64,000 nt of DNA. It comes from Patescibacteria group bacterium (lineage in GTDB: Bacteria > Patescibacteriota > Minisyncoccia > Phycocordibacterales > SIBU01). The stretch lies in assembly GCA_040390045.1 (NCBI GenBank), contig JAZJZC010000002.1, positions 101,113-165,112 of the forward strand, read 5' to 3'. Below, piece after piece: positions 1 through 64,000 of this stretch. The notes below the pieces were generated by a model, which saw nothing but the letters and a program-made list of their open reading frames with translations, did no database searches and had not been told where the DNA came from. Made by a program: the position numbers and the translations under genes. The first letter of the stretch is position 1, and the number at the start of each line of letters is the position of its first letter.

Positions 1-346
1 CATTGCTATTATTTAAAATTTCTCCGGAATTTGTTCCGCGCGTCAGCGTTAAATTCCCCGAAGTTATTTCAAAAGTTAGAGGGTTTTGGTTGGTTGGAAG
101 TTCCGCGCGTTCGATTGCCAGTTTGTTGGTCGTGGGCGTGTCTACTGAGTTTGCTCCGGAAAGCGCCCAGTCTATTTTCCCAATAAGATACGCGCCTTCT
201 TCCTCGAGCATGGCTTTTGCTTGGTTTCGGTTGTGAGATTCAAAAATATTAAAAACTGAAACCAGCGTGCCGCCGATAATTATTCCGTACAACGCGAGGT
301 AGATAAGGGTTTCTATTAATGTGAAGCCAGAGTTTTTTCGAGTCAT
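1..346 (-). CDS. type IV pilin-like protein (5'-partial, runs off window)
   Basis: Reverse-strand ATG at 346-344 translates MTRKNSGFTLIETLIYLALYGIIIGG...; this has a G|FTLIE prepilin-peptidase motif with Glu5 followed by a hydrophobic helix. No stop is reached before the window edge. Confidence 0.6.
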   Translation of the reverse strand, partial: MTRKNSGFTLIETLIYLALYGIIIGGTLVSVFNIFESHNRNQAKAMLEEEGAYLIGKIDWALSGANSVDTPTTNKLAIERAELPTNQNPLTFEITSGNLTLTRGTNSGEILNNSN

Positions 347-354
347 TTTAATTT

Positions 355-2340
355 TTAAGAACTAGTTACCGTTGTAATATATCCTGTGTTGCTAGCATCG
401 ACTGAACCAACGTACAAATAATTCCCTTCGCAATCAAGAGCCACGCCTCCGACGCCAGTTGTGTTGTTTGGCCAAGGTATCGCGGGAGCGAAACTGGCAG
501 TTGAAGTGGCGTTCAGGATTTGCAATTGTCCACCTTTGGTTGCGCTTCCGAGTAACAAAAAGGCCAGCGAATCTCGCACAAGTAATCCGTTGAGGCTAAA
601 CGGGTTACTACTATTTGGCCCGACATCTTTCGTTTGTAAAATTTTCGGAATTGTTGATGATGCATCCAAAGATATAAATTCCGGCGCGGTGCTAATGTAG
701 GTTCGGCCCAAAAACCAGCGGTCACCGACGACGTAGAGACTTCTGCCAAAACCGAAACCGCTTTGTTCGGGCAGGGCGTTGTAGAAAAATTTTAAATTTG
801 GCGAGCTCGGATTGCTAACATCTAACACCACAATTTCTTTGGCTTGGTCGCTGGTGGTCAGATACGCCGTGTTTCCACGAACATACATTTTGTTGATCGC
901 GCTTCCGATTGAGTAGCCGCCGACAAGCGTTGGATTTCCTGGATCGCGCACGTCGATAATATTAAATTCCGGCCCACTATTTGTCTTTGTTAATCCGAGA
1001 TAGACGTAACCGTTTTTATAAAAAATACTGTTACCCAAAGCCTGCCCGCCGTTTCCGGTAACCGTTGGAATTGTGTAGGTGCTCAAAACTTCTGCCGGAT
1101 CGACACTGACATCAATAATTTGCAGTTGGCCGCTGGCGGGACCAGAGTCGGTTGCGACGTAGGCGAAGTGTCCATCTGTGGCGAGAGTATTAAAACCACT
1201 TGTGATTGTAGAGTTGCTACCGAGACCAGAATAAAAAGTTGGATTTTTCGGATCTGCCAGATTAAAAATATACAATTGTTTTATGTAGGTGACCGTGATT
1301 CTGACATGGTCGACTGAAGCTGTGCGCGTTGAAGCAGAGGATCCGATGGCCGAAAGAGCAACGCCGAAGTTCGAATTATTTATTTCCGATGGGCTCCAGG
1401 TTTCTCCCCACAAATCTCCACTGTTGCCGTAGACGGCGTAGGTGTCGGCGCTCGGCCACGGATTTAAGGTGGCTTTGTTTGTGGTGCCGATTGTGCCATC
1501 TGATTTTACAATTTTGATTTCTTTATCTAAAACGCTACCCGCTCCTGCGCTGCCTCGACTGCGTTCGATTTCCACCTTGATGCCGAGAATGGTGGCACCG
1601 GGTGGAATGGTGAAGCCGAAATTTTGAGCTAAAAGATAGTGAGTGGAAATCGCGCCATTTATAGATGCGGTTGCGGAAGCATTATCGCTTGCCACAATTT
1701 TTTCTGGGTTGTTCCACGGTAGGCTCCCGACACTTGAATCGTCGTTTCCTGTTCCGGCATTTTTTGGTCCGAGATTTTGGCTCGATTGATTTACCGTTAC
1801 GTGCAATTTTCCGTTGCTCGCATCGAGATCAGTGATTGGGTAGGCATTTGAAATATCGCCAATTAAATTTCCGAGAGAAAAATTGGTGACCGTGGGATTT
1901 TTCCAATTGCCTGAGAGAAACGAATTGCAGGTATCACCACTTGAAACATTTTCAAAATTACTGACGAGGGTCGACATTTCGACATGTCTTGAAATTTTGC
2001 TGTCATCAGTCCAGCTGACATGCGCGGTTACCTCCTTTGTCAGAAAATTGTTTGTGGTGGGCGAGTTGATGTCCGTCCAAATTTTGTAATAGCCGTCTGG
2101 GGTTGTGGTGGCGGAAGATGGATTAACCATTCGAAAATCTTTTCGAGCAGTGGCCGCCGCTTCTTCCAAAATTTTTTGCGCCTCTCCTAAAGCCTCGGAG
2201 TTTGTTTGTGCGCCGATTAAAAAATTTTGATTACCGAAAGAAACCATAATGACTGAAGAAATTACGGTGCTCATGATCGCCAGCGCGATCATGATTTCCA
2301 AAGTGCTAAAACCTCTTTGGTTGGGGGTTAGTTGGTCCAT
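355..2340 (-). CDS. pilin-like N-terminus fused to a large LVIVD-repeat beta-propeller domain (putative pilus-tip adhesin)
   Basis: 661-aa ORF. The N-terminus is MDQLTPNQRGFSTLEIMIALAIM (prepilin cleavage/methylation motif). The C-terminal half carries repeated LQIIDVSVDP / FNIIDVRDPGNP / IVVLDVSNPSSP blocks typical of LVIVD repeats. Confidence 0.65.
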   Translation of the reverse strand: MDQLTPNQRGFSTLEIMIALAIMSTVISSVIMVSFGNQNFLIGAQTNSEALGEAQKILEEAAATARKDFRMVNPSSATTTPDGYYKIWTDINSPTTNNFLTKEVTAHVSWTDDSKISRHVEMSTLVSNFENVSSGDTCNSFLSGNWKNPTVTNFSLGNLIGDISNAYPITDLDASNGKLHVTVNQSSQNLGPKNAGTGNDDSSVGSLPWNNPEKIVASDNASATASINGAISTHYLLAQNFGFTIPPGATILGIKVEIERSRGSAGAGSVLDKEIKIVKSDGTIGTTNKATLNPWPSADTYAVYGNSGDLWGETWSPSEINNSNFGVALSAIGSSASTRTASVDHVRITVTYIKQLYIFNLADPKNPTFYSGLGSNSTITSGFNTLATDGHFAYVATDSGPASGQLQIIDVSVDPAEVLSTYTIPTVTGNGGQALGNSIFYKNGYVYLGLTKTNSGPEFNIIDVRDPGNPTLVGGYSIGSAINKMYVRGNTAYLTTSDQAKEIVVLDVSNPSSPNLKFFYNALPEQSGFGFGRSLYVVGDRWFLGRTYISTAPEFISLDASSTIPKILQTKDVGPNSSNPFSLNGLLVRDSLAFLLLGSATKGGQLQILNATSTASFAPAIPWPNNTTGVGGVALDCEGNYLYVGSVDASNTGYITTVTSS

Positions 2341-2810
2341 GAAATTTGTCCTTCACTGCCGATGGTTATTGTTGATGATGCGCTAGTTTCATCTGAGAGA
2401 ATAATGCTTGCCGGATTTGCATCTGCTGAGAGTTGTTCAAAATAAATATCGACCGGTCCGGTGGCGTCGATTGCTTGAGAAATATTTTTACCAACGTCAA
2501 TTGGAACGTTGAGTGAGTCAGTCGTGTTGTAGATTTTTCCTTGAAACATAATTAATTTCAAAAGTTTTCCGGAACTTATTTCCAAATGGACGCCGTGAGC
2601 CGCGCCGTCGGTACAATTGCCAAGACAGACGTTGTGCATGGATTGTGCTCGAGAGTGCTGAAGGGCCAAGACCAGCATGTCTCGTTGGTTACGGAAAGAA
2701 GAATTTTGGTAATCCCGCGTACTGACAAATAAACCGAGTGAAGCTACGACACCAAGAAGCGCAGTGACGATAATAATTTCTATGAGAGTGATTCCTCGTT
2801 TGTATTTCAT
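2328..2810 (-). CDS. minor pilin / pseudopilin
   Basis: Internal start MKYKRGITLIEIIIVTALLGV at 2810 gives a prepilin motif. The upstream 34 codons of the listed ORF would overlap the pilC-like gene, so the shorter start is preferred. Confidence 0.6.
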   Translation of the reverse strand: MKYKRGITLIEIIIVTALLGVVASLGLFVSTRDYQNSSFRNQRDMLVLALQHSRAQSMHNVCLGNCTDGAAHGVHLEISSGKLLKLIMFQGKIYNTTDSLNVPIDVGKNISQAIDATGPVDIYFEQLSADANPASIILSDETSASSTITIGSEGQISWTN

Positions 2811-2841
2811 CGTAAAAAGAAATTCGCCAAACATATGAGCT

Positions 2842-3927
2842 CTAAGGGTGTAAGTTCTGGGTGATACTGTATATCGGTGTAATGATTGATATCGCAATAA
2901 AACCCACCACAAGTCCCATGCAAATCATAAGCACCGGTTCGATAATGCTCGATATATTTTTAGTGAAATCATCAATTTCTCCGTCGTATAATTCGGAAAC
3001 ATAGGTTAAAGAATTTGATAAATTACCACTGCGTTCTCCGACTGAAATAATTTGCGAGACAACATCAGGAAAAATGTTTCGTTTGGTTTTCAGATGCTCA
3101 GACATTTTTTCTCCGCGATCAACGACGAGCGCCAAGGTTAGAAATTCTTTCCGGTAAACAAGATTTTTCGTGGTGTTTACTAAAATAGGCAGGGCTTCGG
3201 AAATCGTAATGCCACTCTTTAAAAGAATTCCGAGAGTTCTGGTGGCGCTGGCCAAATTATAGTGCTCGATCACTTTGCCAATGATTGGGATTTTTAGAAT
3301 GCAGAGATCAAAATAAAAATGAAGTCGTGGAATTTTCTTGAGAGCGATAAAAAATACAATTGATAATACGAAGAGGATTCCTAAAATTAAAAATCCGTCA
3401 TGAGTAACCATTTTGTTTATAAAAATCACGATTCGCGTCGAGAGGGGAAGTTTGATGTGTAAGCTCGCAAACACCGGCATGATTTTGGGAAACAAATAGA
3501 GGATTAAGAAAATCGTAATACCAAACGTGGCGAGGGTGACAATTGCGGGGTAGATAAAAGCCCCGATAATTTTTCGTTTCAAGATTTGTTTTTTGCGAAG
3601 CTCGTCCGCCAGGTAACTTAGGTTTTCGCTCAAGAGTCCCGTGGATTCGCCGATGCGTATAATATTGATGGCAAATTCCCCGAAGGCGTTTTCTTGAATG
3701 GAAAGTGAGGTTGAGAGAAAGAGTCCATTTCCAATGTCGTCTAAAATGGCTTTCAAAATTATTTTTTGTTTCTTTGATCGTGTTTGTTCAAGGAGCATCG
3801 ACAGACTTTCGTGCAGTGGCACACCCGCGCTTATTAAGAATGACAATCGTTTGATCAAAAAAGTTTGCTCCTTGACTGAGAGACGAGGCCGAAAGTAAGA
3901 AAGCCAGATTTTTTTGATAAATTTCAT
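2842..3927 (-). CDS. type II secretion / type IV pilus platform protein (GspF/PilC family)
   Basis: 361-aa polytopic membrane protein with two T2SSF-like halves. It is colinear with the GspE-like ATPase and the pseudopilin genes. Confidence 0.7.
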   Translation of the reverse strand: MKFIKKIWLSYFRPRLSVKEQTFLIKRLSFLISAGVPLHESLSMLLEQTRSKKQKIILKAILDDIGNGLFLSTSLSIQENAFGEFAINIIRIGESTGLLSENLSYLADELRKKQILKRKIIGAFIYPAIVTLATFGITIFLILYLFPKIMPVFASLHIKLPLSTRIVIFINKMVTHDGFLILGILFVLSIVFFIALKKIPRLHFYFDLCILKIPIIGKVIEHYNLASATRTLGILLKSGITISEALPILVNTTKNLVYRKEFLTLALVVDRGEKMSEHLKTKRNIFPDVVSQIISVGERSGNLSNSLTYVSELYDGEIDDFTKNISSIIEPVLMICMGLVVGFIAISIITPIYSITQNLHP

Positions 3928-3930
3928 ATT

Positions 3931-5166
3931 TTATTCATGAACGACGCGTAAAATTTCTTCGAGCGTGGTGATGCCCTCCGCCACTTTTTTACAGCCGTCT
4001 TCCATCATGGTGGTCATGCCTTCTGCTGTTGCAATTTTTTTAATTTTGCTTGCTGGTGCTCGACGGATGATGGCCTCTTTAATTGCGTCATCTGCCACAA
4101 GTACTTCGTTGATGGAAATTCTGCCGCGGTAACCGCTGTTGCCACAGGACATACAGCCGGCGCCTCGGCGTATTTTTTTGCTATCTCTCAAAATTTTTTC
4201 AAGCGTTGTGCCCGCAAGATTTTTCTCTAGCACGGTTGGCAATGTAACTTCTTTTGCGCAGTGCTGGCAGATTTTCCGGACGAGCCTTTGTCCAATTGCT
4301 AAAGTTACCGTTGAGGCAATTAAGTATTCTTCGATGCCCATATCTAAAAGGCGTGGAAGGGTGGTGGCGGCATCGTTTGTGTGGAGAGTTGAGAGCACGA
4401 GATGCCCCGTCAGGGCGGCGTTGACGGCGACGGTTGCGGTTTCGGCATCTCTGATTTCACCAACCATAATAATATTTGGATCTTGGCGGAGGATGGATCG
4501 TAGGCCGTTGGCGAAGGAAAGTTTTGTTTGAGCATTGACTTGAATTTGTTCGATGTCTGAAACAGCGTATTCAATTGGGTCTTCAATAGTAATGACCGAA
4601 ACTTCCGGTGTGCTCAGCATTTTGACCAAGGTGTAAAGTGTCGTGGTTTTACCCGAACCTGTTGGACCAGTTGAGAGAATCATGCCGCTGGTTTTTTTCA
4701 TGGCGGTCGAAATTTTCTCGATGTCATTTTTACTGAAGCCGAGGTTTTCCAAACTGAAATTTTCAGCGCGGTCGGAGAGCAGACGCAACACCGCATTTTC
4801 GCCGTGGTAGGTCGGCACAATCGAAACACGGATGTCCACGATTTCGTTGGTATCTGAAAAAATGTGTCTGAAACGCCCGTCTTGAGTTGCCTGATGTTCA
4901 TCGGTTCGCAGACGTGCCAAAACTTTAATTCGCGAAATAATTTCGGAGTGAATTTTTTTGGGAAAGTCGTGCGCGTGCTGTAAGACGCCGTCAATTCGAA
5001 AACGGATTCGAACACTTTCAACGTTTGGATCAATGTGGATATCGGAAACTCGGGCGCCGTGCGCTTCTTCGAGAAGGCCGGCGAATAGATTGATAATGGA
5101 AAGATTTTCTCCGCGCAGAAGTTCTTGGGCGACACGTTCAATTTTTTCTGAAGAGGGGAGAGGCAT
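3931..5166 (-). CDS. GspE/PilB-family secretion ATPase (short form lacking N-terminal domains)
   Basis: Walker A GPTGSGKTT, Asp box, Walker B and His box (LVLSTLHTND) are present. The C-terminus has a tetracysteine cluster (CQHCAKE...CMSCGNSGYRGR). At 411 aa it is shorter than canonical PilB. Confidence 0.75.
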   Translation of the reverse strand: MPLPSSEKIERVAQELLRGENLSIINLFAGLLEEAHGARVSDIHIDPNVESVRIRFRIDGVLQHAHDFPKKIHSEIISRIKVLARLRTDEHQATQDGRFRHIFSDTNEIVDIRVSIVPTYHGENAVLRLLSDRAENFSLENLGFSKNDIEKISTAMKKTSGMILSTGPTGSGKTTTLYTLVKMLSTPEVSVITIEDPIEYAVSDIEQIQVNAQTKLSFANGLRSILRQDPNIIMVGEIRDAETATVAVNAALTGHLVLSTLHTNDAATTLPRLLDMGIEEYLIASTVTLAIGQRLVRKICQHCAKEVTLPTVLEKNLAGTTLEKILRDSKKIRRGAGCMSCGNSGYRGRISINEVLVADDAIKEAIIRRAPASKIKKIATAEGMTTMMEDGCKKVAEGITTLEEILRVVHE

Positions 5167-5228
5167 GATTTTAGTGTAATATAAAAGTTGTCAGTATACA
5201 ACAACTAAAATATTACTAAATCAGCGAG

Positions 5229-5825
5229 GTGCGACTATGGTATACTTTTGCTATGCATTTTCTCAGAAAATATCAGTACGTTTTTCTTTTTTCGCTCTTA
5301 ATTTTGGCGGTGACCGCGGGAATTGAGTTGTGGACTGGGCGCTCGCCTTGGGGACCAGACGGAAAATTTGGTTGGTGGGATGGAAATGTTTGGGGTTCGG
5401 AAAGTTCTCAACGAGTGGCGGATGCATACTCGTTCTCGCACATTATTCACGGCATGTTGTTTTACGCTTTTTTGTGGCTGGTGGCGCGGCGGGTTCCGGC
5501 GAGATATCGATTTGTTCTTGCGCTTTTAATGGAAGCCGGCTGGGAGCTTTTGGAAAATTCTCCGATCATTGTTGATCGCTATCGAGCAGTTACAATTTCG
5601 CTTGGCTATGTCGGGGACAGCGTGCTCAATTCGGTTTCCGATATTATTATGGCGGGCATAGGATTTTTGATTTCACGAAGCGTGAAAGTTTGGGTGAGCA
5701 TTCTGCTTATTATTATCATGGAGGTTGGTTGTTTGTTTTGGGTGAGGGATAATTTAACGCTAAATGTCATTATGCTGGTGGCGCCGCAGGAATCTATTAA
5801 AAATTGGCAATCGGAAGGGCATTAA
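5229..5825 (+). CDS. hypothetical integral membrane protein
   Basis: 198-aa ORF with several hydrophobic helices. No motif recognised with certainty. Confidence 0.4.
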   Translation: MRLWYTFAMHFLRKYQYVFLFSLLILAVTAGIELWTGRSPWGPDGKFGWWDGNVWGSESSQRVADAYSFSHIIHGMLFYAFLWLVARRVPARYRFVLALLMEAGWELLENSPIIVDRYRAVTISLGYVGDSVLNSVSDIIMAGIGFLISRSVKVWVSILLIIIMEVGCLFWVRDNLTLNVIMLVAPQESIKNWQSEGH

Positions 5826-5957
5826 TAAATAATCCAACATATTTGTTATGGGAATAGAAAAAATGTATAAATTCTCAGGCCTTTTTATCGGTGCGGCTTT
5901 AGGTTTAGTTTCTTTGGTTGTAACAGTGCCGATTTTTTTTTCGCTGTTTTTGGACTC

Positions 5958-6752
5958 ATGTTATTTGGAGGCAATGCTCCGCTTATACCGATGATAGGCG
6001 GCCCTCTCATTATTTTTTTGACCTGCGTAATTATTTTTTCATACATCGGATCAAAAATTGGTACGAGAATTGAGTCTGATACTGAAAACGTAGAGAAAAA
6101 TAAAAAACGGGCAGCGTTAATTTTTTGGCTATCGCTTCTATGTCTAGCAGGAGGGGCTTTTTTCTCTGTCACAAGATTAGTTTCAATTTACGTGGCAACT
6201 CTTTCCGCAACTAAAGAGGCAAGTACGGAAGCCGGAGCAATTACTTCGACAGAACCGCACTATGAAAATTATGCAACGATTGGCGATGTTAGTTTTGAAA
6301 CGCAAGAACCATTTTCCGAAAAACAAGGTATCAACGGCCAATTAATTACAGTCTCTTTGTTCAAAAAATTGCAAATACTTGTTCCTATTTCTGTAACGCA
6401 GGCAGGAACCTATCAGGTGAATCTTCAGTATGGTGATGAGAAAATTGGCACTGCTCCGATGAAGGTGATTACACAAGCTCTCCACGTTGGCTCCAACATT
6501 GTTACGATTGAATTTCTTGCTGATGAGTCTCGAGAATATGGCTATGTTTCTCCAAAATCTGCTGGAGGAGTTGCCCAAGTTCAGTTAGGATACCTTGTAT
6601 CAAAAAAGGAACTTATGGGTAGTCTGAAATCAAATAACGCGATCAATCAAAAGATACTTGAACAATTTATGAAAGACGAAGCCTCTAATCAAGGGGTTAA
6701 TTCCAATGCGACTGTTAATAAATTTATTGTTAAAAAAGAAGTTCAATTTTAA
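5958..6752 (+). CDS. hypothetical membrane-anchored/secreted protein
   Basis: 264-aa ORF with an N-terminal hydrophobic region. No recognisable domain. Confidence 0.35.
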   Translation: MLFGGNAPLIPMIGGPLIIFLTCVIIFSYIGSKIGTRIESDTENVEKNKKRAALIFWLSLLCLAGGAFFSVTRLVSIYVATLSATKEASTEAGAITSTEPHYENYATIGDVSFETQEPFSEKQGINGQLITVSLFKKLQILVPISVTQAGTYQVNLQYGDEKIGTAPMKVITQALHVGSNIVTIEFLADESREYGYVSPKSAGGVAQVQLGYLVSKKELMGSLKSNNAINQKILEQFMKDEASNQGVNSNATVNKFIVKKEVQF

Positions 6753-6757
6753 TCGCC

Positions 6758-7231
6758 ATGTTTTTATTTTTATGTAAATGTTTTCTCGGATTGATTCTCG
6801 CTATGCTTTTATTGGGAGTGGCGCGGACGTTATTTCTCGAGCATTCGGACAATCAAGCAAAATTTTCAGCGGGAAAATTTCCGAGTGTGGCGCCCGAAGG
6901 TTTTTTCAAGGGCACGGTTCCGGGCTACAGCGTTTCGTGGAAAGGAAAAAAATTTTCAGCGGCAGAAAGCAGTGGGATCAATCTTTTTGACGATGGCAAT
7001 GGTGGTCAAAAAGAACGGTATCCTTTTGTGACAAGTGAAGGCAAGGGCGTGCACGATAAAAGTCTTGAAGTTTTGAAAATTGATTACAACATTTCGGCAA
7101 ATCCGCTTTGGTTGCGACCAATTTTAGATGAGATTGTCGAGGTTTCTCCTGAGCATTTTCTTGGAAAAGTGCACGTGAGGATTATCCCGGGATTTCCATT
7201 TACTCTCGCTTTTTTCGAGCTTCAAAAATAA
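6758..7231 (+). CDS. hypothetical protein with N-terminal signal/TM segment
   Basis: 157-aa ORF with a hydrophobic N-terminus. Confidence 0.3.
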   Translation: MFLFLCKCFLGLILAMLLLGVARTLFLEHSDNQAKFSAGKFPSVAPEGFFKGTVPGYSVSWKGKKFSAAESSGINLFDDGNGGQKERYPFVTSEGKGVHDKSLEVLKIDYNISANPLWLRPILDEIVEVSPEHFLGKVHVRIIPGFPFTLAFFELQK

Positions 7232-7242
7232 TCTGAAAAGTT

Positions 7243-7890
7243 TTAGTGCGCCAAGGCGATTGATAAAATTTTTCGAGCGCCCGCGCGCCGGAGCGCGCGG
7301 GCGGCTTCGTCAAACGTTGCGCCGGTTGTAGTGACGTCGTCAAAAAGAATAATATTTTTTCCTGAAATTTTTTCAGGATCGGACACCTCGAAACAACCTG
7401 AAAGATTTTCCAGCCGTTCTGAGCGATTCTTTTTGGTTTGACTGACCGTATCTTTATTTTTTACTAAAAGATTTTTTTCATATTGAAAAAAATTTCCACC
7501 ATCTTTGCTGTACACCAAATCAGTGACTAGTTCGCACTGATTAAAACCGCGCTCAGCTCGGCGAGTTTTTGAGAGGGGAATGGGAATTAAAATTGGTTTA
7601 CCAAAGGCTTCAAATATTTCTCGCTCGCTCAACTCCTCCGCCAGTTCATCATAGAGACATTCCGCGAAAAGGTGCGCCACTTTTTTATTTCCTCGATATT
7701 TTAGTTCCCAAATCATTTGTTTTATCAAAAGATTTTTGTAGTCAAAGATGGCAGTGGTATCTTTCGGTAAATTTCCGGAATTTTTAAGCGTTAGCTTTTT
7801 TAAATTCTCCGGAGTGAGCGCGTCGATCTCTTTTAAGATTTTTGACTGCGGCAAGAGAAGCTCGAGAATATAGATGAAAAGTTTTTTCAT
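7243..7890 (-). CDS. comF: ComF-family phosphoribosyltransferase-like competence protein
   Basis: RGFNQ motif and C-terminal PRTase signature ILFDDVTTTGATFDEAARAL. Adjacent to pilus genes. Confidence 0.65.
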   Translation of the reverse strand: MKKLFIYILELLLPQSKILKEIDALTPENLKKLTLKNSGNLPKDTTAIFDYKNLLIKQMIWELKYRGNKKVAHLFAECLYDELAEELSEREIFEAFGKPILIPIPLSKTRRAERGFNQCELVTDLVYSKDGGNFFQYEKNLLVKNKDTVSQTKKNRSERLENLSGCFEVSDPEKISGKNIILFDDVTTTGATFDEAARALRRAGARKILSIALAH

Positions 7891-7969
7891 GTCATGTTAT
7901 ACTAATATATACGGCTGAGTATGCAATCTGATATGTTTCGGTTGATCAAACTCTTCTTTTTCATTTTCT

Positions 7970-9109
7970 ATGGACAATCCTTTAAAAACTATTCTCAATT
8001 TGTTTAAAAAGTCCGGCGATTCCGTTTTAGGTATTGATATTGGCGCATCCTCGATCAAGGTGGTTCAAGTGAGAAAGAAAGCTGGGCAAGCGGTGCTTGA
8101 AACCTACGGTGAATTGGCGCTTGGACCCTACGCTGGTTTTGAAGTTGGTCGCGCTACCCATTTGCCGACGGATAAAATTATCGAAGCGATGGGGGATGTG
8201 CTTCGTGAAGCAAACACAACCACTAAACGATGCGGCGTTTCTATTCCTCTTTCTTCAAGTTTGGTTTCGCTTATTGAAATGCCTTCTATTCCAACAGCCC
8301 AGCTCGCGCAAATGGTTCCGCTCGAAGCTCGAAAATATATTCCGGTGCCGGTTAGTGAAATTACGCTCGACTGGTGGGTGATTCCCAAAGAAGAAAGCAA
8401 GGTGTTTACCTCAGAGCCGACTGACGCTCCACTCGGCGCATCGGCATTGAAGCCCACGACGGAAAAAATAAATGTTTTGGTTGTGGCTATTCACAATGAG
8501 GCCATCAATAAATATCAGGACATTGTTTCAAAAAGCATGTTGGACTCTTCTTTTTTCGAGATTGAAATTTTCAGTTCCATGAGATCAGTATTGCGTGAGG
8601 AAAATGCTACGGCGATGATTTTTGATTTTGGCGCTGGATCAACCAAGCTCTACATTATCGACCGCGGCATTGTCAGAGTTTCTCACACGATCAATCGCGG
8701 TTCGCAAGACATTACGCTTGCCATGTCGCGGGCGCTCAACATCTCAGTTCCGGAAGCAGAAAATATTAAACGAACTTCCGGTTTGGGTTATCAAGGTGGT
8801 GGTGTGGATATCACACAAGTTATTTCTGCGAGCCTCAACTTCGTGCTTTCTGAAGCCAGCAGAGTATTGGTGACGTATGAAAAACGCTACAACAAAACGT
8901 TAAATAGCGTGGTGTTGACGGGAGGAGGTTCCAACTTGAAAGGTTTTTTTGAAATGGCTAGAGACAATTTCCAAATTCCAGTGGTGATGGCTGATCCGTT
9001 TTCGCGACTGCAATCGCCGCCGTTTCTTGATCCGGTACTCAAGGGCGCTGGGCCAGAATTTGCCGTGGCGATTGGTGTGGCGTTGCGTCGGTTGCAAGAA
9101 ACTGCGTAA
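7970..9109 (+). CDS. pilM: type IV pilus assembly ATPase-like protein PilM
   Basis: N-terminal GIDIGASSIKVVQV actin-like fold motif. 379 aa. Pilus gene context. Confidence 0.75.
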   Translation: MDNPLKTILNLFKKSGDSVLGIDIGASSIKVVQVRKKAGQAVLETYGELALGPYAGFEVGRATHLPTDKIIEAMGDVLREANTTTKRCGVSIPLSSSLVSLIEMPSIPTAQLAQMVPLEARKYIPVPVSEITLDWWVIPKEESKVFTSEPTDAPLGASALKPTTEKINVLVVAIHNEAINKYQDIVSKSMLDSSFFEIEIFSSMRSVLREENATAMIFDFGAGSTKLYIIDRGIVRVSHTINRGSQDITLAMSRALNISVPEAENIKRTSGLGYQGGGVDITQVISASLNFVLSEASRVLVTYEKRYNKTLNSVVLTGGGSNLKGFFEMARDNFQIPVVMADPFSRLQSPPFLDPVLKGAGPEFAVAIGVALRRLQETA

Positions 9110-9120
9110 GGAAGTAGGTT

Positions 9121-9155
9121 AGCCCGCCTGAACGACTGAGACCGTTCAGTTGGGC
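9121..9155 (+). terminator. GC-rich hairpin after pilM (cccgcctgaacg...cgttcagttgggcggg)
   Basis: Perfect inverted repeat immediately downstream of the pilM stop. Confidence 0.5.
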
Positions 9156-9193
9156 GGGTAAGTTAGTAGGTAGAGGGTAGAAAAAACAAAACT

Positions 9194-9220
9194 AATGGCC
9201 GCGACTCTGTCGCGGCCATT
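9194..9220 (+). terminator. hairpin aatggccgcgactctgtcgcggccatt followed by a T-rich tract
   Basis: Inverted repeat plus atttatt; rho-independent terminator-like. Confidence 0.55.
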
Positions 9221-9251
9221 ATTTATTCGGGTTTCCCCGTTCCTTGTGTTC

Positions 9252-9284
9252 CCCGCCCGTACCGAAACGTTACGTTCGGGCGGG
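9252..9284 (+). terminator. third hairpin cccgcccgtaccgaaacgttacgttcgggcggg
   Basis: Inverted repeat that shares its cccgcc...ggcggg ends with the first hairpin. Confidence 0.4.
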
Positions 9285-9342
9285 CATGATCCATGTTCTG
9301 TGATTCTGGAAGTTATCCCCACCTCTCTTCTCTTCAAAAAAG

Positions 9343-9351
9343 TGCTACAAT
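9343..9351 (+). promoter_or_regulatory. extended -10-like element TGcTACAAT upstream of the giant ORF
   Basis: tgctacaat lies 11 nt upstream of ATG 9362. No clear -35 or Shine-Dalgarno sequence is present. Confidence 0.35.
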
Positions 9352-9361
9352 ACTGAATAAT

Positions 9362-12300
9362 ATGGACTTTTTCTATACAGAAAAAAGGAGATTTTTACGT
9401 ACGATTCTACCCCTGTTAATCTTTTCAATCCTTTTCTTTCCTTCTCCCTCGAATGCCTCGGGACCTTCGGTGAATACACCTTCGGCTAACGCTGTATTAG
9501 CTGATACTACTCCCTCAGTTCTCTCTACCGTAGCGCAACAAGTTTACACTGGGGTTAACTCGTTCTTCTGCTCTCTCGGAAGTTTGTTTGGTGCTTGTGG
9601 AACTACTAAAACTACTACCGTTGTTACACCTTCTCTTCCAACTGCTCCAGTTGGAACTCCGAACTCGTCTGCGAGCATCGGAGCCACTCCCACGATTGTA
9701 AACAACTACATCACTCAACCAGTAATTCACGAAACTACAGTTTCAAACACAGGTGGTGTTACCCAAGGACAACTTGCAGCAGCGCTCAACCAACTCGAAA
9801 ACAAACTTTCTTCTAAATTCTTTTCCATTGTTGGAACTCCGAACTCGTCTTCGAGCATCGGAGCCGCACCGGTTAACATTACGCAAATTATTCAAAATCC
9901 TCCGTTACCTTTTGCAACGAGGATTGATAAATTGGAAAATGTGATTCTCACTACACCTACAGTTTCAGGAGGTTCATTTAGTAATCCTACGATCTCAGGA
10001 GGTTCCATTGTCGGAACTTCAATTTCCGCTACCACCGGATCTTTTTCAGGTGATGTTACGATCTTGGGCAATCTCATTGCACCCTCAAGTGTCACAACGT
10101 ACGGAGCTTCGATTGCCCCTTATTTTACGGCGACCTCAAGTACGGCGACATCTACGTTTGCAGGAGGAATGAATGTGGCGGGGGATACGGGGCTTACGGT
10201 GTTACAAAATGGAAAAGTTGGGATTGGGACGGCGGCGCCGCGGTTCGGCTTATCTCTTGGTTCCATAACTAATGCAGGCACCGACACTCCAGATACCATC
10301 GATCTCGGCGGTACTTACAGCTCGACCCCAGGTTCCAACCTCAAGCTTCGCGCGTATTGGGACGGTGCAGTTCAATATGGAATTGGCGTTTCTGCCAATC
10401 AGATGGAATTCGTAACGACCGTCGGTTCCCAAGTTTGGTTTAACGCCGGTAGTGAGAAAATGCGCCTTACTCAAACCGGCAACCTTGGCATCGGCACCAC
10501 CACTCCCGCCGCCCGTCTTTCACTCAACCAACCTTCCACCACCGCTCTCGGCCTGTATCTTGCCGGCTTCTCGAACGCCACTGTCGACCTCTTCCGCATT
10601 TCCACTTCAACCCTCACCGCAACCTCCACAGCTTTTGTTGTTAACTCCAACGGCAAAGTCGGGATTGGGACGACGAGTCCGCAAGCAACTTTGGGTATGA
10701 CGGGTAGTATCGGTGTCAATTCGAGTCATTTGTTTTTGGCGACGAATGGAAATGTTGGCATCGGCACAACCTCTCCAACCCAACGCCTCTCCCTCCAAGG
10801 CTCCGCTCTTTTTAGTGGAGACCTAAACCTCGCCAACTTGACCGCCACCGGAACAATCTCAACTCCAAACCTCACCGTCACCGGCTTTGTAAACGGCGGC
10901 GCTCAATGTTTGCAAATCAACGCCAGTGGAGTGGTCTCCGGAACTGGAGGAGTCTGCGGAGGAGCGGGGCAAAGTCCAGCGGGAGTGACCGGAACCATGC
11001 AATACAACAACGGGGGAGTCTTCGGAGGTACCGCCAACATTTTCTTTGACTCAACAAACAGCAGACTTGGTATCGGTACTTCCACCCCAGGTACCCTGAC
11101 TGAACTCTACGCTTCCAATACCGGAACCACACTCGCTACTCTCACCGAACCATCTCTCTCCATCACTAACTCCGCCACTACCGTCAATAACTTTGAGTCT
11201 CTCTTGTTCCGCCACATCACCTCCACCGGTGCCCAACAAACCATGGCCCAAATCTCTGGTGTTAACTTGGTGCACACCAACGCGATCGACTCCGGAGCTC
11301 TTGCCTTCCTCACCCGAAACGCCGGAACTCTTTCAGAGAAAATGCGATTGACTAACGCCGGTCTTTTTGGAGTTGGCACGAGCACCCCCTCATCTCTCGT
11401 CGAGGTTTACGGATCCAATACTGGGACTTTACTCACAACCTTTGCCGACCCAACTCTTTCCATTACCAACCCCAATACCACTGTCAACAACTTTTCCACT
11501 TTGGCCTTCAGACACATCACCTCAACCGGAGCTGAAACTACTATGTCCCAGATCTCTGGAGTGAACCTCGTCCATACCAATGCTGCTGATTCTGGAGCGC
11601 TCGCATTCCTCACAAGAAACACTGGCACCCTTGCTGAAAAAATGCGCATCACCAACCAAGGTCTTGTCGGTATTGGCACCACTTCTCCTGGCCTTATCCT
11701 CACCGTCTCCGCCACATCTTCTCTTTCCAACCTCGGACTCTTTGATGTGGTGGCAGTACCAAGTGCTGGAGCTACTACTACAGCTCTGCGAGTAATATCG
11801 AGCGGCAACGTTGGCATCGGTACCAGTTCTCCATACTCTAAGCTCTCAGTCGCTGGCGAAGTAGTCGCCCAAAACTTCACCGCCACCTCAACCGCCACTT
11901 CCACCTTCGCCGGAGGAGTGGGCATCGGCACCACCTCTCCCCAAGCCAACCTCGGTATCCAAGGTTCAATCGGAGTCAACGCTTCTCAACTCTACCTCGC
12001 CGCAACCGGTAACGTCGGCATCAACACCACCAACCCCGGCGCCCTCTTCTCCGTCAACGGCACCGCTTCCACCTCTCTCCTCACTATCTCCGGTATCACA
12101 ACCGCTACTGGTCAATGTCTCCAAATCAATTCACTCGGAGTTGTCTCAGGAACCGGAGCAGTTTGTGGAGGTGCCGGCTCAGTTCCCGCAGGAAGTAGTG
12201 GAGCACTACAATTCAATAACGCCGGAGTGTTCGGAGGAGGTAATCTTTCTTGGGACAACACCAACAACATTCTCTCAACAACAGCTGGCACATTCTCTCT

Positions 12301-15300
12301 CAATTCTTTCACTGGTAATGTAGGCATTGGCACAAGCACTCCCTACGCAGCACTTTCTATAGCTGGAGCGTCAGGTGTGGTGGCTAATATTTTTACGGCA
12401 ACTTCAACAACCGCCACTTCCACCTTTGCCGGAGGAGTTGGTATTGGCACCACGTCTCCTTCCGCCACGCTTTCAATTTCCGGAGACACCTACACCTCAG
12501 GAAATCTTTCTGCCACCAACATAACCGCTTCAGGTACTGCCAGCTCAAGCGCTCTCACTGTCTCCGGTCTCGCCACTCTCCAATCACTGACCATCTCAGG
12601 AATTGCATCCACTGCACAATGTTTACAAATCAATTCTCTCGGAGTCGTCTCAGGCACTGGAACAACCTGTGCCGGAGGTTCGGGTTCAGGATCAACAACG
12701 CCACAAGGAGTTTCTGGAGCGTTGCAGTTTAACAATGGGGGAGTACTTGGTGGGGCGAATCCGCTCATTTGGGACAACATAAATAATATTTTTTCTCTTT
12801 CGGATCCGACGAAGTTGGGGATCGGAACAACGAGTCCGCAAGCAACAATTGGTATGGCTGGATCAATCGGGGTTAATTCTTCGCAGTTGGTTTTGGCTTC
12901 GAGTGGATTTGTGGGTATTGGGACAACAACTCCATCTGATTTCCTACATGTTTTTGCAGATAATGCTCATACACGGGCAATAATTCAAGCGACAGGATCT
13001 TTTCTTGCTGGGGTATCATTGACGACAGATACGAGTCAATGGACTATCGATAACAGAGGAACATTTGATGCTCCAAATGATCGCTTCCTTATTACTCACC
13101 AAGGTGTCGCTGTTCGAATGGTGATAGATAACACCGGTAACGTTGGTTTTGGTACTTCTTCTCCTTACGCTAAAATCTCTATCGGTTCTACTGCAACCGC
13201 TTCAACAACTCTCGCTCTTCGGCCAATTGCTTCACAAACAGGAAATATTTTAGATATATACAACACCTCAGGAGCTCTGACATCAGTAATGACTGCAAGT
13301 GGTAAACTTGGTATTGGTACTTCGTCACCTTTTGCAACTTTTGCTGTAAATCCAATAGGGGGTCAGGCTAGTAATCAGTTTGTCGTCGGCTCCTCAACTG
13401 CCACCAACTTCATCATCACAAATGGGGGACTTGTCGGTATTGGAACTACTTCTCCTTCCCAAGTTCTTTCTGTCAACGGTGGCGGACTTTTCAACGGCGC
13501 TCTTTCGGGGGTCACCAGTCTCGCAATGAACGGCAATCTTTCGGGTGTCGCCAACCTCACAACAACCGGAACCGTCACTTTCGCTAATATCAATGGCTCC
13601 GCCCAATGTCTCCATGTTGATTCATCAGGTAACCTCACCGGCACAGGTAGCGACTGTGGAGGAGCAGGTTCATCCCCAGGAAGCCCAGTGGGAGGAATTC
13701 AATTCAACACCGGAGGAGTCTTCACTGCATCAACATCACTGACCTTCGACAACACCACCACAGGTCTTTTGGGTATTGGTACCACCACTCCAACTTCAAG
13801 TATCGAAATCTACAAAACGAGCTCCGGTACAACATTAGCTACCTTTGCCGAACCAACTCTTTCCATCACCAACCCCAACACAACAGTAAACAACTTCTCA
13901 ACTCTTGCTTTCCGTCACATCACCTCAACCGGAGCAGAAACCACTAACTCTCAAATTTCTGGTGTCAACCTCGTCCATACCAACGCAGCTGACTCGGGAG
14001 CTCTGGCATTCCTGACCAGAAACGCGGGAACCCTTGCAGAAAAAATGCGCTTGACCAACGCCGGTCTTTTGGGAGTTGGAACTTCAACTCCAGGAAGTCT
14101 CATCGAAGTCTACGCTTCTGCTGCAGGAACCACTCTAACCACTCACGCCGATCCAACCCTTTCAATCACCAACAGTAACACCACGGTAAACAATTTCTCT
14201 ACACTGGCTTTCAGACACATCACTTCAACTGGAGCAGAAACCACCAACTCTCAAATCTCTGGAATAAACCTCATACATACGAACGCCGCCGACTCTGGTA
14301 TCATGGCCTTCCTTACCCGAAACGCCGGAACTCTTGCTGAAAAAATGCGCATCACCAACACCGGACTCGTAGGTATTGGCACCACTACTCCGTTTGCGCA
14401 ACTTTCTGTTAATCCGAACGCCATCGGTTCTGCCGCCGCTTTCATCATCGGCTCTTCAACTGCTACTAACTTTGTCGTGACGAACGGAGGTAATGTTGGA
14501 ATCGGTACCGCTGTCCCCGGTTCACTTCTTACTGTTGCCGGTCTCACCAGCACCACCAACCTCACCGTCTCCGGAATCACGAACGGCTCTGGACAATGTC
14601 TCCAAATCAATTCCGCCGGAGCAGTTTCAGGAACCGGAGCAGTTTGTGGAGGTTCAGGATCAGTGCCACTAGGCTCTACTGGCGCACTCCAATATAACAA
14701 CGGCGGTCTCTTTGCTGGAGCAGCTACTATGATTTGGGACGCCACCAACAACCGACTCGGCATTGGAACTTCTACTCCTTACACCGCACTCGGAGTTGCC
14801 GGAACCGTAGTAGCTGATAACTACATTGCTACTTCAACGACAGCTCCATCAGTCTTTACTTACGCTTCCACCACCGCTCTCACTGTCACCGGAGTCAACT
14901 CACTCTTTGTGAGCGGCGTCATCAACTCCGCCACCTCAACTGCTGCCGGTATCACAACGACAGATGCCAACACCACTTCAACCTTTGCTGGTTCACTTTC
15001 CGTCAACGGCACTGCTTCAACTTCACTCCTAACCATTTCCAACATTAGTAATGGAGCCGGACAATGTTTGCAGATTAATGCGACGGGACAAGTGACGGGG
15101 ACGGGAGCTGCTTGTGGAGGAAGTGGATCGGTGCCGGGAGGAAGTACAGGGGCAATTCAGTACAATACCGGCGGAGTCTTCACGGGAGGAAATTTGACGT
15201 GGGACAATACGCTGAATGCTTTGAACACCAACACCGCAATTCTTTCTCTTGGAGGCAACGCGCTAGCAGGAAGCTTTACGGCAACATCGACGACAGCGAC

Positions 15301-18145
15301 GAGTACCTTTACCGGCGCAACCTTTTCTGGAAATGTAGGAATTGGCACAACCACTCCTTCTGCCAAACTTACCATCGACAATCGTGGAAATGACACCAAT
15401 CCCTTTTCAATTACCACAAATGGATCAGTGGGAAACTACACGGCTACAAACACCGCGATGTTCATCCGAGATGCCGCGGGGACAGAGCTCATGAGAATAT
15501 TTGCGAGTGATTCAAATGGAGCACACTTTAACTCAGGTAACCTCTACATGGGGTATCAAGCAGGTGCGTCCAACCCAGTCGCTAACGTTTCAACATCCGG
15601 TTATTACAATACAGGTGTTGGATATCAAACGATGCTATCTAATACCAGTGGTGTCAGTAATACCGCTAATGGTTGGGGATCGCTTTTGAATAATACCAGC
15701 GGTTCATATAACGCAGGTTTCGGTATGTATTCTCTAGCTATAAATTTTACAGGTTCAAATAACGCCAGTCTTGGTGCATATTCTCAGGTGTACAACGGTT
15801 CAGCAACCAGTAGCACTGCTGTTGGGTATGCTGCTGGTTCTGGACTTGGAGGTGGATCACAATTTAACAACCAAGGTGGCACCTACGTCGGATACCAAAG
15901 TGGTTACAACCTAAGAACCAACTCGGACTACAACACCTTCCTCGGCTACCAATCAGGATATGGAGTAACCACAGGTAAAGATAATATTATTCTTGGTACT
16001 GCCACTTCTTCAACAGCCATCGCCAATCTCACTACCGGTTCACAAAACATTTTAATTGGAAGTAATATTTCCTTCCCATCTGCAACAGCCAGTGGTCAAC
16101 TTACTATTGGAAACATCATTTACGGAACGGGAAATACAGGAGCAGGATCAAATTTGTCGACGGGGAAGATTGGTATTGGTACTGCAAATCCTACCCAAAA
16201 ACTTGATATTGCTGGGAGTCTTGCAATACAAGGAGGAACAATTAATTTTGGTACTGGTTCTGCAACTTCAACTCTCACTTCAGTGAGCGGCAATCTTGGC
16301 ATCGGCACCACTACTCCCGGCGCAACCTTCGCGGTCACTGGTAGCGGTCTCTTCTCAACACAAGTGAGCACTCCAAATCTTTCTATCACCGGCATTACCA
16401 ACGGCGGAGCACAATGTTTGCAAATCAATGCACAAGGTTTGGTTTCTGGTACTGGTGGAGTCTGTGGAGGTGGGGGAAGCGGATCGGTTCCTGCGGGATC
16501 AGACGGAGCATTGCAGTTTAATAGTGGGGGAGTTTTCGGAGGAGGACATCTATTCTGGAACGACACAACAAATAATTTGACTACCGATTCAGGAGACTTC
16601 TTGCTGAATCCAACTGGAAATATTGGTATTGGTACTACGACAACAAATTCTACGTTCAAAGTGACTCTGCAAGGTTCACAAAATATTGTGGACGGTACGC
16701 TGTATCTACACTCTGGAGCGATACCAGGCGATAGTGCTACCGTCTCAGGGAGTGTTACATCAGCAGTGAGAGGTTTGCAACTGACTGGAGGAGGAGCTTT
16801 TGGTAGCAGTACCATAACCGCTTGGCACAATAGCGGTGGCGCGTTAGAAATCAATGGTAAGAGTACCGGTGTAGGAGCAACCACAGCTCAAATAACCCTA
16901 ATGCCGTCAACAAGTAGCTTTACTCCTTATCTATCTTTTAGCACAGGCGGTACTGCTTTTTCACTAACCGAAAGAATGAAAATTACTTCTACTGGCCGAA
17001 TTGGTATTGGTACCAGCACTCCCGGCTCTTTCTTCTCAATCCTGGATATCGCCAACTTCGCTACTTCTACCGGCGTTACTTTCTATAGAGGTCTCACCAC
17101 TCCCAACTTCATTGCAACCTCCTCTCTTGCTTCTGTCTTCCCATTCGCTTCCACTACCGCCATCACCTCAAGTGGTTCAGCATACTTTGCAACTCTCGGT
17201 GGTGCTGTCGGAATCGGCACAACTTCTCCTTCCTCGCTATTGTCTCTCACTCAACCCACCAACACCGAAGCCGGCGGCCTCTGGATCGCAGGCACCGACG
17301 GCGACTACCGCTCTATATATATATCTGACACCACAGGCGTTCTCTCCTTCGGAGGGGGAGACGCCGCCGGAGTCTACAACACCGCTACCCTCAATGACGC
17401 AGGAGCTTGGACTAATGCATCCGATAGAAAATACAAGGAAAACATTGCCGACTTAAACACCAAGTACACCCTCGATACCTTGATGAGCATCCAACCTCGC
17501 TTCTACACCATGAAAGGCACTGGAAAACCTCAGATTGGATTCATTGCTCAAGAACTTAAACTCGTTTTGCCTGAAGTCGTCGAAGGAGTAGATGGCTCCA
17601 TGGGAATCTCCTACGGAAACATGGTGGCACTGCTGGTAGAAGCCGTACAAGAATTAGCAAAAAAAGTCACGGGGTTTGCAAGTGAATTTACGACGAAGAA
17701 ACTTTGTGTGGATGACGTTTGTGTGACTCGCGACCAATTCAAAAAAATGATTGAAAATTCGGGAGCTACTTCAACAGGTTCAAGTGGTTCTGGAAGTGAG
17801 AGTGCCGCGCCCGCTGCGGGCGCGGCCTCCTCGACTCCTTCTACTGACATTACTCCACCAGTTATCACCTTGACCGGCGACAATCCAGCCACCATTTCTC
17901 TCGGTTCCTCATACATTGACCTTGGTGCAACTGTTACTGACAACGTTTCCCAAAACATCACAGCTGACCTTTTTGAAAATACTGTTGATACCACAACCGC
18001 GGGAACGTATTATGTAATTTATACGGCACATGATGCCGCGATGAACATTGCCACTTCGACGCGAAGTGTAGTTGTCAGTAATCCTGTTGTAACTCCCACC
18101 GCAACATCGACTGATCCCGTAGCAACCACCACGCCGACGGAATAA
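9362..18145 (+). CDS. giant secreted repeat fibre protein (beta-helix/tail-fibre-like) with C-terminal intramolecular chaperone autoproteolysis domain and terminal Ig-like domain
   Basis: Probable start MDFFYTEKRRFLRTILPLLIFSILFFPSPSNASG (signal peptide). About 2,900 aa of G/T/S-rich repeats (NVGIGTTSP; TATSTFAGG). The C-terminus has NASDRKYKENIADL...GFIAQELKLVLPEVV, resembling the S74 tail-fibre chaperone, then a PPVITLTGDNPATISLGSSYIDLGATVTDNV Ig-like segment. Confidence 0.75.
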   Translation: MDFFYTEKRRFLRTILPLLIFSILFFPSPSNASGPSVNTPSANAVLADTTPSVLSTVAQQVYTGVNSFFCSLGSLFGACGTTKTTTVVTPSLPTAPVGTPNSSASIGATPTIVNNYITQPVIHETTVSNTGGVTQGQLAAALNQLENKLSSKFFSIVGTPNSSSSIGAAPVNITQIIQNPPLPFATRIDKLENVILTTPTVSGGSFSNPTISGGSIVGTSISATTGSFSGDVTILGNLIAPSSVTTYGASIAPYFTATSSTATSTFAGGMNVAGDTGLTVLQNGKVGIGTAAPRFGLSLGSITNAGTDTPDTIDLGGTYSSTPGSNLKLRAYWDGAVQYGIGVSANQMEFVTTVGSQVWFNAGSEKMRLTQTGNLGIGTTTPAARLSLNQPSTTALGLYLAGFSNATVDLFRISTSTLTATSTAFVVNSNGKVGIGTTSPQATLGMTGSIGVNSSHLFLATNGNVGIGTTSPTQRLSLQGSALFSGDLNLANLTATGTISTPNLTVTGFVNGGAQCLQINASGVVSGTGGVCGGAGQSPAGVTGTMQYNNGGVFGGTANIFFDSTNSRLGIGTSTPGTLTELYASNTGTTLATLTEPSLSITNSATTVNNFESLLFRHITSTGAQQTMAQISGVNLVHTNAIDSGALAFLTRNAGTLSEKMRLTNAGLFGVGTSTPSSLVEVYGSNTGTLLTTFADPTLSITNPNTTVNNFSTLAFRHITSTGAETTMSQISGVNLVHTNAADSGALAFLTRNTGTLAEKMRITNQGLVGIGTTSPGLILTVSATSSLSNLGLFDVVAVPSAGATTTALRVISSGNVGIGTSSPYSKLSVAGEVVAQNFTATSTATSTFAGGVGIGTTSPQANLGIQGSIGVNASQLYLAATGNVGINTTNPGALFSVNGTASTSLLTISGITTATGQCLQINSLGVVSGTGAVCGGAGSVPAGSSGALQFNNAGVFGGGNLSWDNTNNILSTTAGTFSLNSFTGNVGIGTSTPYAALSIAGASGVVANIFTATSTTATSTFAGGVGIGTTSPSATLSISGDTYTSGNLSATNITASGTASSSALTVSGLATLQSLTISGIASTAQCLQINSLGVVSGTGTTCAGGSGSGSTTPQGVSGALQFNNGGVLGGANPLIWDNINNIFSLSDPTKLGIGTTSPQATIGMAGSIGVNSSQLVLASSGFVGIGTTTPSDFLHVFADNAHTRAIIQATGSFLAGVSLTTDTSQWTIDNRGTFDAPNDRFLITHQGVAVRMVIDNTGNVGFGTSSPYAKISIGSTATASTTLALRPIASQTGNILDIYNTSGALTSVMTASGKLGIGTSSPFATFAVNPIGGQASNQFVVGSSTATNFIITNGGLVGIGTTSPSQVLSVNGGGLFNGALSGVTSLAMNGNLSGVANLTTTGTVTFANINGSAQCLHVDSSGNLTGTGSDCGGAGSSPGSPVGGIQFNTGGVFTASTSLTFDNTTTGLLGIGTTTPTSSIEIYKTSSGTTLATFAEPTLSITNPNTTVNNFSTLAFRHITSTGAETTNSQISGVNLVHTNAADSGALAFLTRNAGTLAEKMRLTNAGLLGVGTSTPGSLIEVYASAAGTTLTTHADPTLSITNSNTTVNNFSTLAFRHITSTGAETTNSQISGINLIHTNAADSGIMAFLTRNAGTLAEKMRITNTGLVGIGTTTPFAQLSVNPNAIGSAAAFIIGSSTATNFVVTNGGNVGIGTAVPGSLLTVAGLTSTTNLTVSGITNGSGQCLQINSAGAVSGTGAVCGGSGSVPLGSTGALQYNNGGLFAGAATMIWDATNNRLGIGTSTPYTALGVAGTVVADNYIATSTTAPSVFTYASTTALTVTGVNSLFVSGVINSATSTAAGITTTDANTTSTFAGSLSVNGTASTSLLTISNISNGAGQCLQINATGQVTGTGAACGGSGSVPGGSTGAIQYNTGGVFTGGNLTWDNTLNALNTNTAILSLGGNALAGSFTATSTTATSTFTGATFSGNVGIGTTTPSAKLTIDNRGNDTNPFSITTNGSVGNYTATNTAMFIRDAAGTELMRIFASDSNGAHFNSGNLYMGYQAGASNPVANVSTSGYYNTGVGYQTMLSNTSGVSNTANGWGSLLNNTSGSYNAGFGMYSLAINFTGSNNASLGAYSQVYNGSATSSTAVGYAAGSGLGGGSQFNNQGGTYVGYQSGYNLRTNSDYNTFLGYQSGYGVTTGKDNIILGTATSSTAIANLTTGSQNILIGSNISFPSATASGQLTIGNIIYGTGNTGAGSNLSTGKIGIGTANPTQKLDIAGSLAIQGGTINFGTGSATSTLTSVSGNLGIGTTTPGATFAVTGSGLFSTQVSTPNLSITGITNGGAQCLQINAQGLVSGTGGVCGGGGSGSVPAGSDGALQFNSGGVFGGGHLFWNDTTNNLTTDSGDFLLNPTGNIGIGTTTTNSTFKVTLQGSQNIVDGTLYLHSGAIPGDSATVSGSVTSAVRGLQLTGGGAFGSSTITAWHNSGGALEINGKSTGVGATTAQITLMPSTSSFTPYLSFSTGGTAFSLTERMKITSTGRIGIGTSTPGSFFSILDIANFATSTGVTFYRGLTTPNFIATSSLASVFPFASTTAITSSGSAYFATLGGAVGIGTTSPSSLLSLTQPTNTEAGGLWIAGTDGDYRSIYISDTTGVLSFGGGDAAGVYNTATLNDAGAWTNASDRKYKENIADLNTKYTLDTLMSIQPRFYTMKGTGKPQIGFIAQELKLVLPEVVEGVDGSMGISYGNMVALLVEAVQELAKKVTGFASEFTTKKLCVDDVCVTRDQFKKMIENSGATSTGSSGSGSESAAPAAGAASSTPSTDITPPVITLTGDNPATISLGSSYIDLGATVTDNVSQNITADLFENTVDTTTAGTYYVIYTAHDAAMNIATSTRSVVVSNPVVTPTATSTDPVATTTPTE
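10900..16560 (+). repeat. intragenic protein-level repeat array (7x GxQCLQIN..VSGTG.VCGG modules; 4-5x ~100-aa LTEPSLSITN...EKMRLTNAGL units)
   Basis: Recurrent QCLQIN(A/S)xGxVSGTGxVCGG occurrences at about 10.91, 12.11, 12.62, 13.60, 14.59, 15.06 and 16.42 kb. Near-identical ~100-aa units at 11.08-11.70 kb and 13.78-14.40 kb. DNA copies have diverged at synonymous sites. Confidence 0.7.
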
Positions 18146-18189
18146 TTTCGAGGATTAGTATTTTCGCGAAATCTGGGGACTAGTGCGCA

Positions 18190-18220
18190 TAGTTGTTTTT
18201 TGGGTTTGGTATTATAATAG
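18190..18220 (+). promoter_or_regulatory. candidate promoter (TATAAT at 18213-18218) for the pilN/O/P-like genes
   Basis: Consensus -10 TATAAT lies about 50 nt upstream of ATG 18271. The -35 is poor. Confidence 0.3.
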
Positions 18221-18270
18221 TGAGATATAGGTTCTTGATACAATTTCACCCTTCTATATTTATATTAAAA

Positions 18271-18906
18271 ATGGAAACAAGATTTCAAACTTCGTTCATT
18301 CCCAAAAAAACTGTTCCTCAAAGAGTGGGGAATGGTAGACCTGAGTCAGTCAGTGTCGTGATGGTAGTTTCAGTGGTTATTTTTTTGCTAACGGCCGCGA
18401 GTGCGGGCGGAGTATTTGCCTACAAAAAAATTTTGATAGAAAGAATTAATAGCAAAAACAAGCAATTTGTGGACGCTAAAAATTCTTTCCAGCCTGGTTT
18501 TATCGAGGAATTAAATCGTCTTAATAAACGCATTGATTCTGCCAACACTATTTTGGCGAAGCATACTGCGGTATCTCCCATCTTTGATTTTTTAGCTGAT
18601 ACCACGTTGGCCACAGTGAAGTTCAGCAAATTTTCCTACGGCCTCGATGATCTCGGGGACGTGTCGTTGTCTATGACGGGCTTGGCCAAAAACTTTGACG
18701 CGGTAGCTCTTCAGTCCGATCTTTTTGGTAAGGAGCCGCGAATCAAAAACCCCGTTTTTTCTGATGTGAACCCAGATCAAAAGGGTAATATCGCTTTTAA
18801 ATTCAGCGCGTCCCTTGATCCCAATTTTATTTCTTATAAAAGTAATTTGTCAGCGTTGACCCCAACTGAGGTTACTGCGGCGCCACCGGCTGAAGTTGCC
18901 AATTAA
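18271..18906 (+). CDS. PilN-like pilus assembly protein (single TM, periplasmic coiled-coil)
   Basis: Start METRFQTSFIPKK; one TM helix (VVMVVSVVIFLLTAASAGGVFAY) followed by a coiled-coil. Position between pilM and pilB. Confidence 0.5.
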   Translation: METRFQTSFIPKKTVPQRVGNGRPESVSVVMVVSVVIFLLTAASAGGVFAYKKILIERINSKNKQFVDAKNSFQPGFIEELNRLNKRIDSANTILAKHTAVSPIFDFLADTTLATVKFSKFSYGLDDLGDVSLSMTGLAKNFDAVALQSDLFGKEPRIKNPVFSDVNPDQKGNIAFKFSASLDPNFISYKSNLSALTPTEVTAAPPAEVAN

Positions 18907-18910
18907 TTAT

Positions 18911-19588
18911 ATGAGTATCCTTGTTCCAATCATTTTAATAGTTTCATCCATCGGAATATTTTTCGGTTACATTAATCCGGCCTATACAGCGGTGACGGGC
19001 AGTTCTGATCTGACAGAAAAAAGCGTTAAGGAGTTGCAGTCGGTTGAACAAGATTATGTGGATGCTTTGAATAAAACCGCACAAATTGAAACCGTCAGGG
19101 AAGGTTTGCTCACCAAATTTAACACGCTCTCCCTTGAGAACCGAGAAAAAATTTTTAAATTATTGCCAGACCACATTGATTCGGTTCGCTTGATTATTGA
19201 TACGAACAACATCGCTTCACGATACGGTATGTCGCTTTCTGATATTAAACTTTTTGCCAATAGTATTGTTGATAAAAATAATCCAGCAGGAGCCACAGGC
19301 TCGGCGCAAAATCCTAATGCCAACACCGCCAATGCTCCTCAGCAAATAGGGCCAGATAGTAGTTTGTATGATTCGGTAAAATTAGGTTTTAGCATGTCGG
19401 GGCCGTATGAAAATTTCTTACTGTTTTTGTCGGATGTTCAAAAAAGTTTGCGTATCGTTGATATTACTTCGATTGCTTTTGAAAATTCTGATACTTCTGC
19501 GCCGCCAGCTGGTTCTAAAGTTGTGCAAACTTCCGGTCCTGAAATTTATAAGTATTCAATTAATTTAAGAACTTATTTTCTAAAATAA
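18911..19588 (+). CDS. PilO-like pilus assembly protein
   Basis: Start MSILVPIILIVSSIGIFFGY (single TM) then a coiled-coil. Immediately follows the PilN-like gene. Confidence 0.45.
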   Translation: MSILVPIILIVSSIGIFFGYINPAYTAVTGSSDLTEKSVKELQSVEQDYVDALNKTAQIETVREGLLTKFNTLSLENREKIFKLLPDHIDSVRLIIDTNNIASRYGMSLSDIKLFANSIVDKNNPAGATGSAQNPNANTANAPQQIGPDSSLYDSVKLGFSMSGPYENFLLFLSDVQKSLRIVDITSIAFENSDTSAPPAGSKVVQTSGPEIYKYSINLRTYFLK

Positions 19589-19592
19589 TTAG

Positions 19593-20003
19593 ATGGAAAC
19601 CTACCAACAACATAAAAAGCTTTTCCTGTTCGGAGGGATTTTCCTCGTTCTGGTTATTTTATACTGGTTGTTTTTTTCTGGTGGGGGAGATACAGCGCCG
19701 AATGTTCCCACGAGTCCTACTGGCGGGTTGGTCACAGAGGTTGCCGAAAGTTCTTCCGATCAAATTGTAGGGCGCGAACTTCTTAATTTGCTTGCCGAAA
19801 TTCAAACCATCTCTTTGGACTTTTCCATTTTCGAAAATCCCGTGTTTTCGAGTTTGCAAGATTGGAGTAAGCCAATCGAGCCACAGCCGTTAGGTCAAAC
19901 CCTTGGTCGGAAAAATCCTTTTTCTGATTTCAGTAGCGATGCCAGTGTGGCTGGCGCGCGAGCGGCGCAACAAGTTGCGCCGGCGAATGCTCCCACTCAG
20001 TAG
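19593..20003 (+). CDS. small TM protein (PilP-like?)
   Basis: 136 aa with one TM helix. Operon position after the PilN/O-like genes and before pilB. Confidence 0.35.
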   Translation: METYQQHKKLFLFGGIFLVLVILYWLFFSGGGDTAPNVPTSPTGGLVTEVAESSSDQIVGRELLNLLAEIQTISLDFSIFENPVFSSLQDWSKPIEPQPLGQTLGRKNPFSDFSSDASVAGARAAQQVAPANAPTQ

Positions 20004-20033
20004 AAGCGCGTGGGGAAAATAATATAAATTTAC

Positions 20034-21740
20034 ATGAGCGTTTTAGACATACTCGTTGAAAAAAAACTAATCGCTGCCTCGGACATTCCGCAAATCAAAC
20101 AAGAAGTTGATAGGGCTGGAGGCAACCTTGACTCAGTGCTCGAAAAGCGCGGTATATCTCCTGCTGAAATATTGGCAAGTAAGGCAGATTACCTCGGCAT
20201 TCCTTTTATGAGTCTTGATGGCGTGACCGTACCTTTCGATATTTTGAAATACGTTCCAGAAGAATCGGCGGCCTACTATAAATTTGTGCCGATTAGTTTA
20301 AAAGAGGGCGTGCTTGATGTTGGTATTGTTGATCCTGACAATATCGAAGCGCGTGACGCTCTGAATTTCATTTCTACGAAAATTGATTTGCCTTTCAAGC
20401 TTTTTATTATTTCTCAGAAAGATTTTCAACGAGTGGTTGAGTCATATAAAGGATTATCCGGTGAAGTGACGCAGGCGCTTTCTGAACTCGAAACAGAACT
20501 GACTACCGACGACGCCTTGGAGCTCGGTGAAGACAAAGGTGACGGTGAAACTCGTATTATTGAAGATGCGCCGGTTACTAAAATTGTGGCTACGATTTTG
20601 CACTACGCCACCGAAGGCGACGCGTCGGATATTCACATTGAAAATGTAGGGGATAAGGTGCGCGTTCGCTTTCGAGTGGATGGAGTTTTAAATACCAGCC
20701 TCTTGCTTCCGATCAAGGTCTATTCGGCCGTGATCGCCCGTATCAAAATACTTTCCAACATGCGTCTCGATGAAAAACGTAAACCACAAGACGGTCGTTT
20801 TTCCGCAAAAATCGAAGGCCGTAAAGTCGACTTTCGTGTTTCTTCTTTGCCTGCGTATTATGGAGAAAAAATTGTAATGCGAATTCTCGATGCTGAAAAG
20901 GGAGTCAGCCCTATTGATAAAATGGGTCTTTCCCCGAGAAATTTGAAATTGCTTCGAGATGCGATCAACAAACCGTACGGCATGATTTTGATTTCAGGTC
21001 CGACCGGTTCTGGTAAATCAAGTACGCTCTACTCGATGCTAAACGAGGTGGATCGCGAGAAAAAAAATGTGATTTCGCTCGAAGATCCAGTTGAATACAA
21101 TATTGCTGGCATGAACCAATCTCAAGTGCGTCCGGAAATCGGATACACCTTTGCCAACGGGTTGCGTTCGATTTTGCGACAGGACCCCGACATTATCATG
21201 GTGGGAGAAATCCGCGATAAAGAAACGGCACTTCTCGCTGTGCAAGCGGCGCTCACGGGACATTTGGTGCTTTCCACTATTCACACTAACAATGCTGCTG
21301 GAGTAATTCCACGTTTGATTGACATGGGAGTTGATCCGTACTTGATTGCGCCGACCTTGATTCTCGCTATTGCTCAGCGATTGGTCAGTCTCATTTGTCC
21401 GGGATCAGGTAAAGAGGTTCCCATTTCAGGCAGTTTGAAAATGATGATGGATAAAGGATTTGAAGATTTACCTGCTGAGTTTAAGAAAGAGGTACCGACG
21501 AGCACTACGGTTTCTGAGTTGTGCCCAACACCCGAATGTCCAAAAGGCACGCGCGGTAGAGTGGCGGTATTTGAAATATTGCAGATGAGCGCTGCGCTTG
21601 AACAGGTGATTTTACACAATCCGACAGAACCCGAATTATTTAAAGTTGGGCGAAAGCAGGGGATGTTTACGTTGAAAGAAGACGCGTTAATTAAGGCGTT
21701 ACGGCAGGAAATTCCAATGGAAGAAGTTAATAAGTTGTAA
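20034..21740 (+). CDS. pilB: type IV pilus assembly ATPase PilB
   Basis: N-terminal GSPII_E_N-like domain, Walker A GPTGSGKSST, His box LVLSTIHTNN and a C-terminal Cys cluster. 568 aa. Confidence 0.85.
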   Translation: MSVLDILVEKKLIAASDIPQIKQEVDRAGGNLDSVLEKRGISPAEILASKADYLGIPFMSLDGVTVPFDILKYVPEESAAYYKFVPISLKEGVLDVGIVDPDNIEARDALNFISTKIDLPFKLFIISQKDFQRVVESYKGLSGEVTQALSELETELTTDDALELGEDKGDGETRIIEDAPVTKIVATILHYATEGDASDIHIENVGDKVRVRFRVDGVLNTSLLLPIKVYSAVIARIKILSNMRLDEKRKPQDGRFSAKIEGRKVDFRVSSLPAYYGEKIVMRILDAEKGVSPIDKMGLSPRNLKLLRDAINKPYGMILISGPTGSGKSSTLYSMLNEVDREKKNVISLEDPVEYNIAGMNQSQVRPEIGYTFANGLRSILRQDPDIIMVGEIRDKETALLAVQAALTGHLVLSTIHTNNAAGVIPRLIDMGVDPYLIAPTLILAIAQRLVSLICPGSGKEVPISGSLKMMMDKGFEDLPAEFKKEVPTSTTVSELCPTPECPKGTRGRVAVFEILQMSAALEQVILHNPTEPELFKVGRKQGMFTLKEDALIKALRQEIPMEEVNKL

Positions 21741-21744
21741 TTTC

Positions 21745-21862
21745 AATACGAAAATACGAAAAAGGTTACGAATATACGAACTTATACAAAAACTTTTTTG
21801 CAGTCACTACGGTTTTCGTACAATTTCGTATTTTCGTTAGTCCGCATTTCGTATCGAAGGAC
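21745..21862. repeat. R1 palindromic intergenic element (TACGAA-hexamer array / core / TTCGTA-hexamer array)
   Basis: Left half is caaTACGAAaaTACGAAaaaggtTACGAAtaTACGAA. Core is caaaaacttttttgcagtcactacggttttcgt. Right half is tttcgtattttcgttagtccgcatttcgtatcgaaggac. The last 37 nt are identical to the R1 copy at 35868-35903. Confidence 0.7.
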
Positions 21863-21909
21863 AGGTGGAGCATTTTCGTCTATACTATAAATTTGATATA
21901 CTTATAAAC

Positions 21910-22317
21910 ATGCCCGAGGATAAAAAACAAAAAGTTTTGATTATTGACGACGATGAGTTTCTTTTGAATATGTACTCGATGAAATTTAAAAAGTCGGGTT
22001 TTGAAATTGATACCGCGAAGAGCGGTAGTAGTGCGCTCAGTAAGATAAAAGAGGGTTCCAACCCTGATATTGTATTGCTTGATTTGGTAATGCCTGACAT
22101 GGATGGGCTAGAACTTTTAGGGACGTTGCGTAAGGAAAAATTGCTACCGAACGCTTCGGTTATTATTTTGAGTAATCAGAATCAACAGACAGATGTCGAC
22201 CGAGCGAAAAGTCTCGGTGTTGCTGGGTACATCGTTAAGGCCAGCTCTATTCCATCGGAAGTAGTGAGCGAAGTGGAACGAATTATTGCAACACCGGGCG
22301 CGAGCGTGAAAAAATAA
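21910..22317 (+). CDS. single-domain CheY-like response regulator (PilH/PilG-like receiver)
   Basis: Start MPEDKKQKVLIIDDDE; the phosphoacceptor Asp lies in LLDLVMPDMDG. The listed ORF begins at a GTG inside the R1 repeat, so the ATG at 21910 is preferred. Confidence 0.7.
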   Translation: MPEDKKQKVLIIDDDEFLLNMYSMKFKKSGFEIDTAKSGSSALSKIKEGSNPDIVLLDLVMPDMDGLELLGTLRKEKLLPNASVIILSNQNQQTDVDRAKSLGVAGYIVKASSIPSEVVSEVERIIATPGASVKK

Positions 22318-22326
22318 TGTAAACCA

Positions 22327-23394
22327 ATGTCAATTGATTACAACAAAGAATTGGAGGAGCTCATTGAGTACGTCATTAAAGAAGGCGGGTCTGATTTGCA
22401 TATTTCTGTAGGACGTCCACCGACTATTAGAGTGGCCGGCTCTTTAATTCCACTTGTCAAAAAGCCGAAACTGACAGAGGCCGACACCATGAGTCTTATT
22501 GAGATACTTTTAACTCCTGATAAGAGAGAACGTTTTTTGAGGGAGCATGAAGTGGATTTTTCCTATAGCTACAAAAATCGCGTCAGGTTTCGAGGTAACG
22601 GTTTTTTCCAACAAGAAAAAGTTTCGATTGCTCTGCGATTAATTCCCAAGGATATCAAAAATTTCGCTGACCTTTCTTTACCACCAATTTTGGAAACCTT
22701 TGCCCAGAGGCACCAGGGATTTTTCTTGGTTGTCGGCCCGATCGGCCAAGGAAAAACGACAACTCTCGCTTCAATGATCGAGTACATCAATACCACTCGA
22801 GCAGAACATATTATGACTATCGAAGATCCGATAGAGTATGTCTACGAAGAAAAAATGTCGATCATTGACCAGCGCGAGGTGGGCATTGATACCAAAGATT
22901 TTGCCAAGGCGCTCAGTAGTGTGTTTCGCGAAGATATAAATGTGGTGATGATTGGAGAAATGCGCGATCCGGAAACTATTTCGACCGCGGTTACCGCCGC
23001 TGAGACCGGACACTTAGTGCTTTCCACCTTGCATACCAATAACGCTTCGCAAACCATTGACCGTATTATTGACTCTTTTCCTTCTGGCCAGCAAGAGCAA
23101 ATTAGAATTCAACTCGCAGGAAGTTTGACTGGAATATTTTCCCAGCGATTGATCCCTCGAATTTCTGGGGGTTTAATTCCAGCCTACGAACTTTTGATTA
23201 ACAACAACGCCGTGGCCAACTTGATTCGCGAAAAACGTACTCACGAAATCGATACAATTATTGAAACGGGATTACAGCTTGGCATGATCGATATGAATCG
23301 CACCTTGGCAGATCTCGTTCGGGCAGGGGAGATTAGCAGTGAGAACGCTTTGTTGTATTCAGTAAATCCGAAGTCGTTGGAGCACCTTATGTAA
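22327..23394 (+). CDS. pilT: twitching-motility retraction ATPase PilT
   Basis: GPIGQGKTTT Walker A, and HLVLSTLHTNNASQTIDRI His box / PilT motif. 355 aa. Confidence 0.85.
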   Translation: MSIDYNKELEELIEYVIKEGGSDLHISVGRPPTIRVAGSLIPLVKKPKLTEADTMSLIEILLTPDKRERFLREHEVDFSYSYKNRVRFRGNGFFQQEKVSIALRLIPKDIKNFADLSLPPILETFAQRHQGFFLVVGPIGQGKTTTLASMIEYINTTRAEHIMTIEDPIEYVYEEKMSIIDQREVGIDTKDFAKALSSVFREDINVVMIGEMRDPETISTAVTAAETGHLVLSTLHTNNASQTIDRIIDSFPSGQQEQIRIQLAGSLTGIFSQRLIPRISGGLIPAYELLINNNAVANLIREKRTHEIDTIIETGLQLGMIDMNRTLADLVRAGEISSENALLYSVNPKSLEHLM

Positions 23395-23395
23395 C

Positions 23396-23546
23396 GATAC
23401 GAAAATACGAAATGAAAACGAAAATACGAAATCATACAAAAACTTTTCCGGTGCCATTACGGTTTTCGTTTATAATTTTGCTCACACGTTTAATAAATGC
23501 GTCAGTTTTCGTATAGTTTCGTATTTTCGTATAATAATTTCGTATC
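23396..23546. repeat. R1 palindromic intergenic element (copy 2)
   Basis: Left half gaTACGAAaaTACGAAatgaaaaCGAAaaTACGAAatcatacaaaaacttttccggtgccattacggttttcgtt. Right half 5x TTTCGTA. It fills the whole pilT-pilC spacer. Confidence 0.7.
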
Positions 23547-24752
23547 ATGTTATTTAATTACCAAGCACTCGACAATCAAAGCCAGACAGTCAAAGGTTCA
23601 ATTGATGCTATTTCAATTGATGTAGCGATCAGTTCTCTTCAGCATAGAGGATTTATTATTTCCTCGATTGCTCCTGCATCGGGCGGCACTGGTTTGAACA
23701 TGCAGATTAACTGGTTCAATCGTATCAAGACAAAAGATATTGTGCTTCTCTCAAGGCAACTTGCCACGCTTTTTCAAGCCCAGGTTTCTGCGTTAAGAAT
23801 TTTCCGGTTGATTTCGGCTGAGGCTGAAAATCCAACCCTTCAGTCTAAGCTTTTAGAAATTGCCGACGACTTGCAAGGCGGCAATTCTATTTCTAAATCG
23901 CTTTCAAAACACCCAGATGTTTTTTCTGATTTTTATGTCAACATGGTTCGTTCCGGTGAAGAGGCGGGGAAGCTCGATCAAACGTTCGAATATCTTGCTG
24001 ACTATCTTGAACGCTCGTATGAAATTCTTTCCAAGGCTCGTGGCGCCTTGATATACCCGGCGTTCGTAGTTGTGGTGTTTATTTCCGTGATGGTCTTGAT
24101 GCTCGTTCTTGTGATACCAAACTTAAGCGCCACCTTAATTGAGTCTGGACAGGAAATACCTGTGTACACGAAAGGTGTTATTGCTGTCAGCAATCTTTTT
24201 GTCCATTACGGTATTATTCTTTTAATTGTTGTAGTTGGGGGAGGCGTCGGTATTTGGAGGTGGGGGAAGACAAAAACTGGAGCTTTAGCCATTGACACTT
24301 TTAAATTAAAAGTTCCATACCTCGGCACTCTCTATAGCAAAATTTATTTAGCTCGTATTTCAGATAACCTAAACACATTGTTGCAGTCTGCTATACCAAT
24401 TGTTAAAACCTTGGAAATTACATCCTCTGTTATCGACAACGTAGTATATAAGGCGATTTTGAGTGACACGATTGAAGGGGTCAAGGCGGGGAACTCAATT
24501 TCAGATTCCATGGGACGACACCCAGAAATTCCAGGTATCATGATCCAGATGATGAAGGTGGGAGAAGAAACCGGTGAGCTCGGATCAATTCTCAAAACCT
24601 TATCTCGCTTTTATGCCCGTGAAGTTTCTAATGCAGTCGATGCACTTGTTAGTCTCATTGAGCCAGCCATGGTGGTAGGTCTTGGATTGGGCGTCGGATT
24701 CCTCTTTGCTGCCATCCTTATCCCGATTTACAACATCTCGGCGGCGCAATAA
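23547..24752 (+). CDS. pilC: type IV pilus inner-membrane platform protein PilC
   Basis: 401 aa with duplicated T2SSF domains. Downstream of pilT. Confidence 0.8.
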   Translation: MLFNYQALDNQSQTVKGSIDAISIDVAISSLQHRGFIISSIAPASGGTGLNMQINWFNRIKTKDIVLLSRQLATLFQAQVSALRIFRLISAEAENPTLQSKLLEIADDLQGGNSISKSLSKHPDVFSDFYVNMVRSGEEAGKLDQTFEYLADYLERSYEILSKARGALIYPAFVVVVFISVMVLMLVLVIPNLSATLIESGQEIPVYTKGVIAVSNLFVHYGIILLIVVVGGGVGIWRWGKTKTGALAIDTFKLKVPYLGTLYSKIYLARISDNLNTLLQSAIPIVKTLEITSSVIDNVVYKAILSDTIEGVKAGNSISDSMGRHPEIPGIMIQMMKVGEETGELGSILKTLSRFYAREVSNAVDALVSLIEPAMVVGLGLGVGFLFAAILIPIYNISAAQ

Positions 24753-24760
24753 ACACATAG

Positions 24761-25210
24761 CATGTAACACGTAACATGGAGCATGGAACAGAAGAGTCAA
24801 ATACGGAGAAAACATTCCACCAGAAGCTCCAGTTAAAAATTGATGAGTATGTCCACGGGGTGTATGCACTTAGTAAAAAATTCCCAAAGGAGGAAGCGTA
24901 TGGCATAACCTCTCAGCTAAGGCGAGCAAGTCTTTCTGTCCCGCTTAATTACATTGAGGGGTATGCGCGACAGAGGGATAAGGTCTACAAAAATTTTCTT
25001 GAAATTTCCTACGGTTCCCTGAAAGAATCCTTATATCTGATTAAGTTTTCTTATGACGAAAATCTAATTTCTAAAGAACAATATGAAAAATATATTAGTC
25101 TAGGAGATGAAATAGGCGCAATGATATGGTCAATTTTGCGCAAAATCTAGTCTTCTGGCCTCTTTATCCCCCCTTGTTGCATGCTACGTGCTCCATGTTC
25201 CATGATTCAG
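24761..25210. mobile_element. R2-family palindromic element carrying a four-helix-bundle gene
   Basis: Left end catgtaacacgtaacatggagcatggaacag (24761-24791). Right end atgctacgtgctccatgttccatgattcag (25181-25210) contains the reverse complement of the same acatggagca / catggaaca motifs. Confidence 0.5.
24776..25150 (+). CDS. four-helix-bundle protein (TIGR02436-like, the '23S rRNA intervening-sequence protein' family)
   Basis: KKFPKEEAYGITSQLRRASLSVPLNYIEGYARQ matches the family's conserved core. The N-terminal MEHGTEESN residues are partly encoded by the repeat end. Confidence 0.6.
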   Translation: MEHGTEESNTEKTFHQKLQLKIDEYVHGVYALSKKFPKEEAYGITSQLRRASLSVPLNYIEGYARQRDKVYKNFLEISYGSLKESLYLIKFSYDENLISKEQYEKYISLGDEIGAMIWSILRKI

Positions 25211-25352
25211 CCCGTTATCCACACCCCTTTTCAAACTTGAAACGAAAGGAGTATAATAGACCCATAGTAAATAACAGCCACTCTGAATGTATTAAGGAGA
25301 GGGCGGTCGAGCGGTTTAAAAAAATTATTAATTATTAAAATTTTTTAACATA

Positions 25353-25718
25353 ATGAAAAATTCAAAAGGTTTTACCCTTATCGAACTTTTGGTAGTTATC
25401 GCAATTATCGGTATCTTGTCTTCTGTTGTTTTGGTTAGCCTTAACAGTGCTCGCCAGAGAGCTAAGGATGCCGCCTTCAAAGCTGAGGCCACTGGAATAG
25501 TTCCAGGACTTGTAAGCATCTGTGATCAGGCCAACGTTGTTGTCGGTGATTTGGGTAGTCCTTCTACTTACTCGGCAGCTGCTGCTTTTGGAACAATTGT
25601 TCAGAGCTGTGGATCTTCTGGAACAGGAGTTTGGACTATGACAGTGACTGCAACCAACGGCGCCGTTTCTACTGCTGATGTTGCTGCATGTTCACAAAGT
25701 GGTTGTACATTCAGTTAG
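25353..25718 (+). CDS. type IV pilin (major-pilin candidate)
   Basis: [26 protein letters not shown] prepilin motif. 121 aa with a C-terminal Cys pair (CSQSGCTFS). Confidence 0.8.
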
Positions 25719-25740
25719 ATCTTTTTCTCAAGCTAGTTTA

Positions 25741-25776
25741 AAAAAACAAAGCCCTTTGCCGGGCTTTGTTTTTTTA
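25741..25776 (+). terminator. rho-independent terminator (caaagccctttgccgggctttg + T-tract)
   Basis: Perfect hairpin followed by tttttttaaa directly after the pilin stop. Confidence 0.7.
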
Positions 25777-26025
25777 AAGCGAACGAAAAATGTTACTATG
25801 GGGAGAGGCCTTTTTGATATAACATTTACGCCTTTTGCACTGGGGATTGGCGGAGCTTGTACTTCAGCTACTATGACGCAAGGATATGTTACATATGTGG
25901 GGTGTTAACAAGTCATTAAATTAAAATTGTTACCCAATGACCCTTTCCGCTCCGTGTCGAATGTGTGGATAAGTAGATTTCACTTTTAGTGTACAATAGA
26001 GCAATTAAGAACTAATTTATTTTTT

Positions 26026-26394
26026 ATGCAGTTACGCCAAAAAGGTTTTACTTTAATTGAGCTTCTCGTGGTTATCGCAATTATCGGTATTCTGTCTAGT
26101 GTTGTTTTAGTAAGTCTTAATAGCGCTCGCCAAAGGAGTAAAGATGCTGCATTTAAGGCAGAAGCTCGTGGTGTGGTGGCTGGAATAAATAGTATATGTA
26201 ATGAGGTTTCAGTAGTGGTTGCTGATCTCAAAACGCCATCAACTTACAGTGCCGCTGCCGCTTTTGGAACCATGGTGCAGAATTGCGGTTCTTCAGGAAC
26301 AGGTGTGTGGACTATGACTATAACGGCAACCAACGGGGCAGTTTCTACGGCTAATGTTGCTGCATGCTCCCAGGGTGGTTGTACTTTCAGTTAA
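26026..26394 (+). CDS. type IV pilin (tandem paralogue)
   Basis: [27 protein letters not shown] prepilin motif. About 70% identical to the preceding pilin, with a near-identical C-terminal disulfide-loop region. Confidence 0.8.
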   Translation: MQLRQKGFTLIELLVVIAIIGILSSVVLVSLNSARQRSKDAAFKAEARGVVAGINSICNEVSVVVADLKTPSTYSAAAAFGTMVQNCGSSGTGVWTMTITATNGAVSTANVAACSQGGCTFS

Positions 26395-26478
26395 TTCTTT
26401 AAGTATCAAAGAATACTATTGTGTGAGAGGCAGGAATCTGTCTAGGGTGGTTGTTTATATTTTCTTAACTATTTATTT

Positions 26479-26964
26479 ATGAATGATCAGACAAAAATCA
26501 AAAGCTACGGATTTACTCTCATCGAACTTTTGGTTGTGATTGCTATTGTGGGTATCTTATCTTCCGTGGTATTGATGAATTTAAATGGTGCTCGCGCAAG
26601 GTCTCGAGATGTGAAGCGTATTGCCGATGTCAAAAGCTTACAACTCGCGTTGGAATTGTATTTTGATAACAATCGTAGCTACCCCGCAACACTTTCAGTT
26701 TTGACTGCGGCGCCAACTTACATTTCCCCAGTTCCGACTCCTCCCGAAGGTGGTAGTTATGTGTATAGGCCGATTACTATCGGAGGTACTTGTAATAGCT
26801 ATCATTTGGGTGCGGTTTTGGAACAAAGTACTAGTGCTGAATTACTAACTGATGCAGACCCTCCTACGGGAAGTGTTTGCAGTGGAGCTGCGGATTTCAG
26901 TGGTGTAAGTACTGACTGTGGGACTGGTTCTGGAGCGGAGAGATGTTTCGATGTTGCGCCATAA
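26479..26964 (+). CDS. type IV pilin-like protein
   Basis: [32 protein letters not shown] prepilin motif. 161 aa with a C-terminal Cys-rich region. Confidence 0.75.
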   Translation: MNDQTKIKSYGFTLIELLVVIAIVGILSSVVLMNLNGARARSRDVKRIADVKSLQLALELYFDNNRSYPATLSVLTAAPTYISPVPTPPEGGSYVYRPITIGGTCNSYHLGAVLEQSTSAELLTDADPPTGSVCSGAADFSGVSTDCGTGSGAERCFDVAP

Positions 26965-26988
26965 ATTAAAATAGCCAATTTTGTTGAG

Positions 26989-27024
26989 AAAACGCCGGCT
27001 GGGCTTTGCCCAGCCGGCGTTTTC
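26989..27024 (+). terminator. rho-independent terminator (aaacgccggctgggctttgcccagccggcgtttt)
   Basis: 14-bp perfect stem with a T-tract. Confidence 0.7.
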
Positions 27025-27080
27025 GTTTAGCGGAAAAGTTACTCACGGAGTATAATAGAGGAGTGGGTCCCGTAGTAGAA

Positions 27081-27196
27081 AATGGCGTTGCTGTTTGCTA
27101 CAACAAGTTTTTAAAGTAACGCTAGATTGTAATTTACAAAACTTAATTTAATTTAAATTTGGTACAAGTTGCTTCACAGCAAACGACGCCATTTTT
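27081..27196 (+). promoter_or_regulatory. long-range inverted repeat (aaaatggcgttgctgtttgc ... gcaaacgacgccatttttc) in the pilD leader
   Basis: Arms of about 18 bp, roughly 80 nt apart, directly upstream of ATG 27206. Confidence 0.3.
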
Positions 27197-27205
27197 CACT
27201 ACCGG

Positions 27206-28069
27206 ATGGAAATTCTAACAACATTCCTCTTTTTTATTTTCGGCACCATTGTCGGAAGTTTTTTAAATGTTGTCATTCTCCGCTTTAACACTGGTGGGAC
27301 GCTCGGAGGGAGATCCCATTGTTTTACGTGTGGCAAAGACATCGCGTGGTACGACCTCGTGCCGTTGTGGAGTTTTTTATTTTTAGGCGGCACATGTCGT
27401 TTTTGCAAAAGTAAAATTTCATTTCAGTATCCCTTAGTTGAATTTCTAGCTGGTTTAATTTTTGCCATATCTTTCTGCCAATTTTCTCCTCAAGTTTCCT
27501 TGCTCGGCCTCTACCATACTACCGACTATCTACTATTCTCTATCTCTCTCATCATCTACTCTCTCTTGATTGTTATTGCCGTATATGATTTCCGTCACCA
27601 AATTATTCCCGACCTGTTAGTTTTTTTGTTCGCGATTTTTGCCTTGCTCAAATTATTTTTAATGAACGATGTGTCTGCGTTGTTTATGTTTCCCGGACTA
27701 CTCAATCTTTTAGCCGGACCACTGTTAGCCTTGCCGCTATTTCTCCTGTGGTTAGTTTCTCGTGGCAGATGGATTGGGCTTGGCGATGCCAAACTGATGC
27801 TCGGCGTTGGTTGGTTTTTAGGTTTCACTCTTGGCGCCTCGGCAATGATTATCGGTTTTTGGATAGGAGCTCTTGTTTCTGTCTTACTTCTCGGTCTCGG
27901 GAAACTTATGAAAGCCAGTTTCGGGCAATTTCTGGGTTTGAGTTTCAGCCTGAAAAATCTTACAATTAAGAGCGAAGTTCCTCTGGCGCCGTTTCTCATC
28001 CTCGGATTCTTTATAGCGGCCTTTTTCAAAATTGATGTTTTGGGATTGAGTTCAATGTTTTCTATATGA
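27206..28069 (+). CDS. pilD: prepilin peptidase PilD (A24 family)
   Basis: N-terminal tetracysteine CFTCGKDIAWYDLVPLW...CRFCKSKI, polytopic membrane topology. 287 aa. Confidence 0.8.
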   Translation: MEILTTFLFFIFGTIVGSFLNVVILRFNTGGTLGGRSHCFTCGKDIAWYDLVPLWSFLFLGGTCRFCKSKISFQYPLVEFLAGLIFAISFCQFSPQVSLLGLYHTTDYLLFSISLIIYSLLIVIAVYDFRHQIIPDLLVFLFAIFALLKLFLMNDVSALFMFPGLLNLLAGPLLALPLFLLWLVSRGRWIGLGDAKLMLGVGWFLGFTLGASAMIIGFWIGALVSVLLLGLGKLMKASFGQFLGLSFSLKNLTIKSEVPLAPFLILGFFIAAFFKIDVLGLSSMFSI

Positions 28070-28079
28070 ATTAAGAATT

Positions 28080-28763
28080 ATGAATTATGAATTAAGAAAA
28101 CAAAAAGATAAGTCGCGGAAGTGCTTTCCCAGGTTTTTCCATAATTCCTACTTCCTGATTCCTAATTCGCCTAAAAAGGGTTTTTCCCTGATTGAGCTTA
28201 TGGTCTCAATTGCCATTTTTACGCTTTTGACAAGCATTGTGATGGTAAGCCAGCAGAAATTTGGTGGTCAGATTTTGATTACCAATCTCGCGTATGATAT
28301 CGCGCTCGGTATTCGCGAAGCTCAGGTGTATGGTATCAGTGTTAAAACTACGACAGGTGGGAAGTTTGATAAAAGTTACGGTATTCATTTTAAAGATCCT
28401 AATTATTATGTTTTGTTTGTGGATAGTAGCCCGGCGAATGGAAAATATGATGGGCCAGATAGTGGCAGTGCCTGTATGGCAGGCGGGGAGTGTCTTAGTT
28501 TTTTTAGAATAGAAAAAGGGAATGCGATTACTCGACTATGTGCCGATAACGAATGTACTGACTCTGGGGCTGGCAATCAAATTTCTGGACTTGACCTTTT
28601 ATTCACAAGACCTGAACCCGATCCAATGATCCATCCGTTGGATAACGCGGGCGCTCAAATGCTCGGTGCGTTTTCCACAGCTCAAGTGACGGTCGCCTCA
28701 CCGCAGGGTCTCACACGAACTATTAATATTTTAAAGAGCGGTCAAGTGTCGGTAGTTAATTAA
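28080..28763 (+). CDS. minor pilin / pseudopilin
   Basis: KKGFSLIELMVSIAIFTLL prepilin motif. It follows an unusually long (about 30-aa) leader, so the start is uncertain. Confidence 0.6.
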   Translation: MNYELRKQKDKSRKCFPRFFHNSYFLIPNSPKKGFSLIELMVSIAIFTLLTSIVMVSQQKFGGQILITNLAYDIALGIREAQVYGISVKTTTGGKFDKSYGIHFKDPNYYVLFVDSSPANGKYDGPDSGSACMAGGECLSFFRIEKGNAITRLCADNECTDSGAGNQISGLDLLFTRPEPDPMIHPLDNAGAQMLGAFSTAQVTVASPQGLTRTINILKSGQVSVVN

Positions 28764-28768
28764 TTGAC

Positions 28769-29347
28769 ATGAAACTTTCGCTGAAAAATTCAAAAGGCTT
28801 TACCCTCATAGAAATTTTGGTTTCCATCGCGCTTTTTGGTTTTGTGATGCTTGCCACTACGTCAACATTATTGAGTCTTGTTGATGCTAATCACAAAGCA
28901 CAATCAACTAAAACCGCAATCGATAACCTGAGTTTGGCGCTTGAAAGTATGACGAGAAATATTAGAACTGGCACACAATATAACTATGCTGGCGGCCATC
29001 ACTGTTCATCAACGTCGGGTGGAAGCACGGATGGGTATACCGGTATAAGTCTTAAAGACCAGAAAGGTAATGACCTAAGTTATTCTTGGGTTGAGGGGAG
29101 TGACGATATTAAAAAAACCCTTAACAGTAATACCTTCACTATCACCTCTCCAGAAATTACTATAGATCGTTTGTGTTTTTATATTGCGGGAACTAGCGCA
29201 ACTGACGGGACCGGTGAAGAACAGCCGATTGTTTCCGTGACGATTGGCGGAGTAGTCAACAACACGATTGCCGCAGGGGCCAAGCAAAAAACGGTTTCTC
29301 GTTTTGATATTCAAACATTAGTTTCGCAGAGAGTTTTGGATATATAA
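28769..29347 (+). CDS. minor pilin / pseudopilin
   Basis: [28 protein letters not shown] prepilin motif. Confidence 0.7.
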   Translation: MKLSLKNSKGFTLIEILVSIALFGFVMLATTSTLLSLVDANHKAQSTKTAIDNLSLALESMTRNIRTGTQYNYAGGHHCSSTSGGSTDGYTGISLKDQKGNDLSYSWVEGSDDIKKTLNSNTFTITSPEITIDRLCFYIAGTSATDGTGEEQPIVSVTIGGVVNNTIAAGAKQKTVSRFDIQTLVSQRVLDI

Positions 29348-29351
29348 TTAT

Positions 29352-29954
29352 ATGACAGTGTTGCAACCAGTAAAAAAAGTTGGGAACCTTCATCATTACA
29401 AAAAGCGTAATGCCGGTTTTACCATCATTGAAACCATTGTGGCGATCGCGATACTCGCTGTGGCCGTGGTTGCGCCACTCTCTCTTGCGCAACGGAGTTT
29501 GAACGCTGATATCTATGCTCGAGATCAAGTTACCGCTTTTTATTTAGCTCAAGAAGCGGTTGAGTATGTTAGAAATATCAGAGATGGTAATGGTTTAAGT
29601 GTCACCCCCTTAACCGGCTGGCTCGATGGGCTCAATGAGTGCACAGGAAATAATTATTGTGGTATTGATCCTTCTAATCGCGAGCCACCGAGTCGCATCA
29701 TCGCCTGTGATCACTTGAGCAACAATGATGGCTGTCAATTAGTTTTTGATTCATCATTAAAAATATACAGAGCAATGGTAGGAGGCGAGACAGCAAGCAG
29801 TCTTTTTCGCAGGGAGCTTCAAATACGACCAGTCGGTAGCCTTTTGCCAAATGACGCGGCTGATATTATTTCGACTGTGACGTGGCAGGTTGGGAGTATT
29901 ACAAAAACCCTTGTAATTAATGCTAGAATTTTTAATTGGTATCAGTCGTCGTAA
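29352..29954 (+). CDS. minor pilin / pseudopilin
   Basis: KKRNAGFTIIETIVAIAILAVAVV prepilin motif. Confidence 0.7.
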   Translation: MTVLQPVKKVGNLHHYKKRNAGFTIIETIVAIAILAVAVVAPLSLAQRSLNADIYARDQVTAFYLAQEAVEYVRNIRDGNGLSVTPLTGWLDGLNECTGNNYCGIDPSNREPPSRIIACDHLSNNDGCQLVFDSSLKIYRAMVGGETASSLFRRELQIRPVGSLLPNDAADIISTVTWQVGSITKTLVINARIFNWYQSS

Positions 29955-29958
29955 AAAA

Positions 29959-30067
29959 CACGGAACATGGAGCACAGAACACAGAACAGAAAAAAAGAAG
30001 GAAAGAGCCGCGCGCTTTGCGCGCGGCCTTTTCCCCATGCTGCATGCTCCATGATTCATGCTCCATG
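29959..30067. repeat. R2 palindromic element (no cargo) enclosing a terminator hairpin
   Basis: cacggaacatggagcacagaacacagaacag ... gccgcgcgctttgcgcgcggc ... catgctgcatgctccatgattcatgctccatg. Confidence 0.65.
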
Positions 30068-30497
30068 CCAAAAGGGTTTCGCCCTCTTGTTCGCCGTGCT
30101 CGCCTCAAGCGTTTTTCTCTCAATCGGTATCGCCATCTGGAATATTTCTTTGCGCCAGGTTCTTTTTTCTTCTTTCGGTCGGGAATCACAAGTGGCTTTT
30201 TACGCCGCTGATGCTGGCATTGAGTGTGCACTGTTTTATGACACTAAACATGATTATTTTAATCCCGATGATCCTGCTACTGTAATGAATTGTGGTGGAG
30301 GAGATGTGATGATTGATCCAGATGCCAATCCCGTTTTTACCATATCGGATATTAGGCTCACGGATTCTGATACAGGTCCCTGTGTCGATGTGACAGTTAC
30401 GAAAGATCTCATCACCACGGTGGAAGCTCGAGGGCATAATACTTGCGACACTTTAAGTCCGACACGAGTAGAGCGCGGGTTGAGAGTAACCTACTAA
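30051..30497 (+). CDS. pilin-like protein lacking Glu5 (GspK/PilX-type minor pilin candidate)
   Basis: MIHAPCQKG|FALLFAVLASSVFLSIGIAIW. The first ATG of the listed ORF (29967, MEHRTQN...) lies inside the R2 repeat and is probably not used. Confidence 0.45.
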   Translation: MIHAPCQKGFALLFAVLASSVFLSIGIAIWNISLRQVLFSSFGRESQVAFYAADAGIECALFYDTKHDYFNPDDPATVMNCGGGDVMIDPDANPVFTISDIRLTDSDTGPCVDVTVTKDLITTVEARGHNTCDTLSPTRVERGLRVTY

Positions 30498-30502
30498 TCC
30501 CC

Positions 30503-32521
30503 ATGGCTCGCATTCCAGAAGGCATTGTGAAAAGACTCGAAAAGCTTCGAGCGACGATTGAAAAAGAACGCTACGCGTATCACGTTCTTGATAAACCCGA
30601 AATGTCAGAAGCGGCGCTCGACTCGTTGAAGCACGAACTTGTGCAAATTGAAACAGAATATCCGGAACTTATTACTCCTGATTCTCCTTCGCAAAGAGTG
30701 GCGGGGAAGCCCTTGCCGCAATTTACCAAAGTGCGTCACACGGTACCGCAGTGGTCGTACAACGACGCTTTTAGTCCTGAGGAGATGGTTTTGTTTGATG
30801 AGCGGGTGAAGCGTTTTTTAAAAACGGAAACCAAAAAGGACATTTCTCCAACCTACACCTGCGAACATAAAATCGATGGTTTAAAAATTGTGCTTGAATA
30901 TAAAAAAGGACTACTTTTCCGAGCAGCTACGCGAGGAGACGGTACTATCGGTGAGGACGTTACGGAAAATGTTAAAACTATTGAATCGGTGCCACTTCGA
31001 CTCACCGAGTCAGTGGATATTATTGTTGAAGGTGAAGTGTGGATGGCCAAAAGCCAATTGAAAATTTTGAATGATGCGCGGAAAATTGCGGGCGAAGAGC
31101 CGTTCGCCAACCCAAGAAATTTGGCTGCTGGTTCTATTCGCCAGCTCGATCCTGCTGTGGCGGCGTCTCGAAAATTACAGACATTTATTTATGACGTTGC
31201 ACAGTACGAGAAAAAATTACCCGACGGTCAGTCGGCAGAATTGGAATTATTGAAGCGCTTGGGTTTTAAAGTAAATCCATATTACAAACATTGTAAAAAT
31301 ATCTCTGAAGTGGTGGCCTACTGGATGGAATGGCAAAAAAAGATGAACAAAGAGGATTATTTGGCTGATGGGGTGGTGGTGAAAATTGATGAACGGATCT
31401 ACCAGGAAGCACTGGGCTACACCGGCAAAGCGCCGCGATGGGGAATTGCCTTTAAATTTGCTGCAGAGCAAGTGACAACCATCGTAGAAGACATTGTACT
31501 GCAGGTTGGGCGAACGGGAGTTTTGACGCCGGTAGCTCATTTAAAACCTGCGACGGTGGCGGGTTCCTTAGTTTCGCGAGCCACGCTTCACAATGAAGAC
31601 GAAATCAAACGACTCGATGTCAGAATCGGAGATACAGTAATTCTACAAAAAGCCGGGGATGTTATTCCCGACATTGTTTCCGTAGTTACAGATTTACGGA
31701 CTGGGAAAGAAAAACCTTTCAAATGGCCGACCCATGTCGAGGCGTGTGGAGGAGACGGTAGTATCGAAAGAATTCCAGGAGAATCTGCATGGCGCTGTGT
31801 TAATAAAAACTCCTTCCCTCAGGTTAAGCGAAAATTTTATCATTTCGTTTCAAAAAAATGTTTCAATATGGATGGGCTTGGTCCTAAAATAATTGACGTG
31901 CTTTTAGAAAATAATTTAATCGCCACCTTCGATGATATTTTTAAATTGAAGCGCACTGACCTTTTGGCGCTGCCGCGATTTGCTGAAAAATCAGTCGATA
32001 ATTTGCTTGAAACAATAGAACATTCACGAAAGGTGACCCTGCCGAGATTTTTGGCGTCACTTTCGATTCCGCAGGTTGGTGAAGAAACCGCCTATGACTT
32101 AGCCAATCATTTTTTCAGTCTAAAGGCAGTTTCAAAAGCCACATTTTCTGAGCTTGAAGTCATCAATGGTGTTGGGCCAGTTGTCGCGCAGTCTTTGGTG
32201 GATTGGTTTAAAGAAAAAAATAATCGCGCGCTAATCAGTAGATTAGAGTCCCAGGTAGTTATTGAAAAAGTGGTAAAGCCTGACGTTTCAAAATTGCCGC
32301 TTTCTGGAAAATCTTTTGTCTTGACTGGAACACTCGCCTCAATGAGTCGTGATGAAGCGGGGCAAAAAATCCGCGCGCTTGGAGGAGAGGTTTCAAGTTC
32401 GGTCTCAAAAGCTACCAGTTTCTTGGTCGCAGGGGAAAGCGCTGGTTCGAAATTGGATAAAGCTCAAACTCTCGGTGTTTCAGTTTTGAGCGAGGAACAG
32501 TTTTTGAAAATGTTAAAATAA
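30503..32521 (+). CDS. ligA: NAD-dependent DNA ligase LigA
   Basis: Start MARIPEGIVKRLEKLR. KIDG adenylation motif (CEHKIDGLKIV), Zn-finger cysteines and a C-terminal BRCT domain. About 672 aa. Confidence 0.9.
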   Translation: MARIPEGIVKRLEKLRATIEKERYAYHVLDKPEMSEAALDSLKHELVQIETEYPELITPDSPSQRVAGKPLPQFTKVRHTVPQWSYNDAFSPEEMVLFDERVKRFLKTETKKDISPTYTCEHKIDGLKIVLEYKKGLLFRAATRGDGTIGEDVTENVKTIESVPLRLTESVDIIVEGEVWMAKSQLKILNDARKIAGEEPFANPRNLAAGSIRQLDPAVAASRKLQTFIYDVAQYEKKLPDGQSAELELLKRLGFKVNPYYKHCKNISEVVAYWMEWQKKMNKEDYLADGVVVKIDERIYQEALGYTGKAPRWGIAFKFAAEQVTTIVEDIVLQVGRTGVLTPVAHLKPATVAGSLVSRATLHNEDEIKRLDVRIGDTVILQKAGDVIPDIVSVVTDLRTGKEKPFKWPTHVEACGGDGSIERIPGESAWRCVNKNSFPQVKRKFYHFVSKKCFNMDGLGPKIIDVLLENNLIATFDDIFKLKRTDLLALPRFAEKSVDNLLETIEHSRKVTLPRFLASLSIPQVGEETAYDLANHFFSLKAVSKATFSELEVINGVGPVVAQSLVDWFKEKNNRALISRLESQVVIEKVVKPDVSKLPLSGKSFVLTGTLASMSRDEAGQKIRALGGEVSSSVSKATSFLVAGESAGSKLDKAQTLGVSVLSEEQFLKMLK

Positions 32522-32524
32522 TTA

Positions 32525-33202
32525 TTAAAAACTCATTTGTTGAACCCGGTATTCAGACAGAGGGATTACGCGGCCGTCCTTTTTTAGTTCAATATTATTC
32601 CATAATACAAACATTTCGTCTGTTGGATAGGATTTAGCGGCACTTTCTCCTGGTGCACCAGTCCACGGATCAAAATTATTAAAATCTTGTGTAAAAATTG
32701 ACGCTAAACTAATTTTTTTACCATCGTTGGCAACAAGATATAGTTCTACATTTTCTGATCCAACGTCTTTTTTAGACTCTAAGATTGAATATGTATTTAA
32801 GTCTATGCTCGTGATAAGAGAACCATCTAATTTACAGCACTCGAGAATACGATTATTATCCTTAGAAAAATAACCATTTCTAAAATAACCGTATGTATTC
32901 AAAATTTTTGATCTGATCAAAAATCCAACATACGCGATGACGACAACAGAACCAATAAACCCGTAATAAACGGCCGGTAGAATAAACAGTAATGCTAGGA
33001 TACCCCGCAAAGTTTCATTCATTAATCCGCCCAACCATCCGCCAAAAGCAGCACTCAGAACAACAAGAAGGCAAAATAATATTAAACAAACTATTGAAAT
33101 AAAAGTAAGGATAACAGCACATACTACTGTTTTTAAAGTTGTTGTTCTTTGGGCAATATAAACCGTGTTGTTATTTCGAGTGTCAAAATTTAGGGACAAC
33201 AT
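32525..33202 (-). CDS. hypothetical membrane protein
   Basis: 225 aa with two or three TM helices. Convergent with ligA. Confidence 0.4.
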   Translation of the reverse strand: MLSLNFDTRNNNTVYIAQRTTTLKTVVCAVILTFISIVCLILFCLLVVLSAAFGGWLGGLMNETLRGILALLFILPAVYYGFIGSVVVIAYVGFLIRSKILNTYGYFRNGYFSKDNNRILECCKLDGSLITSIDLNTYSILESKKDVGSENVELYLVANDGKKISLASIFTQDFNNFDPWTGAPGESAAKSYPTDEMFVLWNNIELKKDGRVIPLSEYRVQQMSF

Positions 33203-33278
33203 ACTTTATAATACTATCACGAAAATAAGGTAAAGAAATTATATTAACCAATTTTTGGTTTTGTGTTACCATTGAGCC

Positions 33279-33563
33279 ATGATCAGCATTAAAGAAATTG
33301 AAAAATTGGCTGAGTTGAGCCGGCTTCAGTTGTCAGAAGAGGAAAAACAAGCTTTTCAGAAAGACCTCGAATCTATTTTGGGGTACATAGATCAGATTCA
33401 GAAAGTTTCCGCTGATTTGTCGAGCGAAAAAAAAGCTGGCGTCATTCACAATGTGTTACGCGATGACACTGCTCCGTATGCGAGTGGCATGTATACCGAA
33501 ATTTTGATTTCCGCCGCACCAAAAAGGGAAAGTAACTATCTCAAAGTAAAGAAGATACTTTGA
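33279..33563 (+). CDS. gatC: Asp/Glu-tRNA amidotransferase subunit C
   Basis: MISIKEIEKLAELSRLQLSEEEKQAFQKDLESILGYIDQI is a typical GatC. 94 aa. Confidence 0.8.
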   Translation: MISIKEIEKLAELSRLQLSEEEKQAFQKDLESILGYIDQIQKVSADLSSEKKAGVIHNVLRDDTAPYASGMYTEILISAAPKRESNYLKVKKIL

Positions 33564-33570
33564 GATAAAT

Positions 33571-33685
33571 TCGAAGCACTAAGCACGAAATTCGAAACAA
33601 ACCTTTAAATTTCAATGTTTAAAATTTCAAAAATTAGAACTTAGATATTGTTTCGAATTTCGATATTCGTATTTCGTGCTTAACA
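33571..33685. repeat. R1-related palindromic element (aagcacgaaattcgaaac ... gtttcgaatttcgatattcgtatttcgtgctt)
   Basis: Inverted-repeat arms 33581-33598 and 33650-33681 in the gatC-gatA spacer. The ttcgaatttcg / atttcgtgctta motifs recur at 43050-43095. Confidence 0.6.
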
Positions 33686-33686
33686 T

Positions 33687-35123
33687 TTGTTTCATATGAT
33701 CGATTTAAAAAATCTTACAATCACCAAAGCTCACAACTCCTTGATGAAAGGAGAATTTACTGCTGTGGAATTAGCGACCGCTTACCTCGAAGAAATTACT
33801 TTAAAAAATAAGGAGCTCAACGCCTACATCGAAGTCTATGGCGATGTTTTGTCCCAGGCTGAGGCCGCGGATAAAAAAATTAAAGATGGTAGCGCTACTA
33901 CTTTGACAGGAATTCCAATTGCGCTTAAAGATAATATTTTAATTCAGGGCAAACATGCGAGCGCGTCTTCAGGCATTTTGGAAAATTATGTAGCAAGTTA
34001 CGATGCGACAGTTATCACCAAATTAAAAGCGGCCGGCGCGGTATTTTTGGGACGAACCAATATGGATGATGCCGCCATGGGTAGTTCAACGGAAACTTCT
34101 TTTTATGGAACCTCGCGAAATCCTCACGACACTTCGCGCGTGCCAGGAGGTTCAAGTGGTGGCTCGGCAGCGGTGGTTGCCGCTAATTTGGCACTCGTGG
34201 CTTTAGGGTCAGACACGGGCGGTTCGATTCGCCAGCCAGCCGCTTTTTGCGGTTTGGTGGGACTTAAGCCAACCTACGGATCAGTTTCAAGAAGTGGTTT
34301 GATCGCTATGGCTTCGTCACTCGATGTCATTGGTCCAATTACTAAAAATGTTGAGGATGCAAAAATACTTTTTGATTGTATCAAGGGAAAAGATTCTCTA
34401 GACAGCACTTCATGGGATTTACCAAAATTGCCAGACATTTCAAAAGCTGGAAAGAAATTTGTTATCGGTGTGCCGAGAGCCTTTACCGAAAGTGAGGGCA
34501 TTGATCAAAGTGTGACGGATAATTTCAAAGTCTCAATTGAAAAATTAAAAAGTCTTGGGCATACCATTACAGATATCGTTCTGCCAAATATTGCTGCTTC
34601 ACTCGCGGTCTATTATGTGTTGATGCCCGCTGAAGCTTCAACCAATCTTTCGCGTTTTGATGGTATTAAATACGGCTTGTATATTCCCGGAAATAATTTA
34701 CTCGAGGACTACAAACTTTCAAGAGGTAAGGGCTTCGGTCGCGAAGTGCGTCGCAGAATTTTGCTCGGCGCCTACGTGCTTTCTTCCGGATACTACGATG
34801 CGTACTACAATAAGGCGATTGCGGTGCGAGATGTCATCACTCGAGATTTTGAAAAAGCCTTTGAAGAAGTTGATTTTGTTGTGACGCCAACCACCCCCTC
34901 ATATGCGTTTAAAATCGGTGAAAAATCGAGCGACCCACTCTCAATGTATCTTGCGGATATTTTTACCGTGAGCGCCAACATCGCCAGTATCCCTGCTATT
35001 TCCGTACCGTCGGGTTTTGTTGAAGTTTCTGGTAAAAAATTGCCGCTGGGCTTTCAGTTCATGGCCAAAGCAGGTGAGGAATCTTCACTTTTTTCAATCT
35101 GCAGTGATTTTTGTGGAGAATAA
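33687..35123 (+). CDS. gatA: Asp/Glu-tRNA amidotransferase subunit A (amidase)
   Basis: Amidase signature GGSSGGSAAVVAANLALVALGSDTGGSIRQPAAFCG. 478 aa. The start may instead be M4 at 33696. Confidence 0.9.
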   Translation: MFHMIDLKNLTITKAHNSLMKGEFTAVELATAYLEEITLKNKELNAYIEVYGDVLSQAEAADKKIKDGSATTLTGIPIALKDNILIQGKHASASSGILENYVASYDATVITKLKAAGAVFLGRTNMDDAAMGSSTETSFYGTSRNPHDTSRVPGGSSGGSAAVVAANLALVALGSDTGGSIRQPAAFCGLVGLKPTYGSVSRSGLIAMASSLDVIGPITKNVEDAKILFDCIKGKDSLDSTSWDLPKLPDISKAGKKFVIGVPRAFTESEGIDQSVTDNFKVSIEKLKSLGHTITDIVLPNIAASLAVYYVLMPAEASTNLSRFDGIKYGLYIPGNNLLEDYKLSRGKGFGREVRRRILLGAYVLSSGYYDAYYNKAIAVRDVITRDFEKAFEEVDFVVTPTTPSYAFKIGEKSSDPLSMYLADIFTVSANIASIPAISVPSGFVEVSGKKLPLGFQFMAKAGEESSLFSICSDFCGE

Positions 35124-35141
35124 TTTTAAGTTTAAAAATAT

Positions 35142-35771
35142 ATGTCATCAGAAGTAAATTTTTCACTAACCGGCCTCTATCAGCTAATCTACAATCTTTT
35201 ATCTGGAAAATATTTTGCCGATGGTGGCACGTTGCTGTCACTGTTCCACTCATTTCTAATTTTTATTCGCCCATTTTCTATTTTGTTGACCCTGCTTTTT
35301 TTGACCGGAATTATTTATTGCATCATTCGCACGGGAGAGGTGCTTAATGAAATTAAACACGGAAGCGGTCACGGACACGGAGCTGCTCACGGAGGAGGAC
35401 ACGCTCACGCCGCTCCAAGCGCCGCCGCGCATCACGACCATAGTTCAGAAAATAAGGAAAATCCTCGTTGGGAAAAAATTACTCACCATATCAATTCCAC
35501 CAATCCAAGCGACTGGCGGTTGGCCATTCTTGAGTGCGACATTATTCTCGACGAAATGCTGACCAAGATGGGATATCATGGAGATACTTTGGCTGATAGG
35601 TTGAAGGGGGTAGAGAAAAGTGATTTCCTCACAATCGATCAGGCGTGGGAGGCGCACCGGGTTCGAAATGCTATTGCGCACGATGGTAGTAATTTCCAAA
35701 TTACGGATAGGGAGGCGAAAAGGGTTGTTGGATTGTATGAGATGGTGTTCAAAGAATTTAAGTATATCTAA
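35142..35771 (+). CDS. membrane protein with His/Gly-rich linker and C-terminal HEPN-like (R-x4-H) domain
   Basis: Two N-terminal TM helices, then HGSGHGHGAAHGGGHAHAAPSAAAHHDH, and a C-terminal ...AHRVRNAIAHDGSNFQITDREAKRVV. Confidence 0.4.
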   Translation: MSSEVNFSLTGLYQLIYNLLSGKYFADGGTLLSLFHSFLIFIRPFSILLTLLFLTGIIYCIIRTGEVLNEIKHGSGHGHGAAHGGGHAHAAPSAAAHHDHSSENKENPRWEKITHHINSTNPSDWRLAILECDIILDEMLTKMGYHGDTLADRLKGVEKSDFLTIDQAWEAHRVRNAIAHDGSNFQITDREAKRVVGLYEMVFKEFKYI

Positions 35772-35774
35772 TAT

Positions 35775-35903
35775 TTCAATACGAAAATACGAATTATATA
35801 TACGAACATACGAAATAATACGAAAACTATTCTGGTGTTACTGAAATTTTCGTATCGTTTCGTATTTTCGTTAGTCCGCATTTCGTATCGAAGGACGAGA
35901 CCA
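35775..35903. repeat. R1 palindromic intergenic element (copy 3)
   Basis: caaTACGAAaaTACGAAttatatatacgaacatacgaaataatacgaaaac ... ttttcgtatcgtttcgtattttcgttagtccgcatttcgtatcgaaggac. The 3' 37 nt are identical to copy 1. Confidence 0.7.
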
Positions 35904-35945
35904 AAAAAGTTGATTTTTTAATGGGGAAGTGTATACTGTGGCCTT

Positions 35946-36641
35946 ATGAAAACGCCGATTATATTAGAAGTTTCTCCACGACAACCAAAGGAAAAATTGG
36001 CTGATCTTCGCAGTTCTGGCAAGATGCCAGCGGTTTATTATGGAAAAAAGCAGGCCTCAACTCCTGTATCTGTTTCTTTGGTGGAATTTATGAAAGTTTT
36101 TAAAAAAGCTGGAGAGTCAACTGTTGTGACTTTGAAAACCAAGGAAGGCGAACTCGATTCTCTCATCTATGATGTCGATCGCGATCCATTATCTGACAGC
36201 CCACGACATGCTGATTTTTACGTATTCGAAAAGGGTCAGAAAATTAAAATTAAAATTCCTCTTGAGTTTACCGGAGTGGCTCCTGCAGTCAAAGATCTCG
36301 GTGGAGTTTTGGTGAAAGTGCTTCGTGAAATAGAAATTGAAGCGTCTCCAAAAGATTTACCATCAGTGCTTCATGTTGATGTGAGCACTCTTGTTAATTT
36401 TGAAAGTCAGGCATTGGCCAAAGATATCATTCTTCCAGAAGGTGTAGTTCTCGTTGAGAAACCGGAAGAAGTGGTGGCTTCTGTCTACGAACCAAAAGAA
36501 GAAGTGGTGGAGGTTGCTCCAGTCGATCTCTCGAAGATTGAAGTGGTAGCTAAAGGAAAAGAAGTGAAGGAGGGTGAAGAAGGTGCAGAGGCCGCTGCCG
36601 CTCCAGAAAAAGCTCCTGAAAAAAAGGCTGATAAAAAGTAA
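35946..36641 (+). CDS. rplY: ribosomal protein L25 (Ctc/general-stress form with acidic C-terminal extension)
   Basis: MKTPIILEVSPRQPKEKLADLRSSGKMPAVYYGKK is an L25 N-terminus. 231 aa. Confidence 0.8.
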   Translation: MKTPIILEVSPRQPKEKLADLRSSGKMPAVYYGKKQASTPVSVSLVEFMKVFKKAGESTVVTLKTKEGELDSLIYDVDRDPLSDSPRHADFYVFEKGQKIKIKIPLEFTGVAPAVKDLGGVLVKVLREIEIEASPKDLPSVLHVDVSTLVNFESQALAKDIILPEGVVLVEKPEEVVASVYEPKEEVVEVAPVDLSKIEVVAKGKEVKEGEEGAEAAAAPEKAPEKKADKK

Positions 36642-36665
36642 CTTTACATTTAGAATCTTAAGAAA

Positions 36666-36708
36666 AAACCCATCCGATTCGCCGCGGCGAATCGGATGGG
36701 TTTTTTTC
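36666..36708 (+). terminator. rho-independent terminator (aacccatccgattcgccgcggcgaatcggatgggtt + T7)
   Basis: 16-bp stem followed by tttttttc. Confidence 0.75.
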
Positions 36709-36776
36709 GATACAAGCTTCATCTCAACTTTTGTAGTAGAATTAAGCTATGCCTAGATAGGAGGTTGGCGTTTTTC

Positions 36777-38135
36777 ATGGCTAAAAATTTAAAAATCATC
36801 ATCTTTTTGAGTCTTTTTGTGAGCGTTTTAATGCTCGGCCATTTTACGTGGGCCCAAACTGCTACTGACGACGCTGTGGCCAAACGCCAGGCCGCGCTTC
36901 AAGCAGAGTTGGATAAAACCCAAAAAGATATTGACTACTGGGCAAATATTTTGGCCGGCAAGCAAAAAGAAACCGCCTCAATTTCCCGAGATATTTCTAT
37001 ATTAAATGCAAAAATTGCCGAGGCTAACGCGCTCATTAAAAAGAAAAATATTATAGCTCAGCAACTCGGGAAGGATATAACCGCGAAAGTTGCCACCATT
37101 GAAACACTCGATCAAAAAATGGAAAGGCAGAAGTCTGCTTTAGCAGAACTTATCCGAAAAACCAATGAGGTCGAGAGCTATTCAGTGGGTGAGCTGGTGT
37201 TGAGTGGCAAACCGCTTTCCGATTTTTTTGTGGACTTGGAAGCTTCTGGTTTTATTACCGAATCACTCAATTCTGCACTCGCGCTTGTGCGTGAGACTCG
37301 TATTGAAACAGAAGCGGAGAAAGAGGATTTGAGTAAAAAACAAGCGGCGGAAATTGACGCGCGTAAAGCGGCAGAAGCCGAGCAGAGATTGGTGAAGAAA
37401 AACGAAGAGCAAAAAAAACAACTGTTGGCTGTTAACAAAAATCAAGAAAAAGCCTACCAGAGTATTTTATCTGAACGGCAAAAAGCGGCGGCAAAAATTA
37501 GGTCAGCGTTGTTTGCACTTCGTGATAGTGCCTCGATTCCTTTCGGCACAGCCTATAACTATGCGTTGGAAGTTCAAAAAGTAACCGGCGTGCGCCCAGC
37601 ATTTTTGCTCGCCATTCTAACTCAAGAAACTAATCTTGGTGAAAACGTTGGGCAGTGCCTCGTTACCAATTTGGTTACTGGAGATGGCGTCGGTAAAAAT
37701 ACAGGAACAGTTTTTAAAGGCATCATGAAGCCGACCAGAGACTTAGCGCCGTTTATTAATTTGGCCAGTCGTCTTGGTTTTGATCCTGCTTCTCAGCCAG
37801 TATCTTGTCCTCAGGGCGGAGGGTACGGCGGAGCTATGGGGCCTTCACAATTTATTCCTTCGACATGGGTTGGATACGAAAAAAGAATTGCTGCAGCGAC
37901 TGGTGTGGCAATTCCAAATCCGTGGATAGCTCACGATGCGTTTTTTGCTTCAGCTTTGTATTTGGCTGATCTGGGTGCTGGAGCAGGGGGCTATTCAGCT
38001 GAATCTGCCGCTGCGGCAAAATATTATGCAGGAAGTAATTGGAAAAAAACTGCCGGGCAAAATTATGCTTCGAGCGTCATGGGACACGCTCAAAATATTC
38101 AGGAGAATATGATTGATCCGTTGCAGAATCTTTAG
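36777..38135 (+). CDS. secreted coiled-coil protein with C-terminal MltB/Slt35-like lytic transglycosylase domain
   Basis: Start MAKNLKIIIF lies 7-8 nt after a GGAGG RBS; signal peptide present. ILTQETNLGEN and GAMGPSQFIPSTW motifs are typical of lytic murein transglycosylases. Confidence 0.65.
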   Translation: MAKNLKIIIFLSLFVSVLMLGHFTWAQTATDDAVAKRQAALQAELDKTQKDIDYWANILAGKQKETASISRDISILNAKIAEANALIKKKNIIAQQLGKDITAKVATIETLDQKMERQKSALAELIRKTNEVESYSVGELVLSGKPLSDFFVDLEASGFITESLNSALALVRETRIETEAEKEDLSKKQAAEIDARKAAEAEQRLVKKNEEQKKQLLAVNKNQEKAYQSILSERQKAAAKIRSALFALRDSASIPFGTAYNYALEVQKVTGVRPAFLLAILTQETNLGENVGQCLVTNLVTGDGVGKNTGTVFKGIMKPTRDLAPFINLASRLGFDPASQPVSCPQGGGYGGAMGPSQFIPSTWVGYEKRIAAATGVAIPNPWIAHDAFFASALYLADLGAGAGGYSAESAAAAKYYAGSNWKKTAGQNYASSVMGHAQNIQENMIDPLQNL

Positions 38136-38175
38136 GATAGATTTAAGATTCACGATTCAAGATTTAAGAATGGGA
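38133..38175. repeat. R3 motif (atagatttaagattcacgattcaagatttaagaat)
   Basis: An almost identical 40-nt motif recurs at 45376-45421 after pheS. Confidence 0.5.
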
Positions 38176-38185
38176 AAAGAAAAAA

Positions 38186-38220
38186 GCGGCGCGCATAAGC
38201 GTAACCCTTATGCGCGCCGC
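38186..38220. terminator. bidirectional terminator hairpin (gcggcgcgcataagcgtaacccttatgcgcgccgc)
   Basis: 12-bp GC-rich stem with an A-tract upstream. It serves convergent genes. Confidence 0.6.
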
Positions 38221-38228
38221 AGTTGCTC

Positions 38229-38513
38229 TCATGCTGAAAGTTGTCGTTCAAGTTCTGCAATAAGAAGCCGACTGTCTTCGCCCAGGTCCGGTGAGTAGAC
38301 TTCGACATCCAACCCAGTTTGGGAAGGTGTGGTGGCAGATTCAGCAGGATGTTCCAGCGAGGTTTTGAGAGCCCAAAAGCTGATGTTTCCCCTTACCCAA
38401 TTCCTCACTGCGTTCGGGTTGGATTTTATGTCCTGTTTTAGTTTTTCCTTACTCTCGGCTCGTGAATTGCCGAGGATTCGGGTGGCGGTCAACTCGATGG
38501 CTTTTGTGGTCAT
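38229..38513 (-). CDS. hypothetical small protein
   Basis: 94-aa ORF sitting between a bidirectional terminator and the rpmE promoter. No recognisable motif. Confidence 0.3.
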
Positions 38514-38567
38514 TTCTTTGTTATTTCCAAGGTTTTTCTAAAGCCGATACTAAGCTTTTCCCTACAT

Positions 38568-38596
38568 TTGTCAATTTTAAGTCTTTCTGCTAGACT
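38568..38596 (+). promoter_or_regulatory. sigma70-like promoter TTGTCA-N17-TAGACT for rpmE
   Basis: -35 at 38568-38573 and -10 at 38591-38596, with ATG at 38622. Confidence 0.45.
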
Positions 38597-38621
38597 GCTC
38601 CTATCCGTAATTCACATCTAT

Positions 38622-38852
38622 ATGAAAAAAGACACCCACCCACAATATTTTGCAAAAGCTACTGTTACCTGCGCCTGCGGTAACGTTTTTCACATTGGCT
38701 CTACTAAAGAGAAGATTGATGTTGAAATCTGCAGTGCTTGCCACCCTTTTTATACTGGAAACGATAAGGTTATCGATACCGCCGGTCGCGTTGAACGATT
38801 CAAATCTCGCGCCGCTAAAGTTGCAACAAAGGTTAGCAAAAAGACGAAGTAG
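38622..38852 (+). CDS. rpmE: ribosomal protein L31
   Basis: [46 protein letters not shown] (CxxC...CxxC zinc-ribbon form). Confidence 0.85.
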
Positions 38853-38862
38853 CTTCTCCGGC

Positions 38863-38960
38863 TATACGAAAGGGGTACGAAAATACGAAAAAATACGAAA
38901 GCTTTTTTGGTACCATCACGGTTTTCGTATAGTTTCGTATTTTCGTAATTTACTTTCGTA
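38863..38960. repeat. R1 palindromic intergenic element (copy 4)
   Basis: ctaTACGAAaggggTACGAAaaTACGAAaaaaTACGAAagcttttttggtaccatcacggttttcgtatagtttcgtattttcgtaatttactttcgta. It runs right up to the prfA ATG. Confidence 0.7.
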
Positions 38961-38961
38961 T

Positions 38962-39921
38962 ATGGATTTAGAACCCTATAAAAAAAATCAAAAGACTAGC
39001 TATCTGGCAGAACGGTATGAAGCTCTCGTTAAGGAAGAACAAGAGCTTTTAAAAATGGCTGAAAAAGACCCTGGGTTAAAAGAATTGACCGAAGAAGAAC
39101 TTTCGGCTATTCGTGCTGAACAAAAAATTCTGGCCGATCAAATGCAGAAAAATCTGGCTGAAGATGAGGTCGAGGAGGAATTTCCAAGAGAAGCCATTCT
39201 TGAAGTTCGAGCTGGGGCTGGTGGGGAGGAAGCCGCACTTTTTGCCGAAGAGCTTGCCATCATGTACAAAAAGTACGCCGAGACCGTTGGTTGGTCTTGG
39301 AAAACGGTTTCTCAATCGGAAAGTTCTCTTGGTGGTTACAAAGAAGCCACATTTGAAATTTCTGGAGATGATGTGTATAAAAAATTACGTTTTGAAACCG
39401 GAGTTCATCGAATTCAGCGGGTTCCAGCTACGGAAAAAATTGGCCGCGTGCATACCTCAACCGCTTCGGTGGCGGTTCTCCCAATTCGTAAAAAAGTTTC
39501 ATTTGAGATCAACCCGGTTGATTTGGAAATGGAATTTTCGCGTTCAGGTGGAGCCGGCGGACAAAATGTTAACAAGGTGGAAACAGCAGTGCGCCTCATT
39601 CACAAGCCTACCGGACTTGATGTGCGTTCAACGTCCGAAAGAAGTCAGGTGAAAAACCGAGAAAAGGCTTTGGCGATTTTGTCGGCCAAAATTTTGGCGC
39701 TGAAAGAGGAGGAGGAAGCCAAAAAATACGCCGGTGTGCGTAAAAATCAAATCGGTACCGGCGATCGTTCCGAAAAAATCAGAACCTACAACGTTTTACA
39801 GGATCGCGTAACCGATCACCGAATTAAAGAATCATGGCACAATATTGCCGGAATTTTCGAGGGAAATATTGGTGCGATTATCGAAGCTCTTTCCGCAGAG
39901 GCAGAAAAAAACTCAAATTAA
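38962..39921 (+). CDS. prfA: peptide chain release factor 1
   Basis: Start [25 protein letters not shown] (PxT tripeptide) and GGQ motif ([11 protein letters not shown]). The longer listed ORF from 38650 reads through rpmE and the R1 repeat and is rejected. Confidence 0.85.
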
Positions 39922-40011
39922 AATATTATTCGCCATAAGGCGTGCCCACTCCTCGTAGGACTCGGAGTCCTCGATTTTGCAACCACAGAATACTGTGGGC
40001 AAAATTGGGAT

Positions 40012-40040
40012 TTGCATCAGGAATAATTATCTGCTATATT
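40012..40040 (+). promoter_or_regulatory. promoter TTGCAT-N17-TATATT for rpsB (near-leaderless)
   Basis: The -10 ends 8 nt before ATG 40049. Upstream palindromes lie at 39957-39971 and 39982-39997. Confidence 0.4.
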
Positions 40041-40048
40041 CATGTCTC

Positions 40049-40780
40049 ATGACAACGTCAAAAACCCAATCACATAGCACCGAAACTATCGATTCAATGT
40101 TTAAGGCCGGAGCCCACTACGCTTTTTCTCGTTCTCGACGACACCCAACTTTGGCACCATTTATTTTCGGTGTTAAGAATCATGTTGAAATTTTCGACTT
40201 GGAAAAGACCAATGAACTCCTTGAAAAGGCCAAAGATTTTGTAAGAACACTCGCAACCGAAGGCAAGCAGATTTTGCTCGTCGGCGGTAAAAGTGAGGCC
40301 CGCGATGCTATCAAGCGAGCGGCAGCTGAACTCGACATGCCATACGTTGTTGACCGCTGGCTCGGAGGTACACTCTCAAACTTTAAAGAAATTCGATCCC
40401 GCGTCGAGAAGCTTCTTGATTTGACCGCTAAACGCGAGAAAGGAGAACTTTCCAAATATACAAAAAAAGAACGACTTTTGATTGATCGCGAAATCGAGAA
40501 GCTCGAGCGATTTTTCTCAGGTCTTGTCCCAATGAAAGAATTGCCAAAAGCTCTTTTTGTCATTGACTCAAAACACGAACACATCGCAGTGACCGAAGCC
40601 AGAAAAGCTGGTATTCCTGTAATCGCTCTTATGGGTTCGGACTGCAATATTAAAACTGTTGATTATGCTATTCCAGGAAACGACGCTTCAATCGCTAGTG
40701 TGGCCTTTTTTGTGGATCAGATCGTGTGGGCATACAAGGAGGGTAGAAATGAAAAGCTAAAGAAGGCACAAAACGCGTAA
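40049..40780 (+). CDS. rpsB: ribosomal protein S2
   Basis: MTTSKTQSHSTETIDSMFKAGAHYAFSRSRRHPTLAPFIFG...IDSKHEHIAVTEARKAGIPVIAL. Confidence 0.85.
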   Translation: MTTSKTQSHSTETIDSMFKAGAHYAFSRSRRHPTLAPFIFGVKNHVEIFDLEKTNELLEKAKDFVRTLATEGKQILLVGGKSEARDAIKRAAAELDMPYVVDRWLGGTLSNFKEIRSRVEKLLDLTAKREKGELSKYTKKERLLIDREIEKLERFFSGLVPMKELPKALFVIDSKHEHIAVTEARKAGIPVIALMGSDCNIKTVDYAIPGNDASIASVAFFVDQIVWAYKEGRNEKLKKAQNA

Positions 40781-40848
40781 CACGTAGCATGGAGCATAAG
40801 ACAGGGACACTATGTTCCATGTTGTGTGCTCCATGTTCCATGAACACC
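40774..40848. repeat. R2 palindromic element between rpsB and tsf
   Basis: cgcgtaacacgtagcatggagcataagacagggacactatgttccatgttgtgtgctccatgttccatgaacacc. It overlaps the rpsB stop and supplies the false MEHKTGTL... extension on tsf. Confidence 0.65.
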
Positions 40849-41436
40849 ATGATTACAACAGAACAAATTAAAGAACTTCGCGACTCAACTGGGATTTCAG
40901 TGATGCAATGCAAGAAAGCTTTGGAAGAAGCTCAGGGTGACATGGAAAAGGCACTTGTGATTTTGAGGAAGAAAGGCGCAGATATTGCTAACAAAAAATC
41001 AGATAGAACCTTAGGAGCGGGGATTATCGCTTCATATGTTCACAGTAATGGCCTTGTAGGATCCATCGTTGAACTTTCCTGTGAGACCGATTTCGTTGCC
41101 AAAAATCAGGAATTTAAAACCTTGGCGTATGATTTGGCGATGCATGTTGCCGCCAGCAATCCTACCTATCTCAAACCTCAGGATATTACTGAAGAGGCGA
41201 AAGCAAAGGCTCGAGAAGTTTTTGCTAAAGAAATTGTTGGAAAGCCTGCGGCTATGCAAGAAAAAATTATGGAAGGTAAGCTTCAGTCATACTTTGGCGA
41301 AGCCACACTCCTTGATCAGTCATTTATTAAAAATCCAGATTTGACTGTTCAAGGGTTGATTCAATCAGCCATACAAAAATTCGGTGAAAAAATAGAAGTG
41401 AGCCGATTCGTTAGATTTGGGGTTTTGGAAAAATAA
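40849..41436 (+). CDS. tsf: elongation factor Ts
   Basis: Start MITTEQIKELRDSTGISVMQCKKALEEAQGDMEKALVIL (UBA-like N-terminus). 195 aa. Confidence 0.85.
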   Translation: MITTEQIKELRDSTGISVMQCKKALEEAQGDMEKALVILRKKGADIANKKSDRTLGAGIIASYVHSNGLVGSIVELSCETDFVAKNQEFKTLAYDLAMHVAASNPTYLKPQDITEEAKAKAREVFAKEIVGKPAAMQEKIMEGKLQSYFGEATLLDQSFIKNPDLTVQGLIQSAIQKFGEKIEVSRFVRFGVLEK

Positions 41437-41454
41437 CCAGCTCTTAAAATGTAT

Positions 41455-41854
41455 GTATATTCTCGATCTCAGTGTGATAATTGTTTCTACGATCGGGGGT
41501 CTGTCTCTTTTTTTGGTTAAGTTTTTTGAAATAAAATCTGGCCAGCCGGGGGTTTTGACTCGCGTAAGCCTTTTTGCTGATCCAACATTTTCGGCATTTG
41601 GCAGTAAGCTCAGAAGGTTTTGGTTGGAGTTGGAAAATTTTCCGTTCAGAAAAGTGCTACACCAGTTTATTCAGGGAGTTTTCCATCTTTTCGGAGTCAC
41701 GGGTTTGTTTATTGCGAAGTACCACAAGCAGTTTATAAACAGTAAGAGACAGATCAATGAAAAAGGGGTAGTTTCCTTTTTTCTTAAAGATGTGGCAGAA
41801 TCGAGAGAGAGTAAGACAGATCACGGAACACAGAACACAGATCATAAAATGTAA
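41455..41854 (+). CDS. hypothetical small membrane protein (uncertain)
   Basis: MYILDLSVIIVSTIGGLSLFLVKFF... in an ORF that ends inside an R2 repeat. The start is ambiguous; the listed ORF overlaps the tsf end. Confidence 0.25.
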
Positions 41855-41899
41855 GAGAGAAAAATGTTTCGTGGTCCGTGTTCTGTGGTCTGTAACGTG
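41822..41899. repeat. R2 palindromic element abutting tRNA-Thr
   Basis: cacggaacacagaacacag ... gtggtccgtgttctgtggtctgtaacgtg. It ends 7 nt before the tRNA. Confidence 0.6.
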
Positions 41900-41906
41900 A
41901 AAGAAT

Positions 41907-41982
41907 GCCACCCTAGCTCAGTTGGTAGAGCGCCACTTTTGTAAAGTGGATGTCGTCAGTTCGAATCTGACGGGTGGCTCCA
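41907..41982 (+). tRNA. tRNA-Thr (anticodon UGU), CCA encoded
   Basis: Manual fold. 7-bp acceptor gccaccc/gggtggc. D-arm tagctcagttggtagagc. Anticodon stem ccact/agtgg with loop tTTGTAa. T-arm gtcag-ttcgaat-ctgac. Discriminator t, then cca. Confidence 0.85.
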
Positions 41983-42029
41983 CTAAATTAAATCTGTAAC
42001 TTTTTTCTATCTGTTGAGTTCTAACTTGT

Positions 42030-42401
42030 ATGCAAACTCAAAATATAAGTTTAGTTAGGAGGAAAGCTTTTATACATGCGGGCATAGCGGCGTCATATGT
42101 GATGTTAGTGGTTTTATTTTTGTTTTACGTTCCGGAGTTTTTCCAGCCAACATTTAGTCTTCTTATTCCCATTTGCATGCTGATGCTTTTTGTTCTCTCA
42201 GCTGCCGTTATGGGTATTTTGGTTTTTGGGCAGCCAATCTTGTGGTATCTCGATGGCAAAAAACAAGAAGCTATTTCTTTGCTTATGTATACACTCGGCA
42301 TCTTTTTCTGTATTTGGGTTGTGGTGCTCGGTGTAATTGGCATCTATTCCACCCAAGTTAAGCCCTCTGGAGATTCAGAGAATTCTATAGGGTTTGAGTA
42401 G
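42030..42401 (+). CDS. hypothetical membrane protein
   Basis: 123 aa with three or four hydrophobic helices. Confidence 0.35.
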   Translation: MQTQNISLVRRKAFIHAGIAASYVMLVVLFLFYVPEFFQPTFSLLIPICMLMLFVLSAAVMGILVFGQPILWYLDGKKQEAISLLMYTLGIFFCIWVVVLGVIGIYSTQVKPSGDSENSIGFE

Positions 42402-43029
42402 TTGAACTAGCCTCGCGAAGTTCTGGTAAAAGTTTCTTAATCTCTTCAATAGTTTGGAACCCAGTGTACGGTTTATTTTTTATGACGATCGCCGGCAGTT
42501 TCTTGCCGATGCCGTAGACTGAGGCTAGAGTCTTAAGAGCAGAAACGTCCAGGTTGTAATCAAAAGAATATACGCGGAGCTCAGGGTAGTGTTCTCTGAG
42601 ATAGGTAAGAACGTAGCCTTCTCTGTCACAGTCGGGACAATCACTTTCATAAAAATATAAAATTGGAATAGGTTTTTCTTCACAATCTTTTAATTTTTTC
42701 GTGAGGATATAATCTTTGATTTCCAGTATCGAGTAATATTTTTTAAGATCAAGCACCTCGCTATTGTCCACGCCAAATTTTTCTTGACTGTAATTAATTT
42801 TTTCACCAAGATCATCCATCTCTTTTGAAAGGGTGGAATTTTTAATATCCGGGCAGGAAATTTCACCAAGCAAAGCAAATTGGGTTTCAGAGGAGAGGAT
42901 GTCGATAGAAATTTTGTTTCCCGCGTCCTTAAGTTCCTGAATTTTTCTATCACTGAAAAAATTGCCGATATACAGAGCGGTGACAAAGATAAGAGCGGTT
43001 ATGAGGAATGCGTATAAATATTTTTTCAT
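42385..43029 (-). CDS. membrane-anchored thioredoxin-like protein (CPDC active-site motif)
   Basis: N-terminal TM helix, then ...ILYFYESDCPDCDREGYVLTYL in a thioredoxin-fold-like context. 214 aa. Confidence 0.5.
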   Translation of the reverse strand: MKKYLYAFLITALIFVTALYIGNFFSDRKIQELKDAGNKISIDILSSETQFALLGEISCPDIKNSTLSKEMDDLGEKINYSQEKFGVDNSEVLDLKKYYSILEIKDYILTKKLKDCEEKPIPILYFYESDCPDCDREGYVLTYLREHYPELRVYSFDYNLDVSALKTLASVYGIGKKLPAIVIKNKPYTGFQTIEEIKKLLPELREASSTTQTL

Positions 43030-43049
43030 ATTGATTATAATTTTAGCTT

Positions 43050-43095
43050 TTTTCGAATTTCGGATTTGAGATTTCGTGCTTACACGTTTCGTGTT
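43050..43095. repeat. half-copy of the R1-related motif (ttcgaatttcggatttgagatttcgtgcttacacgtttcgtg)
   Basis: Shares ttcgaatttcg and atttcgtgctta with the element at 33650-33681. Confidence 0.4.
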
Positions 43096-43096
43096 G

Positions 43097-44338
43097 TTAT
43101 CTCCAACTTGTATTTTTAGATAAAACTACGAGATAAATAGCTTTTGATAGCCATGCGATAGAAAAAATGCCGTATACCAAAGGAAAATATAAAGTATGAA
43201 AAGAGAAATGGTTGTTTTTAGTATCTGAGATTTGTTTACCGAGCGTGACGAGAAGGATGGTTGAGAGGAAGAGTAGTAGCCCCAGAAACATTTTTGAATC
43301 AGTATTGATGAAAAACCAATCAAAATGAAAGCCGTTCCAGACCCAATTAAAACCAATGGTTTTAATTTCTGTATATTTATCAGCAACCATTCTCAGGATA
43401 TTTATTGATACCATGCCAACGGAGACCATGAAAAGCACGATACCAACGACCGACATCGGAAGCATAAAAAGTCCCAAGTGTTTGTGTTTTGGATTGAAAA
43501 ACATCGAACGATAATCGATTGAGTTGGCAAGAAAACCGCTCACCCAGCGAACTCGTTGGCGGTAGAGTTTAGCGAAAGACCCTGGTCCAACCGTGTAGAC
43601 GACAGCGTCGTGCGCGTTGCCGATACGATAACCATTTTTCTGCATGCGCATAGCAATCTCCAAGTCTTCGGTATTGTGAGCTTCGTGGAATAATCCAAGA
43701 TTATCAAAAACTGTTTTTCGAAAAATAGAAAAGGGCCCGGGAGTCACGGTGATTGCATCGAGCATGCTGAAAGATTTTTTCATAAAAATACCCAGGTTGT
43801 ATTCGTTGCTTTGAACATGGCGGATCATTCGGTCAGGCTCGAAAATTTTAATGGCCGGTGTTACTGCCATGATTTTTTGATTTTCAAAATGGGGAATAAT
43901 TTTCGTCAGCGTATCTGGTGGGACAAATGAATCGGCGTCGAGACATCCGACAAGCTCGGTTTCCGTTTTACGGATGGCGGCATTAAGCGCGGTATATTTC
44001 CCTCCATTTTTTTTATTGATGACCTCGATCCGTTTGTTCCATCGGAAAGTTTTCAATACACCGGCTGTGTCATCGGTTGAACCGTCATTAACTGCAATAA
44101 TTTTCAATTTGTCTTTCGGGTAGTCTAATTTTAACAGTGAGTAGATTGTTTTACTGATGGTTTTTTCTTCGTTGAATGCAGGCACAATGATAGTAACTGA
44201 TGGAAGAATCGACGATAACTTGATTTTCTCACCGCCTTTTTCAGTGCGGTTTTCCAAAAAGCTGATCAGCAAAAAAACTTCAAAGTACAATGACGTGAAA
44301 AAAGAAATATAGAGAATGATGTTAGAAATTTGACTCAT
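43097..44338 (-). CDS. family-2 glycosyltransferase (processive, QxxRW type; polytopic membrane)
   Basis: Start MSQISNIILY. IIVPAFNEE ... NDGSTDDT ... LDADSF ... QRVRWVSG motifs, with C-terminal TM helices. Confidence 0.7.
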   Translation of the reverse strand: MSQISNIILYISFFTSLYFEVFLLISFLENRTEKGGEKIKLSSILPSVTIIVPAFNEEKTISKTIYSLLKLDYPKDKLKIIAVNDGSTDDTAGVLKTFRWNKRIEVINKKNGGKYTALNAAIRKTETELVGCLDADSFVPPDTLTKIIPHFENQKIMAVTPAIKIFEPDRMIRHVQSNEYNLGIFMKKSFSMLDAITVTPGPFSIFRKTVFDNLGLFHEAHNTEDLEIAMRMQKNGYRIGNAHDAVVYTVGPGSFAKLYRQRVRWVSGFLANSIDYRSMFFNPKHKHLGLFMLPMSVVGIVLFMVSVGMVSINILRMVADKYTEIKTIGFNWVWNGFHFDWFFINTDSKMFLGLLLFLSTILLVTLGKQISDTKNNHFSFHTLYFPLVYGIFSIAWLSKAIYLVVLSKNTSWR

Positions 44339-44469
44339 TGTAAGGGTTTGGCCCCTGTGTTTTCCTAGTCTACTGCATCGCAAGCTCTAACTCAAGGTAG
44401 GTAGGGCGCTTTCGCACACGCTATGCATGGGTTGCGCTTGGGTTGTGTGGTTTCAAAATTAGACTCAAA

Positions 44470-44511
44470 AGCAACACACTAATTCATTGCTATAGCAATG
44501 AATTAGTGTGT
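44470..44511. promoter_or_regulatory. perfect 19-bp-arm palindrome (aacacactaattcattgc tat agcaatgaattagtgtgtt) upstream of pheS
   Basis: Seen directly in the sequence. It lies between divergent-orientation genes and may be a bidirectional terminator or an operator. Confidence 0.4.
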
Positions 44512-44573
44512 TTGAAGTTTTCAAGGATTCTTAATGTTTGGGCGTATTTCTCCTTTTTCTTCTTTACTATATA

Positions 44574-45380
44574 ATGACTGCTATGCAGGACAAGGAACAG
44601 GTTGCACAAGGACATATTCACCCGATTTCACGGGCGATTTTTGATATTCGAACAATCTTTGCCGAACTGGGTTTTGCTGTTGCGGTGGGACCTGAAATGG
44701 AGGATGAGTGGCACAATTTTGACGCGCTTAATATTCCTAAAGATCATCCGGCACGCGATATGCAGGACACCTTCTGGCTCAAGAATGCGGAACAGACGCA
44801 GAACAACGCAGAACGAACGCCGAAGAATACCCACGAAAATTTTCCGCATCAGTCCGCGTCCATTCCGCGCAGTTCTGCACTTCTGCGTACTCATACAAGT
44901 CCGGTACAAATAAGATATATGGAAAAAAAACTCGAAGCTGGCATACAGCCGCCATATCGAATTATCGTGCCAGGAAAAGTTTTTAGAAATGAAGCCACGG
45001 ACGCTACTCACGAAGCGCAATTTTTTCAGGTTGAGGGGTTGTATGTTGATAAAAATGTTTCTATGGCTCACTTGAAAGGTGTTCTTGAGTTTTTCTTTAA
45101 AAAGTTTTTCGGCAACGATGTAGTCATTCGATTTCGTCCAAGTTTTTTTGCGTTCACCGAGCCGTCGGTGGAAGTTGATATGAAATTTAAGGGCAAATGG
45201 CTTGAAATGATGGGAGCAGGGCTCGTGCATCCAAACGTTTTAAAGGCCGCAGGCGTGCCGGAAGGCTTTAGTGGGTTTGCTTTCGGCGGAGGCATTGATC
45301 GAATGGTGATGGTGAAGTACGGCATCACCGATATTCGATTACTGTATTCCGGAGATTTGCGCTTAGTTAATCAGTTCTAA
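44574..45380 (+). CDS. pheS: phenylalanine-tRNA ligase alpha subunit (short form) with in-frame repeat insertion
   Basis: Start MTAMQDKEQ immediately after tataat (leaderless?). Class II motifs FRNEATDATHEAQFFQVEG and GFAFGGGIDRMVMVKYGI. About 30 extra residues between DTFWL and LLRTHTSPVQ. Confidence 0.85.
   Translation: MTAMQDKEQVAQGHIHPISRAIFDIRTIFAELGFAVAVGPEMEDEWHNFDALNIPKDHPARDMQDTFWLKNAEQTQNNAERTPKNTHENFPHQSASIPRSSALLRTHTSPVQIRYMEKKLEAGIQPPYRIIVPGKVFRNEATDATHEAQFFQVEGLYVDKNVSMAHLKGVLEFFFKKFFGNDVVIRFRPSFFAFTEPSVEVDMKFKGKWLEMMGAGLVHPNVLKAAGVPEGFSGFAFGGGIDRMVMVKYGITDIRLLYSGDLRLVNQF
44786..44882 (+). repeat. R2-like palindromic insertion inside the pheS reading frame
   Basis: tgcggaacagacgcagaacaacgcagaacgaacg ... 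cgcatcagtccgcgtccattccgcgcagttctgca. It encodes NAEQTQNNAERTPKNTHENFPHQSASIPRSSA without breaking the frame. Confidence 0.55.
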
Positions 45381-45421
45381 AATAGATTTAAGATTTAGGA
45401 TTAAAGATTTAAGAATAAGAA
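45376..45421. repeat. R3 motif copy (atagatttaagatttaggattaaagatttaagaataag)
   Basis: Near-identical to 38133-38175. Sits in the pheS-pheT spacer. Confidence 0.5.
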
Positions 45422-45427
45422 AAAATA

Positions 45428-47302
45428 ATGCTTATATCCTACAACTGGCTACAATCATATTTTGACGAAACACTTCCTGAACCGGAAAAGCTAGGGGAAC
45501 TTTTGACGTTCGCCTCTTTTGAGTTGGAAGGAATTGAAAAAAAGGGCAGTGACACAATTCTTGATTTAAAAGTTTTACCTGACCGCGCTTGTTATGCACT
45601 TTCGCATCGCGGAATGGGATACGAAGTTGCAGCCATTACCGGCTTGGCTAAGAAAAAACAGGAACAGATTTTACCGCCAGTAGGAAAAACTCGACCATTC
45701 AATGTGCGCGTGGAAGACTCTGATTTGTGTGCGCGATATATGGCCCGAGTAATTGAAAATGTTACCCAAAGAGAATTGCCGGTGGTGAAAGAGAGATTGC
45801 AGAGTGTTGGCCAGCGCTCGATCAACCCAGTTGTTGATAGTGCCAATTTTGTGATGCTTGATCGAGGTCAACCGCTCCATGCGTTTGACGCGGATAAAGT
45901 GAAGGGGGATATTGTAGTGCGTAGAGCAAAAACAGGGGAAAAAATAATTACACTTGATAATCGCGAGGTCGACTTGGATGAAACTATTTTGATTATTGCA
46001 GATGAAGAAGCGCCACTTGCGATCGCGGGAATTAAGGGTGGGAAAAGAGCTGAGGTTACGTCGAGCACAAAAAATTTAATTCTCGAGTCGGCCAGTTTCA
46101 ATGCGTCATATATTCGTAAAACCTCGGACAAGCTCGGCATTAGAACTGACGCATCAAAGCGATACGAAAATAAATTTTCAGCGGATATGACGAGTAAAGG
46201 AATGAATGATTTTAGCGCGCTCTTGTTTGAAATGGATTCACAAATTTTGGCCGGTGAAGTAATCGATATCTATTCCAATGTTCTGCAGAACATTGGAATA
46301 GATATAACAGCAGAGTATATTTCAAATAGGTTAGGGTTGGATTTACCAGAAGAGGTAATTGTCGATGTTCTCAGATGTCTAAAAATTGAAGTTAAAAAAA
46401 GAGGGAAGGAGTTAATACTCACGCCACCAATCTTTCGCGCTGACCTCTTGATTCCCGAGGACATTGCAGAAGAGGTGGGAAGAATTGTCGGGTACGATAA
46501 AGTTCCGGCCACTCTTCCACCTGTCCTCAAAATGGAACTAGAAATTCCAAAGCAGTTTTACTATGAATGGAAAATTCGTGAGATTTTGGCGAACGCTGGT
46601 TTTTCGGAGGTGATGACGTCATCATTTTCATCGAGTGGGGAAATTGCGATTGAGAAACCGCTGGCAGAAGATAAAAAATTCACTCGGCCAAATTTACGAA
46701 ACAACTTTGCAATGGCGCTCAAACTCAATTTCGGCAACGCTTCACTTTTTGGTTCTGAAGAAATAAAAATTTTTGAAATAGGAAAAGTTTTTGGAAGAGG
46801 TGGCGAGCATGCCGCACTTGCTGTAGGATTTGCGGGACCAAAAAAGAAAGTCGCTTCTGAACTTTCTGCTGTCGTCGCGCTTCTTTCAGAAAAACTTGGA
46901 TGCAACCTAGAAGGGGAAACCAAAGACGGCATTTTTGAAACTAATTTGGATAAAGCCCTGAGCGATCTGCCACAGCCAAAAAGTTCGGACGTCCTAACTT
47001 TTCCTCTTTGTGACGCCATGTTTAAGCCATTTTCTGTCTATCCTTTTATTGTTCGCGATATTGCGCTCTTTGTTCCAGCCGGCACAGATTCTGAAACTAT
47101 CCACCAATTAATTTTAGGAGACGCCGGAGATTTTGTGGTTCACTCGAAACTATTCGACCGATTTGAGAAAGATGGAAAAGTTTCCTACGGCTTTCGTTTA
47201 GTGTTTCAATCTATGGGGCGGACGTTGACCGATGAAGAAATAAATAAAGTTATGGAAAAAGTGTACGAAACATTAAAAGCTAAGGGTTGGGAAATTAGAT
47301 AA
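45428..47302 (+). CDS. pheT: phenylalanine-tRNA ligase beta subunit (short form)
   Basis: MLISYNWLQSYFDETLPEPEKL N-terminus and B3/4 domain. 624 aa (bacterial PheT is usually about 800). Confidence 0.85.
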   Translation: MLISYNWLQSYFDETLPEPEKLGELLTFASFELEGIEKKGSDTILDLKVLPDRACYALSHRGMGYEVAAITGLAKKKQEQILPPVGKTRPFNVRVEDSDLCARYMARVIENVTQRELPVVKERLQSVGQRSINPVVDSANFVMLDRGQPLHAFDADKVKGDIVVRRAKTGEKIITLDNREVDLDETILIIADEEAPLAIAGIKGGKRAEVTSSTKNLILESASFNASYIRKTSDKLGIRTDASKRYENKFSADMTSKGMNDFSALLFEMDSQILAGEVIDIYSNVLQNIGIDITAEYISNRLGLDLPEEVIVDVLRCLKIEVKKRGKELILTPPIFRADLLIPEDIAEEVGRIVGYDKVPATLPPVLKMELEIPKQFYYEWKIREILANAGFSEVMTSSFSSSGEIAIEKPLAEDKKFTRPNLRNNFAMALKLNFGNASLFGSEEIKIFEIGKVFGRGGEHAALAVGFAGPKKKVASELSAVVALLSEKLGCNLEGETKDGIFETNLDKALSDLPQPKSSDVLTFPLCDAMFKPFSVYPFIVRDIALFVPAGTDSETIHQLILGDAGDFVVHSKLFDRFEKDGKVSYGFRLVFQSMGRTLTDEEINKVMEKVYETLKAKGWEIR

Positions 47303-47314
47303 TTTTTTCACTAT

Positions 47315-47654
47315 GTCATCCTCGCGAATGCGGGGACCCAGGTATGATGTATTACGTTTACATTTTAGCTAGTCAACGGAACGGCACTTTGTATATTGGA
47401 ATTACTTCAGATTTACAAAAGAGAATTTATCAGCATAAAACAAATGCAGTTTAAGGATTTACTCAAAAATATGCTGTTCATACTTTGGTTTACTATGAAT
47501 ATACCGAGAATGTTGAAGCAGCAATTGCACGAGAGAAACAACTCAAAAAATGGAATCGCAAGTGGAAATTGGATTTAATTGAAAAAGATAATCCGCAATG
47601 GAGAGATTTGCAGGGGATGTTATGAGTCTGGATCCCCGCATTCGCGAGGATGAC
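47315..47654. mobile_element. GIY-YIG nuclease cassette bracketed by 27-bp terminal inverted repeats
   Basis: Left gtcatcctcgcgaatgcggggacccag (47315-47341). Right ctggatccccgcattcgcgaggatgac (47628-47654), whose reverse complement matches the left at 26 of 27 positions. Confidence 0.6.
47344..47625 (+). pseudogene. GIY-YIG (UPF0213/YhbQ-like) nuclease gene with a single in-frame TAA at 47452-47454
   Basis: MMYYVYILASQRNGTLYIGITSDLQKRIYQHKTNAV*GFTQKYAVHTLVYYEYTENVEAAIAREKQLKKWNRKWKLDLIEKDNPQWRDLQGML. Homologues have a sense codon (K/S) at the stop position. Confidence 0.6.
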
Positions 47655-47735
47655 AGAGGGTTGTTTAGAAATGGCAATTTTGTAATTATAAAAAATAAAA
47701 GAAAAATTTGTACGATATATCGTACAAATAAAAAC

Positions 47736-47760
47736 CCCATCGTGTAGAAGGGGTTGAATG
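47736..47760 (-). terminator. rho-independent terminator for the minus-strand gene (aaccccttctacacgatggggttttt)
   Basis: Hairpin plus T-tract on the minus strand immediately after the stop at 47766. Confidence 0.6.
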
Positions 47761-47765
47761 ACCGA

Positions 47766-48809
47766 TTATTTTTTCGGAAGTATTAGCAGTTGGCCGTCAC
47801 ATGGCCTTGTAAGATAGGTAAGATTGTTCTTGCCCAGATTGATATTTACAACCCGGCTTTTGCCGATTAGAAATCCCGCCGACGTTGACTCGGCGACGTG
47901 GTACACTTTCTCGCCGATCGGGAATGAAAGCTCGTTACTCGGAACAAAATCTCCAGCAACGAGAACCGTGACATGCGACGGGTAGTATCCCAGATAGTAG
48001 GGAATTTCGTACTGCTCGAGCAGGCTAGCAAGGAGCACTGCTTTCGCGCCACACGTGCCTGTTTTGGTGAGCAAGGTTTCCTCAGGTTTTTTTATGACCT
48101 GTCTGGAGTTTGCCCATTGTATCTCTTCCGGATCGTATTCGATTTCGGTAGAGACGAAGTCGAGGAGTTTCTGGGCGATTTTTTCAGGCTTGATTTCACC
48201 CTTAACCAGATTTTTCGCCAAGCGACTGAGCGACGGCTCTCCTTTTTTACCGACCACCGAGCCGAAATTGGCAATGACGTGATCGATTCCTCTGCCGTCT
48301 ACGTACTCAGAGAAAAAGTATTTTCCGCCAATCACCGATTTATTATCCATGAAGTCCGCCAGTTCCTGCGGAGTTGTTTCAAACTTCACGGACGGGTAAG
48401 GGACGACAATTTTTGCTTCGGAGTTGATCACGAAATTTTCCATCGGGAAACAGACAAGGCGTCTACCCTTTTGTGTGTACTGATATTTACCCAAATGAGC
48501 GAGGTCACCCCTTTCTTCACCCATCTCCACGTCCTCTAAGGGCAAACTGCAAACTTTTCGCAGGTCGCTCAGGAGTTTCGCCTTGGGAAATGACAGGTAC
48601 AGCATTCGACTGTCAAGGTCCAAAATTTCCAACTCGGCTTCCGTGCCCGTCAGTTGAGCCATTAGGTTTTCCGAGGAGAACTTGGGTTGCGCTAAAAAGT
48701 CGAGCATCGCCAAAGCGAGGGAACGCCGAGGTTTGATTGGAGATGACATGTGAACCAAGAAGCCAACGAGACCCAATAGCAACAAAATAGCAAAGATCTT
48801 TGTTTTCAT
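47766..48809 (-). CDS. secreted transglutaminase-like (Cys-His-Asp papain-like) domain protein
   Basis: Signal peptide MKTKIFAILLLLGLVGFLV; TGTCGAKAVLLASLLEQYEIPYYLGYYPSHVTV resembles the transglutaminase-core G-x-C...A..F....R..GIP-R motif. Confidence 0.45.
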   Translation of the reverse strand: MKTKIFAILLLLGLVGFLVHMSSPIKPRRSLALAMLDFLAQPKFSSENLMAQLTGTEAELEILDLDSRMLYLSFPKAKLLSDLRKVCSLPLEDVEMGEERGDLAHLGKYQYTQKGRRLVCFPMENFVINSEAKIVVPYPSVKFETTPQELADFMDNKSVIGGKYFFSEYVDGRGIDHVIANFGSVVGKKGEPSLSRLAKNLVKGEIKPEKIAQKLLDFVSTEIEYDPEEIQWANSRQVIKKPEETLLTKTGTCGAKAVLLASLLEQYEIPYYLGYYPSHVTVLVAGDFVPSNELSFPIGEKVYHVAESTSAGFLIGKSRVVNINLGKNNLTYLTRPCDGQLLILPKK

Positions 48810-48994
48810 TTTCAGAATAACGGAGATTGCGGTTTACGAAACTAATTTATTTTTAACACAACTTACGCTAATTTGTCAAATTTTTGTCTCGAGTTTTATC
48901 CACCTTCAAAGTGCAAAAAAGCTTTTATTTCAAGCTCATTTTTGCTATACTTGTGTTACCTAAAAGCACAAAGCTTTTTTAATTTTGTATCAAA

Positions 48995-51058
48995 ATGGCC
49001 AAAGAAAAGGAAGAAAAGGAAGAAAAGAAAGGCAATTATAGCGCTCAGGACATCACTGTTTTGGAGGGTTTGGAACCTGTCCGTAAGCGTCCGGGAATGT
49101 ACATCGGAACCACTGGTCCCGACGGTTTGCATCACCTCATCACTGAAATTTTCGACAACTCTCGCGACGAAGCGATGGGAGGTTTTTGTAATGATATTGA
49201 AATCACCCTGTTACCGGAGAACCGCGTGCGCGTGGTAGACAATGGCCGAGGAATTCCTGTGGACATTCACAAACAATCAAAAGTTTCTGCCCTTGAAACG
49301 ATCATGACAACACTCCACGCTGGAGGAAAATTCGGTGGGGAAGGCTACAAAGTTTCGGGCGGACTTCACGGAGTCGGTGCCTCTGTCGTTAATGCCCTTT
49401 CGATTTTTTGTGAAGTGGTAGTGCATCGAGACGGTGGAGTTTTTGTTCAGGAATACAAACAAGGTAAGAAAAAATCTGCCGTTAAAAAAATTGGTAAGTC
49501 AGATCTTCACGGCACGATTACTACTTTTGAACCTGACAAAGAAATTTTCAAGGAAGGAACAGTCTTTGATTTCAACCGCGTTTTGGGACACATGCGCCAG
49601 CAAGCCTATCTCGTGAAAGCGTTGCGAATTTCCGTCATCGACGCCCGCGAAACAAAAGTGCCGATTGATACTGCCGACATTTTTTATCTCCGCGAACTCG
49701 GACTCGATTTCCCATCCCAAACATTTTATTTCGAGGGAGGTTTGCTTTCCTTGGTAAAATTTTCTAACCAGTTTTTAAAACCAGTTCACAAAAATATTTT
49801 TTACGTTGAGAAAAAAGTAGAAGGTATTGAGTCTGTCGAGGTGGCGCTTCAATATGTCGACGATATTTCCGCCCGCATTTTACCTTTCGCCAACAACATT
49901 TACACCGGCGAAGGAGGTACACATATTACCGGTTTCAAAACTGCGCTCACCAGAACTATCAATAGTTACGCTCGCAAGGGTGGTCTAGTAAAAGAGAGCG
50001 AAGATAATTTTACCGGCGAAGATGTGCTCGAAGGATTGACCGCCGTGGTTTCGGTCAAGCTCCGCGAAATTCAATTTGAAGGTCAGACCAAATCAAAACT
50101 TGGAAGTGTTGAAGCTCAGGGCGCAGTCGCCACCGTTTTCGGCGAAGCCTTTACCGCGTTTCTTGAGGAAAATCCTGATGATGCCAAAGCCATTGTTTAC
50201 AAAGTAGTTTTGGCGCTTAAGGCGCGAAAGGCTGCCAAGGCGGCAAAGGATTCAGTATTGCGAAAGGGTGCACTGGAAGGCATGACGTTGCCTGGAAAAC
50301 TGGCTGATTGTCAGAGTAAGGATGCGTCTGAATCAGAACTTTTTATTGTGGAGGGAGATTCGGCCGGAGGTACGGCAAAAACAGGACGAGATCGAAAAAC
50401 TCAAGCCATCTTGCCGCTCCGAGGAAAAATTTTAAACATCGAACGAGCGCGACTCGACAAGATGCTCGACTCTGAGCAGATTAAAAATTTGGTGGTGGCG
50501 ATCGGCACAGCCATCGGAGATACGTTTGATTTGGCTAAATTGCGATATCACAAAATTATTATCGCTACTGATGCCGACGTCGACGGGGCTCACATTCGCA
50601 CACTTATTCTGACGCTCTTTTACCGACATTTCAAACCACTCATTGAAGGCGGATTTATTTATATTGCTCAGCCGCCACTGTACAAAGTAAAACGTGGAAA
50701 AGAAATTTTGTATTTTTATAGTGAAGAGGAAAAAACCAAAGCTCTTGGCAAAGAAGAAATTCCGCTCGATGAAAGTGGATCTGAAGAAACAGAGGAAGCT
50801 GAATCCGAGGAGGAAGAGAAGGTTGGTAAAACTAAAACAGCCAAGGTTTCAATTCAACGTTACAAAGGTCTCGGAGAAATGAATGCTGAAGAACTTTGGG
50901 AGACGACCATGGATCCTGAAAAACGAATTCTAAAACAGGTTCGAATTGAAGACGCACAGGACGCGGACAAAGTATTTGATATGCTCATGGGAACCGATGT
51001 TCCTTCTCGCAAAAGCTTTATTCAGTCAAACGCGAAGTTGGCGAACCTCGATATTTAA
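48995..51058 (+). CDS. gyrB: DNA gyrase subunit B
   Basis: GHKL ATPase motifs (EIFDNSRDEAMGG; GLHGVGASVVNALS), Toprim EGDSAGG, and C-terminal KGLGEMNAEELWETTMDP. Acidic insertion DESGSEETEEAESEEEEK. Confidence 0.9.
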   Translation: MAKEKEEKEEKKGNYSAQDITVLEGLEPVRKRPGMYIGTTGPDGLHHLITEIFDNSRDEAMGGFCNDIEITLLPENRVRVVDNGRGIPVDIHKQSKVSALETIMTTLHAGGKFGGEGYKVSGGLHGVGASVVNALSIFCEVVVHRDGGVFVQEYKQGKKKSAVKKIGKSDLHGTITTFEPDKEIFKEGTVFDFNRVLGHMRQQAYLVKALRISVIDARETKVPIDTADIFYLRELGLDFPSQTFYFEGGLLSLVKFSNQFLKPVHKNIFYVEKKVEGIESVEVALQYVDDISARILPFANNIYTGEGGTHITGFKTALTRTINSYARKGGLVKESEDNFTGEDVLEGLTAVVSVKLREIQFEGQTKSKLGSVEAQGAVATVFGEAFTAFLEENPDDAKAIVYKVVLALKARKAAKAAKDSVLRKGALEGMTLPGKLADCQSKDASESELFIVEGDSAGGTAKTGRDRKTQAILPLRGKILNIERARLDKMLDSEQIKNLVVAIGTAIGDTFDLAKLRYHKIIIATDADVDGAHIRTLILTLFYRHFKPLIEGGFIYIAQPPLYKVKRGKEILYFYSEEEKTKALGKEEIPLDESGSEETEEAESEEEEKVGKTKTAKVSIQRYKGLGEMNAEELWETTMDPEKRILKQVRIEDAQDADKVFDMLMGTDVPSRKSFIQSNAKLANLDI

Positions 51059-51066
51059 GGCGCTCG

Positions 51067-51273
51067 GAATCATTTCCCAAGAACACGGATAAAGCCGGCC
51101 AGCGCCGGCTTTTCCTATGCTCAACTCGCCACAGTCAAGAGCCCCTCGCGATTACACTCAGGGTCGTTGACTGACCAGCTGGCTCGTTTCCGCAATGTTC
51201 TTGGGAAATGATTCCTCGCTGAGATACCCCCTTAAACTTCAGAAAGTTTAAGGGGGTAGGGGGAAATCTCAGC
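51067..51273. repeat. structured palindromic element: perfect 20-bp inverted repeat (ggaatcatttcccaagaaca) flanking the gyrB terminator, plus a 56-nt extended hairpin
   Basis: IR arms at 51067-51086 and 51196-51215. Terminator hairpin aaagccggccagcgccggcttttcc at 51091-51115. Nested hairpin gctgagat-a-ccccc-ttaaactt-cagaa-agtttaa-ggggg...atctcagc at 51218-51273. Confidence 0.55.
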
Positions 51274-51379
51274 ACTTCTGTTCATAGTCTTACTTGTCTT
51301 CAGTTTTTGGAGGAGTATCATTAAGTTATTGTGGAATTTCTAGAAAAGCATTTTAAAAATTAGTATTTATTAATCATTT

Positions 51380-53812
51380 ATGGGATTACGTGAAAAGTTA
51401 TTAGCTGCAGGGGCAGAAAAGTTAGCTACACAAGAACAGGAAGCAACGAGTATCAGAGAAAGACTTGTACGCGAAGCAAAAGAAAAAGAAGCGGCAAGTG
51501 TTCGAATGGAAATTGCCGCTTTGACTGATAAAAAAGCTAAATTGGAGGCAGCTTTGGCTGATCTCGAGGCGTCCTATACAGAATTAGCGCACGATAGATC
51601 ATCATTAAAAACTGGCAGAAGAGAGGTTGCTCAAAAGAAAGCAGGCAAGGAAAGCTCAGAACGAAAAATTGTTGCTTTGCTCGATGTTCTCACCCCAAGG
51701 GAGGGCGAAACCCGAGAGGATCAAATGCTTCGCGAAGCTCTACAAGCAAGAGGTCTCACTACCGCAGAACAAATTATTGCTCATCCAGAGTTTCAAGACG
51801 ATCCTGACGTAGTAGGTTTAAAACGTGGTGAGGTTGAAGTTACCACTTCCAAAGAAGCTCTAAAACCAAAAAAGCGTGCTCTGGTTGATAAGTATTTAGG
51901 AGAAGAAGTTGCTCCAGCAACAGAGGCTGATGTTCCAGAAACCAAGAAAAAAAGAGTGGGTGGAGCACGAGTAGCGCGACAGGCGGTTAAAGAGGCCATC
52001 CCAGAAATCGTAGAAGGTGGAGAAAATTTTTCATTTGCAGGGAAAAATCGTCCAGAATCAGTCAAAAAATTGAAAGCACATCTTAAAGTAATGCAAGAAG
52101 AGATTGGTGCTCTTGAATTGAAAACTCCAGAAGGTCAAGCGGAACTTAAAAAGAGGTTTGAAAGATTTTACGCAAACCGTTTTCAGGATAAGAACTATTT
52201 CGTTAGAGCAGAAAGGGGTGTGCCACGTAATTTTGTTGATCAAAGCGATATTGCCGATGCAGAGAAATACGGTGTTGAGGTAATAAAAGGCACCCTCAAA
52301 GAACAAGTGCAAGCAAGACTGGCGACAGAAGTTGAAAAGGCAAAAGGCACAGTCGGGGTGGTTAAGGCCAAAAATGACGTAGTAAAAATTGAAAGCTCAG
52401 AGCAAAAGCTAGAGCCATTTATTGGAAGAGTGCATGTTCTCGAAAGGAAAAGACAAGAAGTTCTCGCCGCTCTAAAAGCAAAGGAAAAAGACGTTGCTGG
52501 TTTAATCAGACATTATTTTGGCGATGAAAGCAGTAATGGACGTGGCTTTCAGCCTATGTTGAAAAGCGATCCTACTCGAGCTTGGCTGTATTATCTTGAA
52601 AAATTTTCATGCCAGTTTTTGCTTGAAGCTACTAGAGACGGTGGCACCAGTGATGAAACTATTAGAAGAGGTGTCCCGGCCGTGATGCTGGAATTTCTCC
52701 AGAAGAAAAGAGGAGATTCTTTCAATTCAAAGGACCCTGTCGCAAGTATGTTTGATACTGAATCTTTTGAAAAAGGTCTTGTAATATATGAGCAATTTTT
52801 AAATGAAGTTTCAAACATTGTAACTAATCAGCCTGAAAGTATTGCGGGTAGTGAACGTCGTTCAGGAAGTGATGCAATGGTTCTTGCTGATAAGTTTAGA
52901 GATGCTTCTAAGCTAAACCCTTACCAAAGTGTCCGTATTGAAAGTGAACAGGTTATGGCGTCAGTAAATGCTGGACGTAGTTTAGATCAAATTAAGAAGA
53001 ATATACAAGAAGCTGAAAAACCTTTTGATCAAGCTCGAAAGGAGCGTGGTGAATATTTGGATCGATTGGTGGATAAGGAGTGGGCGGAGGAGGAAGAAAA
53101 AGCTTTTTCAAGGGCGCATTCTGAAACGGCAGATATTAGCCAGAAAGCGGAGAGAATAAGGGTGCAAAAAGAGGTTGCGCAAGAGTTGTCTCCACTAGTT
53201 TTAAAAGCCAGAACAAGTCTTTTGTCTGGTGAATTTGGTCCAGATAAAACTTCTGGAGAGTTTCAGATTAGTTTGGACCGTGAAGGCTATCCACGGGTCA
53301 CACATACTGAGTATGATTCTGCTTCACAAGAATACAATACAGCACAAAAAGAATTAGAATTACTTAAAAATAAAATTCTAGAAAATGAAAGACAAGAACG
53401 GCCTCGAAAGTGGTTCGGAGAGAAACCGCTAGATGTGGAGCTTAAACGCTTAAAGGCTGATCAACCAATTAAGGCTGAACGTTTTGCTGCGGCTGAGCAA
53501 AGATATAATGCAATTGATGTTCAGACGAAGAGTGTTTATACAGCATTCAGCGAGCTTCATAAGTTGATTCCAAGAGGCGGTTTTGAGATCGACTCTAATC
53601 CTAGGCCTCTTCCTGAATTTATCGATATGCTTCAAAGGATAAGTAATGAAGCTTCCTCTGCAACCCTATCTCCTGAAGAGCAAAAGATTTTTAATGAATT
53701 TATTCGGTTGAGACGAAAAACCACACAAGCGACTGTAGAAGTCCAAGGAGCCAAGGGTATAAGTAGAGATACTATTGAGAAACTTCGAGAACTTAGGTAC
53801 GGATTAACCTAA
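51380..53812 (+). CDS. large (810-aa) coiled-coil-rich cytoplasmic hypothetical protein
   Basis: No TM helix, P-loop or recognisable catalytic motif. Long charged heptad-like stretches. Confidence 0.45.
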   Translation: MGLREKLLAAGAEKLATQEQEATSIRERLVREAKEKEAASVRMEIAALTDKKAKLEAALADLEASYTELAHDRSSLKTGRREVAQKKAGKESSERKIVALLDVLTPREGETREDQMLREALQARGLTTAEQIIAHPEFQDDPDVVGLKRGEVEVTTSKEALKPKKRALVDKYLGEEVAPATEADVPETKKKRVGGARVARQAVKEAIPEIVEGGENFSFAGKNRPESVKKLKAHLKVMQEEIGALELKTPEGQAELKKRFERFYANRFQDKNYFVRAERGVPRNFVDQSDIADAEKYGVEVIKGTLKEQVQARLATEVEKAKGTVGVVKAKNDVVKIESSEQKLEPFIGRVHVLERKRQEVLAALKAKEKDVAGLIRHYFGDESSNGRGFQPMLKSDPTRAWLYYLEKFSCQFLLEATRDGGTSDETIRRGVPAVMLEFLQKKRGDSFNSKDPVASMFDTESFEKGLVIYEQFLNEVSNIVTNQPESIAGSERRSGSDAMVLADKFRDASKLNPYQSVRIESEQVMASVNAGRSLDQIKKNIQEAEKPFDQARKERGEYLDRLVDKEWAEEEEKAFSRAHSETADISQKAERIRVQKEVAQELSPLVLKARTSLLSGEFGPDKTSGEFQISLDREGYPRVTHTEYDSASQEYNTAQKELELLKNKILENERQERPRKWFGEKPLDVELKRLKADQPIKAERFAAAEQRYNAIDVQTKSVYTAFSELHKLIPRGGFEIDSNPRPLPEFIDMLQRISNEASSATLSPEEQKIFNEFIRLRRKTTQATVEVQGAKGISRDTIEKLRELRYGLT

Positions 53813-53861
53813 TATGGTTGCATAGGATAATTTAGAACACGCGAAATGTTTGTGTTTTAAA

Positions 53862-53894
53862 AATTGCGCAACAGCTGTTGCGCAATTTTTTGCT
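53862..53894. terminator. perfect palindrome aaaattgcgcaacagctgttgcgcaatttt (bidirectional terminator)
   Basis: 14-bp arms with A/T tracts on both sides. Confidence 0.6.
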
Positions 53895-53925
53895 AGTGAT
53901 ACCATAAAGAACCAGAGAGTCTCTA

Positions 53926-54444
53926 TTGAAATTTGGAAAACAGAAAGCAAAACCTATGAGCGGACGTTGTGGTTTCCATCCGGATGGCCCTTGGAAAAGG
54001 GTCAGTTCTCACCCGAGTGCTTCAAACTACAGTTTGGTTTTCGGACCATACCTGGAAGTGCTTCACGCGCATCCAGTCGATGAACCAGCTGATTTCACTC
54101 AGCCCTTCCTCTCGATTTCTTTCGCGCTTCCCGGCGTACGAGAAGATTTGCGAATTCAGGTTCGGGCAGAGCCTGATCCAATCAAGTTGTGTGCCTTTCT
54201 GGCTCATAACATTAAGGCCGCACGGAGCGGAGTCGTTGGAACTTTTTTCTACACCTGTTGTGGGAATGTGCCAGCCCACGATCCACTGAAAACCTTGCTT
54301 CATTCGTTCGATAAGTGGGGAGGCTGGTGCGAAGAGGGGCTACCGCTTCACGACGAAATTCTGTTGGCCTGCCAACGCGCGCGTACGCAAGTACCACGGC
54401 AAGTTTTGCCGGTGCGACCTCTTTGTTCTTGTCTTCAGGCTTAA
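53926..54444 (+). CDS. hypothetical Cys-rich protein in a GC-rich (~50%) island
   Basis: 172-aa ORF. Local GC is clearly above the flanks. Coding status uncertain, as overlapping antisense ORFs exist. Confidence 0.25.
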   Translation: MKFGKQKAKPMSGRCGFHPDGPWKRVSSHPSASNYSLVFGPYLEVLHAHPVDEPADFTQPFLSISFALPGVREDLRIQVRAEPDPIKLCAFLAHNIKAARSGVVGTFFYTCCGNVPAHDPLKTLLHSFDKWGGWCEEGLPLHDEILLACQRARTQVPRQVLPVRPLCSCLQA

Positions 54445-54527
54445 TATAGCGATAAACTCAACCGATTGGCGGCTGAGTTTTTTCTTCGGCGGAAAGGTTG
54501 AGCCTTACGGAAAGAAAAAAAGCAATC

Positions 54528-54764
54528 CTAAGATTGCTTTTGACGAGTGAAAATTAAGTAGCGTGTACCGGCTACAACGAGCGGCCCCTCTAGGTAGCCA
54601 TTTCCGATGCTGATGCCCTCGAGAATGTCGTGGGCTCTCGAAGCACTAGCGTTGATCACGTACCTCTTGGGAGAAATTTCAAGCTCGCCTTGCGCGAGTT
54701 CGGCAACGTGCCGGGATACGAAATCCTGGTCAGCGCTATCGACGAAAGTTGAGTTGAGTTTCAT
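54528..54764 (-). CDS. hypothetical small protein
   Basis: 78 aa. Its stop overlaps a terminator hairpin (aagcaatcttaggattgctttt). Confidence 0.3.
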   Translation of the reverse strand: MKLNSTFVDSADQDFVSRHVAELAQGELEISPKRYVINASASRAHDILEGISIGNGYLEGPLVVAGTRYLIFTRQKQS

Positions 54765-54810
54765 ATTTCGAGTTATTTTATAGCATTATAATAAAATTTA
54801 GTCAACTTTC

Positions 54811-55755
54811 TTACGTGATCCTCTTCTGTAAGTCGACTCGGGCTTTTGCGGGGTCTTGATTACCTTTTCTTAGGGTATCGATTATATCCTCTAGTTGTTT
54901 TAAATCTGTCGCTTTTGCCGTCTCATCTGGGGTTCCATTGTAGGTACCAGTTCCGAAATCTATAATGTGAGGTGATAAAGTTTCGTAATCAAACATGATA
55001 TTTCGCAGGCTCAAGTCCCCGTGATAGATTCCTTCTTTGTGTAAAATATCCAACCCATTGCGCAAAGTTTTTTCTGCTGCACCCACATCTATTCTTCGCA
55101 GCGTATCCGGTTCATTTAGGATAATTTTTTCGAGATTTGAACCTTTTATTTTATCCATCAAAAGTAGTGAAAGTTTTTCAGTCACCATGTACATGTCCGG
55201 TGTTCCTTCTTCACCAGTTTCCTCGTGTTTCATTTGCACCACACTGGTGATATTGGGAACAAAATCTTTTAGTCCTGCTCTTGAAGCGATAAGGTGAGCG
55301 GCGTGAGTAATTGTAGCTTCGTACACAGGTCTATTCTGTGGTGTAAAGGCAAAACCCTTTGATACGAACTGTCTTTTTTTCGCTTTAATACCGTCAAAAT
55401 ATTCTTCGACTGCACGTAATTTTTTTGCTGGAGGAGGCAACCGGTCGTATTTTTTGCTCTTTTGATTGACTAGTAATTGGTCCCATACACATTTTATACA
55501 ATATGGTGAGCCGTCTTCTGTTTCAAAAACCAATGCATGGTTGCCGCCATCAAGAAATCTTTTTGGATCAGAAATAATTCGTTCGTATGCCCCTCGGAAA
55601 ATGAGCGCCTCCTCAGATGTTAGTTCTTCCGGAGTAGAAGTGGTTTCGACGCTTTCATTACCTAACACTTCTTTCAGGCGAATAATTTTCCAATCCATTT
55701 CAGAGGTTTCCGCTTTTGCCGGAGTGGTTTCTGTCACTGGTGTTCTTTCGCTCAT
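54811..55755 (-). CDS. atypical protein kinase-like protein (RIO/Bud32/Kdo-kinase-like catalytic motifs)
   Basis: YCIKCV (beta3 Lys), YHGDLSLRNIMFD (catalytic loop HGDLxxxNI) and IIDFGTG (DFG). 314 aa with an acidic N-terminal extension. Colinear with and downstream of thrS. Confidence 0.5.
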   Translation of the reverse strand: MSERTPVTETTPAKAETSEMDWKIIRLKEVLGNESVETTSTPEELTSEEALIFRGAYERIISDPKRFLDGGNHALVFETEDGSPYCIKCVWDQLLVNQKSKKYDRLPPPAKKLRAVEEYFDGIKAKKRQFVSKGFAFTPQNRPVYEATITHAAHLIASRAGLKDFVPNITSVVQMKHEETGEEGTPDMYMVTEKLSLLLMDKIKGSNLEKIILNEPDTLRRIDVGAAEKTLRNGLDILHKEGIYHGDLSLRNIMFDYETLSPHIIDFGTGTYNGTPDETAKATDLKQLEDIIDTLRKGNQDPAKARVDLQKRIT

Positions 55756-55761
55756 AGAAAA

Positions 55762-57516
55762 TTACAGTTTCTTTGTTACTTCACCTTTGAGTTTCGTGAC
55801 AATTTCCGCAACATCAAGTTGGCCTAGGTTTCCTTTGTCGCGACTTTCGAGGGTGACTTTTTCTGCGGCGATGTCTTTGTCACCGATGATTATAAAGTAG
55901 GGAATTTTCATCGATTTAGCTTCGCGGATTTTTTTACCGAAACCTTGATCAGAGTTGTCGAGGTCAACGCGAAGGCCAGCCGCCAAAAGTGCGGTGGCCG
56001 CGCTTTTGGCGGCTTCGTTGTGTTTTTCCTCAATTGGAATAATTTTTACTTGGGTTGGTGCAAGCCAGAGAGGGAAGGCGCCAGCTGTGTGTTCAATCAA
56101 AATACCGATGAAGCGTTCAAGAGAACCATAAATAACTCGATGAACTACCACAGGTGTTTTTCTTGATCCATCTTTGTCGGTATAGTGAAGTTCAAATCGC
56201 AATGGTTGTTGAAAATCAAGTTGAATAGTACCCATTTGCCATTCTCGGCCGATAGAATCCTTCATAAGAATGTCGATTTTTGGGCCGTAAAAAGCACCAT
56301 CGCCTTCAGCCACAATATATGCCTTTTTAGATTTTTCCAATATTTCTCGCAAAGCTTTTTCTGCTTTATCCCAAGTTGTCGCTTCTCCCATGAATTCTTT
56401 TGGTCGAGTTCCCAAACGGAATGAGTATTCAAGATTAAAAATTCCGTAGAAATTTTTACAGACCTCAAAGATATGCTCGTATTCCGCGGCGATCATGTCT
56501 TCCGAAATAAAATTGTGAGAATCGTCTTGTTGAAACGACCGTACTCGTAAAAGTCCGTTTAAAGTTCCGGAACGTTCATAGCGATGAAGTCTGTCTGTAT
56601 CAGAAAGTCGAAGTGGCAATTGCTTATAGCTTACTTGCATAGATTGGAAAACAATCATGGCGTTCGGGCAGTTCATTGGCTTGATGCCATACACTTCATT
56701 TTCGCCCATGTCGGCGATAAACATGTCATCTTTGTAGTGATTCCAATGTCCTGAAGTTTTCCAAAGGTCAGATTTGTTGACGAGTGGGCTTGATATTTCC
56801 TGATACCCAAGTTTGTCGTGTTCAGTTCTCCAGAAATTCACGAGTTCATTGTACAACTTCAAACCATTCGGTAACCAATAAGGCATTCCAGGAGAAGTTT
56901 CGTGGAACATAAAGAGTCCAAGATCCTTTCCGAGTTTTTTATGATCTCGTTTTTTTGCTTCCTCGATTTGTTTCTCGTAGGCTTCAAGTTCAGCGGCAGT
57001 ATTAAAAGCCAAGCCGTAAATGCGGGTAAGCATTTTATTTTTTTCATCACCACGCCAGTAGGCTCCGGCGACACGTTCAAGTTTGAAAGAACTTTTGTCG
57101 ATATCTTGGGCTGGGTTTTCTGCGTGGCCGCCACGACAGAGATCGGTAAATTTTCCGACAGTATAGAGGGTTATTTTCTCGCCTTTCGCAGCAATTTCTT
57201 TTATGAGTTCGAGTTTGTACGGGTTTCCCTTGTAGATCTCGCTGGCCTCTTTTTCTGAAACTTCCTTGTGAGAAAAAGCCTTCCAAGATTTCAAAGTTTC
57301 CCGCATTTTCTTTTCGATTTTTTGCAGTTCCTTATCCGATATAGGCGCGCTAAATTCAAAATCGTAATAGAAACCATTATCAATGGCTGGTCCAATGGTC
57401 AGTTTTGTATCTGGCCACAACTCCTGTACAGACGCTCCCAAAAGATGGGCGAGAGTGTGTCTCGCATGCGCTAATTTTTCCAAACTACTTTCATTTGTTT
57501 CTTTTGGCGAATTCAT
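55762..57516 (-). CDS. thrS: threonine-tRNA ligase (N-terminally short form)
   Basis: Class II motifs (FHETSPGMPYWLPNG; HRVIYGSLERFIGILIEH) and C-terminal anticodon-binding domain. Preferred start MNSPKETNE (57516). The upstream ATG 57561 overlaps the neighbouring TTGACA box. Confidence 0.85.
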   Translation of the reverse strand: MNSPKETNESSLEKLAHARHTLAHLLGASVQELWPDTKLTIGPAIDNGFYYDFEFSAPISDKELQKIEKKMRETLKSWKAFSHKEVSEKEASEIYKGNPYKLELIKEIAAKGEKITLYTVGKFTDLCRGGHAENPAQDIDKSSFKLERVAGAYWRGDEKNKMLTRIYGLAFNTAAELEAYEKQIEEAKKRDHKKLGKDLGLFMFHETSPGMPYWLPNGLKLYNELVNFWRTEHDKLGYQEISSPLVNKSDLWKTSGHWNHYKDDMFIADMGENEVYGIKPMNCPNAMIVFQSMQVSYKQLPLRLSDTDRLHRYERSGTLNGLLRVRSFQQDDSHNFISEDMIAAEYEHIFEVCKNFYGIFNLEYSFRLGTRPKEFMGEATTWDKAEKALREILEKSKKAYIVAEGDGAFYGPKIDILMKDSIGREWQMGTIQLDFQQPLRFELHYTDKDGSRKTPVVVHRVIYGSLERFIGILIEHTAGAFPLWLAPTQVKIIPIEEKHNEAAKSAATALLAAGLRVDLDNSDQGFGKKIREAKSMKIPYFIIIGDKDIAAEKVTLESRDKGNLGQLDVAEIVTKLKGEVTKKL

Positions 57517-57554
57517 CGAGCAATCATAACAGTTTTGTAAAAAGCTCGCACCTA

Positions 57555-57583
57555 TTGACATTAGTAAAATAATGTGTAAGTGT
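57555..57583 (+). promoter_or_regulatory. conserved promoter/operator motif TTGACATtAgTAAAATAATGTGTAAgT (copy 1, upstream of the NUDIX gene)
   Basis: 23 of 26 positions identical to the motif at 58156-58184. Confidence 0.45.
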
Positions 57584-57614
57584 TATCGGCAGTTTAGCGT
57601 TCGATTGAAATTTT

Positions 57615-58118
57615 ATGTCCAAACATTCATGTGTTGGGATAGCTTTCCGGTTACGATCAGGAGCATCGGTAGCCAGAGCTGAGGTTATGCTCGTTTGCCA
57701 AGGTGTTAGGGAAGGTGACAGCAAAGAGCCATGGCACTGGCAATTGCCGGGCGGCAAATGTTGCAAAGACAAAACCAAAGGGGACAATTGTTGCCCTGAG
57801 GAGCCAGTTGTCACGATGGCGCGCGAGTGGGGAGAGGAAGTCGGGGGAACAATTCGCATTGTCAAAGAGGTGCGAGCTGATCATCGGAAAAGTCCGATAA
57901 GTGGGGAACCCTTCATCTGGTACGTCTACCTTGTGGAAATTCTTGAACTCCCGACGGTTAATGAGGTGACACTAGCGGGGGAGCAATCACCACAGTGGTG
58001 GCCGGTGCAAAATTTACCGGAAAATCTGTTTCCATCGCACCGGTCGGTCATCTGTCGTACCTTTGCATACGTTAGCTTCAACAAACTCTTTACGACGGGT
58101 GTTTTGGTGACTCAATAA
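57615..58118 (+). CDS. NUDIX hydrolase with Cys-rich insertion
   Basis: Nudix box ...PGGK[CCKDKTKGDNCC]PEEPVVTMAREWGEEVGG (REx2EExG). About 50% GC. Confidence 0.5.
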   Translation: MSKHSCVGIAFRLRSGASVARAEVMLVCQGVREGDSKEPWHWQLPGGKCCKDKTKGDNCCPEEPVVTMAREWGEEVGGTIRIVKEVRADHRKSPISGEPFIWYVYLVEILELPTVNEVTLAGEQSPQWWPVQNLPENLFPSHRSVICRTFAYVSFNKLFTTGVLVTQ

Positions 58119-58155
58119 TTTTTCAGGCCCTTCAATTTATTTGGAGGGCTTTTTC

Positions 58156-58184
58156 TTGACATAATTAAAATAATGTGTAAATAT
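58156..58184 (+). promoter_or_regulatory. conserved promoter/operator motif TTGACATaAtTAAAATAATGTGTAAaT (copy 2, TTGACA-N17-AAATAT)
   Basis: Upstream of the ndk-like gene. A weak terminator hairpin precedes it at 58128-58155. Confidence 0.45.
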
Positions 58185-58216
58185 CCGCTTTAGTACACAT
58201 TGCAGAAAGGCTTTTT

Positions 58217-58687
58217 GTGGTAATGCAACGAAGCACGTTTTTCATTAAACCGGAGGCGGAGAGGTTTTCCAAACAGATTCTCGGGTTGATTGAGGCTTCG
58301 GGGTTGAGAATCGTTCGGAGAGACCGATTTCGTCTTACGGAAAAAGTTTTACGAACACTCTATCATCGACTGACCCTCGATGAGGAACATCGGTTAATTT
58401 GGGAACAAACCCAACAACAGCTTATCGGTCAGGAGGTGGTGATGGGGATTGTCGAAGGTGAAGGCGCGATCGATCGGTTGTTCTTTTTGTGTGGCGAATC
58501 GACTGTGCCAAGCAAGTGCAACTCAAAGAGTATTCGGTTTTATTTTGCCGATGCGATAAAGCTCCAGCCGGTTAGTTGTGGTAAATACTTTTATTGGGCT
58601 AACGGCATCCACCGCGCCAAAACTCCAGACGAAGTTAAGCGAGATCTCGGGCTCTTTTTCCCCGATGAGTTGCAAGCAGTAAGTTGA
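58217..58687 (+). CDS. divergent nucleoside-diphosphate-kinase-like protein
   Basis: STFFIKPEAERFSKQILGLIE ... NGIHRAKTPDEVKRDLGLFF parallels the NDK N-terminus and the NIIHGSDS...EIxLWF C-terminus. About 50% GC. Confidence 0.45.
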   Translation: MVMQRSTFFIKPEAERFSKQILGLIEASGLRIVRRDRFRLTEKVLRTLYHRLTLDEEHRLIWEQTQQQLIGQEVVMGIVEGEGAIDRLFFLCGESTVPSKCNSKSIRFYFADAIKLQPVSCGKYFYWANGIHRAKTPDEVKRDLGLFFPDELQAVS

Positions 58688-58741
58688 ACAGTCCAAGTCG
58701 GGCTGTTTTTTATTTTTCTTATACACGCCACAAAAACCTCA

Positions 58742-59161
58742 ATGTGGGTTATAATTCTTCACATGAGGCTCGTTCAAGTTCTCTGGTTTTATATTTTGTG
58801 GCACTATACGAAATCCTGGCAGGATGTCTTTCGAGTGATTTCAAACTATCTCTGGTTTGTCAGTAATTATTTTTCCATACAACTATTATCGAGAACGCTG
58901 TTTTCTCCGTGGCGCAGACTCTCTCTTTCTGGTGGCAAGGGTCAGGAGGATAGTTTTGTCGGAGCCTTACTCGTCAATACCATAATGAGAGTGGTTGGTT
59001 TTCTTATTCGATCTCTCACTATTTTCGCTGGTTGCATTGCGCTCCTACTCTCGGTTTTTGTCGCTGGCATATTTTTAATTTTGTGGCTCATTTTCCCGGT
59101 CGCTGTCTTTTTCTTATTTTTTGGAGGTTTGGGGAAAGTTTTGCAGGGTTTGTTGGGATGA
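58742..59161 (+). CDS. hypothetical polytopic membrane protein, translationally coupled to the downstream Clp-like gene
   Basis: 139 aa with four hydrophobic helices. Its TGA stop overlaps the ATG of the next gene (ATGA at 59158-59161). Confidence 0.4.
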   Translation: MWVIILHMRLVQVLWFYILWHYTKSWQDVFRVISNYLWFVSNYFSIQLLSRTLFSPWRRLSLSGGKGQEDSFVGALLVNTIMRVVGFLIRSLTIFAGCIALLLSVFVAGIFLILWLIFPVAVFFLFFGGLGKVLQGLLG

Positions 59162-61683
59162 TTAATTACGTTATGAACCAAGACGGCATTAAAAAATCAA
59201 TAGACAATTTTTATCCCGCGATTGTATTCGATGCGTTTTTGAGTCGACAGACCAGAGAATCTATCGACCGGATTTTGAAAACATTTTTAATTTTGCTCTG
59301 TATTCCAGTGGCCTTTTGTATTCTGATTTCGATTGTTGAGCATTTTTCCTCGCAATATTCTTTTTTGGTTTTTCCAGCACAGGTTTCTTTTTGGGTTCAT
59401 CAAGTGACTGATCGATCCGATTTAATTTACGGAGTTTTCATGATGTTCCTATCTGTTTGGCTAATTTCGCAAGCCTTTCGGGCGTTTTACTATTCCTATT
59501 ATTTCAAAGGTTTTAAAACAAGAATGCCTGAGAGTCATTTGTCAGATGAGGCGCCAGCCATGACGTTCGAAGCGGCAAAAGTTTTATATGAATCCTATTC
59601 TTGTGGCGATTTGACTATGGGTTTTGTCAGATCAGATTTAGGTTTTCTTTCTTTAATTCGTTCGGGTGTTGGCAGAGATTTTCTAAACAATTTTTTTGCG
59701 CACCGGGTTGGAGTGGCGGATCCTTTGCATTGTTCGTTTAGTAAAAAGCCGGAAGAAGGTCCGGTGGGTCTCGCTGATGTTGCAGAAGCCCTTGCATCGA
59801 TGGATCAAGAATTTATGAAAGCTCTTGCGTTACAGGAAATTTCACCGAGAGATTTTTCCGGCGCGGCGCATTGGGTGGAACGGACAGAAATTTTTTTCCG
59901 AAGTCGAGACAGATTTTGGGGCAAGGATTCACTCGGGAAAATTCCTGGTATTGGCAAAGACTGGGCGTACGGCGGTTCTTACACGTTAGAAAAATTTGCG
60001 CATGATATTACGGAACGGGAAATTAGCGAGGAGGATGTGCGAAGTCACGAGAAAGAACTCGAGGAACTGGAAGCGGTACTCGCGCGCACCGGAGAGTCCA
60101 ACGTGCTTTTGGTGGCGGAAGAAGGCGGGGGAGCGCTTGATGTGGTGTTTGCCTTGGGCACAAAAATTTCTCGAGGAAATGTTTTGCCGGCGCTCGAACA
60201 TAAACGTCTATATCTTTTTGACACCAACGCATTTATCGCTTTTGTTAAGATCAAGGCAAAATTTGAATTTGAATTGTTACATATTTTAAACGAATCGGTT
60301 CATTCAGGTCACGTGATTTTTGTTGTTTCCGATTTGCCCAATTTTGTGGAGAGCGCAAAAAGTTTAGGTTCCGATGTCCTAGCGCTTCTTGATCCGTACT
60401 TGGCCCTGCCAAAGTTTCAGATGATTGCTATCTCAGACACTGGGGCTTTTCACCAAGGGCTCGAAGAGCAGGGAAAAATTTTGCACCGGTTTGAAAAAGT
60501 GTTGGTACAGGAGCGAGATGTGGCATCGACGATGAAAGTTTTGGAAGATCGAGCAATTTTGGAAGAGGGAAAGGGTGATGTTTATTTTACATACCAAAGT
60601 TTGGAGGCTGTGGCTGACGGAGCGAAACGATATTTTACTGAAGGTGTACTTTCCGACAAGGCGTTGCACCTTTTGGCAGAACTGGTGCCAGCCGTTGAAG
60701 CCAAAGGAAAAAAGTTTGTTGAGCGAGCCGATGTTTTGAGTTTGATTCAATCAAAAACTGGCATCAAAACTGGCGCTATCGCAGGGCAGGAAAAAGACAC
60801 ACTGTTAAATCTTGAGGCTATTTTGCACAAACGCGTTGTCGGTCAGGAAGAGGCGGTGAAAGTTATTTCGGATTCAATGCGTCGCGCTCGATCGGATATC
60901 GAAAATCCAGAACGTCCGATGGGTTCATTCTTGTTTTTAGGGCCGACAGGTGTTGGAAAAACTGAAACTACCAAAGCGTTGGCCGCAGTCTTTTTTGGCA
61001 ACGAAGATTCTATTATTCGATTCGATATGTCCGAGTTCCATTCGCCTGACGCCATCACGCGGCTTATTGGATCATCTGAAAGTGGCAAGGCAGGAGTGCT
61101 GTCGTCAAAACTGCGCGAACAATCCTACGGAGTTTTGCTTCTCGATGAATTTGAAAAAGCGAACAGTGAAGTGCACAATCTTTTTCTCCAGATTTTAGAC
61201 GAAGGATTTTTCTCAGACATGTCAGGCAAAAAAGTGAATGCCAGAAATCTTATTATCGTCGCCACTTCAAACGCGGGGAGCGATTTAATTTGGAAATTGA
61301 TGCAAGAAGGGAAGGATTTGACGGCCAACAAAAATGAAGTGATTAATGCGATTATCGGTCAGGGAGTTTTCAAGCCGGAACTTCTGAACCGATTTGATGG
61401 CGTGGTACTGTTCCACCCACTTTCTCCCGCGCACTTACAAAAAATTGCCAATTTTATGTTGCAAAAATTACAAAAGCGTTTGGCGGAAAAGGGAATTGAA
61501 CTGGTGATTAATGATGTACTTTTGGCGGCGGTGATGAAGGCGGGAGTTGATCCACAATTCGGTGCGCGTCCGATGAACCGCGCTATTCAAGAAAAAGTGG
61601 AGCAGGCGGTGGCGCAGAGAATGATTGCGGGAACGGCGAAGTCGGGAACGAGAGTTGAGTTAACACCTGAGGAATTGGTATAA
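59158..61683 (+). CDS. membrane-anchored Clp/Hsp100-like AAA+ protein with degenerate D1 and intact D2 ATPase domain
   Basis: Start MINYVMNQDG. N-terminal TM helices. D1 scaffold retained (RYFTEGVLSDKALHLLAEL) but Walker A lost. D2 has GPTGVGKTETTKALA, LLLDEFEKA, sensor motifs and the ClpB_D2-small domain. Confidence 0.65.
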   Translation: MINYVMNQDGIKKSIDNFYPAIVFDAFLSRQTRESIDRILKTFLILLCIPVAFCILISIVEHFSSQYSFLVFPAQVSFWVHQVTDRSDLIYGVFMMFLSVWLISQAFRAFYYSYYFKGFKTRMPESHLSDEAPAMTFEAAKVLYESYSCGDLTMGFVRSDLGFLSLIRSGVGRDFLNNFFAHRVGVADPLHCSFSKKPEEGPVGLADVAEALASMDQEFMKALALQEISPRDFSGAAHWVERTEIFFRSRDRFWGKDSLGKIPGIGKDWAYGGSYTLEKFAHDITEREISEEDVRSHEKELEELEAVLARTGESNVLLVAEEGGGALDVVFALGTKISRGNVLPALEHKRLYLFDTNAFIAFVKIKAKFEFELLHILNESVHSGHVIFVVSDLPNFVESAKSLGSDVLALLDPYLALPKFQMIAISDTGAFHQGLEEQGKILHRFEKVLVQERDVASTMKVLEDRAILEEGKGDVYFTYQSLEAVADGAKRYFTEGVLSDKALHLLAELVPAVEAKGKKFVERADVLSLIQSKTGIKTGAIAGQEKDTLLNLEAILHKRVVGQEEAVKVISDSMRRARSDIENPERPMGSFLFLGPTGVGKTETTKALAAVFFGNEDSIIRFDMSEFHSPDAITRLIGSSESGKAGVLSSKLREQSYGVLLLDEFEKANSEVHNLFLQILDEGFFSDMSGKKVNARNLIIVATSNAGSDLIWKLMQEGKDLTANKNEVINAIIGQGVFKPELLNRFDGVVLFHPLSPAHLQKIANFMLQKLQKRLAEKGIELVINDVLLAAVMKAGVDPQFGARPMNRAIQEKVEQAVAQRMIAGTAKSGTRVELTPEELV

Positions 61684-61685
61684 AA

Positions 61686-61712
61686 AAACTCTTCCCACAA
61701 GGAAAGAGTTAC
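61686..61712. terminator. imperfect bidirectional hairpin (aactcttcccacaaggaaagagtt)
   Basis: Lies between convergent genes. Confidence 0.35.
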
Positions 61713-62260
61713 TCATTCAAGGTCGCACGAGGTGGTCCGCCCAACCTTCGAGCCTCAAGGGTCCTTAAATCTTTTCCGGTCGCCGGTAGTTCGACTGCAG
61801 GAGCGTTGGTTGTTTGCGGCGAATTGAGATCGCTGAGATCAACCAAGGAAACTCCAGTGTCATCCTTGTTTGCCACAACGACATGGCCCACTATAGATGC
61901 CGGCACCGACCGCGAAAGGTTGTATATTTTGCTTTCGCCATTCGGTGAGAACTCTTTGCTTCCTGGATTGAGTTCCAAGGGTTGGAGTCCGACGAGATAG
62001 TCGAAGCTGGTTGATCCCCGGTTGCGAAAGGCAAAAGTCACTTTGTAAAAGCCTTTCTGCTCGAGAGCGGTCTCGGGTGCAGGTAACCCTAGGTGTTCTT
62101 TTTTTTCGTGTACTCCCAACAAAAGTACTAAAAATAGTTGAGCTAAGACTCCCAAGCCGACGGGGATAATTCGATTGGGGCGGCCTTCGAGACGTGAAGC
62201 AAAAACTATGTACAGTGAAGTCGCGGCAATTCCTAGCAAGAGTAAGTTATATGAGTTCAT
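61709..62260 (-). CDS. hypothetical membrane protein
   Basis: 183 aa with two N-terminal TM helices. Confidence 0.35.
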   Translation of the reverse strand: MNSYNLLLLGIAATSLYIVFASRLEGRPNRIIPVGLGVLAQLFLVLLLGVHEKKEHLGLPAPETALEQKGFYKVTFAFRNRGSTSFDYLVGLQPLELNPGSKEFSPNGESKIYNLSRSVPASIVGHVVVANKDDTGVSLVDLSDLNSPQTTNAPAVELPATGKDLRTLEARRLGGPPRATLNE

Positions 62261-62369
62261 TTTTTACGATTCAAATTTCTTCTGTTTTCCACACTACTAT
62301 TTAATTTGGTTTTTGTCAAATAATTTGTCAAAAAAATGCCCCGATGGACATCGGGACAACCTTGAGAAT

Positions 62370-62723
62370 TTACGGCTCGAGAAGCGGTTGGTTTAAGCTG
62401 TTTGCCAGTTCACGCAGAGTAACCACAGCAGAATCAATTTGAACAACTAGCCCGCAAGTTTGGCAATGCAAAACCCTGACGAGTGGGGAACGATTTACCA
62501 ACTGTATCCTTCCTGGTGCACACGAGTGGGCAAAGGTACTCTCTGCAATTGTCCGGATTTGCCGCACCTCGTGGGTATTTGTCTCGAGTGGTTTTCCCCA
62601 AACAAGAAGGTCTCCATCGCCGTTTGGCAGTCTGATTTTGGCGATGAGCCGCTGGCCTCCATTTTGTCTTTGCATAATCTTGGATCTGAAACTTTCGGCA
62701 CTGTAACACGACCTTTTCCGCAT
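62370..62723 (-). CDS. hypothetical protein
   Basis: 117-aa ORF with no recognised motif. Confidence 0.25.
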   Translation of the reverse strand: MRKRSCYSAESFRSKIMQRQNGGQRLIAKIRLPNGDGDLLVWGKPLETNTHEVRQIRTIAESTFAHSCAPGRIQLVNRSPLVRVLHCQTCGLVVQIDSAVVTLRELANSLNQPLLEP

Positions 62724-62742
62724 ATCAAATAGGTGTGGTAGA

Positions 62743-63750
62743 GTGTCGTTTATGAATCAAGGATTTTGGGAAAAATTGAAGAAACCTATTATGGTCTTGG
62801 CGCCAATGGCGGATGTGACTGATGCGGCCTTTCGACGTTTAATAGCAAAATATGGTCGGCCGGACGTTACCTGGACTGAGTTTGTTTCGGCCGATGGACT
62901 TTGTCACCCCGATGGAAGAAAAAAACTTTTGATTGATTTGGCGTACACTGAAGCTGAACGTCCGATCGTGGCCCAGCTTTTTTCTGGCAATCCGGAAAAA
63001 ATGTTTGAAGCGGCAAAGCTTGTTCGTGAGCTCGGTTTCGACGGGCTTGATATCAATATGGGCTGTCCTGATCGTTCGATTGAAAAATCCGGCGCGGGAG
63101 CAATTTTAATTAAAAATCCCGCCCAAGCTAGGGCTGTAATTCGTGCAGCCAAGGAGGGCGCGGGAGGATTACCGGTGTCGGTCAAAACCCGCATTGGATA
63201 TAACAAAAATGAATTGGAAACTTGGCTTCCAGAACTTTTGGAAGAACATCCGGCGGTAGTCACGATTCACGCGCGAACTCGAAAAGAAATGTCGCTTGTG
63301 CCTGCGCGTTGGGAGCATGTGAAGCGGGCGGTAGAAATTCGCAACGAATTAAAAAGTGAGACGCTGATTTTTGGCAATGGTGATGTTTTAAATTTAGATG
63401 ATGCTCGGGCCAAGGTGCACGAAACTGGATGCGATGGGGTGATGCTTGGGAGGGCAATTTTTGGCAACCCGTTTCTTTTTTCTGACTTAAGAAAAAAGAA
63501 ACGTCCTGAGGCTTCCGAAGGGCAGCCACAAATGGAAAGTGTGTCTGGACGTCTTCAAGTAATGCTCGAACACACCAAACTTTTCGATGAACTTTTTCAT
63601 GGTATTAAAAATTTCGCCATTATGAAAAAACATTATAAAGCGTACGTTCAGGGTTTTGATGGATCAAAGGAGTTACGAATTAAACTGATGGAGGCGGAAA
63701 ATGTGGCTGATGTTGAGAGGGTGGTAACGGAGTATCTCAAAAGTCTATAG
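62743..63750 (+). CDS. dus: tRNA-dihydrouridine synthase
   Basis: MVLAPMADVTDAAFRRL ... DGLDINMGCPDRSIEKSGAGAILIKNP (FMN-binding TIM barrel; catalytic Cys in GCP). Confidence 0.85.
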   Translation: MSFMNQGFWEKLKKPIMVLAPMADVTDAAFRRLIAKYGRPDVTWTEFVSADGLCHPDGRKKLLIDLAYTEAERPIVAQLFSGNPEKMFEAAKLVRELGFDGLDINMGCPDRSIEKSGAGAILIKNPAQARAVIRAAKEGAGGLPVSVKTRIGYNKNELETWLPELLEEHPAVVTIHARTRKEMSLVPARWEHVKRAVEIRNELKSETLIFGNGDVLNLDDARAKVHETGCDGVMLGRAIFGNPFLFSDLRKKKRPEASEGQPQMESVSGRLQVMLEHTKLFDELFHGIKNFAIMKKHYKAYVQGFDGSKELRIKLMEAENVADVERVVTEYLKSL

Positions 63751-63834
63751 GTTGTTGTTTGTTACGGTGACTTGTGTTATTTTGCTTTTTCTTGTAAAAT
63801 GTCGTTCTTGCTTTAAGGTGATGGCAAATCAAAT

Positions 63835-63947
63835 AGCGGGGTAGAGTAACAGTAATTCGCAAGGCTCATAACCTTGAGATTCCCGTGCAAATCGGGACCC
63901 CGCAACAAGTTAAGAAAGACATCACAACTTTATTGTGGTGTTTTTCT
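63835..63947 (+). ncRNA. candidate small structured RNA with tRNA-like acceptor/T-arm, followed by a rho-independent terminator
   Basis: gcggggt...accccgc 7-bp acceptor-like stem. tcccg-tgcaaat-cggga T-arm-like hairpin. The would-be anticodon stem (ctca/tgag) closes only a 6-nt loop, so it is not a canonical tRNA. Terminator catcacaactttattgtggtg + ttttt at 63919-63947. Confidence 0.3.
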
Positions 63948-64000
63948 TTGCCAAAAAGTTTTTGTTTTTAGCGAAATTTTGTGTATTATAGAGTCCATTA

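Follow-up and report, generated by a model that had tools for sequence, protein, structure and literature searches.

Introduction

Surface fibres of the Bdellovibrio MAT family offer the closest described parallel to the gene considered here, and for them S74 self-cleavage, surface display and trimeric fibres have been shown (Caulton et al. 2024, PMC10769870). Leads on how an ultrasmall episymbiont finds and holds its host comprise only type IV pili and unnamed 'surface adhesins', from a few cultivated Saccharibacteria (PMC11665869), and our literature search found nothing linking S74 or intramolecular-chaperone domains with Patescibacteria. We analysed a 64-kb stretch of DNA (64,000 nucleotides, hereafter the window) from a Taylorbacteria-like MAG, a member of the ultrasmall Patescibacteria (CPR), in which an intact 8.8-kb fibre gene lies between pilM and a pilN-like gene. 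The original prediction, made from the sequence alone, had seen here a self-cleaving tail-fibre-like protein that suggested an attachment organelle functionally coupled to the pilus. Our verdict is that the gene is a variant within a known kind of fibre adhesin. The reading we favour, at a probability of roughly 60%, is a surface adhesin of the fibre family, folded and self-cut through its S74 domain, whose gene reached this locus by a lineage-specific insertion or rearrangement and encodes no part of the pilus machine.

Results

The fibre gene is a single ORF of 2,950 codons (9293-18145) opening at ATG 9293. ATG 9362 is the likelier start, as it gives a textbook signal peptide and agrees with the start of the public record, the 100% identical NCBI MES2087839.1 (2,927 aa), whose sole annotation is "immunoglobulin-like domain-containing protein". 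By inspection, the n-h-c pattern from M24 is typical of a signal peptide, with a hydrophobic window at residue 11 and a predicted cleavage site (Table 1). The 8.8-kb signal-peptide-bearing gene that had been proposed is intact. The GC3 of the gene (0.435) equals that of its neighbours, and a recent foreign origin is therefore not indicated.

On the left flank lies pilM, ending at 9109, with PF11104 at E 3.9e-34 and TIGR01175 at 149.7 bits against a cutoff of 133, placing the product in the PilM family. Downstream of the fibre gene pilus genes resume, as had been described. In the pilN-like product a single TM segment separates an external domain from a cytoplasmic part with the conserved motif FQTSFIPKK; PF05137 PilN is the top family among its orthologs (9 of 21, all below threshold, best E 0.0027), and the window's own protein has neither a PilN family match nor a PDB match. 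The pilO-like product is above threshold for PF04350, if marginally (24.3 bits versus a cutoff of 22, E 3.8e-5). The third gene had been taken as PilP-like, which our searches do not support: its product has no match in Pfam or NCBIfam and no detectable PilP signature, and orthologs were detected in some relatives only. Minor pilins and a pseudopilin of 661 aa (LVIVD) are also encoded at the locus itself, and the prepilin motif PF07963 is present in eight other window proteins. The giant protein has no PF07963 match and hence no prepilin cleavage/methylation motif, which would make its incorporation into a pilus impossible. The window showed no PilQ secretin.

Table 1. Coordinates of the features of the fibre gene and its flanks, counted from the first letter of the window
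Feature	Position	Strand	Basis
pilM, ATPase-fold protein of type IV pilus assembly, to the left of the insertion	7970..9109	+	NCBI MES2087838.1
Hairpin 1, GC-rich, arms GCCCGCC...GGGCGGG	9122..9159	+	RNAfold -21.9 kcal/mol
Hairpin 2, intrinsic-terminator-like, T tracts on both strands	9193..9229	.	terminator scan, both strands
Hairpin 3, GC-rich	9244..9289	+	RNAfold -18.7 kcal/mol
Extended -10-like box TGCTACAAT, putative	9343..9351	+	read from sequence; consensus match only, inferred role
Giant fibre gene, 2,927 aa from likelier start	9362..18145	+	ORF listing, translation, NCBI record
Signal peptide or signal anchor, MDFFYTEKRRFLRTILPLLIFSILFFPSPSNA followed by SG at the predicted cleavage	9362..9457	+	sequence inspection, hydrophobic window
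Fibre shaft, G/T/S-rich repeats, ~2,400 residues	10190..17419	+	motif map, MAT structure and PHROG matches
Cys-pair modules, first four of 7	10811-11116, 12020-12325, 12524-12829, 13511-13816	+	repeat map
Cys-pair modules, last three of 7	14501-14806, 14969-15274, 16319-16624	+	repeat map
4 near-identical 100-aa modules	11069-11668, 13772-14371	+	repeat map
Peptidase_S74 / intramolecular chaperone domain	17420..17674	+	PF13884
Small Cys-x4-Cys beta-hairpin and helix, KKLCVDDVCVTRDQFKKMIEN	17699..17758	+	alignment, AF2 model
Ig-like domain (Bact_surface_Ig-like / DUF5011), after predicted cleavage site	17864..18076	+	PF16403
Pro/Thr-rich C-terminal tail	18077..18142	+	translation
Promoter-like block GTGCGCATAG...TTTGGTATTATAAT	18183..18218	+	junction comparison with L003, L020
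pilN-like gene, right flank of insertion	18271..18906	+	synteny and alignment of orthologs
pilO-like gene	18911..19588	+	PF04350, conserved position
Small single-TM protein gene, 'pilP' position	19593..20003	+	PilP identity unsupported
pilB, extension ATPase with MshEN domain	20034..21740	+	PF00437 E 2.5e-116; PF05157

The three hairpins after pilM and the TGnTACAAT box upstream of the fibre gene were confirmed by RNAfold, terminator scan and the sequence TGCTACAAT. Hairpin 1 occurs once in the window and has no match in Rfam; its arms and those of hairpin 3 are mutually complementary, and the MFE fold of the whole region pairs one arm of each. Hairpin 2 has a 13-bp stem (9193-9221) and a T tract; the scan rated it a bidirectional terminator (RNAfold -23.1 kcal/mol), and by its match to the consensus it is probably the terminator of pilM. 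The -10-like box lies 10 nt 5' of ATG 9362, which would imply a leaderless or near-leaderless mRNA. The promoter and terminator assignments are consensus matches, and on such motif matches it is plausible, as originally suggested, that a strong pilM terminator and a -10 box near the ATG make the fibre gene its own transcription unit. No terminator was detected between the fibre gene and pilN, and read-through into pilNOPB is thus possible.

The repeat build of the shaft is as G/T/S-rich as had been stated: T, G, S and A make up 51% of the residues of the protein, 28 G-x-G-T-x-x-P-x-x-x-L motifs resemble capping loops, and whole modules recur (Table 1). The Cys-pair module has no solved or Pfam counterpart, and neither Hep_Hag nor YadA, searched with Pfam, matches the giant protein. 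The Bdellovibrio MAT structures 8oml (4e-4) and 8ond (6e-3) were found from the single sequence (phmmer), and a profile search reached the MAT crystal structures 8ond (5e-12), 8oml, 8ojn, 8on4 and 8ol4. The PHROG tail-fibre families phrog_9942 (E 1.7e-35) and phrog_18345 (E 3.2e-33) were also matched. The tail-fibre-like nature of the protein is borne out by these results, which at the level of sequence point to homology between the shaft and the beta-helical solved MAT fibres.

At the C-terminus, the HMM search that the original prediction had proposed identified PF13884 Peptidase_S74 at aa 2710-2763 (42.0 bits versus a gathering cutoff of 22), where S2710-D-R-K-Y-K2715 forms the S-D-x-x-x-K dyad (Ser2710 codon 17420-17422, Lys2715 codon 17435-17437). 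The Ser and the Lys at +5 are invariant in an alignment of 20 C-termini, and the profile of these 20 matches the S74 parts of 8jov, 6f45 (phage S16 fibre), 7dc3 (MyRF) and 8hqz (T5 pb1) at E 1e-8 to 3e-14. The domain is not the end of the chain, being followed by ~150 further residues. First comes the KKLCVDDVCVTRDQFKKMIEN mini-module between S74 and Ig, conserved in many homologs and modelled by AF2 as strands (244-253) and a helix (254-263). After a linker follows the Ig-like domain, PF16403 Bact_surface_Ig-like at aa 2858-2928 (51.8 bits versus a cutoff of 27), whose Foldseek matches include the bacterial surface Ig domains of BT2262, 2kpn, SlpX, SraP, Rib and SbsB. The Pro/Thr tail closes the translation and carries no TM segment or sorting signal. 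Both the S74 domain and the Ig-like module after it were thus correctly foreseen. Structure prediction, proposed for the C-terminus and a repeat block alike, gave an AF2 pLDDT of 65-89 across the S74 stretch and 78-95 in the Ig-like domain; for the shaft (pLDDT <45) and the Cys-pair module (46.8) the AlphaFold2 monomer models were of low confidence. Cleavage at the dyad is predicted to yield a 262-kDa product and a released fragment of 240 aa, whose 25.1 kDa replaces the ~35 kDa first estimated.

Of the candidates scored in searches with the protein, 759 were homologs at E<1e-10, and those with names are almost all Patescibacteria. Family members are 1,600-5,000 aa long and highly mosaic, and the present protein is itself a mosaic, as consecutive 200-aa windows gave 13 different best relatives across 15 windows. 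Of 119 Patescibacteria homologs, only 13 are matched by its first 300 aa, and often at internal positions. An early hydrophobic segment is present in 77 of the 100 homologs with complete N-termini, preceded in 41 of these by a cytoplasmic region, and many homologs begin with an HTH_17-like domain and TM segment instead of a signal peptide. Some ~45 of the best 120 matches carry S74 and Ig, with S74 before Ig in all 26 homologs where both were located, and this ending is absent from the 270 matching phage records and from the solved S74 structures. An Ig-like module after the chaperone, which had been called unusual, is therefore unusual against phages and Bdellovibrio MATs but the common ending within the Patescibacteria family.

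A prophage or tailocin tail-fibre remnant left in the chromosome might also produce PHROG tail-fibre matches and an S74 part that matches 270 phage records. However, the phage matches are distant (25-39% identity), cover the query in part and never include the Ig tail, and an IMG/VR search found no relative. The native GC3 and the Sec signal peptide, a feature for which the fibre of a phage virion has no use, also argue against such an origin, as do the hundreds of chromosomal paralogs across Patescibacteria. Capsid, tail, terminase, integrase and lysis genes are absent from the 64 kb, as are transposase genes, and all Pfam-annotated genes are pilus or housekeeping genes. This extends to the whole window the earlier remark that phage structural, terminase and integrase genes are missing nearby, and we regard a phage remnant as very improbable.

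It should also be considered that the protein is a general envelope or matrix fibre, serving as a fibrous coat, an S-layer-like fringe or a means of particle or biofilm attachment rather than as a host-recognition adhesin. Its extreme length and low-complexity G/T/S/A make-up would suit such a role, as would the S-layer and cell-wall proteins among the Ig-like fold matches (SlpX, SbsB, Rib, SraP) and the presence of several fibre paralogs per genome, some of them in tandem. Against this, the characterised S74-chaperoned fibres, namely phage fibres and spikes and the Bdellovibrio MATs, are receptor-binding proteins (PMC10769870), and extreme mosaicism without orthology between close genomes fits diversifying recognition better. 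We consider an envelope role unlikely, and recognition by a surface adhesin remains our preferred reading.

The synteny comparison that had been proposed showed pilN directly after pilM in ~46 related loci (22 genome loci and 24 metagenome loci), none of which carries a fibre gene between the two. To the left and right of the fibre gene alike, the window keeps the gene order of the relatives L003, L020 and L004. The insertion into an otherwise contiguous pilM-pilN order is therefore real. The operon itself is not split, since the gene was placed between the pilM stop and the conserved promoter-like box before pilN: the GTGCGCATAG...TTTGGTATTATAAT block, directly after the pilM stop in L003 and L020, here stands after the insert, and a TATAAT box is found in the pilM-pilN spacer of nearly all relatives. 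Elsewhere the same spacer holds an IS200-like transposase (L025), an unknown ORF (L012) or an extra 0.5 kb (L017).

The original prediction suggested an attachment organelle functionally coupled to the pilus. On such a view fibre and pilus would be regulated and deployed together, with the pilus drawing the cell towards a host onto which the fibre then locks, and the position of the gene would reflect selection for this coupling. The gene does lie inside a pilus locus with no terminator before pilN, Saccharibacteria need type IV pili for host association, and the authors of the MAT study themselves consider that fibres might act together with type IV pili (PMC10769870). The closest relatives, L003 and L033 (73% PilM identity), each have a fibre gene ~6.6 kb upstream of pilM, accompanied by dockerin and cohesin surface proteins, a recurrence in the nearest clade. 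These upstream fibres are, however, not orthologs of the window's (29-51% identity, shared domains only), and the genes between them and pilM have no homolog in the window. No fibre gene lies near the locus in L020 (72% identity) or in ~15 less closely related genomes whose 10-kb flanks are complete, and five family members examined elsewhere adjoin gatB, asnS, rpoD and other housekeeping genes. The absence of a fibre gene between pilM and pilN in the ~46 related loci, the lack of a prepilin leader, the strong terminator after pilM and the conserved promoter box retained by pilN also speak against coupling, which we judge quite unlikely. With five members among housekeeping genes and the fibre of the two closest relatives ~6.6 kb upstream, any linkage between fibre and pilus is loose at most. 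The fibre genes near pilM in L003 and L033 nevertheless indicate a clade-level neighbourhood with the pilus locus, and to call the position incidental may be too strong. The most likely account of its placement is that the adhesin gene, which would not belong to the pilus machine, landed at an operon boundary permissive for insertions.

Discussion

From domains established by sequence we infer the following course for such an adhesin. The precursor would be exported by Sec via its N-terminal signal peptide, and that end may keep the protein near the membrane; many paralogs carry an uncleavable anchor (a cytoplasmic domain and TM segment) in its place. The S74 chaperone would then join three chains and serve as the template on which the shaft of ~2,650 residues folds as a beta-helical trimer, after which Ser2710 and Lys2715 would cut the chain, free the 25-kDa fragment (chaperone, Cys hairpin, Ig-like domain and Pro/Thr tail) and expose the distal tip. 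The finished fibre would be an adhesin whose target is probably the host cell on which this presumed episymbiont lives. The placement of its gene between pilM and pilN probably reflects a lineage-specific insertion or rearrangement in a spacer that already bounded two transcription units, the fibre gene bringing its own terminator and promoter context and leaving the pilN promoter intact.

More tentatively, these elements could be read together: S74 fibres as a host-recognition arsenal of Patescibacteria, the S74, Cys-hairpin and Ig order as a new processing variant, and this fibre as one captured beside pilN-O-B. Such a joint reading is possible but doubtful. If true, giant S74 fibres, a large and rapidly recombining set, would correspond on the cellular side to the receptor-binding proteins of phages and to Bdellovibrio MATs. 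The cleaved chaperone fragment would itself have a function, such as keeping the three C-termini at the cell wall while the fibre folds, or alternatively acting as a secreted factor, and read-through from a fibre gene captured beside pilN-O-B would co-express the fibre with the pilus.

A very large set of giant Patescibacteria proteins labelled 'hypothetical' or 'Ig-like' is now tied to fibres that recognise prey or hosts, a class already characterised by experiment. With the catalytic residues and expected products named, they become concrete candidates for a simple biochemical test. The locus also illustrates how gene position alone can mislead, the pilM-pilN spacer being an operon boundary that takes insertions.

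Compared with known systems, the protein resembles pilus-associated adhesins (minor pilins, PilY1-type tip proteins) in lying within a type IV pilus locus and in its presumed attachment role, but unlike them lacks the N-terminal methylation (prepilin) motif. YadA-like trimeric autotransporters and giant adhesins, whose names JGI assigns automatically to some of the fibre homologs, are likewise very long, repetitive and probably trimeric surface fibres, in contrast held by a C-terminal beta-barrel translocator that is missing here, as is an outer membrane to hold one. With phage fibres and spikes (T5 pb1 L-shaped fibre, K1F endosialidase, S16 long tail fibre) it shares an S74 domain with a Ser-Lys dyad at the end of a fibre, predicted here to be trimeric (8hqz and 6f45 matched by the profile at E 1e-8 to 3e-11), and the PHROG matches of the shaft; it is, however, encoded outside any phage, carries a Sec signal peptide and is far longer. 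In the phage matches S74 closes the protein, and none of the 270 matching records reaches the Ig tail. The ICA domain of MyRF (7dc3, E 5e-9) provides a precedent for an internal S74-type domain with more sequence after the cleavage site, cleavage there separating two functional halves. MyRF is, unlike the giant fibre, a eukaryotic transcription factor, in which a membrane anchor follows the domain and the N-terminal trimer is released, whereas no TM segment follows S74 in the giant fibre.

The Bdellovibrio bacteriovorus MAT fibres (S74 subgroup, e.g., Bd3182) both resemble the present protein and differ from it. The latter is about three times longer (2,927 aa versus ~1,000), contains 7 Cys-pair modules without a solved or Pfam counterpart, and continues after S74 into a Cys hairpin, Ig-like domain and Pro/Thr tail. 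MATs have a conserved ~130-aa beta-rich N-terminal domain directly after the signal peptide; Patescibacteria paralogs start with a signal peptide or an HTH-like cytoplasmic domain and TM segment. The owner also differs, being a Patescibacteria cell without an outer membrane, and with no PilQ secretin found in the window. In common are a chromosomal gene with a signal peptide, a long shaft with recurring G-x-G-T/N-x-x-P-x-x-x-L loops (hence the matches to 8ond, 8oml, 8ojn, 8on4 and 8ol4), an S74 domain with the SDxxxK motif in the C-terminal region, a mosaic, tip-swapping family of many paralogs and, as presumed for this Patescibacteria cell, a life on other bacteria.

The fibre gene and its place in the pilus locus

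The original prediction of a giant gene of the self-cleaving fibre type within a type IV pilus locus was confirmed, and its interpretation at the domain level proved right. A single ORF fills the space between pilM and the pilN-like gene (NCBI records MES2087839.1 for the fibre protein and MES2087838.1 for PilM). The window is chromosomal DNA from the metagenome-assembled genome of a Patescibacteria (CPR) bacterium, and the closest relatives of its PilM come from Candidatus Taylorbacteria / Paceibacterota MAGs. It carries a full pilus locus: after pilM come a pilN-like and a pilO-like gene, the gene of a small TM protein, and pilB, and the locus also holds a response regulator, pilT, pilC, three pilins, pilD, minor pilins and a PilX-like gene. 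Housekeeping genes flank it on both sides, and the 64 kb yielded no secretin gene and none for a phage protein, integrase or transposase. The reading of the downstream genes as pilN, pilO and pilP stands in part: the PilO-like protein is just above its cutoff and the PilN-like protein is probable, whereas PilP is unsupported. The PilN-like protein of the window has no family hit, PF05137 matches 9 of 21 orthologs weakly, and a profile search of the PDB with the ortholog alignment returned no match.

Feature coordinates. Positions are window nucleotides, residues (aa) of the fibre ORF counted from ATG 9293, or, where an L-number is given, positions in that locus of a related genome; P-numbers are homologous giant proteins.
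Feature	Position	Strand	Remarks
Second, divergent ATPase/PilC/pseudopilin set	355-5166	minus	T2SSE ATPase, PilC-like protein, 661-aa pseudopilin with LVIVD repeat
PilM	ends 9109		TIGR01175 and PF11104 above threshold; secure
Hairpins 1 and 3	9122-9289		Complementary GC-rich arms, GCCCGCC / GGGCGGG
Fibre ORF	9293-18145		
TGCTACAAT box	9343-9351		-10-like
Type 3 shaft modules	10811-16624		Seven
GCACATAG…GTTTGGTAtTATAAT block	18183-18218		3' of fibre gene
PilN-like	starts 18271		Conserved FQTSFIPKK motif, one TM segment, fixed position
PilO-like			PF04350, 24.3 bits vs cutoff 22
136-aa protein in "PilP" place			No family match (Pfam, NCBIfam)
23S_rRNA_IVP / bAvd-like gene	24776-25150		Four-helix bundle; between pilC and first pilin gene
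810-aa ORF	51380-53812		No Pfam match; GC3 0.285, far below neighbours (about 0.42)
Signal peptide	aa 24-55		
Non-repetitive region	to ~aa 300		Short coiled-coil-like stretches
Shaft	~aa 300-2700		51% Thr/Gly/Ser/Ala
S74 domain	aa 2710-~2795		
Cys-x4-Cys hairpin plus helix	~aa 2803-2822		
Ig-like domain	aa 2858-2928		Preceded by low-complexity linker
Pro/Thr tail	aa 2929-2950		No anchor signal
IS200-like Y1 transposase	L025 11154-11891		pilM/pilN spacer
Unannotated 270-aa ORF	L012 11361-12170	minus	pilM/pilN spacer
Extra 0.5 kb	L017 11102-11602		pilM/pilN spacer
Island upstream of pilM	L003 3-9298; L033 2-8980		Variable: giant fibre, beta-lactamase-like gene or IS200-like transposase, dockerin + Big_6 protein, cohesin-domain protein
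HTH_17-like motif, then TM at ~100-200	L001 10001-; L002 1546-/10001-; L030 2221-; L032 10001-		At the N-terminus of giant homologs; …AS.L.GY…YL..LCR…
Giant homolog P0008	L030 2221-13539		Intein/Hint and NYN domains, as within P0012 and P0106

A PilM probe picked out 25 loci in species-representative genomes and a further 38 in metagenomes. Wherever the downstream DNA was readable (22 genome and 24 metagenome loci) pilN follows pilM directly, with a gap of 38-150 bp in 19 of the 22 and 38-280 bp in 21 of the 24, which bears out the claim that these genes are ordinarily contiguous and are separated by the fibre gene here. None of these other readable loci has a fibre gene at this position. The one genome locus in which pilN was not found after pilM (L005) comes from a high-GC relative with other unannotated ORFs there, and a fibre homolog is absent downstream of its pilM. 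The stretches flanking the fibre gene on either side are collinear with the three closest relatives, whose PilM identity is 70-73%. A TATAAT box lies immediately 5' of pilN in nearly every relative, and the GCACATAG…GTTTGGTAtTATAAT block, which lies 10-25 nt past the pilM stop in two related genomes (L003 and L020), is found in the window after the fibre gene; the ~9.05-kb insert therefore follows the pilM stop and precedes the promoter-like element of pilN. Judging from this arrangement, the insertion point is probably the boundary between two transcription units. The same spacer is a recurrent insertion site in relatives, and insertion at a permissive operon boundary best explains why the fibre gene stands in the pilus locus.

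The bAvd-like gene is missing between pilC and the first pilin gene in L003 and L020, where the gap is 126-155 bp as against 462-573 bp in the window, which makes it a second lineage-specific insertion in this pilus locus. Genes of the same 23S_rRNA_IVP / bAvd-like family lie directly 3' of giant fibre genes in L002 and L030/L031.

Leader region and composition

ATG 9362 is the likelier start of the fibre gene, because a classical signal peptide begins there and public annotation uses the same start. The insert carries its own signals. All three hairpins described after pilM are present, the middle one being a strong predicted terminator-like stem with T tracts, and the -10-like box ends 10 nt before the annotated ATG, and a Shine-Dalgarno sequence is missing. 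Transcription from this promoter, if it occurs, would make the 8.8-kb fibre mRNA leaderless or nearly so. A terminator scan found none 3' of the fibre gene. When the whole spacer is folded at minimum energy, hairpins 1 and 3 each give one arm to a pairing that encloses the terminator, and the leader could in such a model adopt alternative structures. Rfam has no family matching the leader region, the hairpins have no further copies elsewhere in the window, and direct repeats flanking the insert, sought as a mobile-element signature, are lacking.

The fibre gene has 49% GC vs about 43% in its neighbours, and a negative GC skew. The surplus sits at codon position 2 and stems from the Thr/Gly/Ser/Ala richness of the protein, whereas GC3 (0.435) is like that of the adjoining pil genes (0.35-0.46). 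These values give no sign of recent acquisition from a foreign source, and foreign origin on grounds of composition was rejected; we infer that an intragenomic move is the more likely source of the insertion.

Protein anatomy

The repeat motifs, the S74 (Peptidase_S74 intramolecular chaperone) motif and the Ig-like module were each found in the ORF as predicted. Three repeat types build the shaft: 28 copies of G-x-[VLI]-G-[IVF]-G-T-x-x-P-x-x-x-L; four ~100-aa modules in two tandem pairs with a mutual identity of 72-75%; and ~100-aa modules around Q-C-L-Q-I-N…G-x-V-S-G-T-G-x-x-C, in all of which the cysteines stand 16 residues apart. By a narrow pattern, the first half of this Cys-pair module (QCLQIN…GxVSGTGxxC) occurs in this protein only among 240 retrieved family members, and the second half (P.G..G.LQYNN.G.F.G..WD..N.RLGIGT) is shared with the homolog P0021. 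Other homologs carry looser Cys-loops (C-x2-N/D…C-G) immediately ahead of the S74 site. Against the PDB, the stretch-less matches of the Cys-pair module to designed beta-trefoils were set aside as chance.

The S74 profile check came out as expected, with PF13884 at 42 bits against a cutoff of 22 and the Ser-Lys motif in place (S2710-D-R-K-Y-K2715); across 20 aligned family C-termini just five residues are invariant, among them the Ser and the Lys at +5. The predicted cut after Ser2710 would leave a fibre chain of 2,655 aa (262 kDa) and a fragment of 240 aa (25.1 kDa). AlphaFold2 monomer models were confident for the C-terminus (pLDDT 65-89 on the S74 part and 78-95 on the Ig part), whereas for the shaft, originally read as beta-helix-like, and for the Cys-pair module they were of low confidence and were left uninterpreted. 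With the C-terminal model, Foldseek matched the Ig part only, among bacterial surface Ig domains.

A family of giant fibres across Patescibacteria

Among the scored candidates of a database search, 759 proteins matched at E<1e-10. The best 120 are 1,600-5,000 aa long, and the named sources are almost always Patescibacteria (Taylor-, Kaiser-, Wolfe-, Campbell- and Harrisonbacteria, Paceibacterota, Minisyncoccota). PF13884 and PF16403, the Ig-like domain, occur together in about 45 of these 120, and in all 26 proteins in which our own domain search located both, S74 comes first and one or two Ig domains close the C-terminus. A second search added a Gottesmanbacteria protein to the named S74→Ig proteins, and its S74-only matches include phage and Chitinophagia proteins. 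Other members have swapped tips, ending in LVIVD, Laminin_G, Hint/intein or other modules instead. We found no paper joining S74 or intramolecular-chaperone domains to CPR/Patescibacteria.

The fibre protein is a mosaic: its best non-self match has 12% query cover at 41% identity, and 15 consecutive 200-aa windows find 13 different best relatives at 29-62% identity. An early hydrophobic segment is present in 77 of 100 complete N-termini of homologs, which suggests that the membrane-associated end near the cell is the N-terminal one. In many paralogs a cytoplasmic HTH_17-like domain comes first and a TM segment next; others, like the window fibre, have a signal peptide. A DNA-binding-type fold at the inner end of giant surface fibres is odd. 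Tandem Laminin_G_3 genes lie 3' of fibre genes in L001 and L030/L031. The LVIVD domain (PF08309) of the 661-aa pseudopilin recurs in the giant homologs P0014, P0022, P0023, P0031 and P0033, so that one module serves pilins and fibres alike.

Relation to the pilus

Functional coupling of fibre and pilus, as originally proposed, was not supported, and any tie between the two appears weak. In the two closest relatives (L003 and L033) a giant fibre gene on the strand of pilM does end about 6.6 kb upstream of it, and genes for dockerin- and cohesin-domain proteins follow. However, these fibres are not orthologs of the window's (29-51% identity, over shared domains only), S74 is absent from that of L003, and the genes that separate them from pilM all lack homologs in the window. 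Nor is there a fibre gene within 10 kb in L020 (72% identity) or in about 15 more distant full-flank genomes. The position between pilM and pilN is peculiar to this genome, and of five family members examined in other places two follow gatB, one stands between asnS and an ABC transporter gene, one follows a PaaX-like gene and one the genes rpoB-rpoC-dnaG-rpoD. The fibre protein, moreover, has no prepilin motif. We read this as a variable surface-protein island beside the pilus locus in one small clade, rearranged in the window genome. With a cohesin-dockerin pair beside their fibre genes, these bacteria may have a system for surface anchoring.

Comparison with known fibres

Against the shaft, PHROG tail-fibre families scored E 1.7e-35 and 3.2e-33. 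Phage origin was considered and rejected: cultured phages gave only distant, partial matches at 25-39% identity, and IMG/VR has no relative of the fibre protein. The 270 phage records matching the C-terminus cover the S74 part alone. In a C-terminal profile search this part found a putative tail fibre (8jov), the phage S16 fibre tip (6f45), MyRF (7dc3) and the T5 L-shaped fibre pb1 (8hqz), and the shaft part found five structures, 8ond (E 5e-12), 8oml, 8ojn (Bd3182), 8on4 and 8ol4. The whole protein likewise retrieved two Bdellovibrio bacteriovorus proteins among solved structures, Bd1334 (8oml) and Bd2133 (8ond), and the 100-aa module reached Bd1334 in the PDB at an E of only 0.24.

These five structures belong to the mosaic adhesive trimer (MAT) family of Caulton et al. 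2024 (PMC10769870): trimeric, surface-displayed fibres with a signal peptide and swappable tips. S74 is terminal in 13 of 21 Bdellovibrio MATs, and self-cleavage has been demonstrated for Bd3182 (PMC10769870). From the 550 Å given for Bd3182 in that paper, a fibre length of roughly 150-200 nm may be extrapolated for the window protein. On its sequence, the most fitting description of the fibre protein is a relative, in Patescibacteria, of the MAT and phage-type S74 fibres, and by homology it would be expected to trimerise, cleave itself, be displayed at the surface and bind a host. It resembles the MATs in its shaft sequence, S74 domain and signal peptide. Distinctive in the window fibre are its unique mosaic shaft and a lineage-typical extension past the predicted cleavage site: whereas those 13 MATs end in S74, here further sequence with an Ig-like domain follows it.

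Follow-up and report, generated by a model that had tools for sequence, protein, structure and literature searches.

Four gene-less copies of an intergenic imperfect palindrome, R1, were located in the window (the whole analysed stretch of 64,000 nt), each flanked by co-directional plus-strand genes according to Pfam annotation:

21745..21862, + strand: R1 copy 1, gene-less, in the spacer between a PilB-like ATPase gene and a receiver-domain gene
23396..23546, + strand: R1 copy 2, gene-less, the whole spacer from the PilT-like stop codon to the PilC ATG
35775..35896, + strand: R1 copy 3, gene-less, between a 209-aa ORF and the gene for L25 (rplY)
38863..38960, + strand: R1 copy 4, gene-less, fills the spacer between rpmE (L31) and prfA (RF1)

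The coordinates agree with those of the preliminary description, apart from the end of copy 3, which was given there as 35903 and is best set at 35896, upstream of the conserved promoter TTGATT-16-TATACT (35910-35937). The described layout of three to five TACGAA units, a short centre and three to five TTCGTA units was recovered in all four. Copy 1 is composed of four TACGAA and one degenerate unit, the centre, and three TTCGTA plus degenerate units (hexamer cluster 21747-21853, ++++---), copy 3 of five TACGAA units, a 24-nt centre and the right arm (35780-35887, +++++---), and copy 4 of 4+4 units around the centre AGCTTTTTTGGTACCATCACGGTT (38865-38960, ++++----), its final unit stopping 1 nt short of the ATG. 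The hexamers of copy 2 form two clusters, 23398-23430 (+++) and 23508-23544 (----), with an inter-array gap of 77 nt as against 24-34 nt elsewhere, the additional stretch following the centre and preceding the right arm; Logan short-read contigs from the same population terminate within this copy. Copies 1 and 3 end in an identical tail, of 38-39 nt and not 37 nt as first reported. Occupancy of entire spacers, claimed for all copies, applies to copies 2 and 4 only. A promoter-like AGGACA-17-TATACT overlaps the end of copy 1, and the insertion point of copy 3 is upstream of the conserved rplY promoter.

The triple-unit pattern TACGAA-N1-8-TACGAA-N1-8-TACGAA produced 11 matches in the window, all within the four R1 copies, whereas 100 dinucleotide-shuffled sequences gave none, and the proposed dispersed family of intergenic imperfect palindromes is thus real. 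In total, TACGAA occurred 35 times and TTCGTA 23 times in the window, with an expectation of about 18 per strand. A repeat search grouped the copies as families D7/D8 and listed the arms under inverted repeats I1-I4, I7 and I16; the copies are 66-83% identical to one another, which argues against a recent burst here. Very probably, the elements lie inside transcripts. No gene remnant was seen in the centres of the gene-less R1 copies.

Additional hairpins, arrays and cassettes were identified in the window:

33572..33676, + strand: CGAAAT/ATTTCG-type hairpin in the gatC / gatA spacer (inverted repeat I20; fold z -4.55)
43050..43096, - strand: ACGAAA-type one-armed array, beginning right past the stop codon of the glycosyltransferase gene 43097-44383 (-)
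24752..25207, + strand: R2 gene-carrying copy (repeats D12, I15, I18; 7-nt units CATGGAG/CATGGAA/ACGTAAC)
29957..30068, + strand: gene-less R2 hairpin with a pilin-like gene on either side (z -5.4)
40772..40842, + strand: gene-less R2 hairpin that takes up the entire rpsB / tsf spacer (z -5.4)
41813..41895, + strand: R2 gene-less hairpin with units GACAGAT/GAACACA, immediately upstream of a tRNA gene (z -4.9)
47311..47658, + strand: third cassette, built on the same principle around a GIY-YIG nuclease pseudogene with an in-frame stop (PF01541, E 9.5e-18)

The first two had been listed as half-elements related to R1 and are indeed present, as a hairpin (rounded z -4.6) and a one-armed array; TAAGCACGAAAT is common to the array and to the hairpin stretch 33572-33600. 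R2 is a second unit family (CATGGAG/GACAGAT) of one gene-carrying copy and three gene-less hairpins. The gene-carrying copy, whose arms around a 23S-rRNA-IVS-type gene the preliminary description had missed, encloses the four-helix-bundle "23S rRNA IVS protein" gene 24776-25150 (matching PF05635/TIGR02436), which is co-oriented with pilC, and the two arms base-pair with each other in the MFE fold. The loop of hairpin 29957-30068 contains a GC-rich hairpin, and, as read from the sequence, its right arm provides the probable ATG at 30065. The GIY-YIG pseudogene is bracketed by inverted repeat I8, which is 31 nt long, 94% complementary and non-periodic.

A scan of GTDB genomes for TACGAA/TTCGTA stretches, corresponding to the motif search advised earlier, returned further copies rather than none, with at least 120 stretches, mostly from Patescibacteria, and a family spanning several candidate phyla among the matches listed. 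Elements of the same overall build are present in other Patescibacteria MAGs and mostly take up the whole spacer, stop codon to start codon. Window copies 1, 3 and 4 could be aligned over their full length with such elements, and the 24-nt centre is homologous as well. Among the GTDB matches listed, all compact copies (53/53) were in TACGAA-then-TTCGTA order, and arrays of the opposite order were separated by a minimum of 372 nt. The majority of the arrays (170/201) were intergenic, when the non-coding share of the sequence is just 16%. Unit spacings of 8 and 10 bp were preferred, and related genomes differed in their unit 'dialects'. Cassettes at locus L023 sit in frame inside genes, and no R1 copy was present inside the 23S gene at locus L117, the sole 23S gene among the loci. 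TACGAA arrays of Bacteroidetes are long, one-sided tandem runs, so array growth by slippage is possible without a cassette.

On the sense strand, TACGAA arrays start at a median of 5 nt past the upstream stop codon and TTCGTA arrays end at a median of 13 nt, often 0-3 nt, before the downstream start codon, and one-armed arrays obey the same placement (Fisher p 0.0046). In the window, the one-armed 7-nt arrays 28065-28111 and 45382-45428 run into start codons, and the genes downstream of the spacers are without obvious Shine-Dalgarno sequences (spacers read by eye). A translation-start role, in which the U-rich TTCGTA arm would be a leader element, e.g. a site for ribosomal protein S1 or a cold-shock protein, would account for this proximity of R1 and one-armed arrays to start codons and has a parallel in the TAACTGA repeats (PMC4679880), but is very unlikely, as it leaves unexplained the mirror-image TACGAA arm after stop codons, the palindromic centre and the enclosed genes, and as the leader would be masked by pairing with the left arm.

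The preliminary description also missed a gene that R1 arms bracket elsewhere. At loci L020, L100, L115 and L092, a GxxExxY gene (TIGR04256/PF13366) is located between R1 arms, and at L100 a gene-carrying and a gene-less copy have near-identical right arms; there is no GxxExxY gene within the 64-kb window. In an independent metagenome sample of the GxxExxY gene subfamily, 25 loci were scored for flanking arrays: 16/25 had two or more TACGAA to the left of the gene and two or more TTCGTA to its right, the relaxed unit TACNNAW raised the loci with flanking arms to 20/25, and arms of reversed polarity were found at 0/25 (background windows <1.2%). The gene was co-oriented with the downstream host gene at 21/21 loci, and the insertions included the rpsG / fusA junction in three different sequences (flanks read by eye). 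The nuclease motif residues D, E and K were invariant across 6 diverse GxxExxY sequences.

Presence or absence of the copies in sister genomes had been named as a check on mobility, and in relatives with an RF1 80-85% identical, R1 was missing from the orthologous spacers at rpmE / prfA and x / rplY, which were either empty or occupied by hairpins from other units. In L122/L123 the spacer orthologous to the copy 3 site is 44 nt long and contains the promoter only, and at the rpsB / tsf junction L129 has a GCGTAAC-unit hairpin and L122/L123 none. This absence, together with dispersed copies, inverted ends and intergenic sites, would be expected also of classical transposon-derived MITEs, or of REPs moved by a DDE or RAYT transposase. 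Such an origin is nevertheless highly improbable, as no target-site duplication was evident, the scanned window ORFs included no transposase or RAYT, the arms are built from repeated short units and not from one terminal inverted repeat, and the linked genes are of GxxExxY and four-helix-bundle type, not transposases. The suggested REP/BIME likeness holds loosely, for dispersed intergenic palindromes, but no evidence of family membership emerged, with no RAYT seen and REP-like sequence absent.

RNA folding, likewise proposed earlier, showed the elements to be stabler than shuffles on both strands, with z from -3.4 to -7.3 (copy 4: MFE -41.9, z -7.3). No covariation was found: 22 of the 23 consensus pairs were invariant, and one had a compensatory change. 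Fold stability was without sense-strand bias (21 vs 25 copies), the antisense folding at least equally well, and G-U pairs gave the sense strand no advantage. The RNA hairpin therefore follows from the palindrome and is not demonstrably selected. In other genomes the orientation of the asymmetric centre with respect to transcription was mixed. Host-serving intercistronic hairpins, acting in operon mRNA processing or stability, in attenuation of read-through, or by stop-start proximity that preserves translational coupling, would be consistent with the stable folds, with a stem base few nt from stop and start codons and with downstream genes that have no obvious Shine-Dalgarno sequences. Moreover, the rpmE / prfA junction carried some hairpin in every relative examined despite unrelated sequences, so the host could need a structure there. 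We regard this explanation as unlikely, however, in view of the lack of compensatory changes beyond that single pair, antisense folds at least equal to the sense ones and the mixed orientation of the centre; some relatives lack a hairpin in the spacers x / rplY and rpsB / tsf, the R1 arms at other loci enclose a gene that looks selfish, and the elements are not terminator-like, their stems not being G+C-rich and the terminator scan not calling them.

By column class, conservation was about 94% in hexamers, 68% in spacers and 39% in the centre. Because the hexamer itself is conserved, and not the base pairing, the 'iteron-like' alternative of the preliminary description gains some support. In that alternative the arrays would bind a host regulator or nucleoid protein on double-stranded DNA, with which the preferred 8- and 10-bp spacings and the strict polarity agree, and the unit dialects would fit a binding protein co-evolving with its sites. 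Against a host protein, the genes on either side of copies 2 and 4 are tightly linked and leave no space for a promoter, the arrays adjoin stop and start codons rather than promoters, the family is spread over several candidate phyla among the matches listed, and no DNA-binding gene is consistently adjacent; in this form the idea is quite improbable. Since the only consistently linked gene is inside the cassette, it folds into the explanation preferred here.

In our judgement, the R1 elements are probably gene-less, IVS-like/REPIN-like copies of an operon-hitchhiking palindromic cassette family. The observations behind this reading are family membership, architecture, polarity, position, gene association, co-orientation and absence from the spacers of relatives. 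The full cassette comprises a TACGAA-type left arm, a small promoterless GxxExxY gene of PD-(D/E)XK nuclease fold with its start codon inside the left arm, and a TTCGTA right arm, and sits in sense orientation in tight operon spacers, from stop codon to next start codon. The window copies have arms and a short centre without the gene, and would be either non-autonomous relatives, like REPINs to RAYT genes, or leftovers after gene loss; with centres free of gene remnants, they may have arisen by deletion, be non-autonomous elements in their own right or mark landing sites that are still unoccupied. When co-transcribed with the operon, the arms would form an imperfect stem of 30-40 bp, which would prevent the insert from disturbing the surrounding structure, in the manner of a 23S rRNA intervening sequence, and which would probably be cut by RNase III. 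The conserved hexamers are putative protein recognition units, most likely for the nuclease-like protein that the cassette itself encodes and through which it would spread. The elements would be essentially selfish and host effects secondary, possibly segmented operon mRNAs, or altered translation starts where genes are mostly without obvious Shine-Dalgarno sequences. R1 is not peculiar to the source genome but a widespread cassette, gene-carrying in other candidate-phyla-radiation bacteria inside essential operons.

No published description of an R1-type element was found in the literature. Integron attC cassettes combine a promoterless small gene with an imperfect palindrome, co-oriented with an upstream host promoter; the R1 cassette shares these features and the constant co-orientation, but is without integrase, attI or cassette array, and its palindrome is split around the gene, whereas attC is located at one end. 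Correia/NEMIS elements of Neisseria and Rickettsia palindromic elements are small palindromes co-transcribed with their neighbours. Correia elements, whose RNA is a substrate of RNase III, are characterised by 26-bp terminal repeats of defined sequence and by TA duplications; Rickettsia elements can lie in frame within genes, as do the L023 cassettes. Unit arrays and an enclosed nuclease-like gene characterise the R1 family and are not known from either of these.

REPIN/RAYT systems are dispersed, short intergenic palindromic doublets of lineage-specific repeats, with RAYT a small gene itself flanked by inverted copies of REP repeats. They were reportedly described by Nunvar in 2010 and by Bertels and Rainey in 2011. 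Palindromic doublets, lineage-specific repeats and one small gene type flanked by inverted repeats are common to R1. RAYT, however, is an HUH/Y1 transposase, whereas the R1/R2-linked genes are PD-(D/E)XK or four-helix-bundle; R1 arms are periodic hexamer arrays, its gene-carrying copies are in sense orientation inside operons (21/21), and its mobility is putative.

Cyanobacterial STRR repeats are intergenic heptamer direct repeats. Heptamer direct repeats have been reported from Nostoc spacers (bioRxiv 10.1101/2022.06.06.494920), and the TAACTGA heptamers of Beggiatoaceae, Cyanobacteria and Bacteroidetes stop about 1 nt short of start codons, with proposed binding of ribosomal protein S1 or cold-shock protein (MacGregor 2015, PMC4679880). 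All resemble R1 in 7-8-nt unit arrays in spacers, often few nt before a start codon, in lineages poor in canonical ribosome-binding sites, in a patchy range including Bacteroidetes, and in functions that are proposals only. They are one-directional tandems, whereas R1 is an inverted pair about a centre, with irregular 8/10-nt spacing and a link to an enclosed gene.

Through the R2 arms around a 23S-rRNA-IVS-type gene, the elements are linked with intervening sequences and not with REPs. The Coxiella 23S IVS has a four-helix-bundle gene enclosed by a stem of terminal inverted repeats, which RNase III cleaves, the cuts falling in tandem GACAGAT heptamers of variable number (PMC4990558), and IVS-type inserts are contained in CPR rRNA genes (PMC11270868). 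As in R1/R2, complementary ends of the 23S IVS of Coxiella, Leptospira, Salmonella and others form a stem, and the optional gene is of the S23p / 23S_rRNA_IVP four-helix-bundle family, the same as window ORF 24776-25150; the IVS is viewed as a selfish, horizontally spread element, similarly to our reading of R1. R1/R2 differ in lying between protein-coding genes instead of in rRNA helices, in longer arrays of 4-5 units per side, in the GxxExxY cargo of R1 in place of S23p, and in RNase III cleavage, which is reported for the Coxiella IVS and putative for R1/R2. The GACAGAT unit of the Coxiella IVS recurs in the window, in R2 hairpin 41813-41895.

Four gene-less copies of R1, the palindromic intergenic family in which a TACGAA arm and a TTCGTA arm enclose a short centre, were found in the window exactly at the coordinates of the preliminary description.

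Gene-less R1 copies in the window
21745-21862, copy 1, between the genes of a PilB-like ATPase and a receiver protein (both + strand)
23396-23546, copy 2, between the genes of a PilT-like ATPase and PilC (both + strand)
35775-35896, copy 3, between a 209-aa ORF and the gene of L25 (both + strand)
38863-38960, copy 4, between the genes of L31 and RF1 (both + strand)

The four copies lie within 17 kb of the window. Clusters of TACGAA and its complement spanned positions 21747-21853, 23398-23544, 35780-35887 and 38865-38960, and in all four every TACGAA unit preceded every TTCGTA unit. Runs of three units occurred 11 times in the window and never in 100 shuffles, and a repeat search grouped the copies into one family of 66-83% identity with the arms as inverted repeats. 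Copy 2 has additional sequence between centre and right arm, and the tail common to copies 1 and 3 is present at a length of 38-39 nt, instead of the 37 nt first given. Both previously reported half-elements proved to be genuine relatives of R1, made of CGAAAT-type units. Copies 2 and 4 occupy their spacers entirely, from stop codon to ATG, and ca. 45 nt with a promoter-like site lie 3' of copies 1 and 3.

The promoter of rplY (TTGAYY-16/17-TATACT, window 35910-35945) was conserved at the orthologous sites of three relatives (L122, L123, L128). Its -10 box ends just 9 nt upstream of the ATG, which indicates a leaderless or nearly leaderless mRNA; an obvious Shine-Dalgarno sequence was missing from most genes of the window.

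At the gathering threshold of Rfam 15, only two tRNAs were matched in the window, and R1 was not. Intrinsic termination was rejected as the identity of R1, as a scan of the window for stems rich in G+C that lead into a T run called no site inside the arm-to-arm hairpins. The sole call near R1, on the - strand at 38860-38845, meets the outer border of copy 4, and canonical terminators were present elsewhere in the window, e.g. at 38186-38220.

Short-read contigs of the same population in Logan terminate inside R1, one corresponding to window positions 21833-23546 (L001) and another starting at 23519 (L170), and the sole other assembly of this population is broken up at R1 elements. One Logan call of the RF1 gene (P0002, 400 aa) exceeds that of NCBI by 81 codons, since no stop codon interrupts the frame across R1 copy 4.

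R1 is a real and widespread family. One genome per species in GTDB was scanned with the pattern TACGAAAATACGAA-N1-30-TACGAA, which returned at least 120 stretches; those among the matches listed were mostly from Patescibacteria, including many candidate phyla, with a minority from Bacteroidetes and others. In the loci of these listed matches, 53 compact elements had the order TACGAA...TTCGTA, and arrays in the opposite order were never nearer to each other than 372 nt. Window copies 1, 3 and 4 could be aligned over their full length with copies of other MAGs, all having five units per arm, separated by about 2, 4-6, 2 and 4 nt, around a homologous, itself partly palindromic 24-nt centre (AACTTTTGTGGTACCACTACGATT). 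A Moranbacteria version of 62 nt is entirely without a loop, and some Bacteroidetes among the matches listed had tandem runs on one side, with up to 31 units. The MAG CAYHDB01 carried at least 10 copies in its sampled pieces (L004, L015, L045, L046, L049, L051, L108). The R1 pattern matched 13 times in viral contigs, in no case with the palindromic architecture, and thus gave no sign of a phage vector.

The copies in the window represent the gene-less form of a cassette that, when complete, has a sense-oriented GxxExxY gene and lies within operons. In four loci elsewhere (L020, L100, L115, L092) the arms stand ca. 400 nt apart around a gene of this small nuclease-fold family (TIGR04256, PF13366, PD-(D/E)XK fold), and L100 holds both a gene-less and a gene-carrying copy, the right arms of which are almost identical. 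The GxxExxY subfamily was also sampled independently in metagenomes, where 25 loci with both flanks were counted. At least two TACGAA units on the left together with at least two TTCGTA units on the right were present in 16 of these, and in 20 when the unit was relaxed to TACNNAW (variants TACAGAT, TACAAAT, TACGGAT and TACTAAT); no locus of the 25 had the reversed arm polarity, and about 1% of background windows attained such arm counts. The start codon of the gene lies inside the left array, its stop codon lies directly at the right array or within ca. 45 nt of it, and the gene was co-oriented with the downstream host gene in 21/21 loci. In six of six diverse members, D, E and K of the nuclease motif did not vary. 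Searches by sequence yielded no solved structure related to GxxExxY, the PADLOC defence models matched neither this gene nor the four-helix-bundle gene described below, and the function of PDDEXK_3 is listed as unknown in the literature.

Judging from their flanks, three sequences (L154/L155, L157/L159 and L168) carry a gene-containing GxxExxY cassette in the rpsG / fusA spacer, with the right arm stopping 2-8 nt ahead of the fusA start codon. Either the insertion is old or this position in the str operon is a preferred one. In the MAG DAIDAM010000003.1 (L023, positions 1633-4218) a single 862-aa ORF, by appearance a glycosyltransferase-type membrane protein, included a pair of GxxExxY domains plus a single gene-less hairpin, none of them breaking the frame and each flanked by translated arrays (CCGAAT/ATTCGG, ACGCAGAC/GTCTGCGT). 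Cassettes can thus occupy coding sequence without a stop codon.

Of 201 arrays, 170 were intergenic, against a non-coding share of 16% in the sampled DNA. Along the direction of the neighbouring genes, arrays of TACGAA started a median of 5 nt past the upstream stop codon, and TTCGTA arrays finished a median of 13 nt ahead of the downstream start codon. One-armed arrays followed an identical gene-end rule (odds ratio 7.5, p 0.0046); they lacked an overall bias relative to gene orientation, and nonetheless had this positional polarity. Because the element is palindromic, the A-rich arm comes first and the U-rich arm second in the mRNA from either strand. The asymmetric centre was in sense orientation in 4/4 window copies and divided 3 vs 3 in other genomes, and the window orientation was treated as chance.

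Tandem heptamer repeats (TAACTGA / STRR) are arranged head-to-tail and mostly in one orientation to the downstream gene. The units of R1 form inverted pairs, spaced by 8 nt (249 cases), 10 nt (97) or 7 nt (75); one-armed arrays with the gene-end polarity also occur, as do pure tandem runs in Bacteroidetes loci. Translation-leader arrays, as proposed for the TAACTGA repeats (PMC4679880), are a weaker explanation of R1 than the cassette.

Column conservation was 94% in the hexamers, 68% in the arm spacers and 39% in the centre. In the consensus 22 of 23 pairs were invariant and one compensatory change was seen; with no variation in the paired hexamers, covariation carries no information. The sense strand had no folding advantage (21 copies vs 25 favouring the antisense strand; G-U pairs 76 vs 104), so selection on a sense-strand RNA structure is unsupported by fold energy or G-U counts. 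The palindrome itself guarantees a hairpin in any transcript. The unit sequence is preserved, by selection or common descent, and this points to recognition by a protein. Iteron-like DNA sites, the alternative suggested in the preliminary description, would also involve such recognition; as sites of a host protein they are considered a weaker reading than binding by the protein enclosed in the cassette.

The nearest relatives of the source MAG by RF1 (80-85% identity) include Taylorbacteria, and in relatives the order rplY-SLT-...-rpmE-prfA-rpsB-tsf is conserved. R1 was absent from both orthologous spacers, upstream of rplY and between rpmE and prfA, in all relatives compared. Upstream of rplY, L122/L123 had the promoter alone; the rpmE / prfA spacer contained an unrelated hairpin in L123, a CTAGG-unit hairpin in L128, and a terminator followed by ATTAGTA repeats in L126. 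Hairpins resembling R2, the sister family with 7-nt units, stood between rpsB and tsf in the window and in L129, and not in L122/L123. These differing contents indicate that spacer occupants turn over and that the unit "dialects" are particular to each genome. A hairpin serving the host is a weaker reading of R1 than the cassette. Additionally, CTAGG-type and GCGTAAC-type units were observed in corresponding spacers of L128/L129 (9917-10001 and 11730-11806), and ATTAGTA/TACTAAT units at 1786-1879 and 6251-6349 of L126.

R2 is a parallel family that carries a gene of the intervening-sequence (IVS) type, and a third cassette in the window contains a GIY-YIG nuclease pseudogene.

R2 elements and third cassette in the window
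24752-24802 and 25175-25207, inverted arms of the gene-carrying R2 copy (7-nt units CATGGAG, CATGGAA, GAACACA, GACAGAT)
29957-30068, gene-less R2 hairpin filling a spacer of pilin genes
40772-40842, gene-less R2 hairpin filling the rpsB / tsf spacer
41813-41895, gene-less R2 hairpin filling the spacer upstream of a tRNA
47311-47658, third cassette, GIY-YIG nuclease pseudogene (in-frame TAA at codon 38) between inverted repeats

The ORF enclosed by R2 (24776-25150) encodes a four-helix-bundle "23S rRNA intervening sequence protein" (PF05635, E 1.5e-27; TIGR02436, E 3.5e-28), and the arms pair around it in the predicted fold. The repeats of the GIY-YIG cassette are 31 nt long, 94% complementary, G+C-rich and tight around the pseudogene, which is co-oriented with the upstream gene.

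The 23S intervening sequence of Coxiella likewise has a four-helix-bundle gene; RNase III cleaves its terminal stem of 28 bp at a site with a variable number of tandem GACAGAT heptamers (PMC4990558), and rRNA genes of CPR bacteria contain intervening inserts, short gene-less ones included (PMC11270868). R1 resembles them in that its complementary ends are predicted to fold into a stem (MFE -27.9 to -41.9 kcal/mol, z -3.4 to -7.3), and R2 in enclosing an S23p / 23S_rRNA_IVP four-helix-bundle gene; R1 elsewhere encloses GxxExxY instead. Intervening sequences, however, lie inside the 23S or 16S rRNA gene in place of a helix tip, whereas the window copies are between protein-coding genes. Location of R1 in rRNA was rejected for L117, which has the sole rRNA gene among the loci, and where the copy (5422-5513) is outside the 23S gene (1-2698). 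A diversity-generating retroelement (bAvd and reverse transcriptase) was identified at 4101-5489 of L126 and 4101-5488 of L127, from a Taylorbacteria relative, within the prfA-to-rpsB interval (2850-5529), as a further use of the Avd/S23p four-helix-bundle fold nearby.

Classical REP or MITE elements were weighed as well. Dispersed intergenic imperfect palindromes, numerous per genome, are features of REP/BIME elements that R1 shares. A REPIN-RAYT system is opposed by the genes between the arms, which are GxxExxY (PF13366) or four-helix-bundle (PF05635) genes, and by the lack of Y1 transposase matches among the 21 window ORFs scanned; for a MITE, neither a consistent direct duplication at the copy ends nor a link to a transposase was found. 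This classical interpretation is therefore also weaker than that of the gene-carrying cassette. For the cassette we infer co-transcription of R1 with the operon; by analogy with intervening sequences, the long imperfect stem would form and undergo RNase III processing, and, as in REPIN/RAYT, the enclosed nuclease-like protein would recognise the units and thereby promote spread. The hairpin would limit harm by keeping the flanking genes adjacent.

Tentatively, and with the balance leaning against it, R1, R2 and the GIY-YIG cassette may belong to one undescribed class of bacterial mobile element. Its members would consist of a small promoterless gene (GxxExxY PD-(D/E)XK, four-helix-bundle S23p/Avd-like, or GIY-YIG) between inverted arms, which in R1 and R2 are arrays of 7-8-nt units and putative multimeric binding sites of the enclosed protein. 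Such an element would ride in sense orientation in essential operons, even in frame in genes, with gene-less copies as its non-autonomous progeny, and could be tolerated since the arms would zip into a stem that rejoins the upstream stop and downstream start codons. If this were true, 23S rRNA intervening sequences would be a special case landed in rRNA. The parts are of known kinds, i.e. intervening sequences, intergenic heptamer repeats and palindromic dispersed repeats; our literature search found no paper on such cassettes outside rRNA, on arms made of unit arrays, or on the GxxExxY association.

Genome annotations very commonly include rRNA intervening sequences and members of the "four helix bundle" and "GxxExxY" families. 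The cassette interpretation puts them in a broader setting: in reduced CPR genomes, tight spacers within operons for ribosomal proteins, translation factors and pili are taken up by bracketed cassettes or by the gene-less shells of these. It also offers testable ideas, namely that the enclosed protein binds the arrays, that RNase III cuts the stems, and that the hairpin allows the genes on either side to remain expressed. In practice, such elements cause breaks in short-read assemblies and errors in gene calling.

Three one-sided 7-nt arrays (AAGATTT / ATGAATT) without an inverted partner were found in the window at 28065-28111, 38137-38183 and 45382-45428, two of them extending as far as the start codon of the gene that follows. 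Similar direct repeats of heptamers have been described in Beggiatoaceae, Cyanobacteria and Bacteroidetes. Upstream of the pilus genes, a 2950-aa ORF (9293-18145) with many internal repeats (D1-D6, D9, D13-D15, D17-D19) and a recurring GGNAANGTTGGNATCGGNAC motif probably encodes a giant repetitive surface protein. Moreover, several paralogous pilin-like genes, at 25364-25663, 26040-26339, 26509-26595 and 28782-28840, had a conserved N-terminal segment in common (D5, D10, D11).

Follow-up and report, generated by a model that had tools for sequence, protein, structure and literature searches.

Intervening sequences (IVSs) of the S23p type are known from the 23S rRNA of Coxiella burnetii, Leptospira, Haemophilus and Brucella (PMC4990558). 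In C. burnetii the IVS is 428-444 nt long, is closed by a 28-bp terminal stem and carries an S23p ORF, the start codon of which is preceded by tandem GACAGAT heptamers in numbers that differ between strains, and RNase III cuts the IVS at the first repeat; the same paper also cites the S23p pentamer and, in its introduction, short ORF-less forms from other bacteria (PMC4990558). Inverted pairs of heptameric SSRs have been described as GGGAATC in Xanthomonas and as GGGGA(C/T)T / STRR in Nostoc, with approximately 70-75 convergent inverted pairs per Xanthomonas genome that are transcribed and have no function assigned to them (PMC4692102).

Here we analyze a 64,000-nt stretch of a Patescibacteria (CPR) genome (the window), in which a preliminary description had recognized R2, a dispersed palindromic family able to carry cargo. 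The family is borne out, with cargo in one copy and the other copies cargo-less, and we think it reasonably probable that R2 is a family of IVS-type palindromic elements. Copies A-D are most likely IVS-type cassettes and ORF-less forms, tolerated because the stem would be processed or harmless in RNA. The IVS design here sits between and inside ordinary genes of the genome.

Inverted repeats are present in all five stretches originally reported (24761-25210, 29959-30067, 40774-40848, 41822-41899 and 44786-44882, copies A to E), and A-D, which also share 7-nt units, are real repeats as described. In these copies the arms consist of degenerate heptamers in inverted arrays, CAYRGAR on the left and its complement on the right, and the paired arms can fold into an imperfect stem some 25-40 bp long; the R2 tally is four long hairpins (A-D) and one half copy. 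The two-unit pattern CAYRGARCAYRGAR (at most one mismatch) has 17 matches in the window where 0.57 are expected, 16 of them within A-D and one at 9289-9302, and for CATGGAGCA the count is 7 versus an expectation of 0.42, with every occurrence within A, B or C and in inverted pairs. Lag 7 is the dominant periodicity of the window, with 22 tracts compared with at most 11 at each of the other lags between 4 and 12, and TRF assigned a period of 7 or 14 to the arms. The eight arms of A-D align in register with those of L103 and L085, two cassettes from other genomes, with CA invariant every 7 nt, and the folds of B, C and D (+ strand) were better than 200 out of 200 shuffles (z -4.8 to -5.3). The 20-mer GTAACACGTA(A/G)CATGGAGCA is found at 24764 and 40777, the left ends of A and C, with 19 of 20 positions identical; a shared terminal motif had been placed at 24766 and 40776, and the sharing stands while the positions were 1-2 nt off. 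The copies are 75-450 nt long, and their ends taper off without a sharp boundary. The copies in this genome occupy whole spacers of co-directional genes, overlapping the upstream stop codon and abutting the downstream start. Outside the originally reported range, a partial R2 arm (CACAGAA CATGGAT CATG; 9270..9302, - strand, unit match and alignment) overlaps the called ATG of a 2950-aa ORF, and single-arm heptamer arrays are found at 38134-38177 and 45379-45428 as well as in the inserts that L021 and L008 have in pheS. The window also contains other hairpin families, namely R1 and a GAATTAA/TTCCTAA family at 28058-28172.

Copy A is the full form of the element, with 450 nt and a loop carrying a conserved 124-aa ORF that begins within the final units of the left arm. 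The T2SSF stop codon (24750-24752) directly precedes its left arm (24751..24793, + strand; lag-7 tract, TRF period 14, inverted repeat I9, unit-pattern matches), which consists of the six degenerate heptamers AACACAT AGCATGT AACACGT AACATGG AGCATGG AACAGAA and includes the cargo ATG. The right arm (25173..25211, + strand; inverted repeat, lag-7, unit matches, alignment A1) is the reverse complement of the left-arm units (GCTCCATGTTCCATG), and inverted repeat I9 comprises 24763-24790 and 25182-25209. As the preliminary description stated, this copy brackets a four-helix-bundle gene: the cargo (24776..25150, + strand) belongs to the S23p family and matches PF05635 (E=1.5e-27) and TIGR02436 (E=3.5e-28, “23S rRNA intervening-sequence protein”), and its best PDB match is 2GSC, Xanthomonas XCC0516 (E=9.8e-13). 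The dN/dS ratio against homologs is below 0.1 in the 3 of 15 pairs that have unsaturated dS, pointing to strong purifying selection on the protein and to its importance. Its MEHG start at 24776 had been regarded as an artefact of the repeat, a view that we abandon since most of the homologous ORFs examined likewise begin within the left arm or immediately past it, the exceptions being L084 and L091 with no in-frame ATG there; the start is probably genuine.

Copies B-D are without an ORF and fill the spacers at the end of the minor-pilin operon, between rpsB and tsf, and between an ORF and tRNA-Thr. In copy B the left arm (29955..30003, + strand; lag-7, unit matches, TRF period 7; units AACACGG AACATGG AGCACAG AACACAG AACAGAA) begins 1 nt past the stop codon (29952-29954) of ORF 29352-29954, and the right arm (30026..30072, + strand; lag-7, TRF, PilX_N profile position) has the units CATGCTG CATGCTC CATGATT CATGCTC CATGCC. 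The loop encloses a GC-rich 10-bp hairpin, AGCCGCGCGC TTT GCGCGCGGCC (30006..30028, no strand assigned; fold and terminator scan), which is terminator-like. Copy B had been said to wrap the terminator of the minor-pilin operon without cargo; a hairpin is indeed enclosed and an ORF is absent, but as a + strand terminator it is weak, with a poor T-tail (CTTTTCC) and a terminator score on the - strand only. The L086 cassette has a similar layout, where the ORF is followed by a terminator-like hairpin and then the right arm, and the shared units and the hairpin retained in B suggest that B-D may have been derived from a cassette by loss of the ORF. With ATG every 7 nt, the right arm of B presents ATG in all three frames, and the in-frame ATG at 30051 is likely to be the start of the PilX-like gene, as proposed earlier; it fits that position 1 of the PilX_N profile falls near residue 36.

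In copy C the left arm (40767..40808, + strand; lag-7, unit matches) overlaps the last rpsB codons and their TAA stop (40778-40780), and the right arm (40809..40848, + strand; inverted repeat I12, unit matches, TRF) stops exactly at the tsf start codon at 40849, the true start according to 80 relatives that align from residue 1-2 of it and according to the preliminary description. The rpsB-tsf spacers of the 80 relatives are 0-371 nt long and unrelated in sequence, some with hairpins of other repeat units. This variability counts as evidence that the copies are insertions, as does the finding of no enrichment of R2 9-mers in 1.15 Mb of sequence from relatives. The left arm of copy D (41811..41856, + strand; lag-7, unit matches, TRF; units GACAGAT CACGGAA CACAGAA CACAGAT CATAAAA) supplies approximately the final twelve codons, together with the stop, of the hypothetical ORF 41417-41854, while the right arm (41863..41902, + strand; inverted repeat I10, unit matches) ends a few nt short of tRNA-Thr (41907-41982); the 7 nt reported between the 41822-41899 copy and the tRNA agree with the tRNA start at 41907. 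The MEH codons are present at 24776, 29967 and 40789 as claimed, and the proposal that R2 donates ATG codons that lengthen ORF calls holds for tsf and the pilin-like gene.

Copy E (44786..44882, + strand; inverted repeat, fold, TRF, PheS comparison) is an in-frame palindromic insertion of approximately 28 codons in pheS, between DTFWLK and LLRTHTS of the protein. The PheS loop has 33 aa here versus 5-7 aa in most relatives, and the site is an insertion hot spot among the PheS loops of relatives. The outer right arm is formed by the conserved LLR codons, and the - strand RNA folds with -51 kcal/mol (z -5.4). Copy E had been counted as R2, and it is a genuine palindrome, but its repeat period is approximately 11 nt (unit GAACAACGCA, TRF) and the two-unit pattern scan of the window found no match to the R2 unit pattern in it. 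It is the same kind of element, with R2 membership unproven, and is best seen as a separate case of such a palindrome that became established, in frame, in a tolerant loop at the protein surface. The more general claim that repeats invade coding frames is upheld, as palindromic or repeat DNA is found in frame in coding sequence.

Inverted heptamer arms surround at least 19 of approximately 22 homologous four-helix-bundle genes from other genomes (including L082, L084-L086, L088, L089, L091, L093, L095, L096, two genes of L098, L100, L101, L103, L228, L229 and L230), and are weak or absent in L090, L226 and L231. The units vary by lineage (CTTGAAG, GTCATAA, GCTAGGAA, GCAGCTA, GTAACTN and others), and within the clade that is approximately 65-70% identical to the window protein they differ at one position, CATGGAR versus CNTGAAR. 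Mean complementarity between upstream and downstream arms is 16.4 within a cassette versus 8.9 +/- 2.9 between cassettes, and arm similarity increases with protein identity (Spearman 0.41, permutation p=0.0007). L103, with a 69% identical protein and R2-type CATGGAG/CATGGAA arms, is located in a PrgI-TraC operon (T4SS-like); L085 has frr on one side and, on the other, a class II tRNA-synthetase gene, which we read as a glycyl-tRNA synthetase; and L086 follows a ROK kinase gene. Arms and ORF behave as a single unit of inheritance that sits at unrelated loci from genome to genome, and these three locations count as evidence that the unit relocates. At least 3 other genomes carry the cassette at the T2SSF-pilin junction, which argues for long vertical persistence over recent movement. 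Heptamer tracts are also frequent in the 80 relatives, with 192 at lag 7 versus 92-129 at lags 4, 5, 8, 10 and 11.

By analogy with experiments on 23S rRNA IVSs, an R2 element would be co-transcribed with its neighbours, and its stem could serve as a dsRNA substrate for RNase III, or at least as an inert or stabilising hairpin. Putative RNase III processing would separate the flanking cistrons and free the ORF-bearing loop, and cleavage of the stem would explain why an insertion next to essential genes is tolerated. The unit number is probably altered by replication slippage, and new copies might arise by recombination, transposition or a role of the four-helix-bundle protein. Counting against the IVS-type reading, sense and antisense duplex energies did not differ in 16 cassettes (p=0.59) and thus give no strand-specific RNA signal, the sense RNA of B and E folds worse than the antisense, and a cleavable stem would carry a cost within the mRNA of the essential pheS gene. 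The window contains no rRNA gene.

We regard it as quite unlikely that the copies are non-autonomous transposons (MITE/RPE/Correia), where the arms would be TIRs for a transposase encoded elsewhere and the four-helix-bundle gene a passenger. Several copies do share sequence (the left-end 20-mer of A and C), they are situated at gene boundaries and in coding sequence, and related cassettes occupy differing loci across genomes. But the target-site duplications proposed as a check were seen at none of the five copies, lengths vary from 75 to 450 nt with fading ends, the arms are variable heptamer strings with no fixed terminal repeat, a Pfam scan of the approximately 35 window ORFs gave no transposase or reverse transcriptase, and arms and cargo vary together from genome to genome, which is unexpected of a passenger gene. 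A local origin, by slippage of a heptamer microsatellite, template switching to an inverted partner and gene conversion with nothing transposing, is the picture for the cyanobacterial STRR and Xanthomonas GGGAATC repeats. We consider it unlikely here, even if the excess of lag-7 tracts in the 80 relatives, the single-arm arrays in the window and in the L021 and L008 pheS inserts, the use of LLR codons as the outer right arm in pheS, and the differing unit number among Coxiella strains (PMC4990558) speak for it. That CATGGAG/CATGGAA arms accompany a 69% identical ORF at another locus in another genome, that arm similarity tracks ORF similarity, and that close relatives hold different unit families in the one rpsB-tsf spacer is difficult to account for unless a defined unit moves.

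Both S23p and Avd assemble into pentamers, and Avd is a nucleic-acid-binding protein. The heptamer arrays might be putative binding sites (of the operator or nucleoid type) of the pentameric four-helix-bundle protein, with the hairpin being secondary, a reading that could coexist with the IVS-type explanation. It would fit the strong purifying selection, the unit type following the protein phylogeny, and arrays of 4-6 units for a pentameric family, but is made improbable by the unit difference (CATGGAR versus CNTGAAR) inside one clade and by the R1 and GAATTAA/TTCCTAA hairpin families, neither of which has a cognate gene in the window. Short repeats can cause misassembly, and independent-contig support is limited to A and B, where the junction check was positive: the Logan contig of SRR26324623 (12,369 nt, with 11,632 nt [L081] compared; it may share the reads of the window) is identical over window positions 23519-35150, with zero mismatches across both copies. 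As the reading frames through D and E are clean and equivalent structures occur in approximately 20 unrelated assemblies, chimeric junctions are hardly credible.

Returning to the IVS-type reading, the likeness to RPE and Correia elements that had been noted is an analogy only. RPEs are defined sequence families of approximately 100-150 bp without tandem heptamers or cargo, and Correia hairpins are cut by RNase III. RPEs resemble R2 in placing palindromic DNA in frame at tolerant coding positions (the pheS insertion and the C-terminal tail of ORF 41417-41854), but have no sequence relationship with it; Correia elements and MITEs are likewise short dispersed inverted repeats co-transcribed with neighbouring genes, but their fixed terminal repeats, TA or other target duplications and uniform size classes are not found in R2. 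Given its variable tandem heptamers, its lack of fixed ends or length, and the finding of no duplications at the five copies and no transposase among the approximately 35 window ORFs scanned, we do not class R2 as a MITE, RPE or Correia element. DGR Avd proteins share a homologous four-helix-bundle fold with the cargo, but its scores with PF22296 (33 bits) and NF033474 (31 bits) are below the curated cut-offs (40 and 80 bits), and no reverse transcriptase or template/variable repeat pair was found near the cargo. The Xanthomonas and Nostoc SSRs resemble R2 in their tandem 7-nt units, mostly intergenic and among co-directional genes, and the nearest PDB relative of the cargo (2GSC) is also from Xanthomonas campestris. 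However, those units are G-rich and studied as quadruplex formers, whereas R2 units are of the CA...A type and not G-rich, and a link to the S23p family is absent from PMC4692102.

The preliminary description was not aware of R2 having been described for this lineage; the design is already known (PMC4990558, PMC4692102), although in the literature we, too, found no description of it in Patescibacteria. The closest known counterpart is the S23p-type 23S rRNA IVS of Coxiella and Leptospira. The known IVSs reside in 23S rRNA helices 9, 25 or 45, whereas R2 copies are found in mRNA spacers, beside a tRNA and perhaps within coding sequence; the Coxiella ORF is in decay, whereas the R2 protein appears to be under purifying selection; and RNase III excision is known for the Coxiella IVS and putative for R2. 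Both have a similar size (428-444 nt versus 450 nt in copy A), a terminal inverted-repeat stem of approximately 28 bp, a loop ORF from the same protein family, ORF-less forms, and a sporadic distribution consistent with horizontal transfer, and in both the heptamers lie directly 5' of the start codon, with GACAGAT in Coxiella and GACAGAT, CACAGAT and CACAGAA in copy D.

The repeat family R2 is real and well defined, and it is best described as a family of heptamer hairpin cassettes resembling the S23p-type intervening sequences (IVSs) of rRNA, together with ORF-less forms, all situated outside rRNA. An inverted-repeat search of the window found inverted repeats at all five proposed copies, namely 24761-25210 (copy A, which contains a four-helix-bundle (4HB) gene), 29959-30067 (copy B), 40774-40848 (copy C), 41822-41899 (copy D) and 44786-44882 (copy E, within pheS), and for copies A to D the preliminary description as dispersed inverted repeats is borne out. 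The arms of A, C and D are 27-28 nt long with 74-78% complementarity, and on the plus strand B, C and D fold with z values of -4.8 to -5.3, no shuffle being equally stable. The key structural fact, absent from that description, is that each arm consists of degenerate 7-nt units (CAYRGAR) in tandem. Eight aligned arms share a single register, in which CA is invariant at 7-nt intervals and position 6 of the unit is a conserved A, TRF assigns the arms a period of 7 or 14, and the window holds 22 lag-7 tracts compared with at most 11 for every other lag from 4 to 12. The motif CATGGAGCA has 7 matches against 0.42 expected, all within A, B and C, while CAYRGARCAYRGAR with at most one mismatch has 17 against 0.57 expected, 16 of them in A-D and one at 9289-9302. 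The copies vary in length (approximately 75, 78, 109 and 450 nt) and their arms are differing strings of units; the unit pattern is sufficient to tell R2 copies from the background. An Rfam scan of the window returned two tRNAs only.

The ORF-less copies B, C and D are built from the units of A, and each fills an entire spacer. Copy C overlaps the stop codon of rpsB and extends to the ATG of tsf. Copy D encodes the final residues and the stop of ORF 41417-41854 and stops just short of tRNA-Thr, and copy B begins immediately behind the stop of the last minor-pilin gene and has a GC-rich terminator-like hairpin in its loop. Since the layout ORF, hairpin, right arm is found in a cassette (a 4HB/S23p ORF with its flanking inverted arms) at locus L086 from another source, copy B appears to be a cassette from which the ORF was lost.

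If the ORF-less copies were conserved leaders of the neighbouring genes rather than insertions, they should recur in relatives. The window derives from a genome of the Patescibacteria (CPR, Parcubacteria, Ca. Taylorbacteria-like), and its best relatives by Tsf are MAGs of this group with up to 81% identity. In 80 relatives the spacer between rpsB and tsf measures 0-371 nt and in many it has no hairpin; hairpins of quite different units are present in L001, L014, L016, L021 and L036, and the spacer of L058 holds a GIY-YIG gene between inverted repeats. R2 9-mers showed no enrichment in the 80 orthologous tsf loci (1.15 Mb), which leaves no orthologous R2 copies for a comparison of filled and empty sites. 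This variation of the spacer, taken with the missing enrichment, identifies the ORF-less copies as insertions, as had been proposed. A phmmer search with the 4HB protein of the window against all ORFs of the same 80 loci found nothing. An AATTAG-type unit occurs 9 times across the relatives against 3.6 expected, which is suggestive only of a common unit family. The possibility that the copies are assembly chimeras was also considered. For A and B such an artefact is unlikely because the Logan assembly of SRR26324623 is identical to window 23519-35150, which spans both; for C to E, searching for the exact proteins PheS, PheT and Tsf (the last in two start variants) gave no record and hence no independent contig.

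The assignment of copy E to R2 was not confirmed: the palindrome is strong, but it matches no R2 unit and has another period, approximately 11 nt with the unit GAACAACGCA according to TRF. We treat copy E as an object of the same kind and as no more than a candidate member of R2. The PheS segment from DTFW(L/I)K to (L/V)LRTHTS that contains it is 5-7 aa in most relatives, 33 aa in the window and 21-45 aa in L008, L021, L041, L058, L069 and L070. The extra pheS DNA is palindromic in the window and in L070 (fold of -55.6 kcal/mol), L041 and L058, and it is a one-armed heptamer array in L021 and L008. Since several of these lengthened loops bear repeats, the PheS loop is a recurrent landing or expansion site of such repeats in Parcubacteria.

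The loop of copy A contains an ORF (24776-25150) that belongs to PF05635 (E=1.5e-27) and TIGR02436 (E=3.5e-28), the “23S rRNA intervening sequence protein” (S23p) family of four-helix bundles, and the nearest solved relative of its product is Xanthomonas XCC0516 (PDB 2GSC). In the 3 of 15 pairs with homologs in which dS is unsaturated, dN/dS is below 0.1, which shows that the protein is functional and under purifying selection. An identity as the DGR accessory protein Avd was rejected, as the scores for NF033474 (31.4 bits, cut-off 80) and PF22296 (33.1, cut-off 40) fall below threshold and the adjacent genes are T2SSF and pilin genes with no reverse transcriptase among them. The protein was also unmatched among the defence systems of PADLOC. 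The gene content of the region comprises a type IV pilus cluster, rpsB-tsf, tRNA-Thr and pheS-pheT. A promoter-like site (TTTTCA, 18 nt, TATAAT; 10/12 matches) lies at 25228-25257, immediately behind copy A and ahead of the first pilin gene (25353); in total such sites are no more numerous in the region than in shuffles.

We compared the DNA around 4HB homologs from metagenomes, genomes and viral contigs. At least 19 of approximately 22 sampled homologs, from several lineages, have the design of stem, heptamers and ORF outside rRNA. Inverted tandem-heptamer arrays enclose the 4HB gene in nearly every homolog, and the unit sequence varies by lineage: CTTGAAG/CGTGAAG in L082, L098, L100 and L101, AGCACAT/AACACAT in L085, CACATAA/CACGTAA in L086, GTCATAA in L088 and L089, GCTAGGAA in L091, GCAGCTA in L094/L095, GTAACTN in L096, GTAACGT in L230 and GACTGTT in L229. 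Complementarity between the upstream and downstream sides averages 16.4 within cassettes against 8.9 ± 2.9 for mismatched cassettes, and the more identical two proteins are, the more similar are their arms (Spearman 0.41, permutation p=0.0007). L103 is the most informative example: its protein of 69% identity is flanked by arms of CATGGAG and CATGGAA, the units of R2, yet the cassette lies in a type IV secretion operon, with a PrgI-like gene on one side and a TraC-like gene on the other. Among other close relatives, the cassette of L086 follows a ROK kinase gene and that of L085 separates frr from a gene for a class II tRNA synthetase, which we read as glycyl-tRNA synthetase, while the placement of copy A between T2SSF and pilin genes recurs in P0002, L084 and L100. 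From this co-variation of arms and ORF, the varied and unrelated loci and the shared T2SSF-pilin site it is clear that arms and ORF form one unit, which has been relocated and yet also retained for a long time at one site.

Single loci in this collection showed further features. The 4HB ORF of L084 (193-567), syntenic with copy A, lacks an in-frame ATG, the one in the last arm unit being in another frame; adding or removing a single 7-nt unit would change this frame, which hints at slippage-dependent on/off translation. Between L091 and L092 identity is approximately 98% from the left arm onwards, through the cassette and the downstream DNA, and only approximately 60-70% upstream of the arm (alignment columns 1-110), a drop that looks like a recombination breakpoint at the arm. 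In L098 a single operon holds two PF05635 genes (2501-2854 and 4083-4454) separated by 1.2 kb, both of them flanked by inverted arms of their own.

Viral contigs contain at least 120 matches of the 16-mer CATGGARCATGGARCA, which by our rough estimate is near chance for a collection of this size, and only the loci with multiple matches are real arrays; none of the 120 viral loci among the matches listed encodes a 4HB protein. A single-protein query returned no close 4HB homologs from viral contigs. With an alignment as query, six 4HB loci were obtained, five of them distinct (L226 and L227 are near-duplicates), and arms are present in three of the five. Arrays of GGAGCAT/GCTCCAT were seen in L125 (10945-11120, approximately 25 heptamer units), in L150 as an ORF-less hairpin (870-1020) between ORFs whose translations resemble a terminase large subunit and a portal protein, and in L174 (7660-7690 and 8300-8325) inside a 768-aa ORF call, with no 4HB gene near any of the three.

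The make-up of the arms bears directly on gene calling. CATG is its own reverse complement and returns at 7-nt intervals, so that each of the two arms contains ATG codons in all three frames. The start of tsf at 40789 had been called spurious, and this proved correct: in relatives the alignment begins at residue 1-2 of the protein that starts at 40849, and the 40789 start is an artefact of longest-ORF choice. Likewise the proposed true start of the PilX-like gene at 30051 fits the PilX_N profile match, and a public gene call uses 29967. For the 4HB ORF, whose MEHG start had also been put down to the element, the ATG in the arm is probably genuine, as most homologs examined start at the same place; L084 and L091 have no in-frame ATG at that position. 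For the genes that follow the cassettes in L098, L100 and L101, public calls place the start within the cassette, an instance of the same false extension. Elements of the R2 type thus carry practical weight for gene calling in CPR genomes, where they fill whole spacers, overlap the upstream stop and supply ATGs that yield false N-terminal extensions, as for tsf and the PilX-like gene. Unusual low-complexity insertions in conserved proteins, PheS for example, are explained by them too.

The window contains several further repeats. R1, another hairpin family (21745-21862, 23396-23546, 35778-35896 and 38864-38971), consists of TACGAAA units at 8-10 nt spacing. Its last copy is in the N-terminal part of an ORF called as a release factor (38650-39921), and since the PCRF domain starts only at residue 114, this N-terminus is probably another false extension. 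A heptamer hairpin at 28058-28172 (GAATTAA left, TTCCTAA right) runs from the prepilin-peptidase stop codon into the pilin ORF 28080; the sole in-frame start codon before KKGFSLIEL is in its left arm, and the hairpin therefore seems to be translated as a 33-aa leader. One-armed AGATTTA/AGATTCA arrays of approximately 4.4 units each, for which no inverted partner was found, directly follow the stop codons of an SLT-domain gene (38134-38177) and of pheS, before pheT (45379-45428). Heptamer tracts of CGAAATT/TTTCGTA units occur at 33570-33681, an inverted pair filling the gatC-gatA spacer, and at 43040-43078. A 31-nt inverted repeat with 94% complementarity (47311-47658) surrounds a GIY-YIG nuclease-like ORF with an in-frame stop and is comparable to the rpsB-tsf spacer of L058. 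Perfect 20-nt inverted arms (GGAATCATTTCCCAAGAACA) just after gyrB (51066-51215) flank a terminator-like GC hairpin and are not heptameric. An ORF of 2950 aa (9293-18145) has many internal repeats of 300, 107 and approximately 50 nt, and is preceded by a complex hairpin region (9108-9300) that includes a terminator-like GC stem and a partial R2 arm.

By analogy with rRNA IVSs, which RNase III removes from the transcript with no re-ligation, R2 copies may be co-transcribed with the neighbouring genes, and the stem would then be cleaved by RNase III or be neutral; with either outcome, an element between essential genes could be tolerated. The pheS insert is predicted to be a poor RNase III substrate when read in sense. 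The presence of a palindrome in the mRNA of an essential gene counts against a simple RNA-level model, and so do the modelled duplex energies, which do not differ between sense and antisense (p=0.59; duplexfold, which is crude on flanks this long). A bolder and in our judgement rather improbable reading is that S23p/4HB genes with inverted heptamer arms form a widespread, unrecognised class of mobile hairpin cassettes, of which the classical rRNA IVSs would be only the rRNA-resident subset. On such a reading the Avd-like protein would recognise its own arms and help to copy or relocate the element, for example with a reverse transcriptase in trans, and the ORF-less hairpins in spacers and coding loops would be decayed or non-autonomous offspring.

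Among known systems, TIGR-Tas arrays are tandem guide-RNA arrays and not inverted pairs around genes, and were dropped as an identity for R2. Rickettsia palindromic elements (RPEs), to which R2 had been likened, share the in-frame palindromic insertion in a protein gene (pheS), but the copy in question, E, is only a candidate member of R2, and RPEs differ from the tandem heptamer make-up of R2. The other proposed parallel, with MITEs of the Correia type, meets differences: R2 has no fixed terminal inverted repeats or uniform copy length, and inspection of all copy boundaries revealed no target-site duplication, a test weakened by the diffuse boundaries. Neither a transposase nor a reverse transcriptase was present among approximately 35 window ORFs scanned against Pfam. 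Literature searches, partly clouded by unrelated senses of STRR and BAVD, found no such hairpins in Patescibacteria and no report that S23p genes outside rRNA generally have heptamer arms. Heptameric SSR pairs (STRR/GGGAATC type) share with R2 the tandem, convergent and mainly intergenic 7-nt units; in Xanthomonas such repeats form convergent inverted pairs with no link to S23p genes (PMC4692102).

The closest likeness is to S23p-type IVSs. The IVS in the 23S rRNA of Coxiella burnetii is 428-444 nt long with a 28-bp terminal stem, an S23p ORF and, ahead of the start codon, tandem GACAGAT heptamers whose number is strain-variable, and is cut by RNase III at the first repeat (PMC4990558). R2 copies likewise have an extended stem-loop from terminal inverted repeats, and copy A has a loop ORF of the S23p/PF05635 family with tandem heptamers directly upstream of its start, so that it matches the Coxiella anatomy point for point save for location, cleavage being assumed here by analogy. 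The difference is that R2 copies reside in protein-gene spacers, beside a tRNA or in coding sequence and not, like the IVSs, in a helix of 23S or 16S rRNA, with no rRNA in the window. The origin and movement of rRNA IVSs and the purpose of the S23p ORF, for which hypotheses are quoted in PMC4990558, have been a puzzle since about 1990 (~35 years), and R2 cassettes generalise it beyond rRNA. With the same design outside rRNA, co-variation of arms and ORF and purifying selection on the protein, the IVS question becomes testable by comparative genomics and simple biochemistry.
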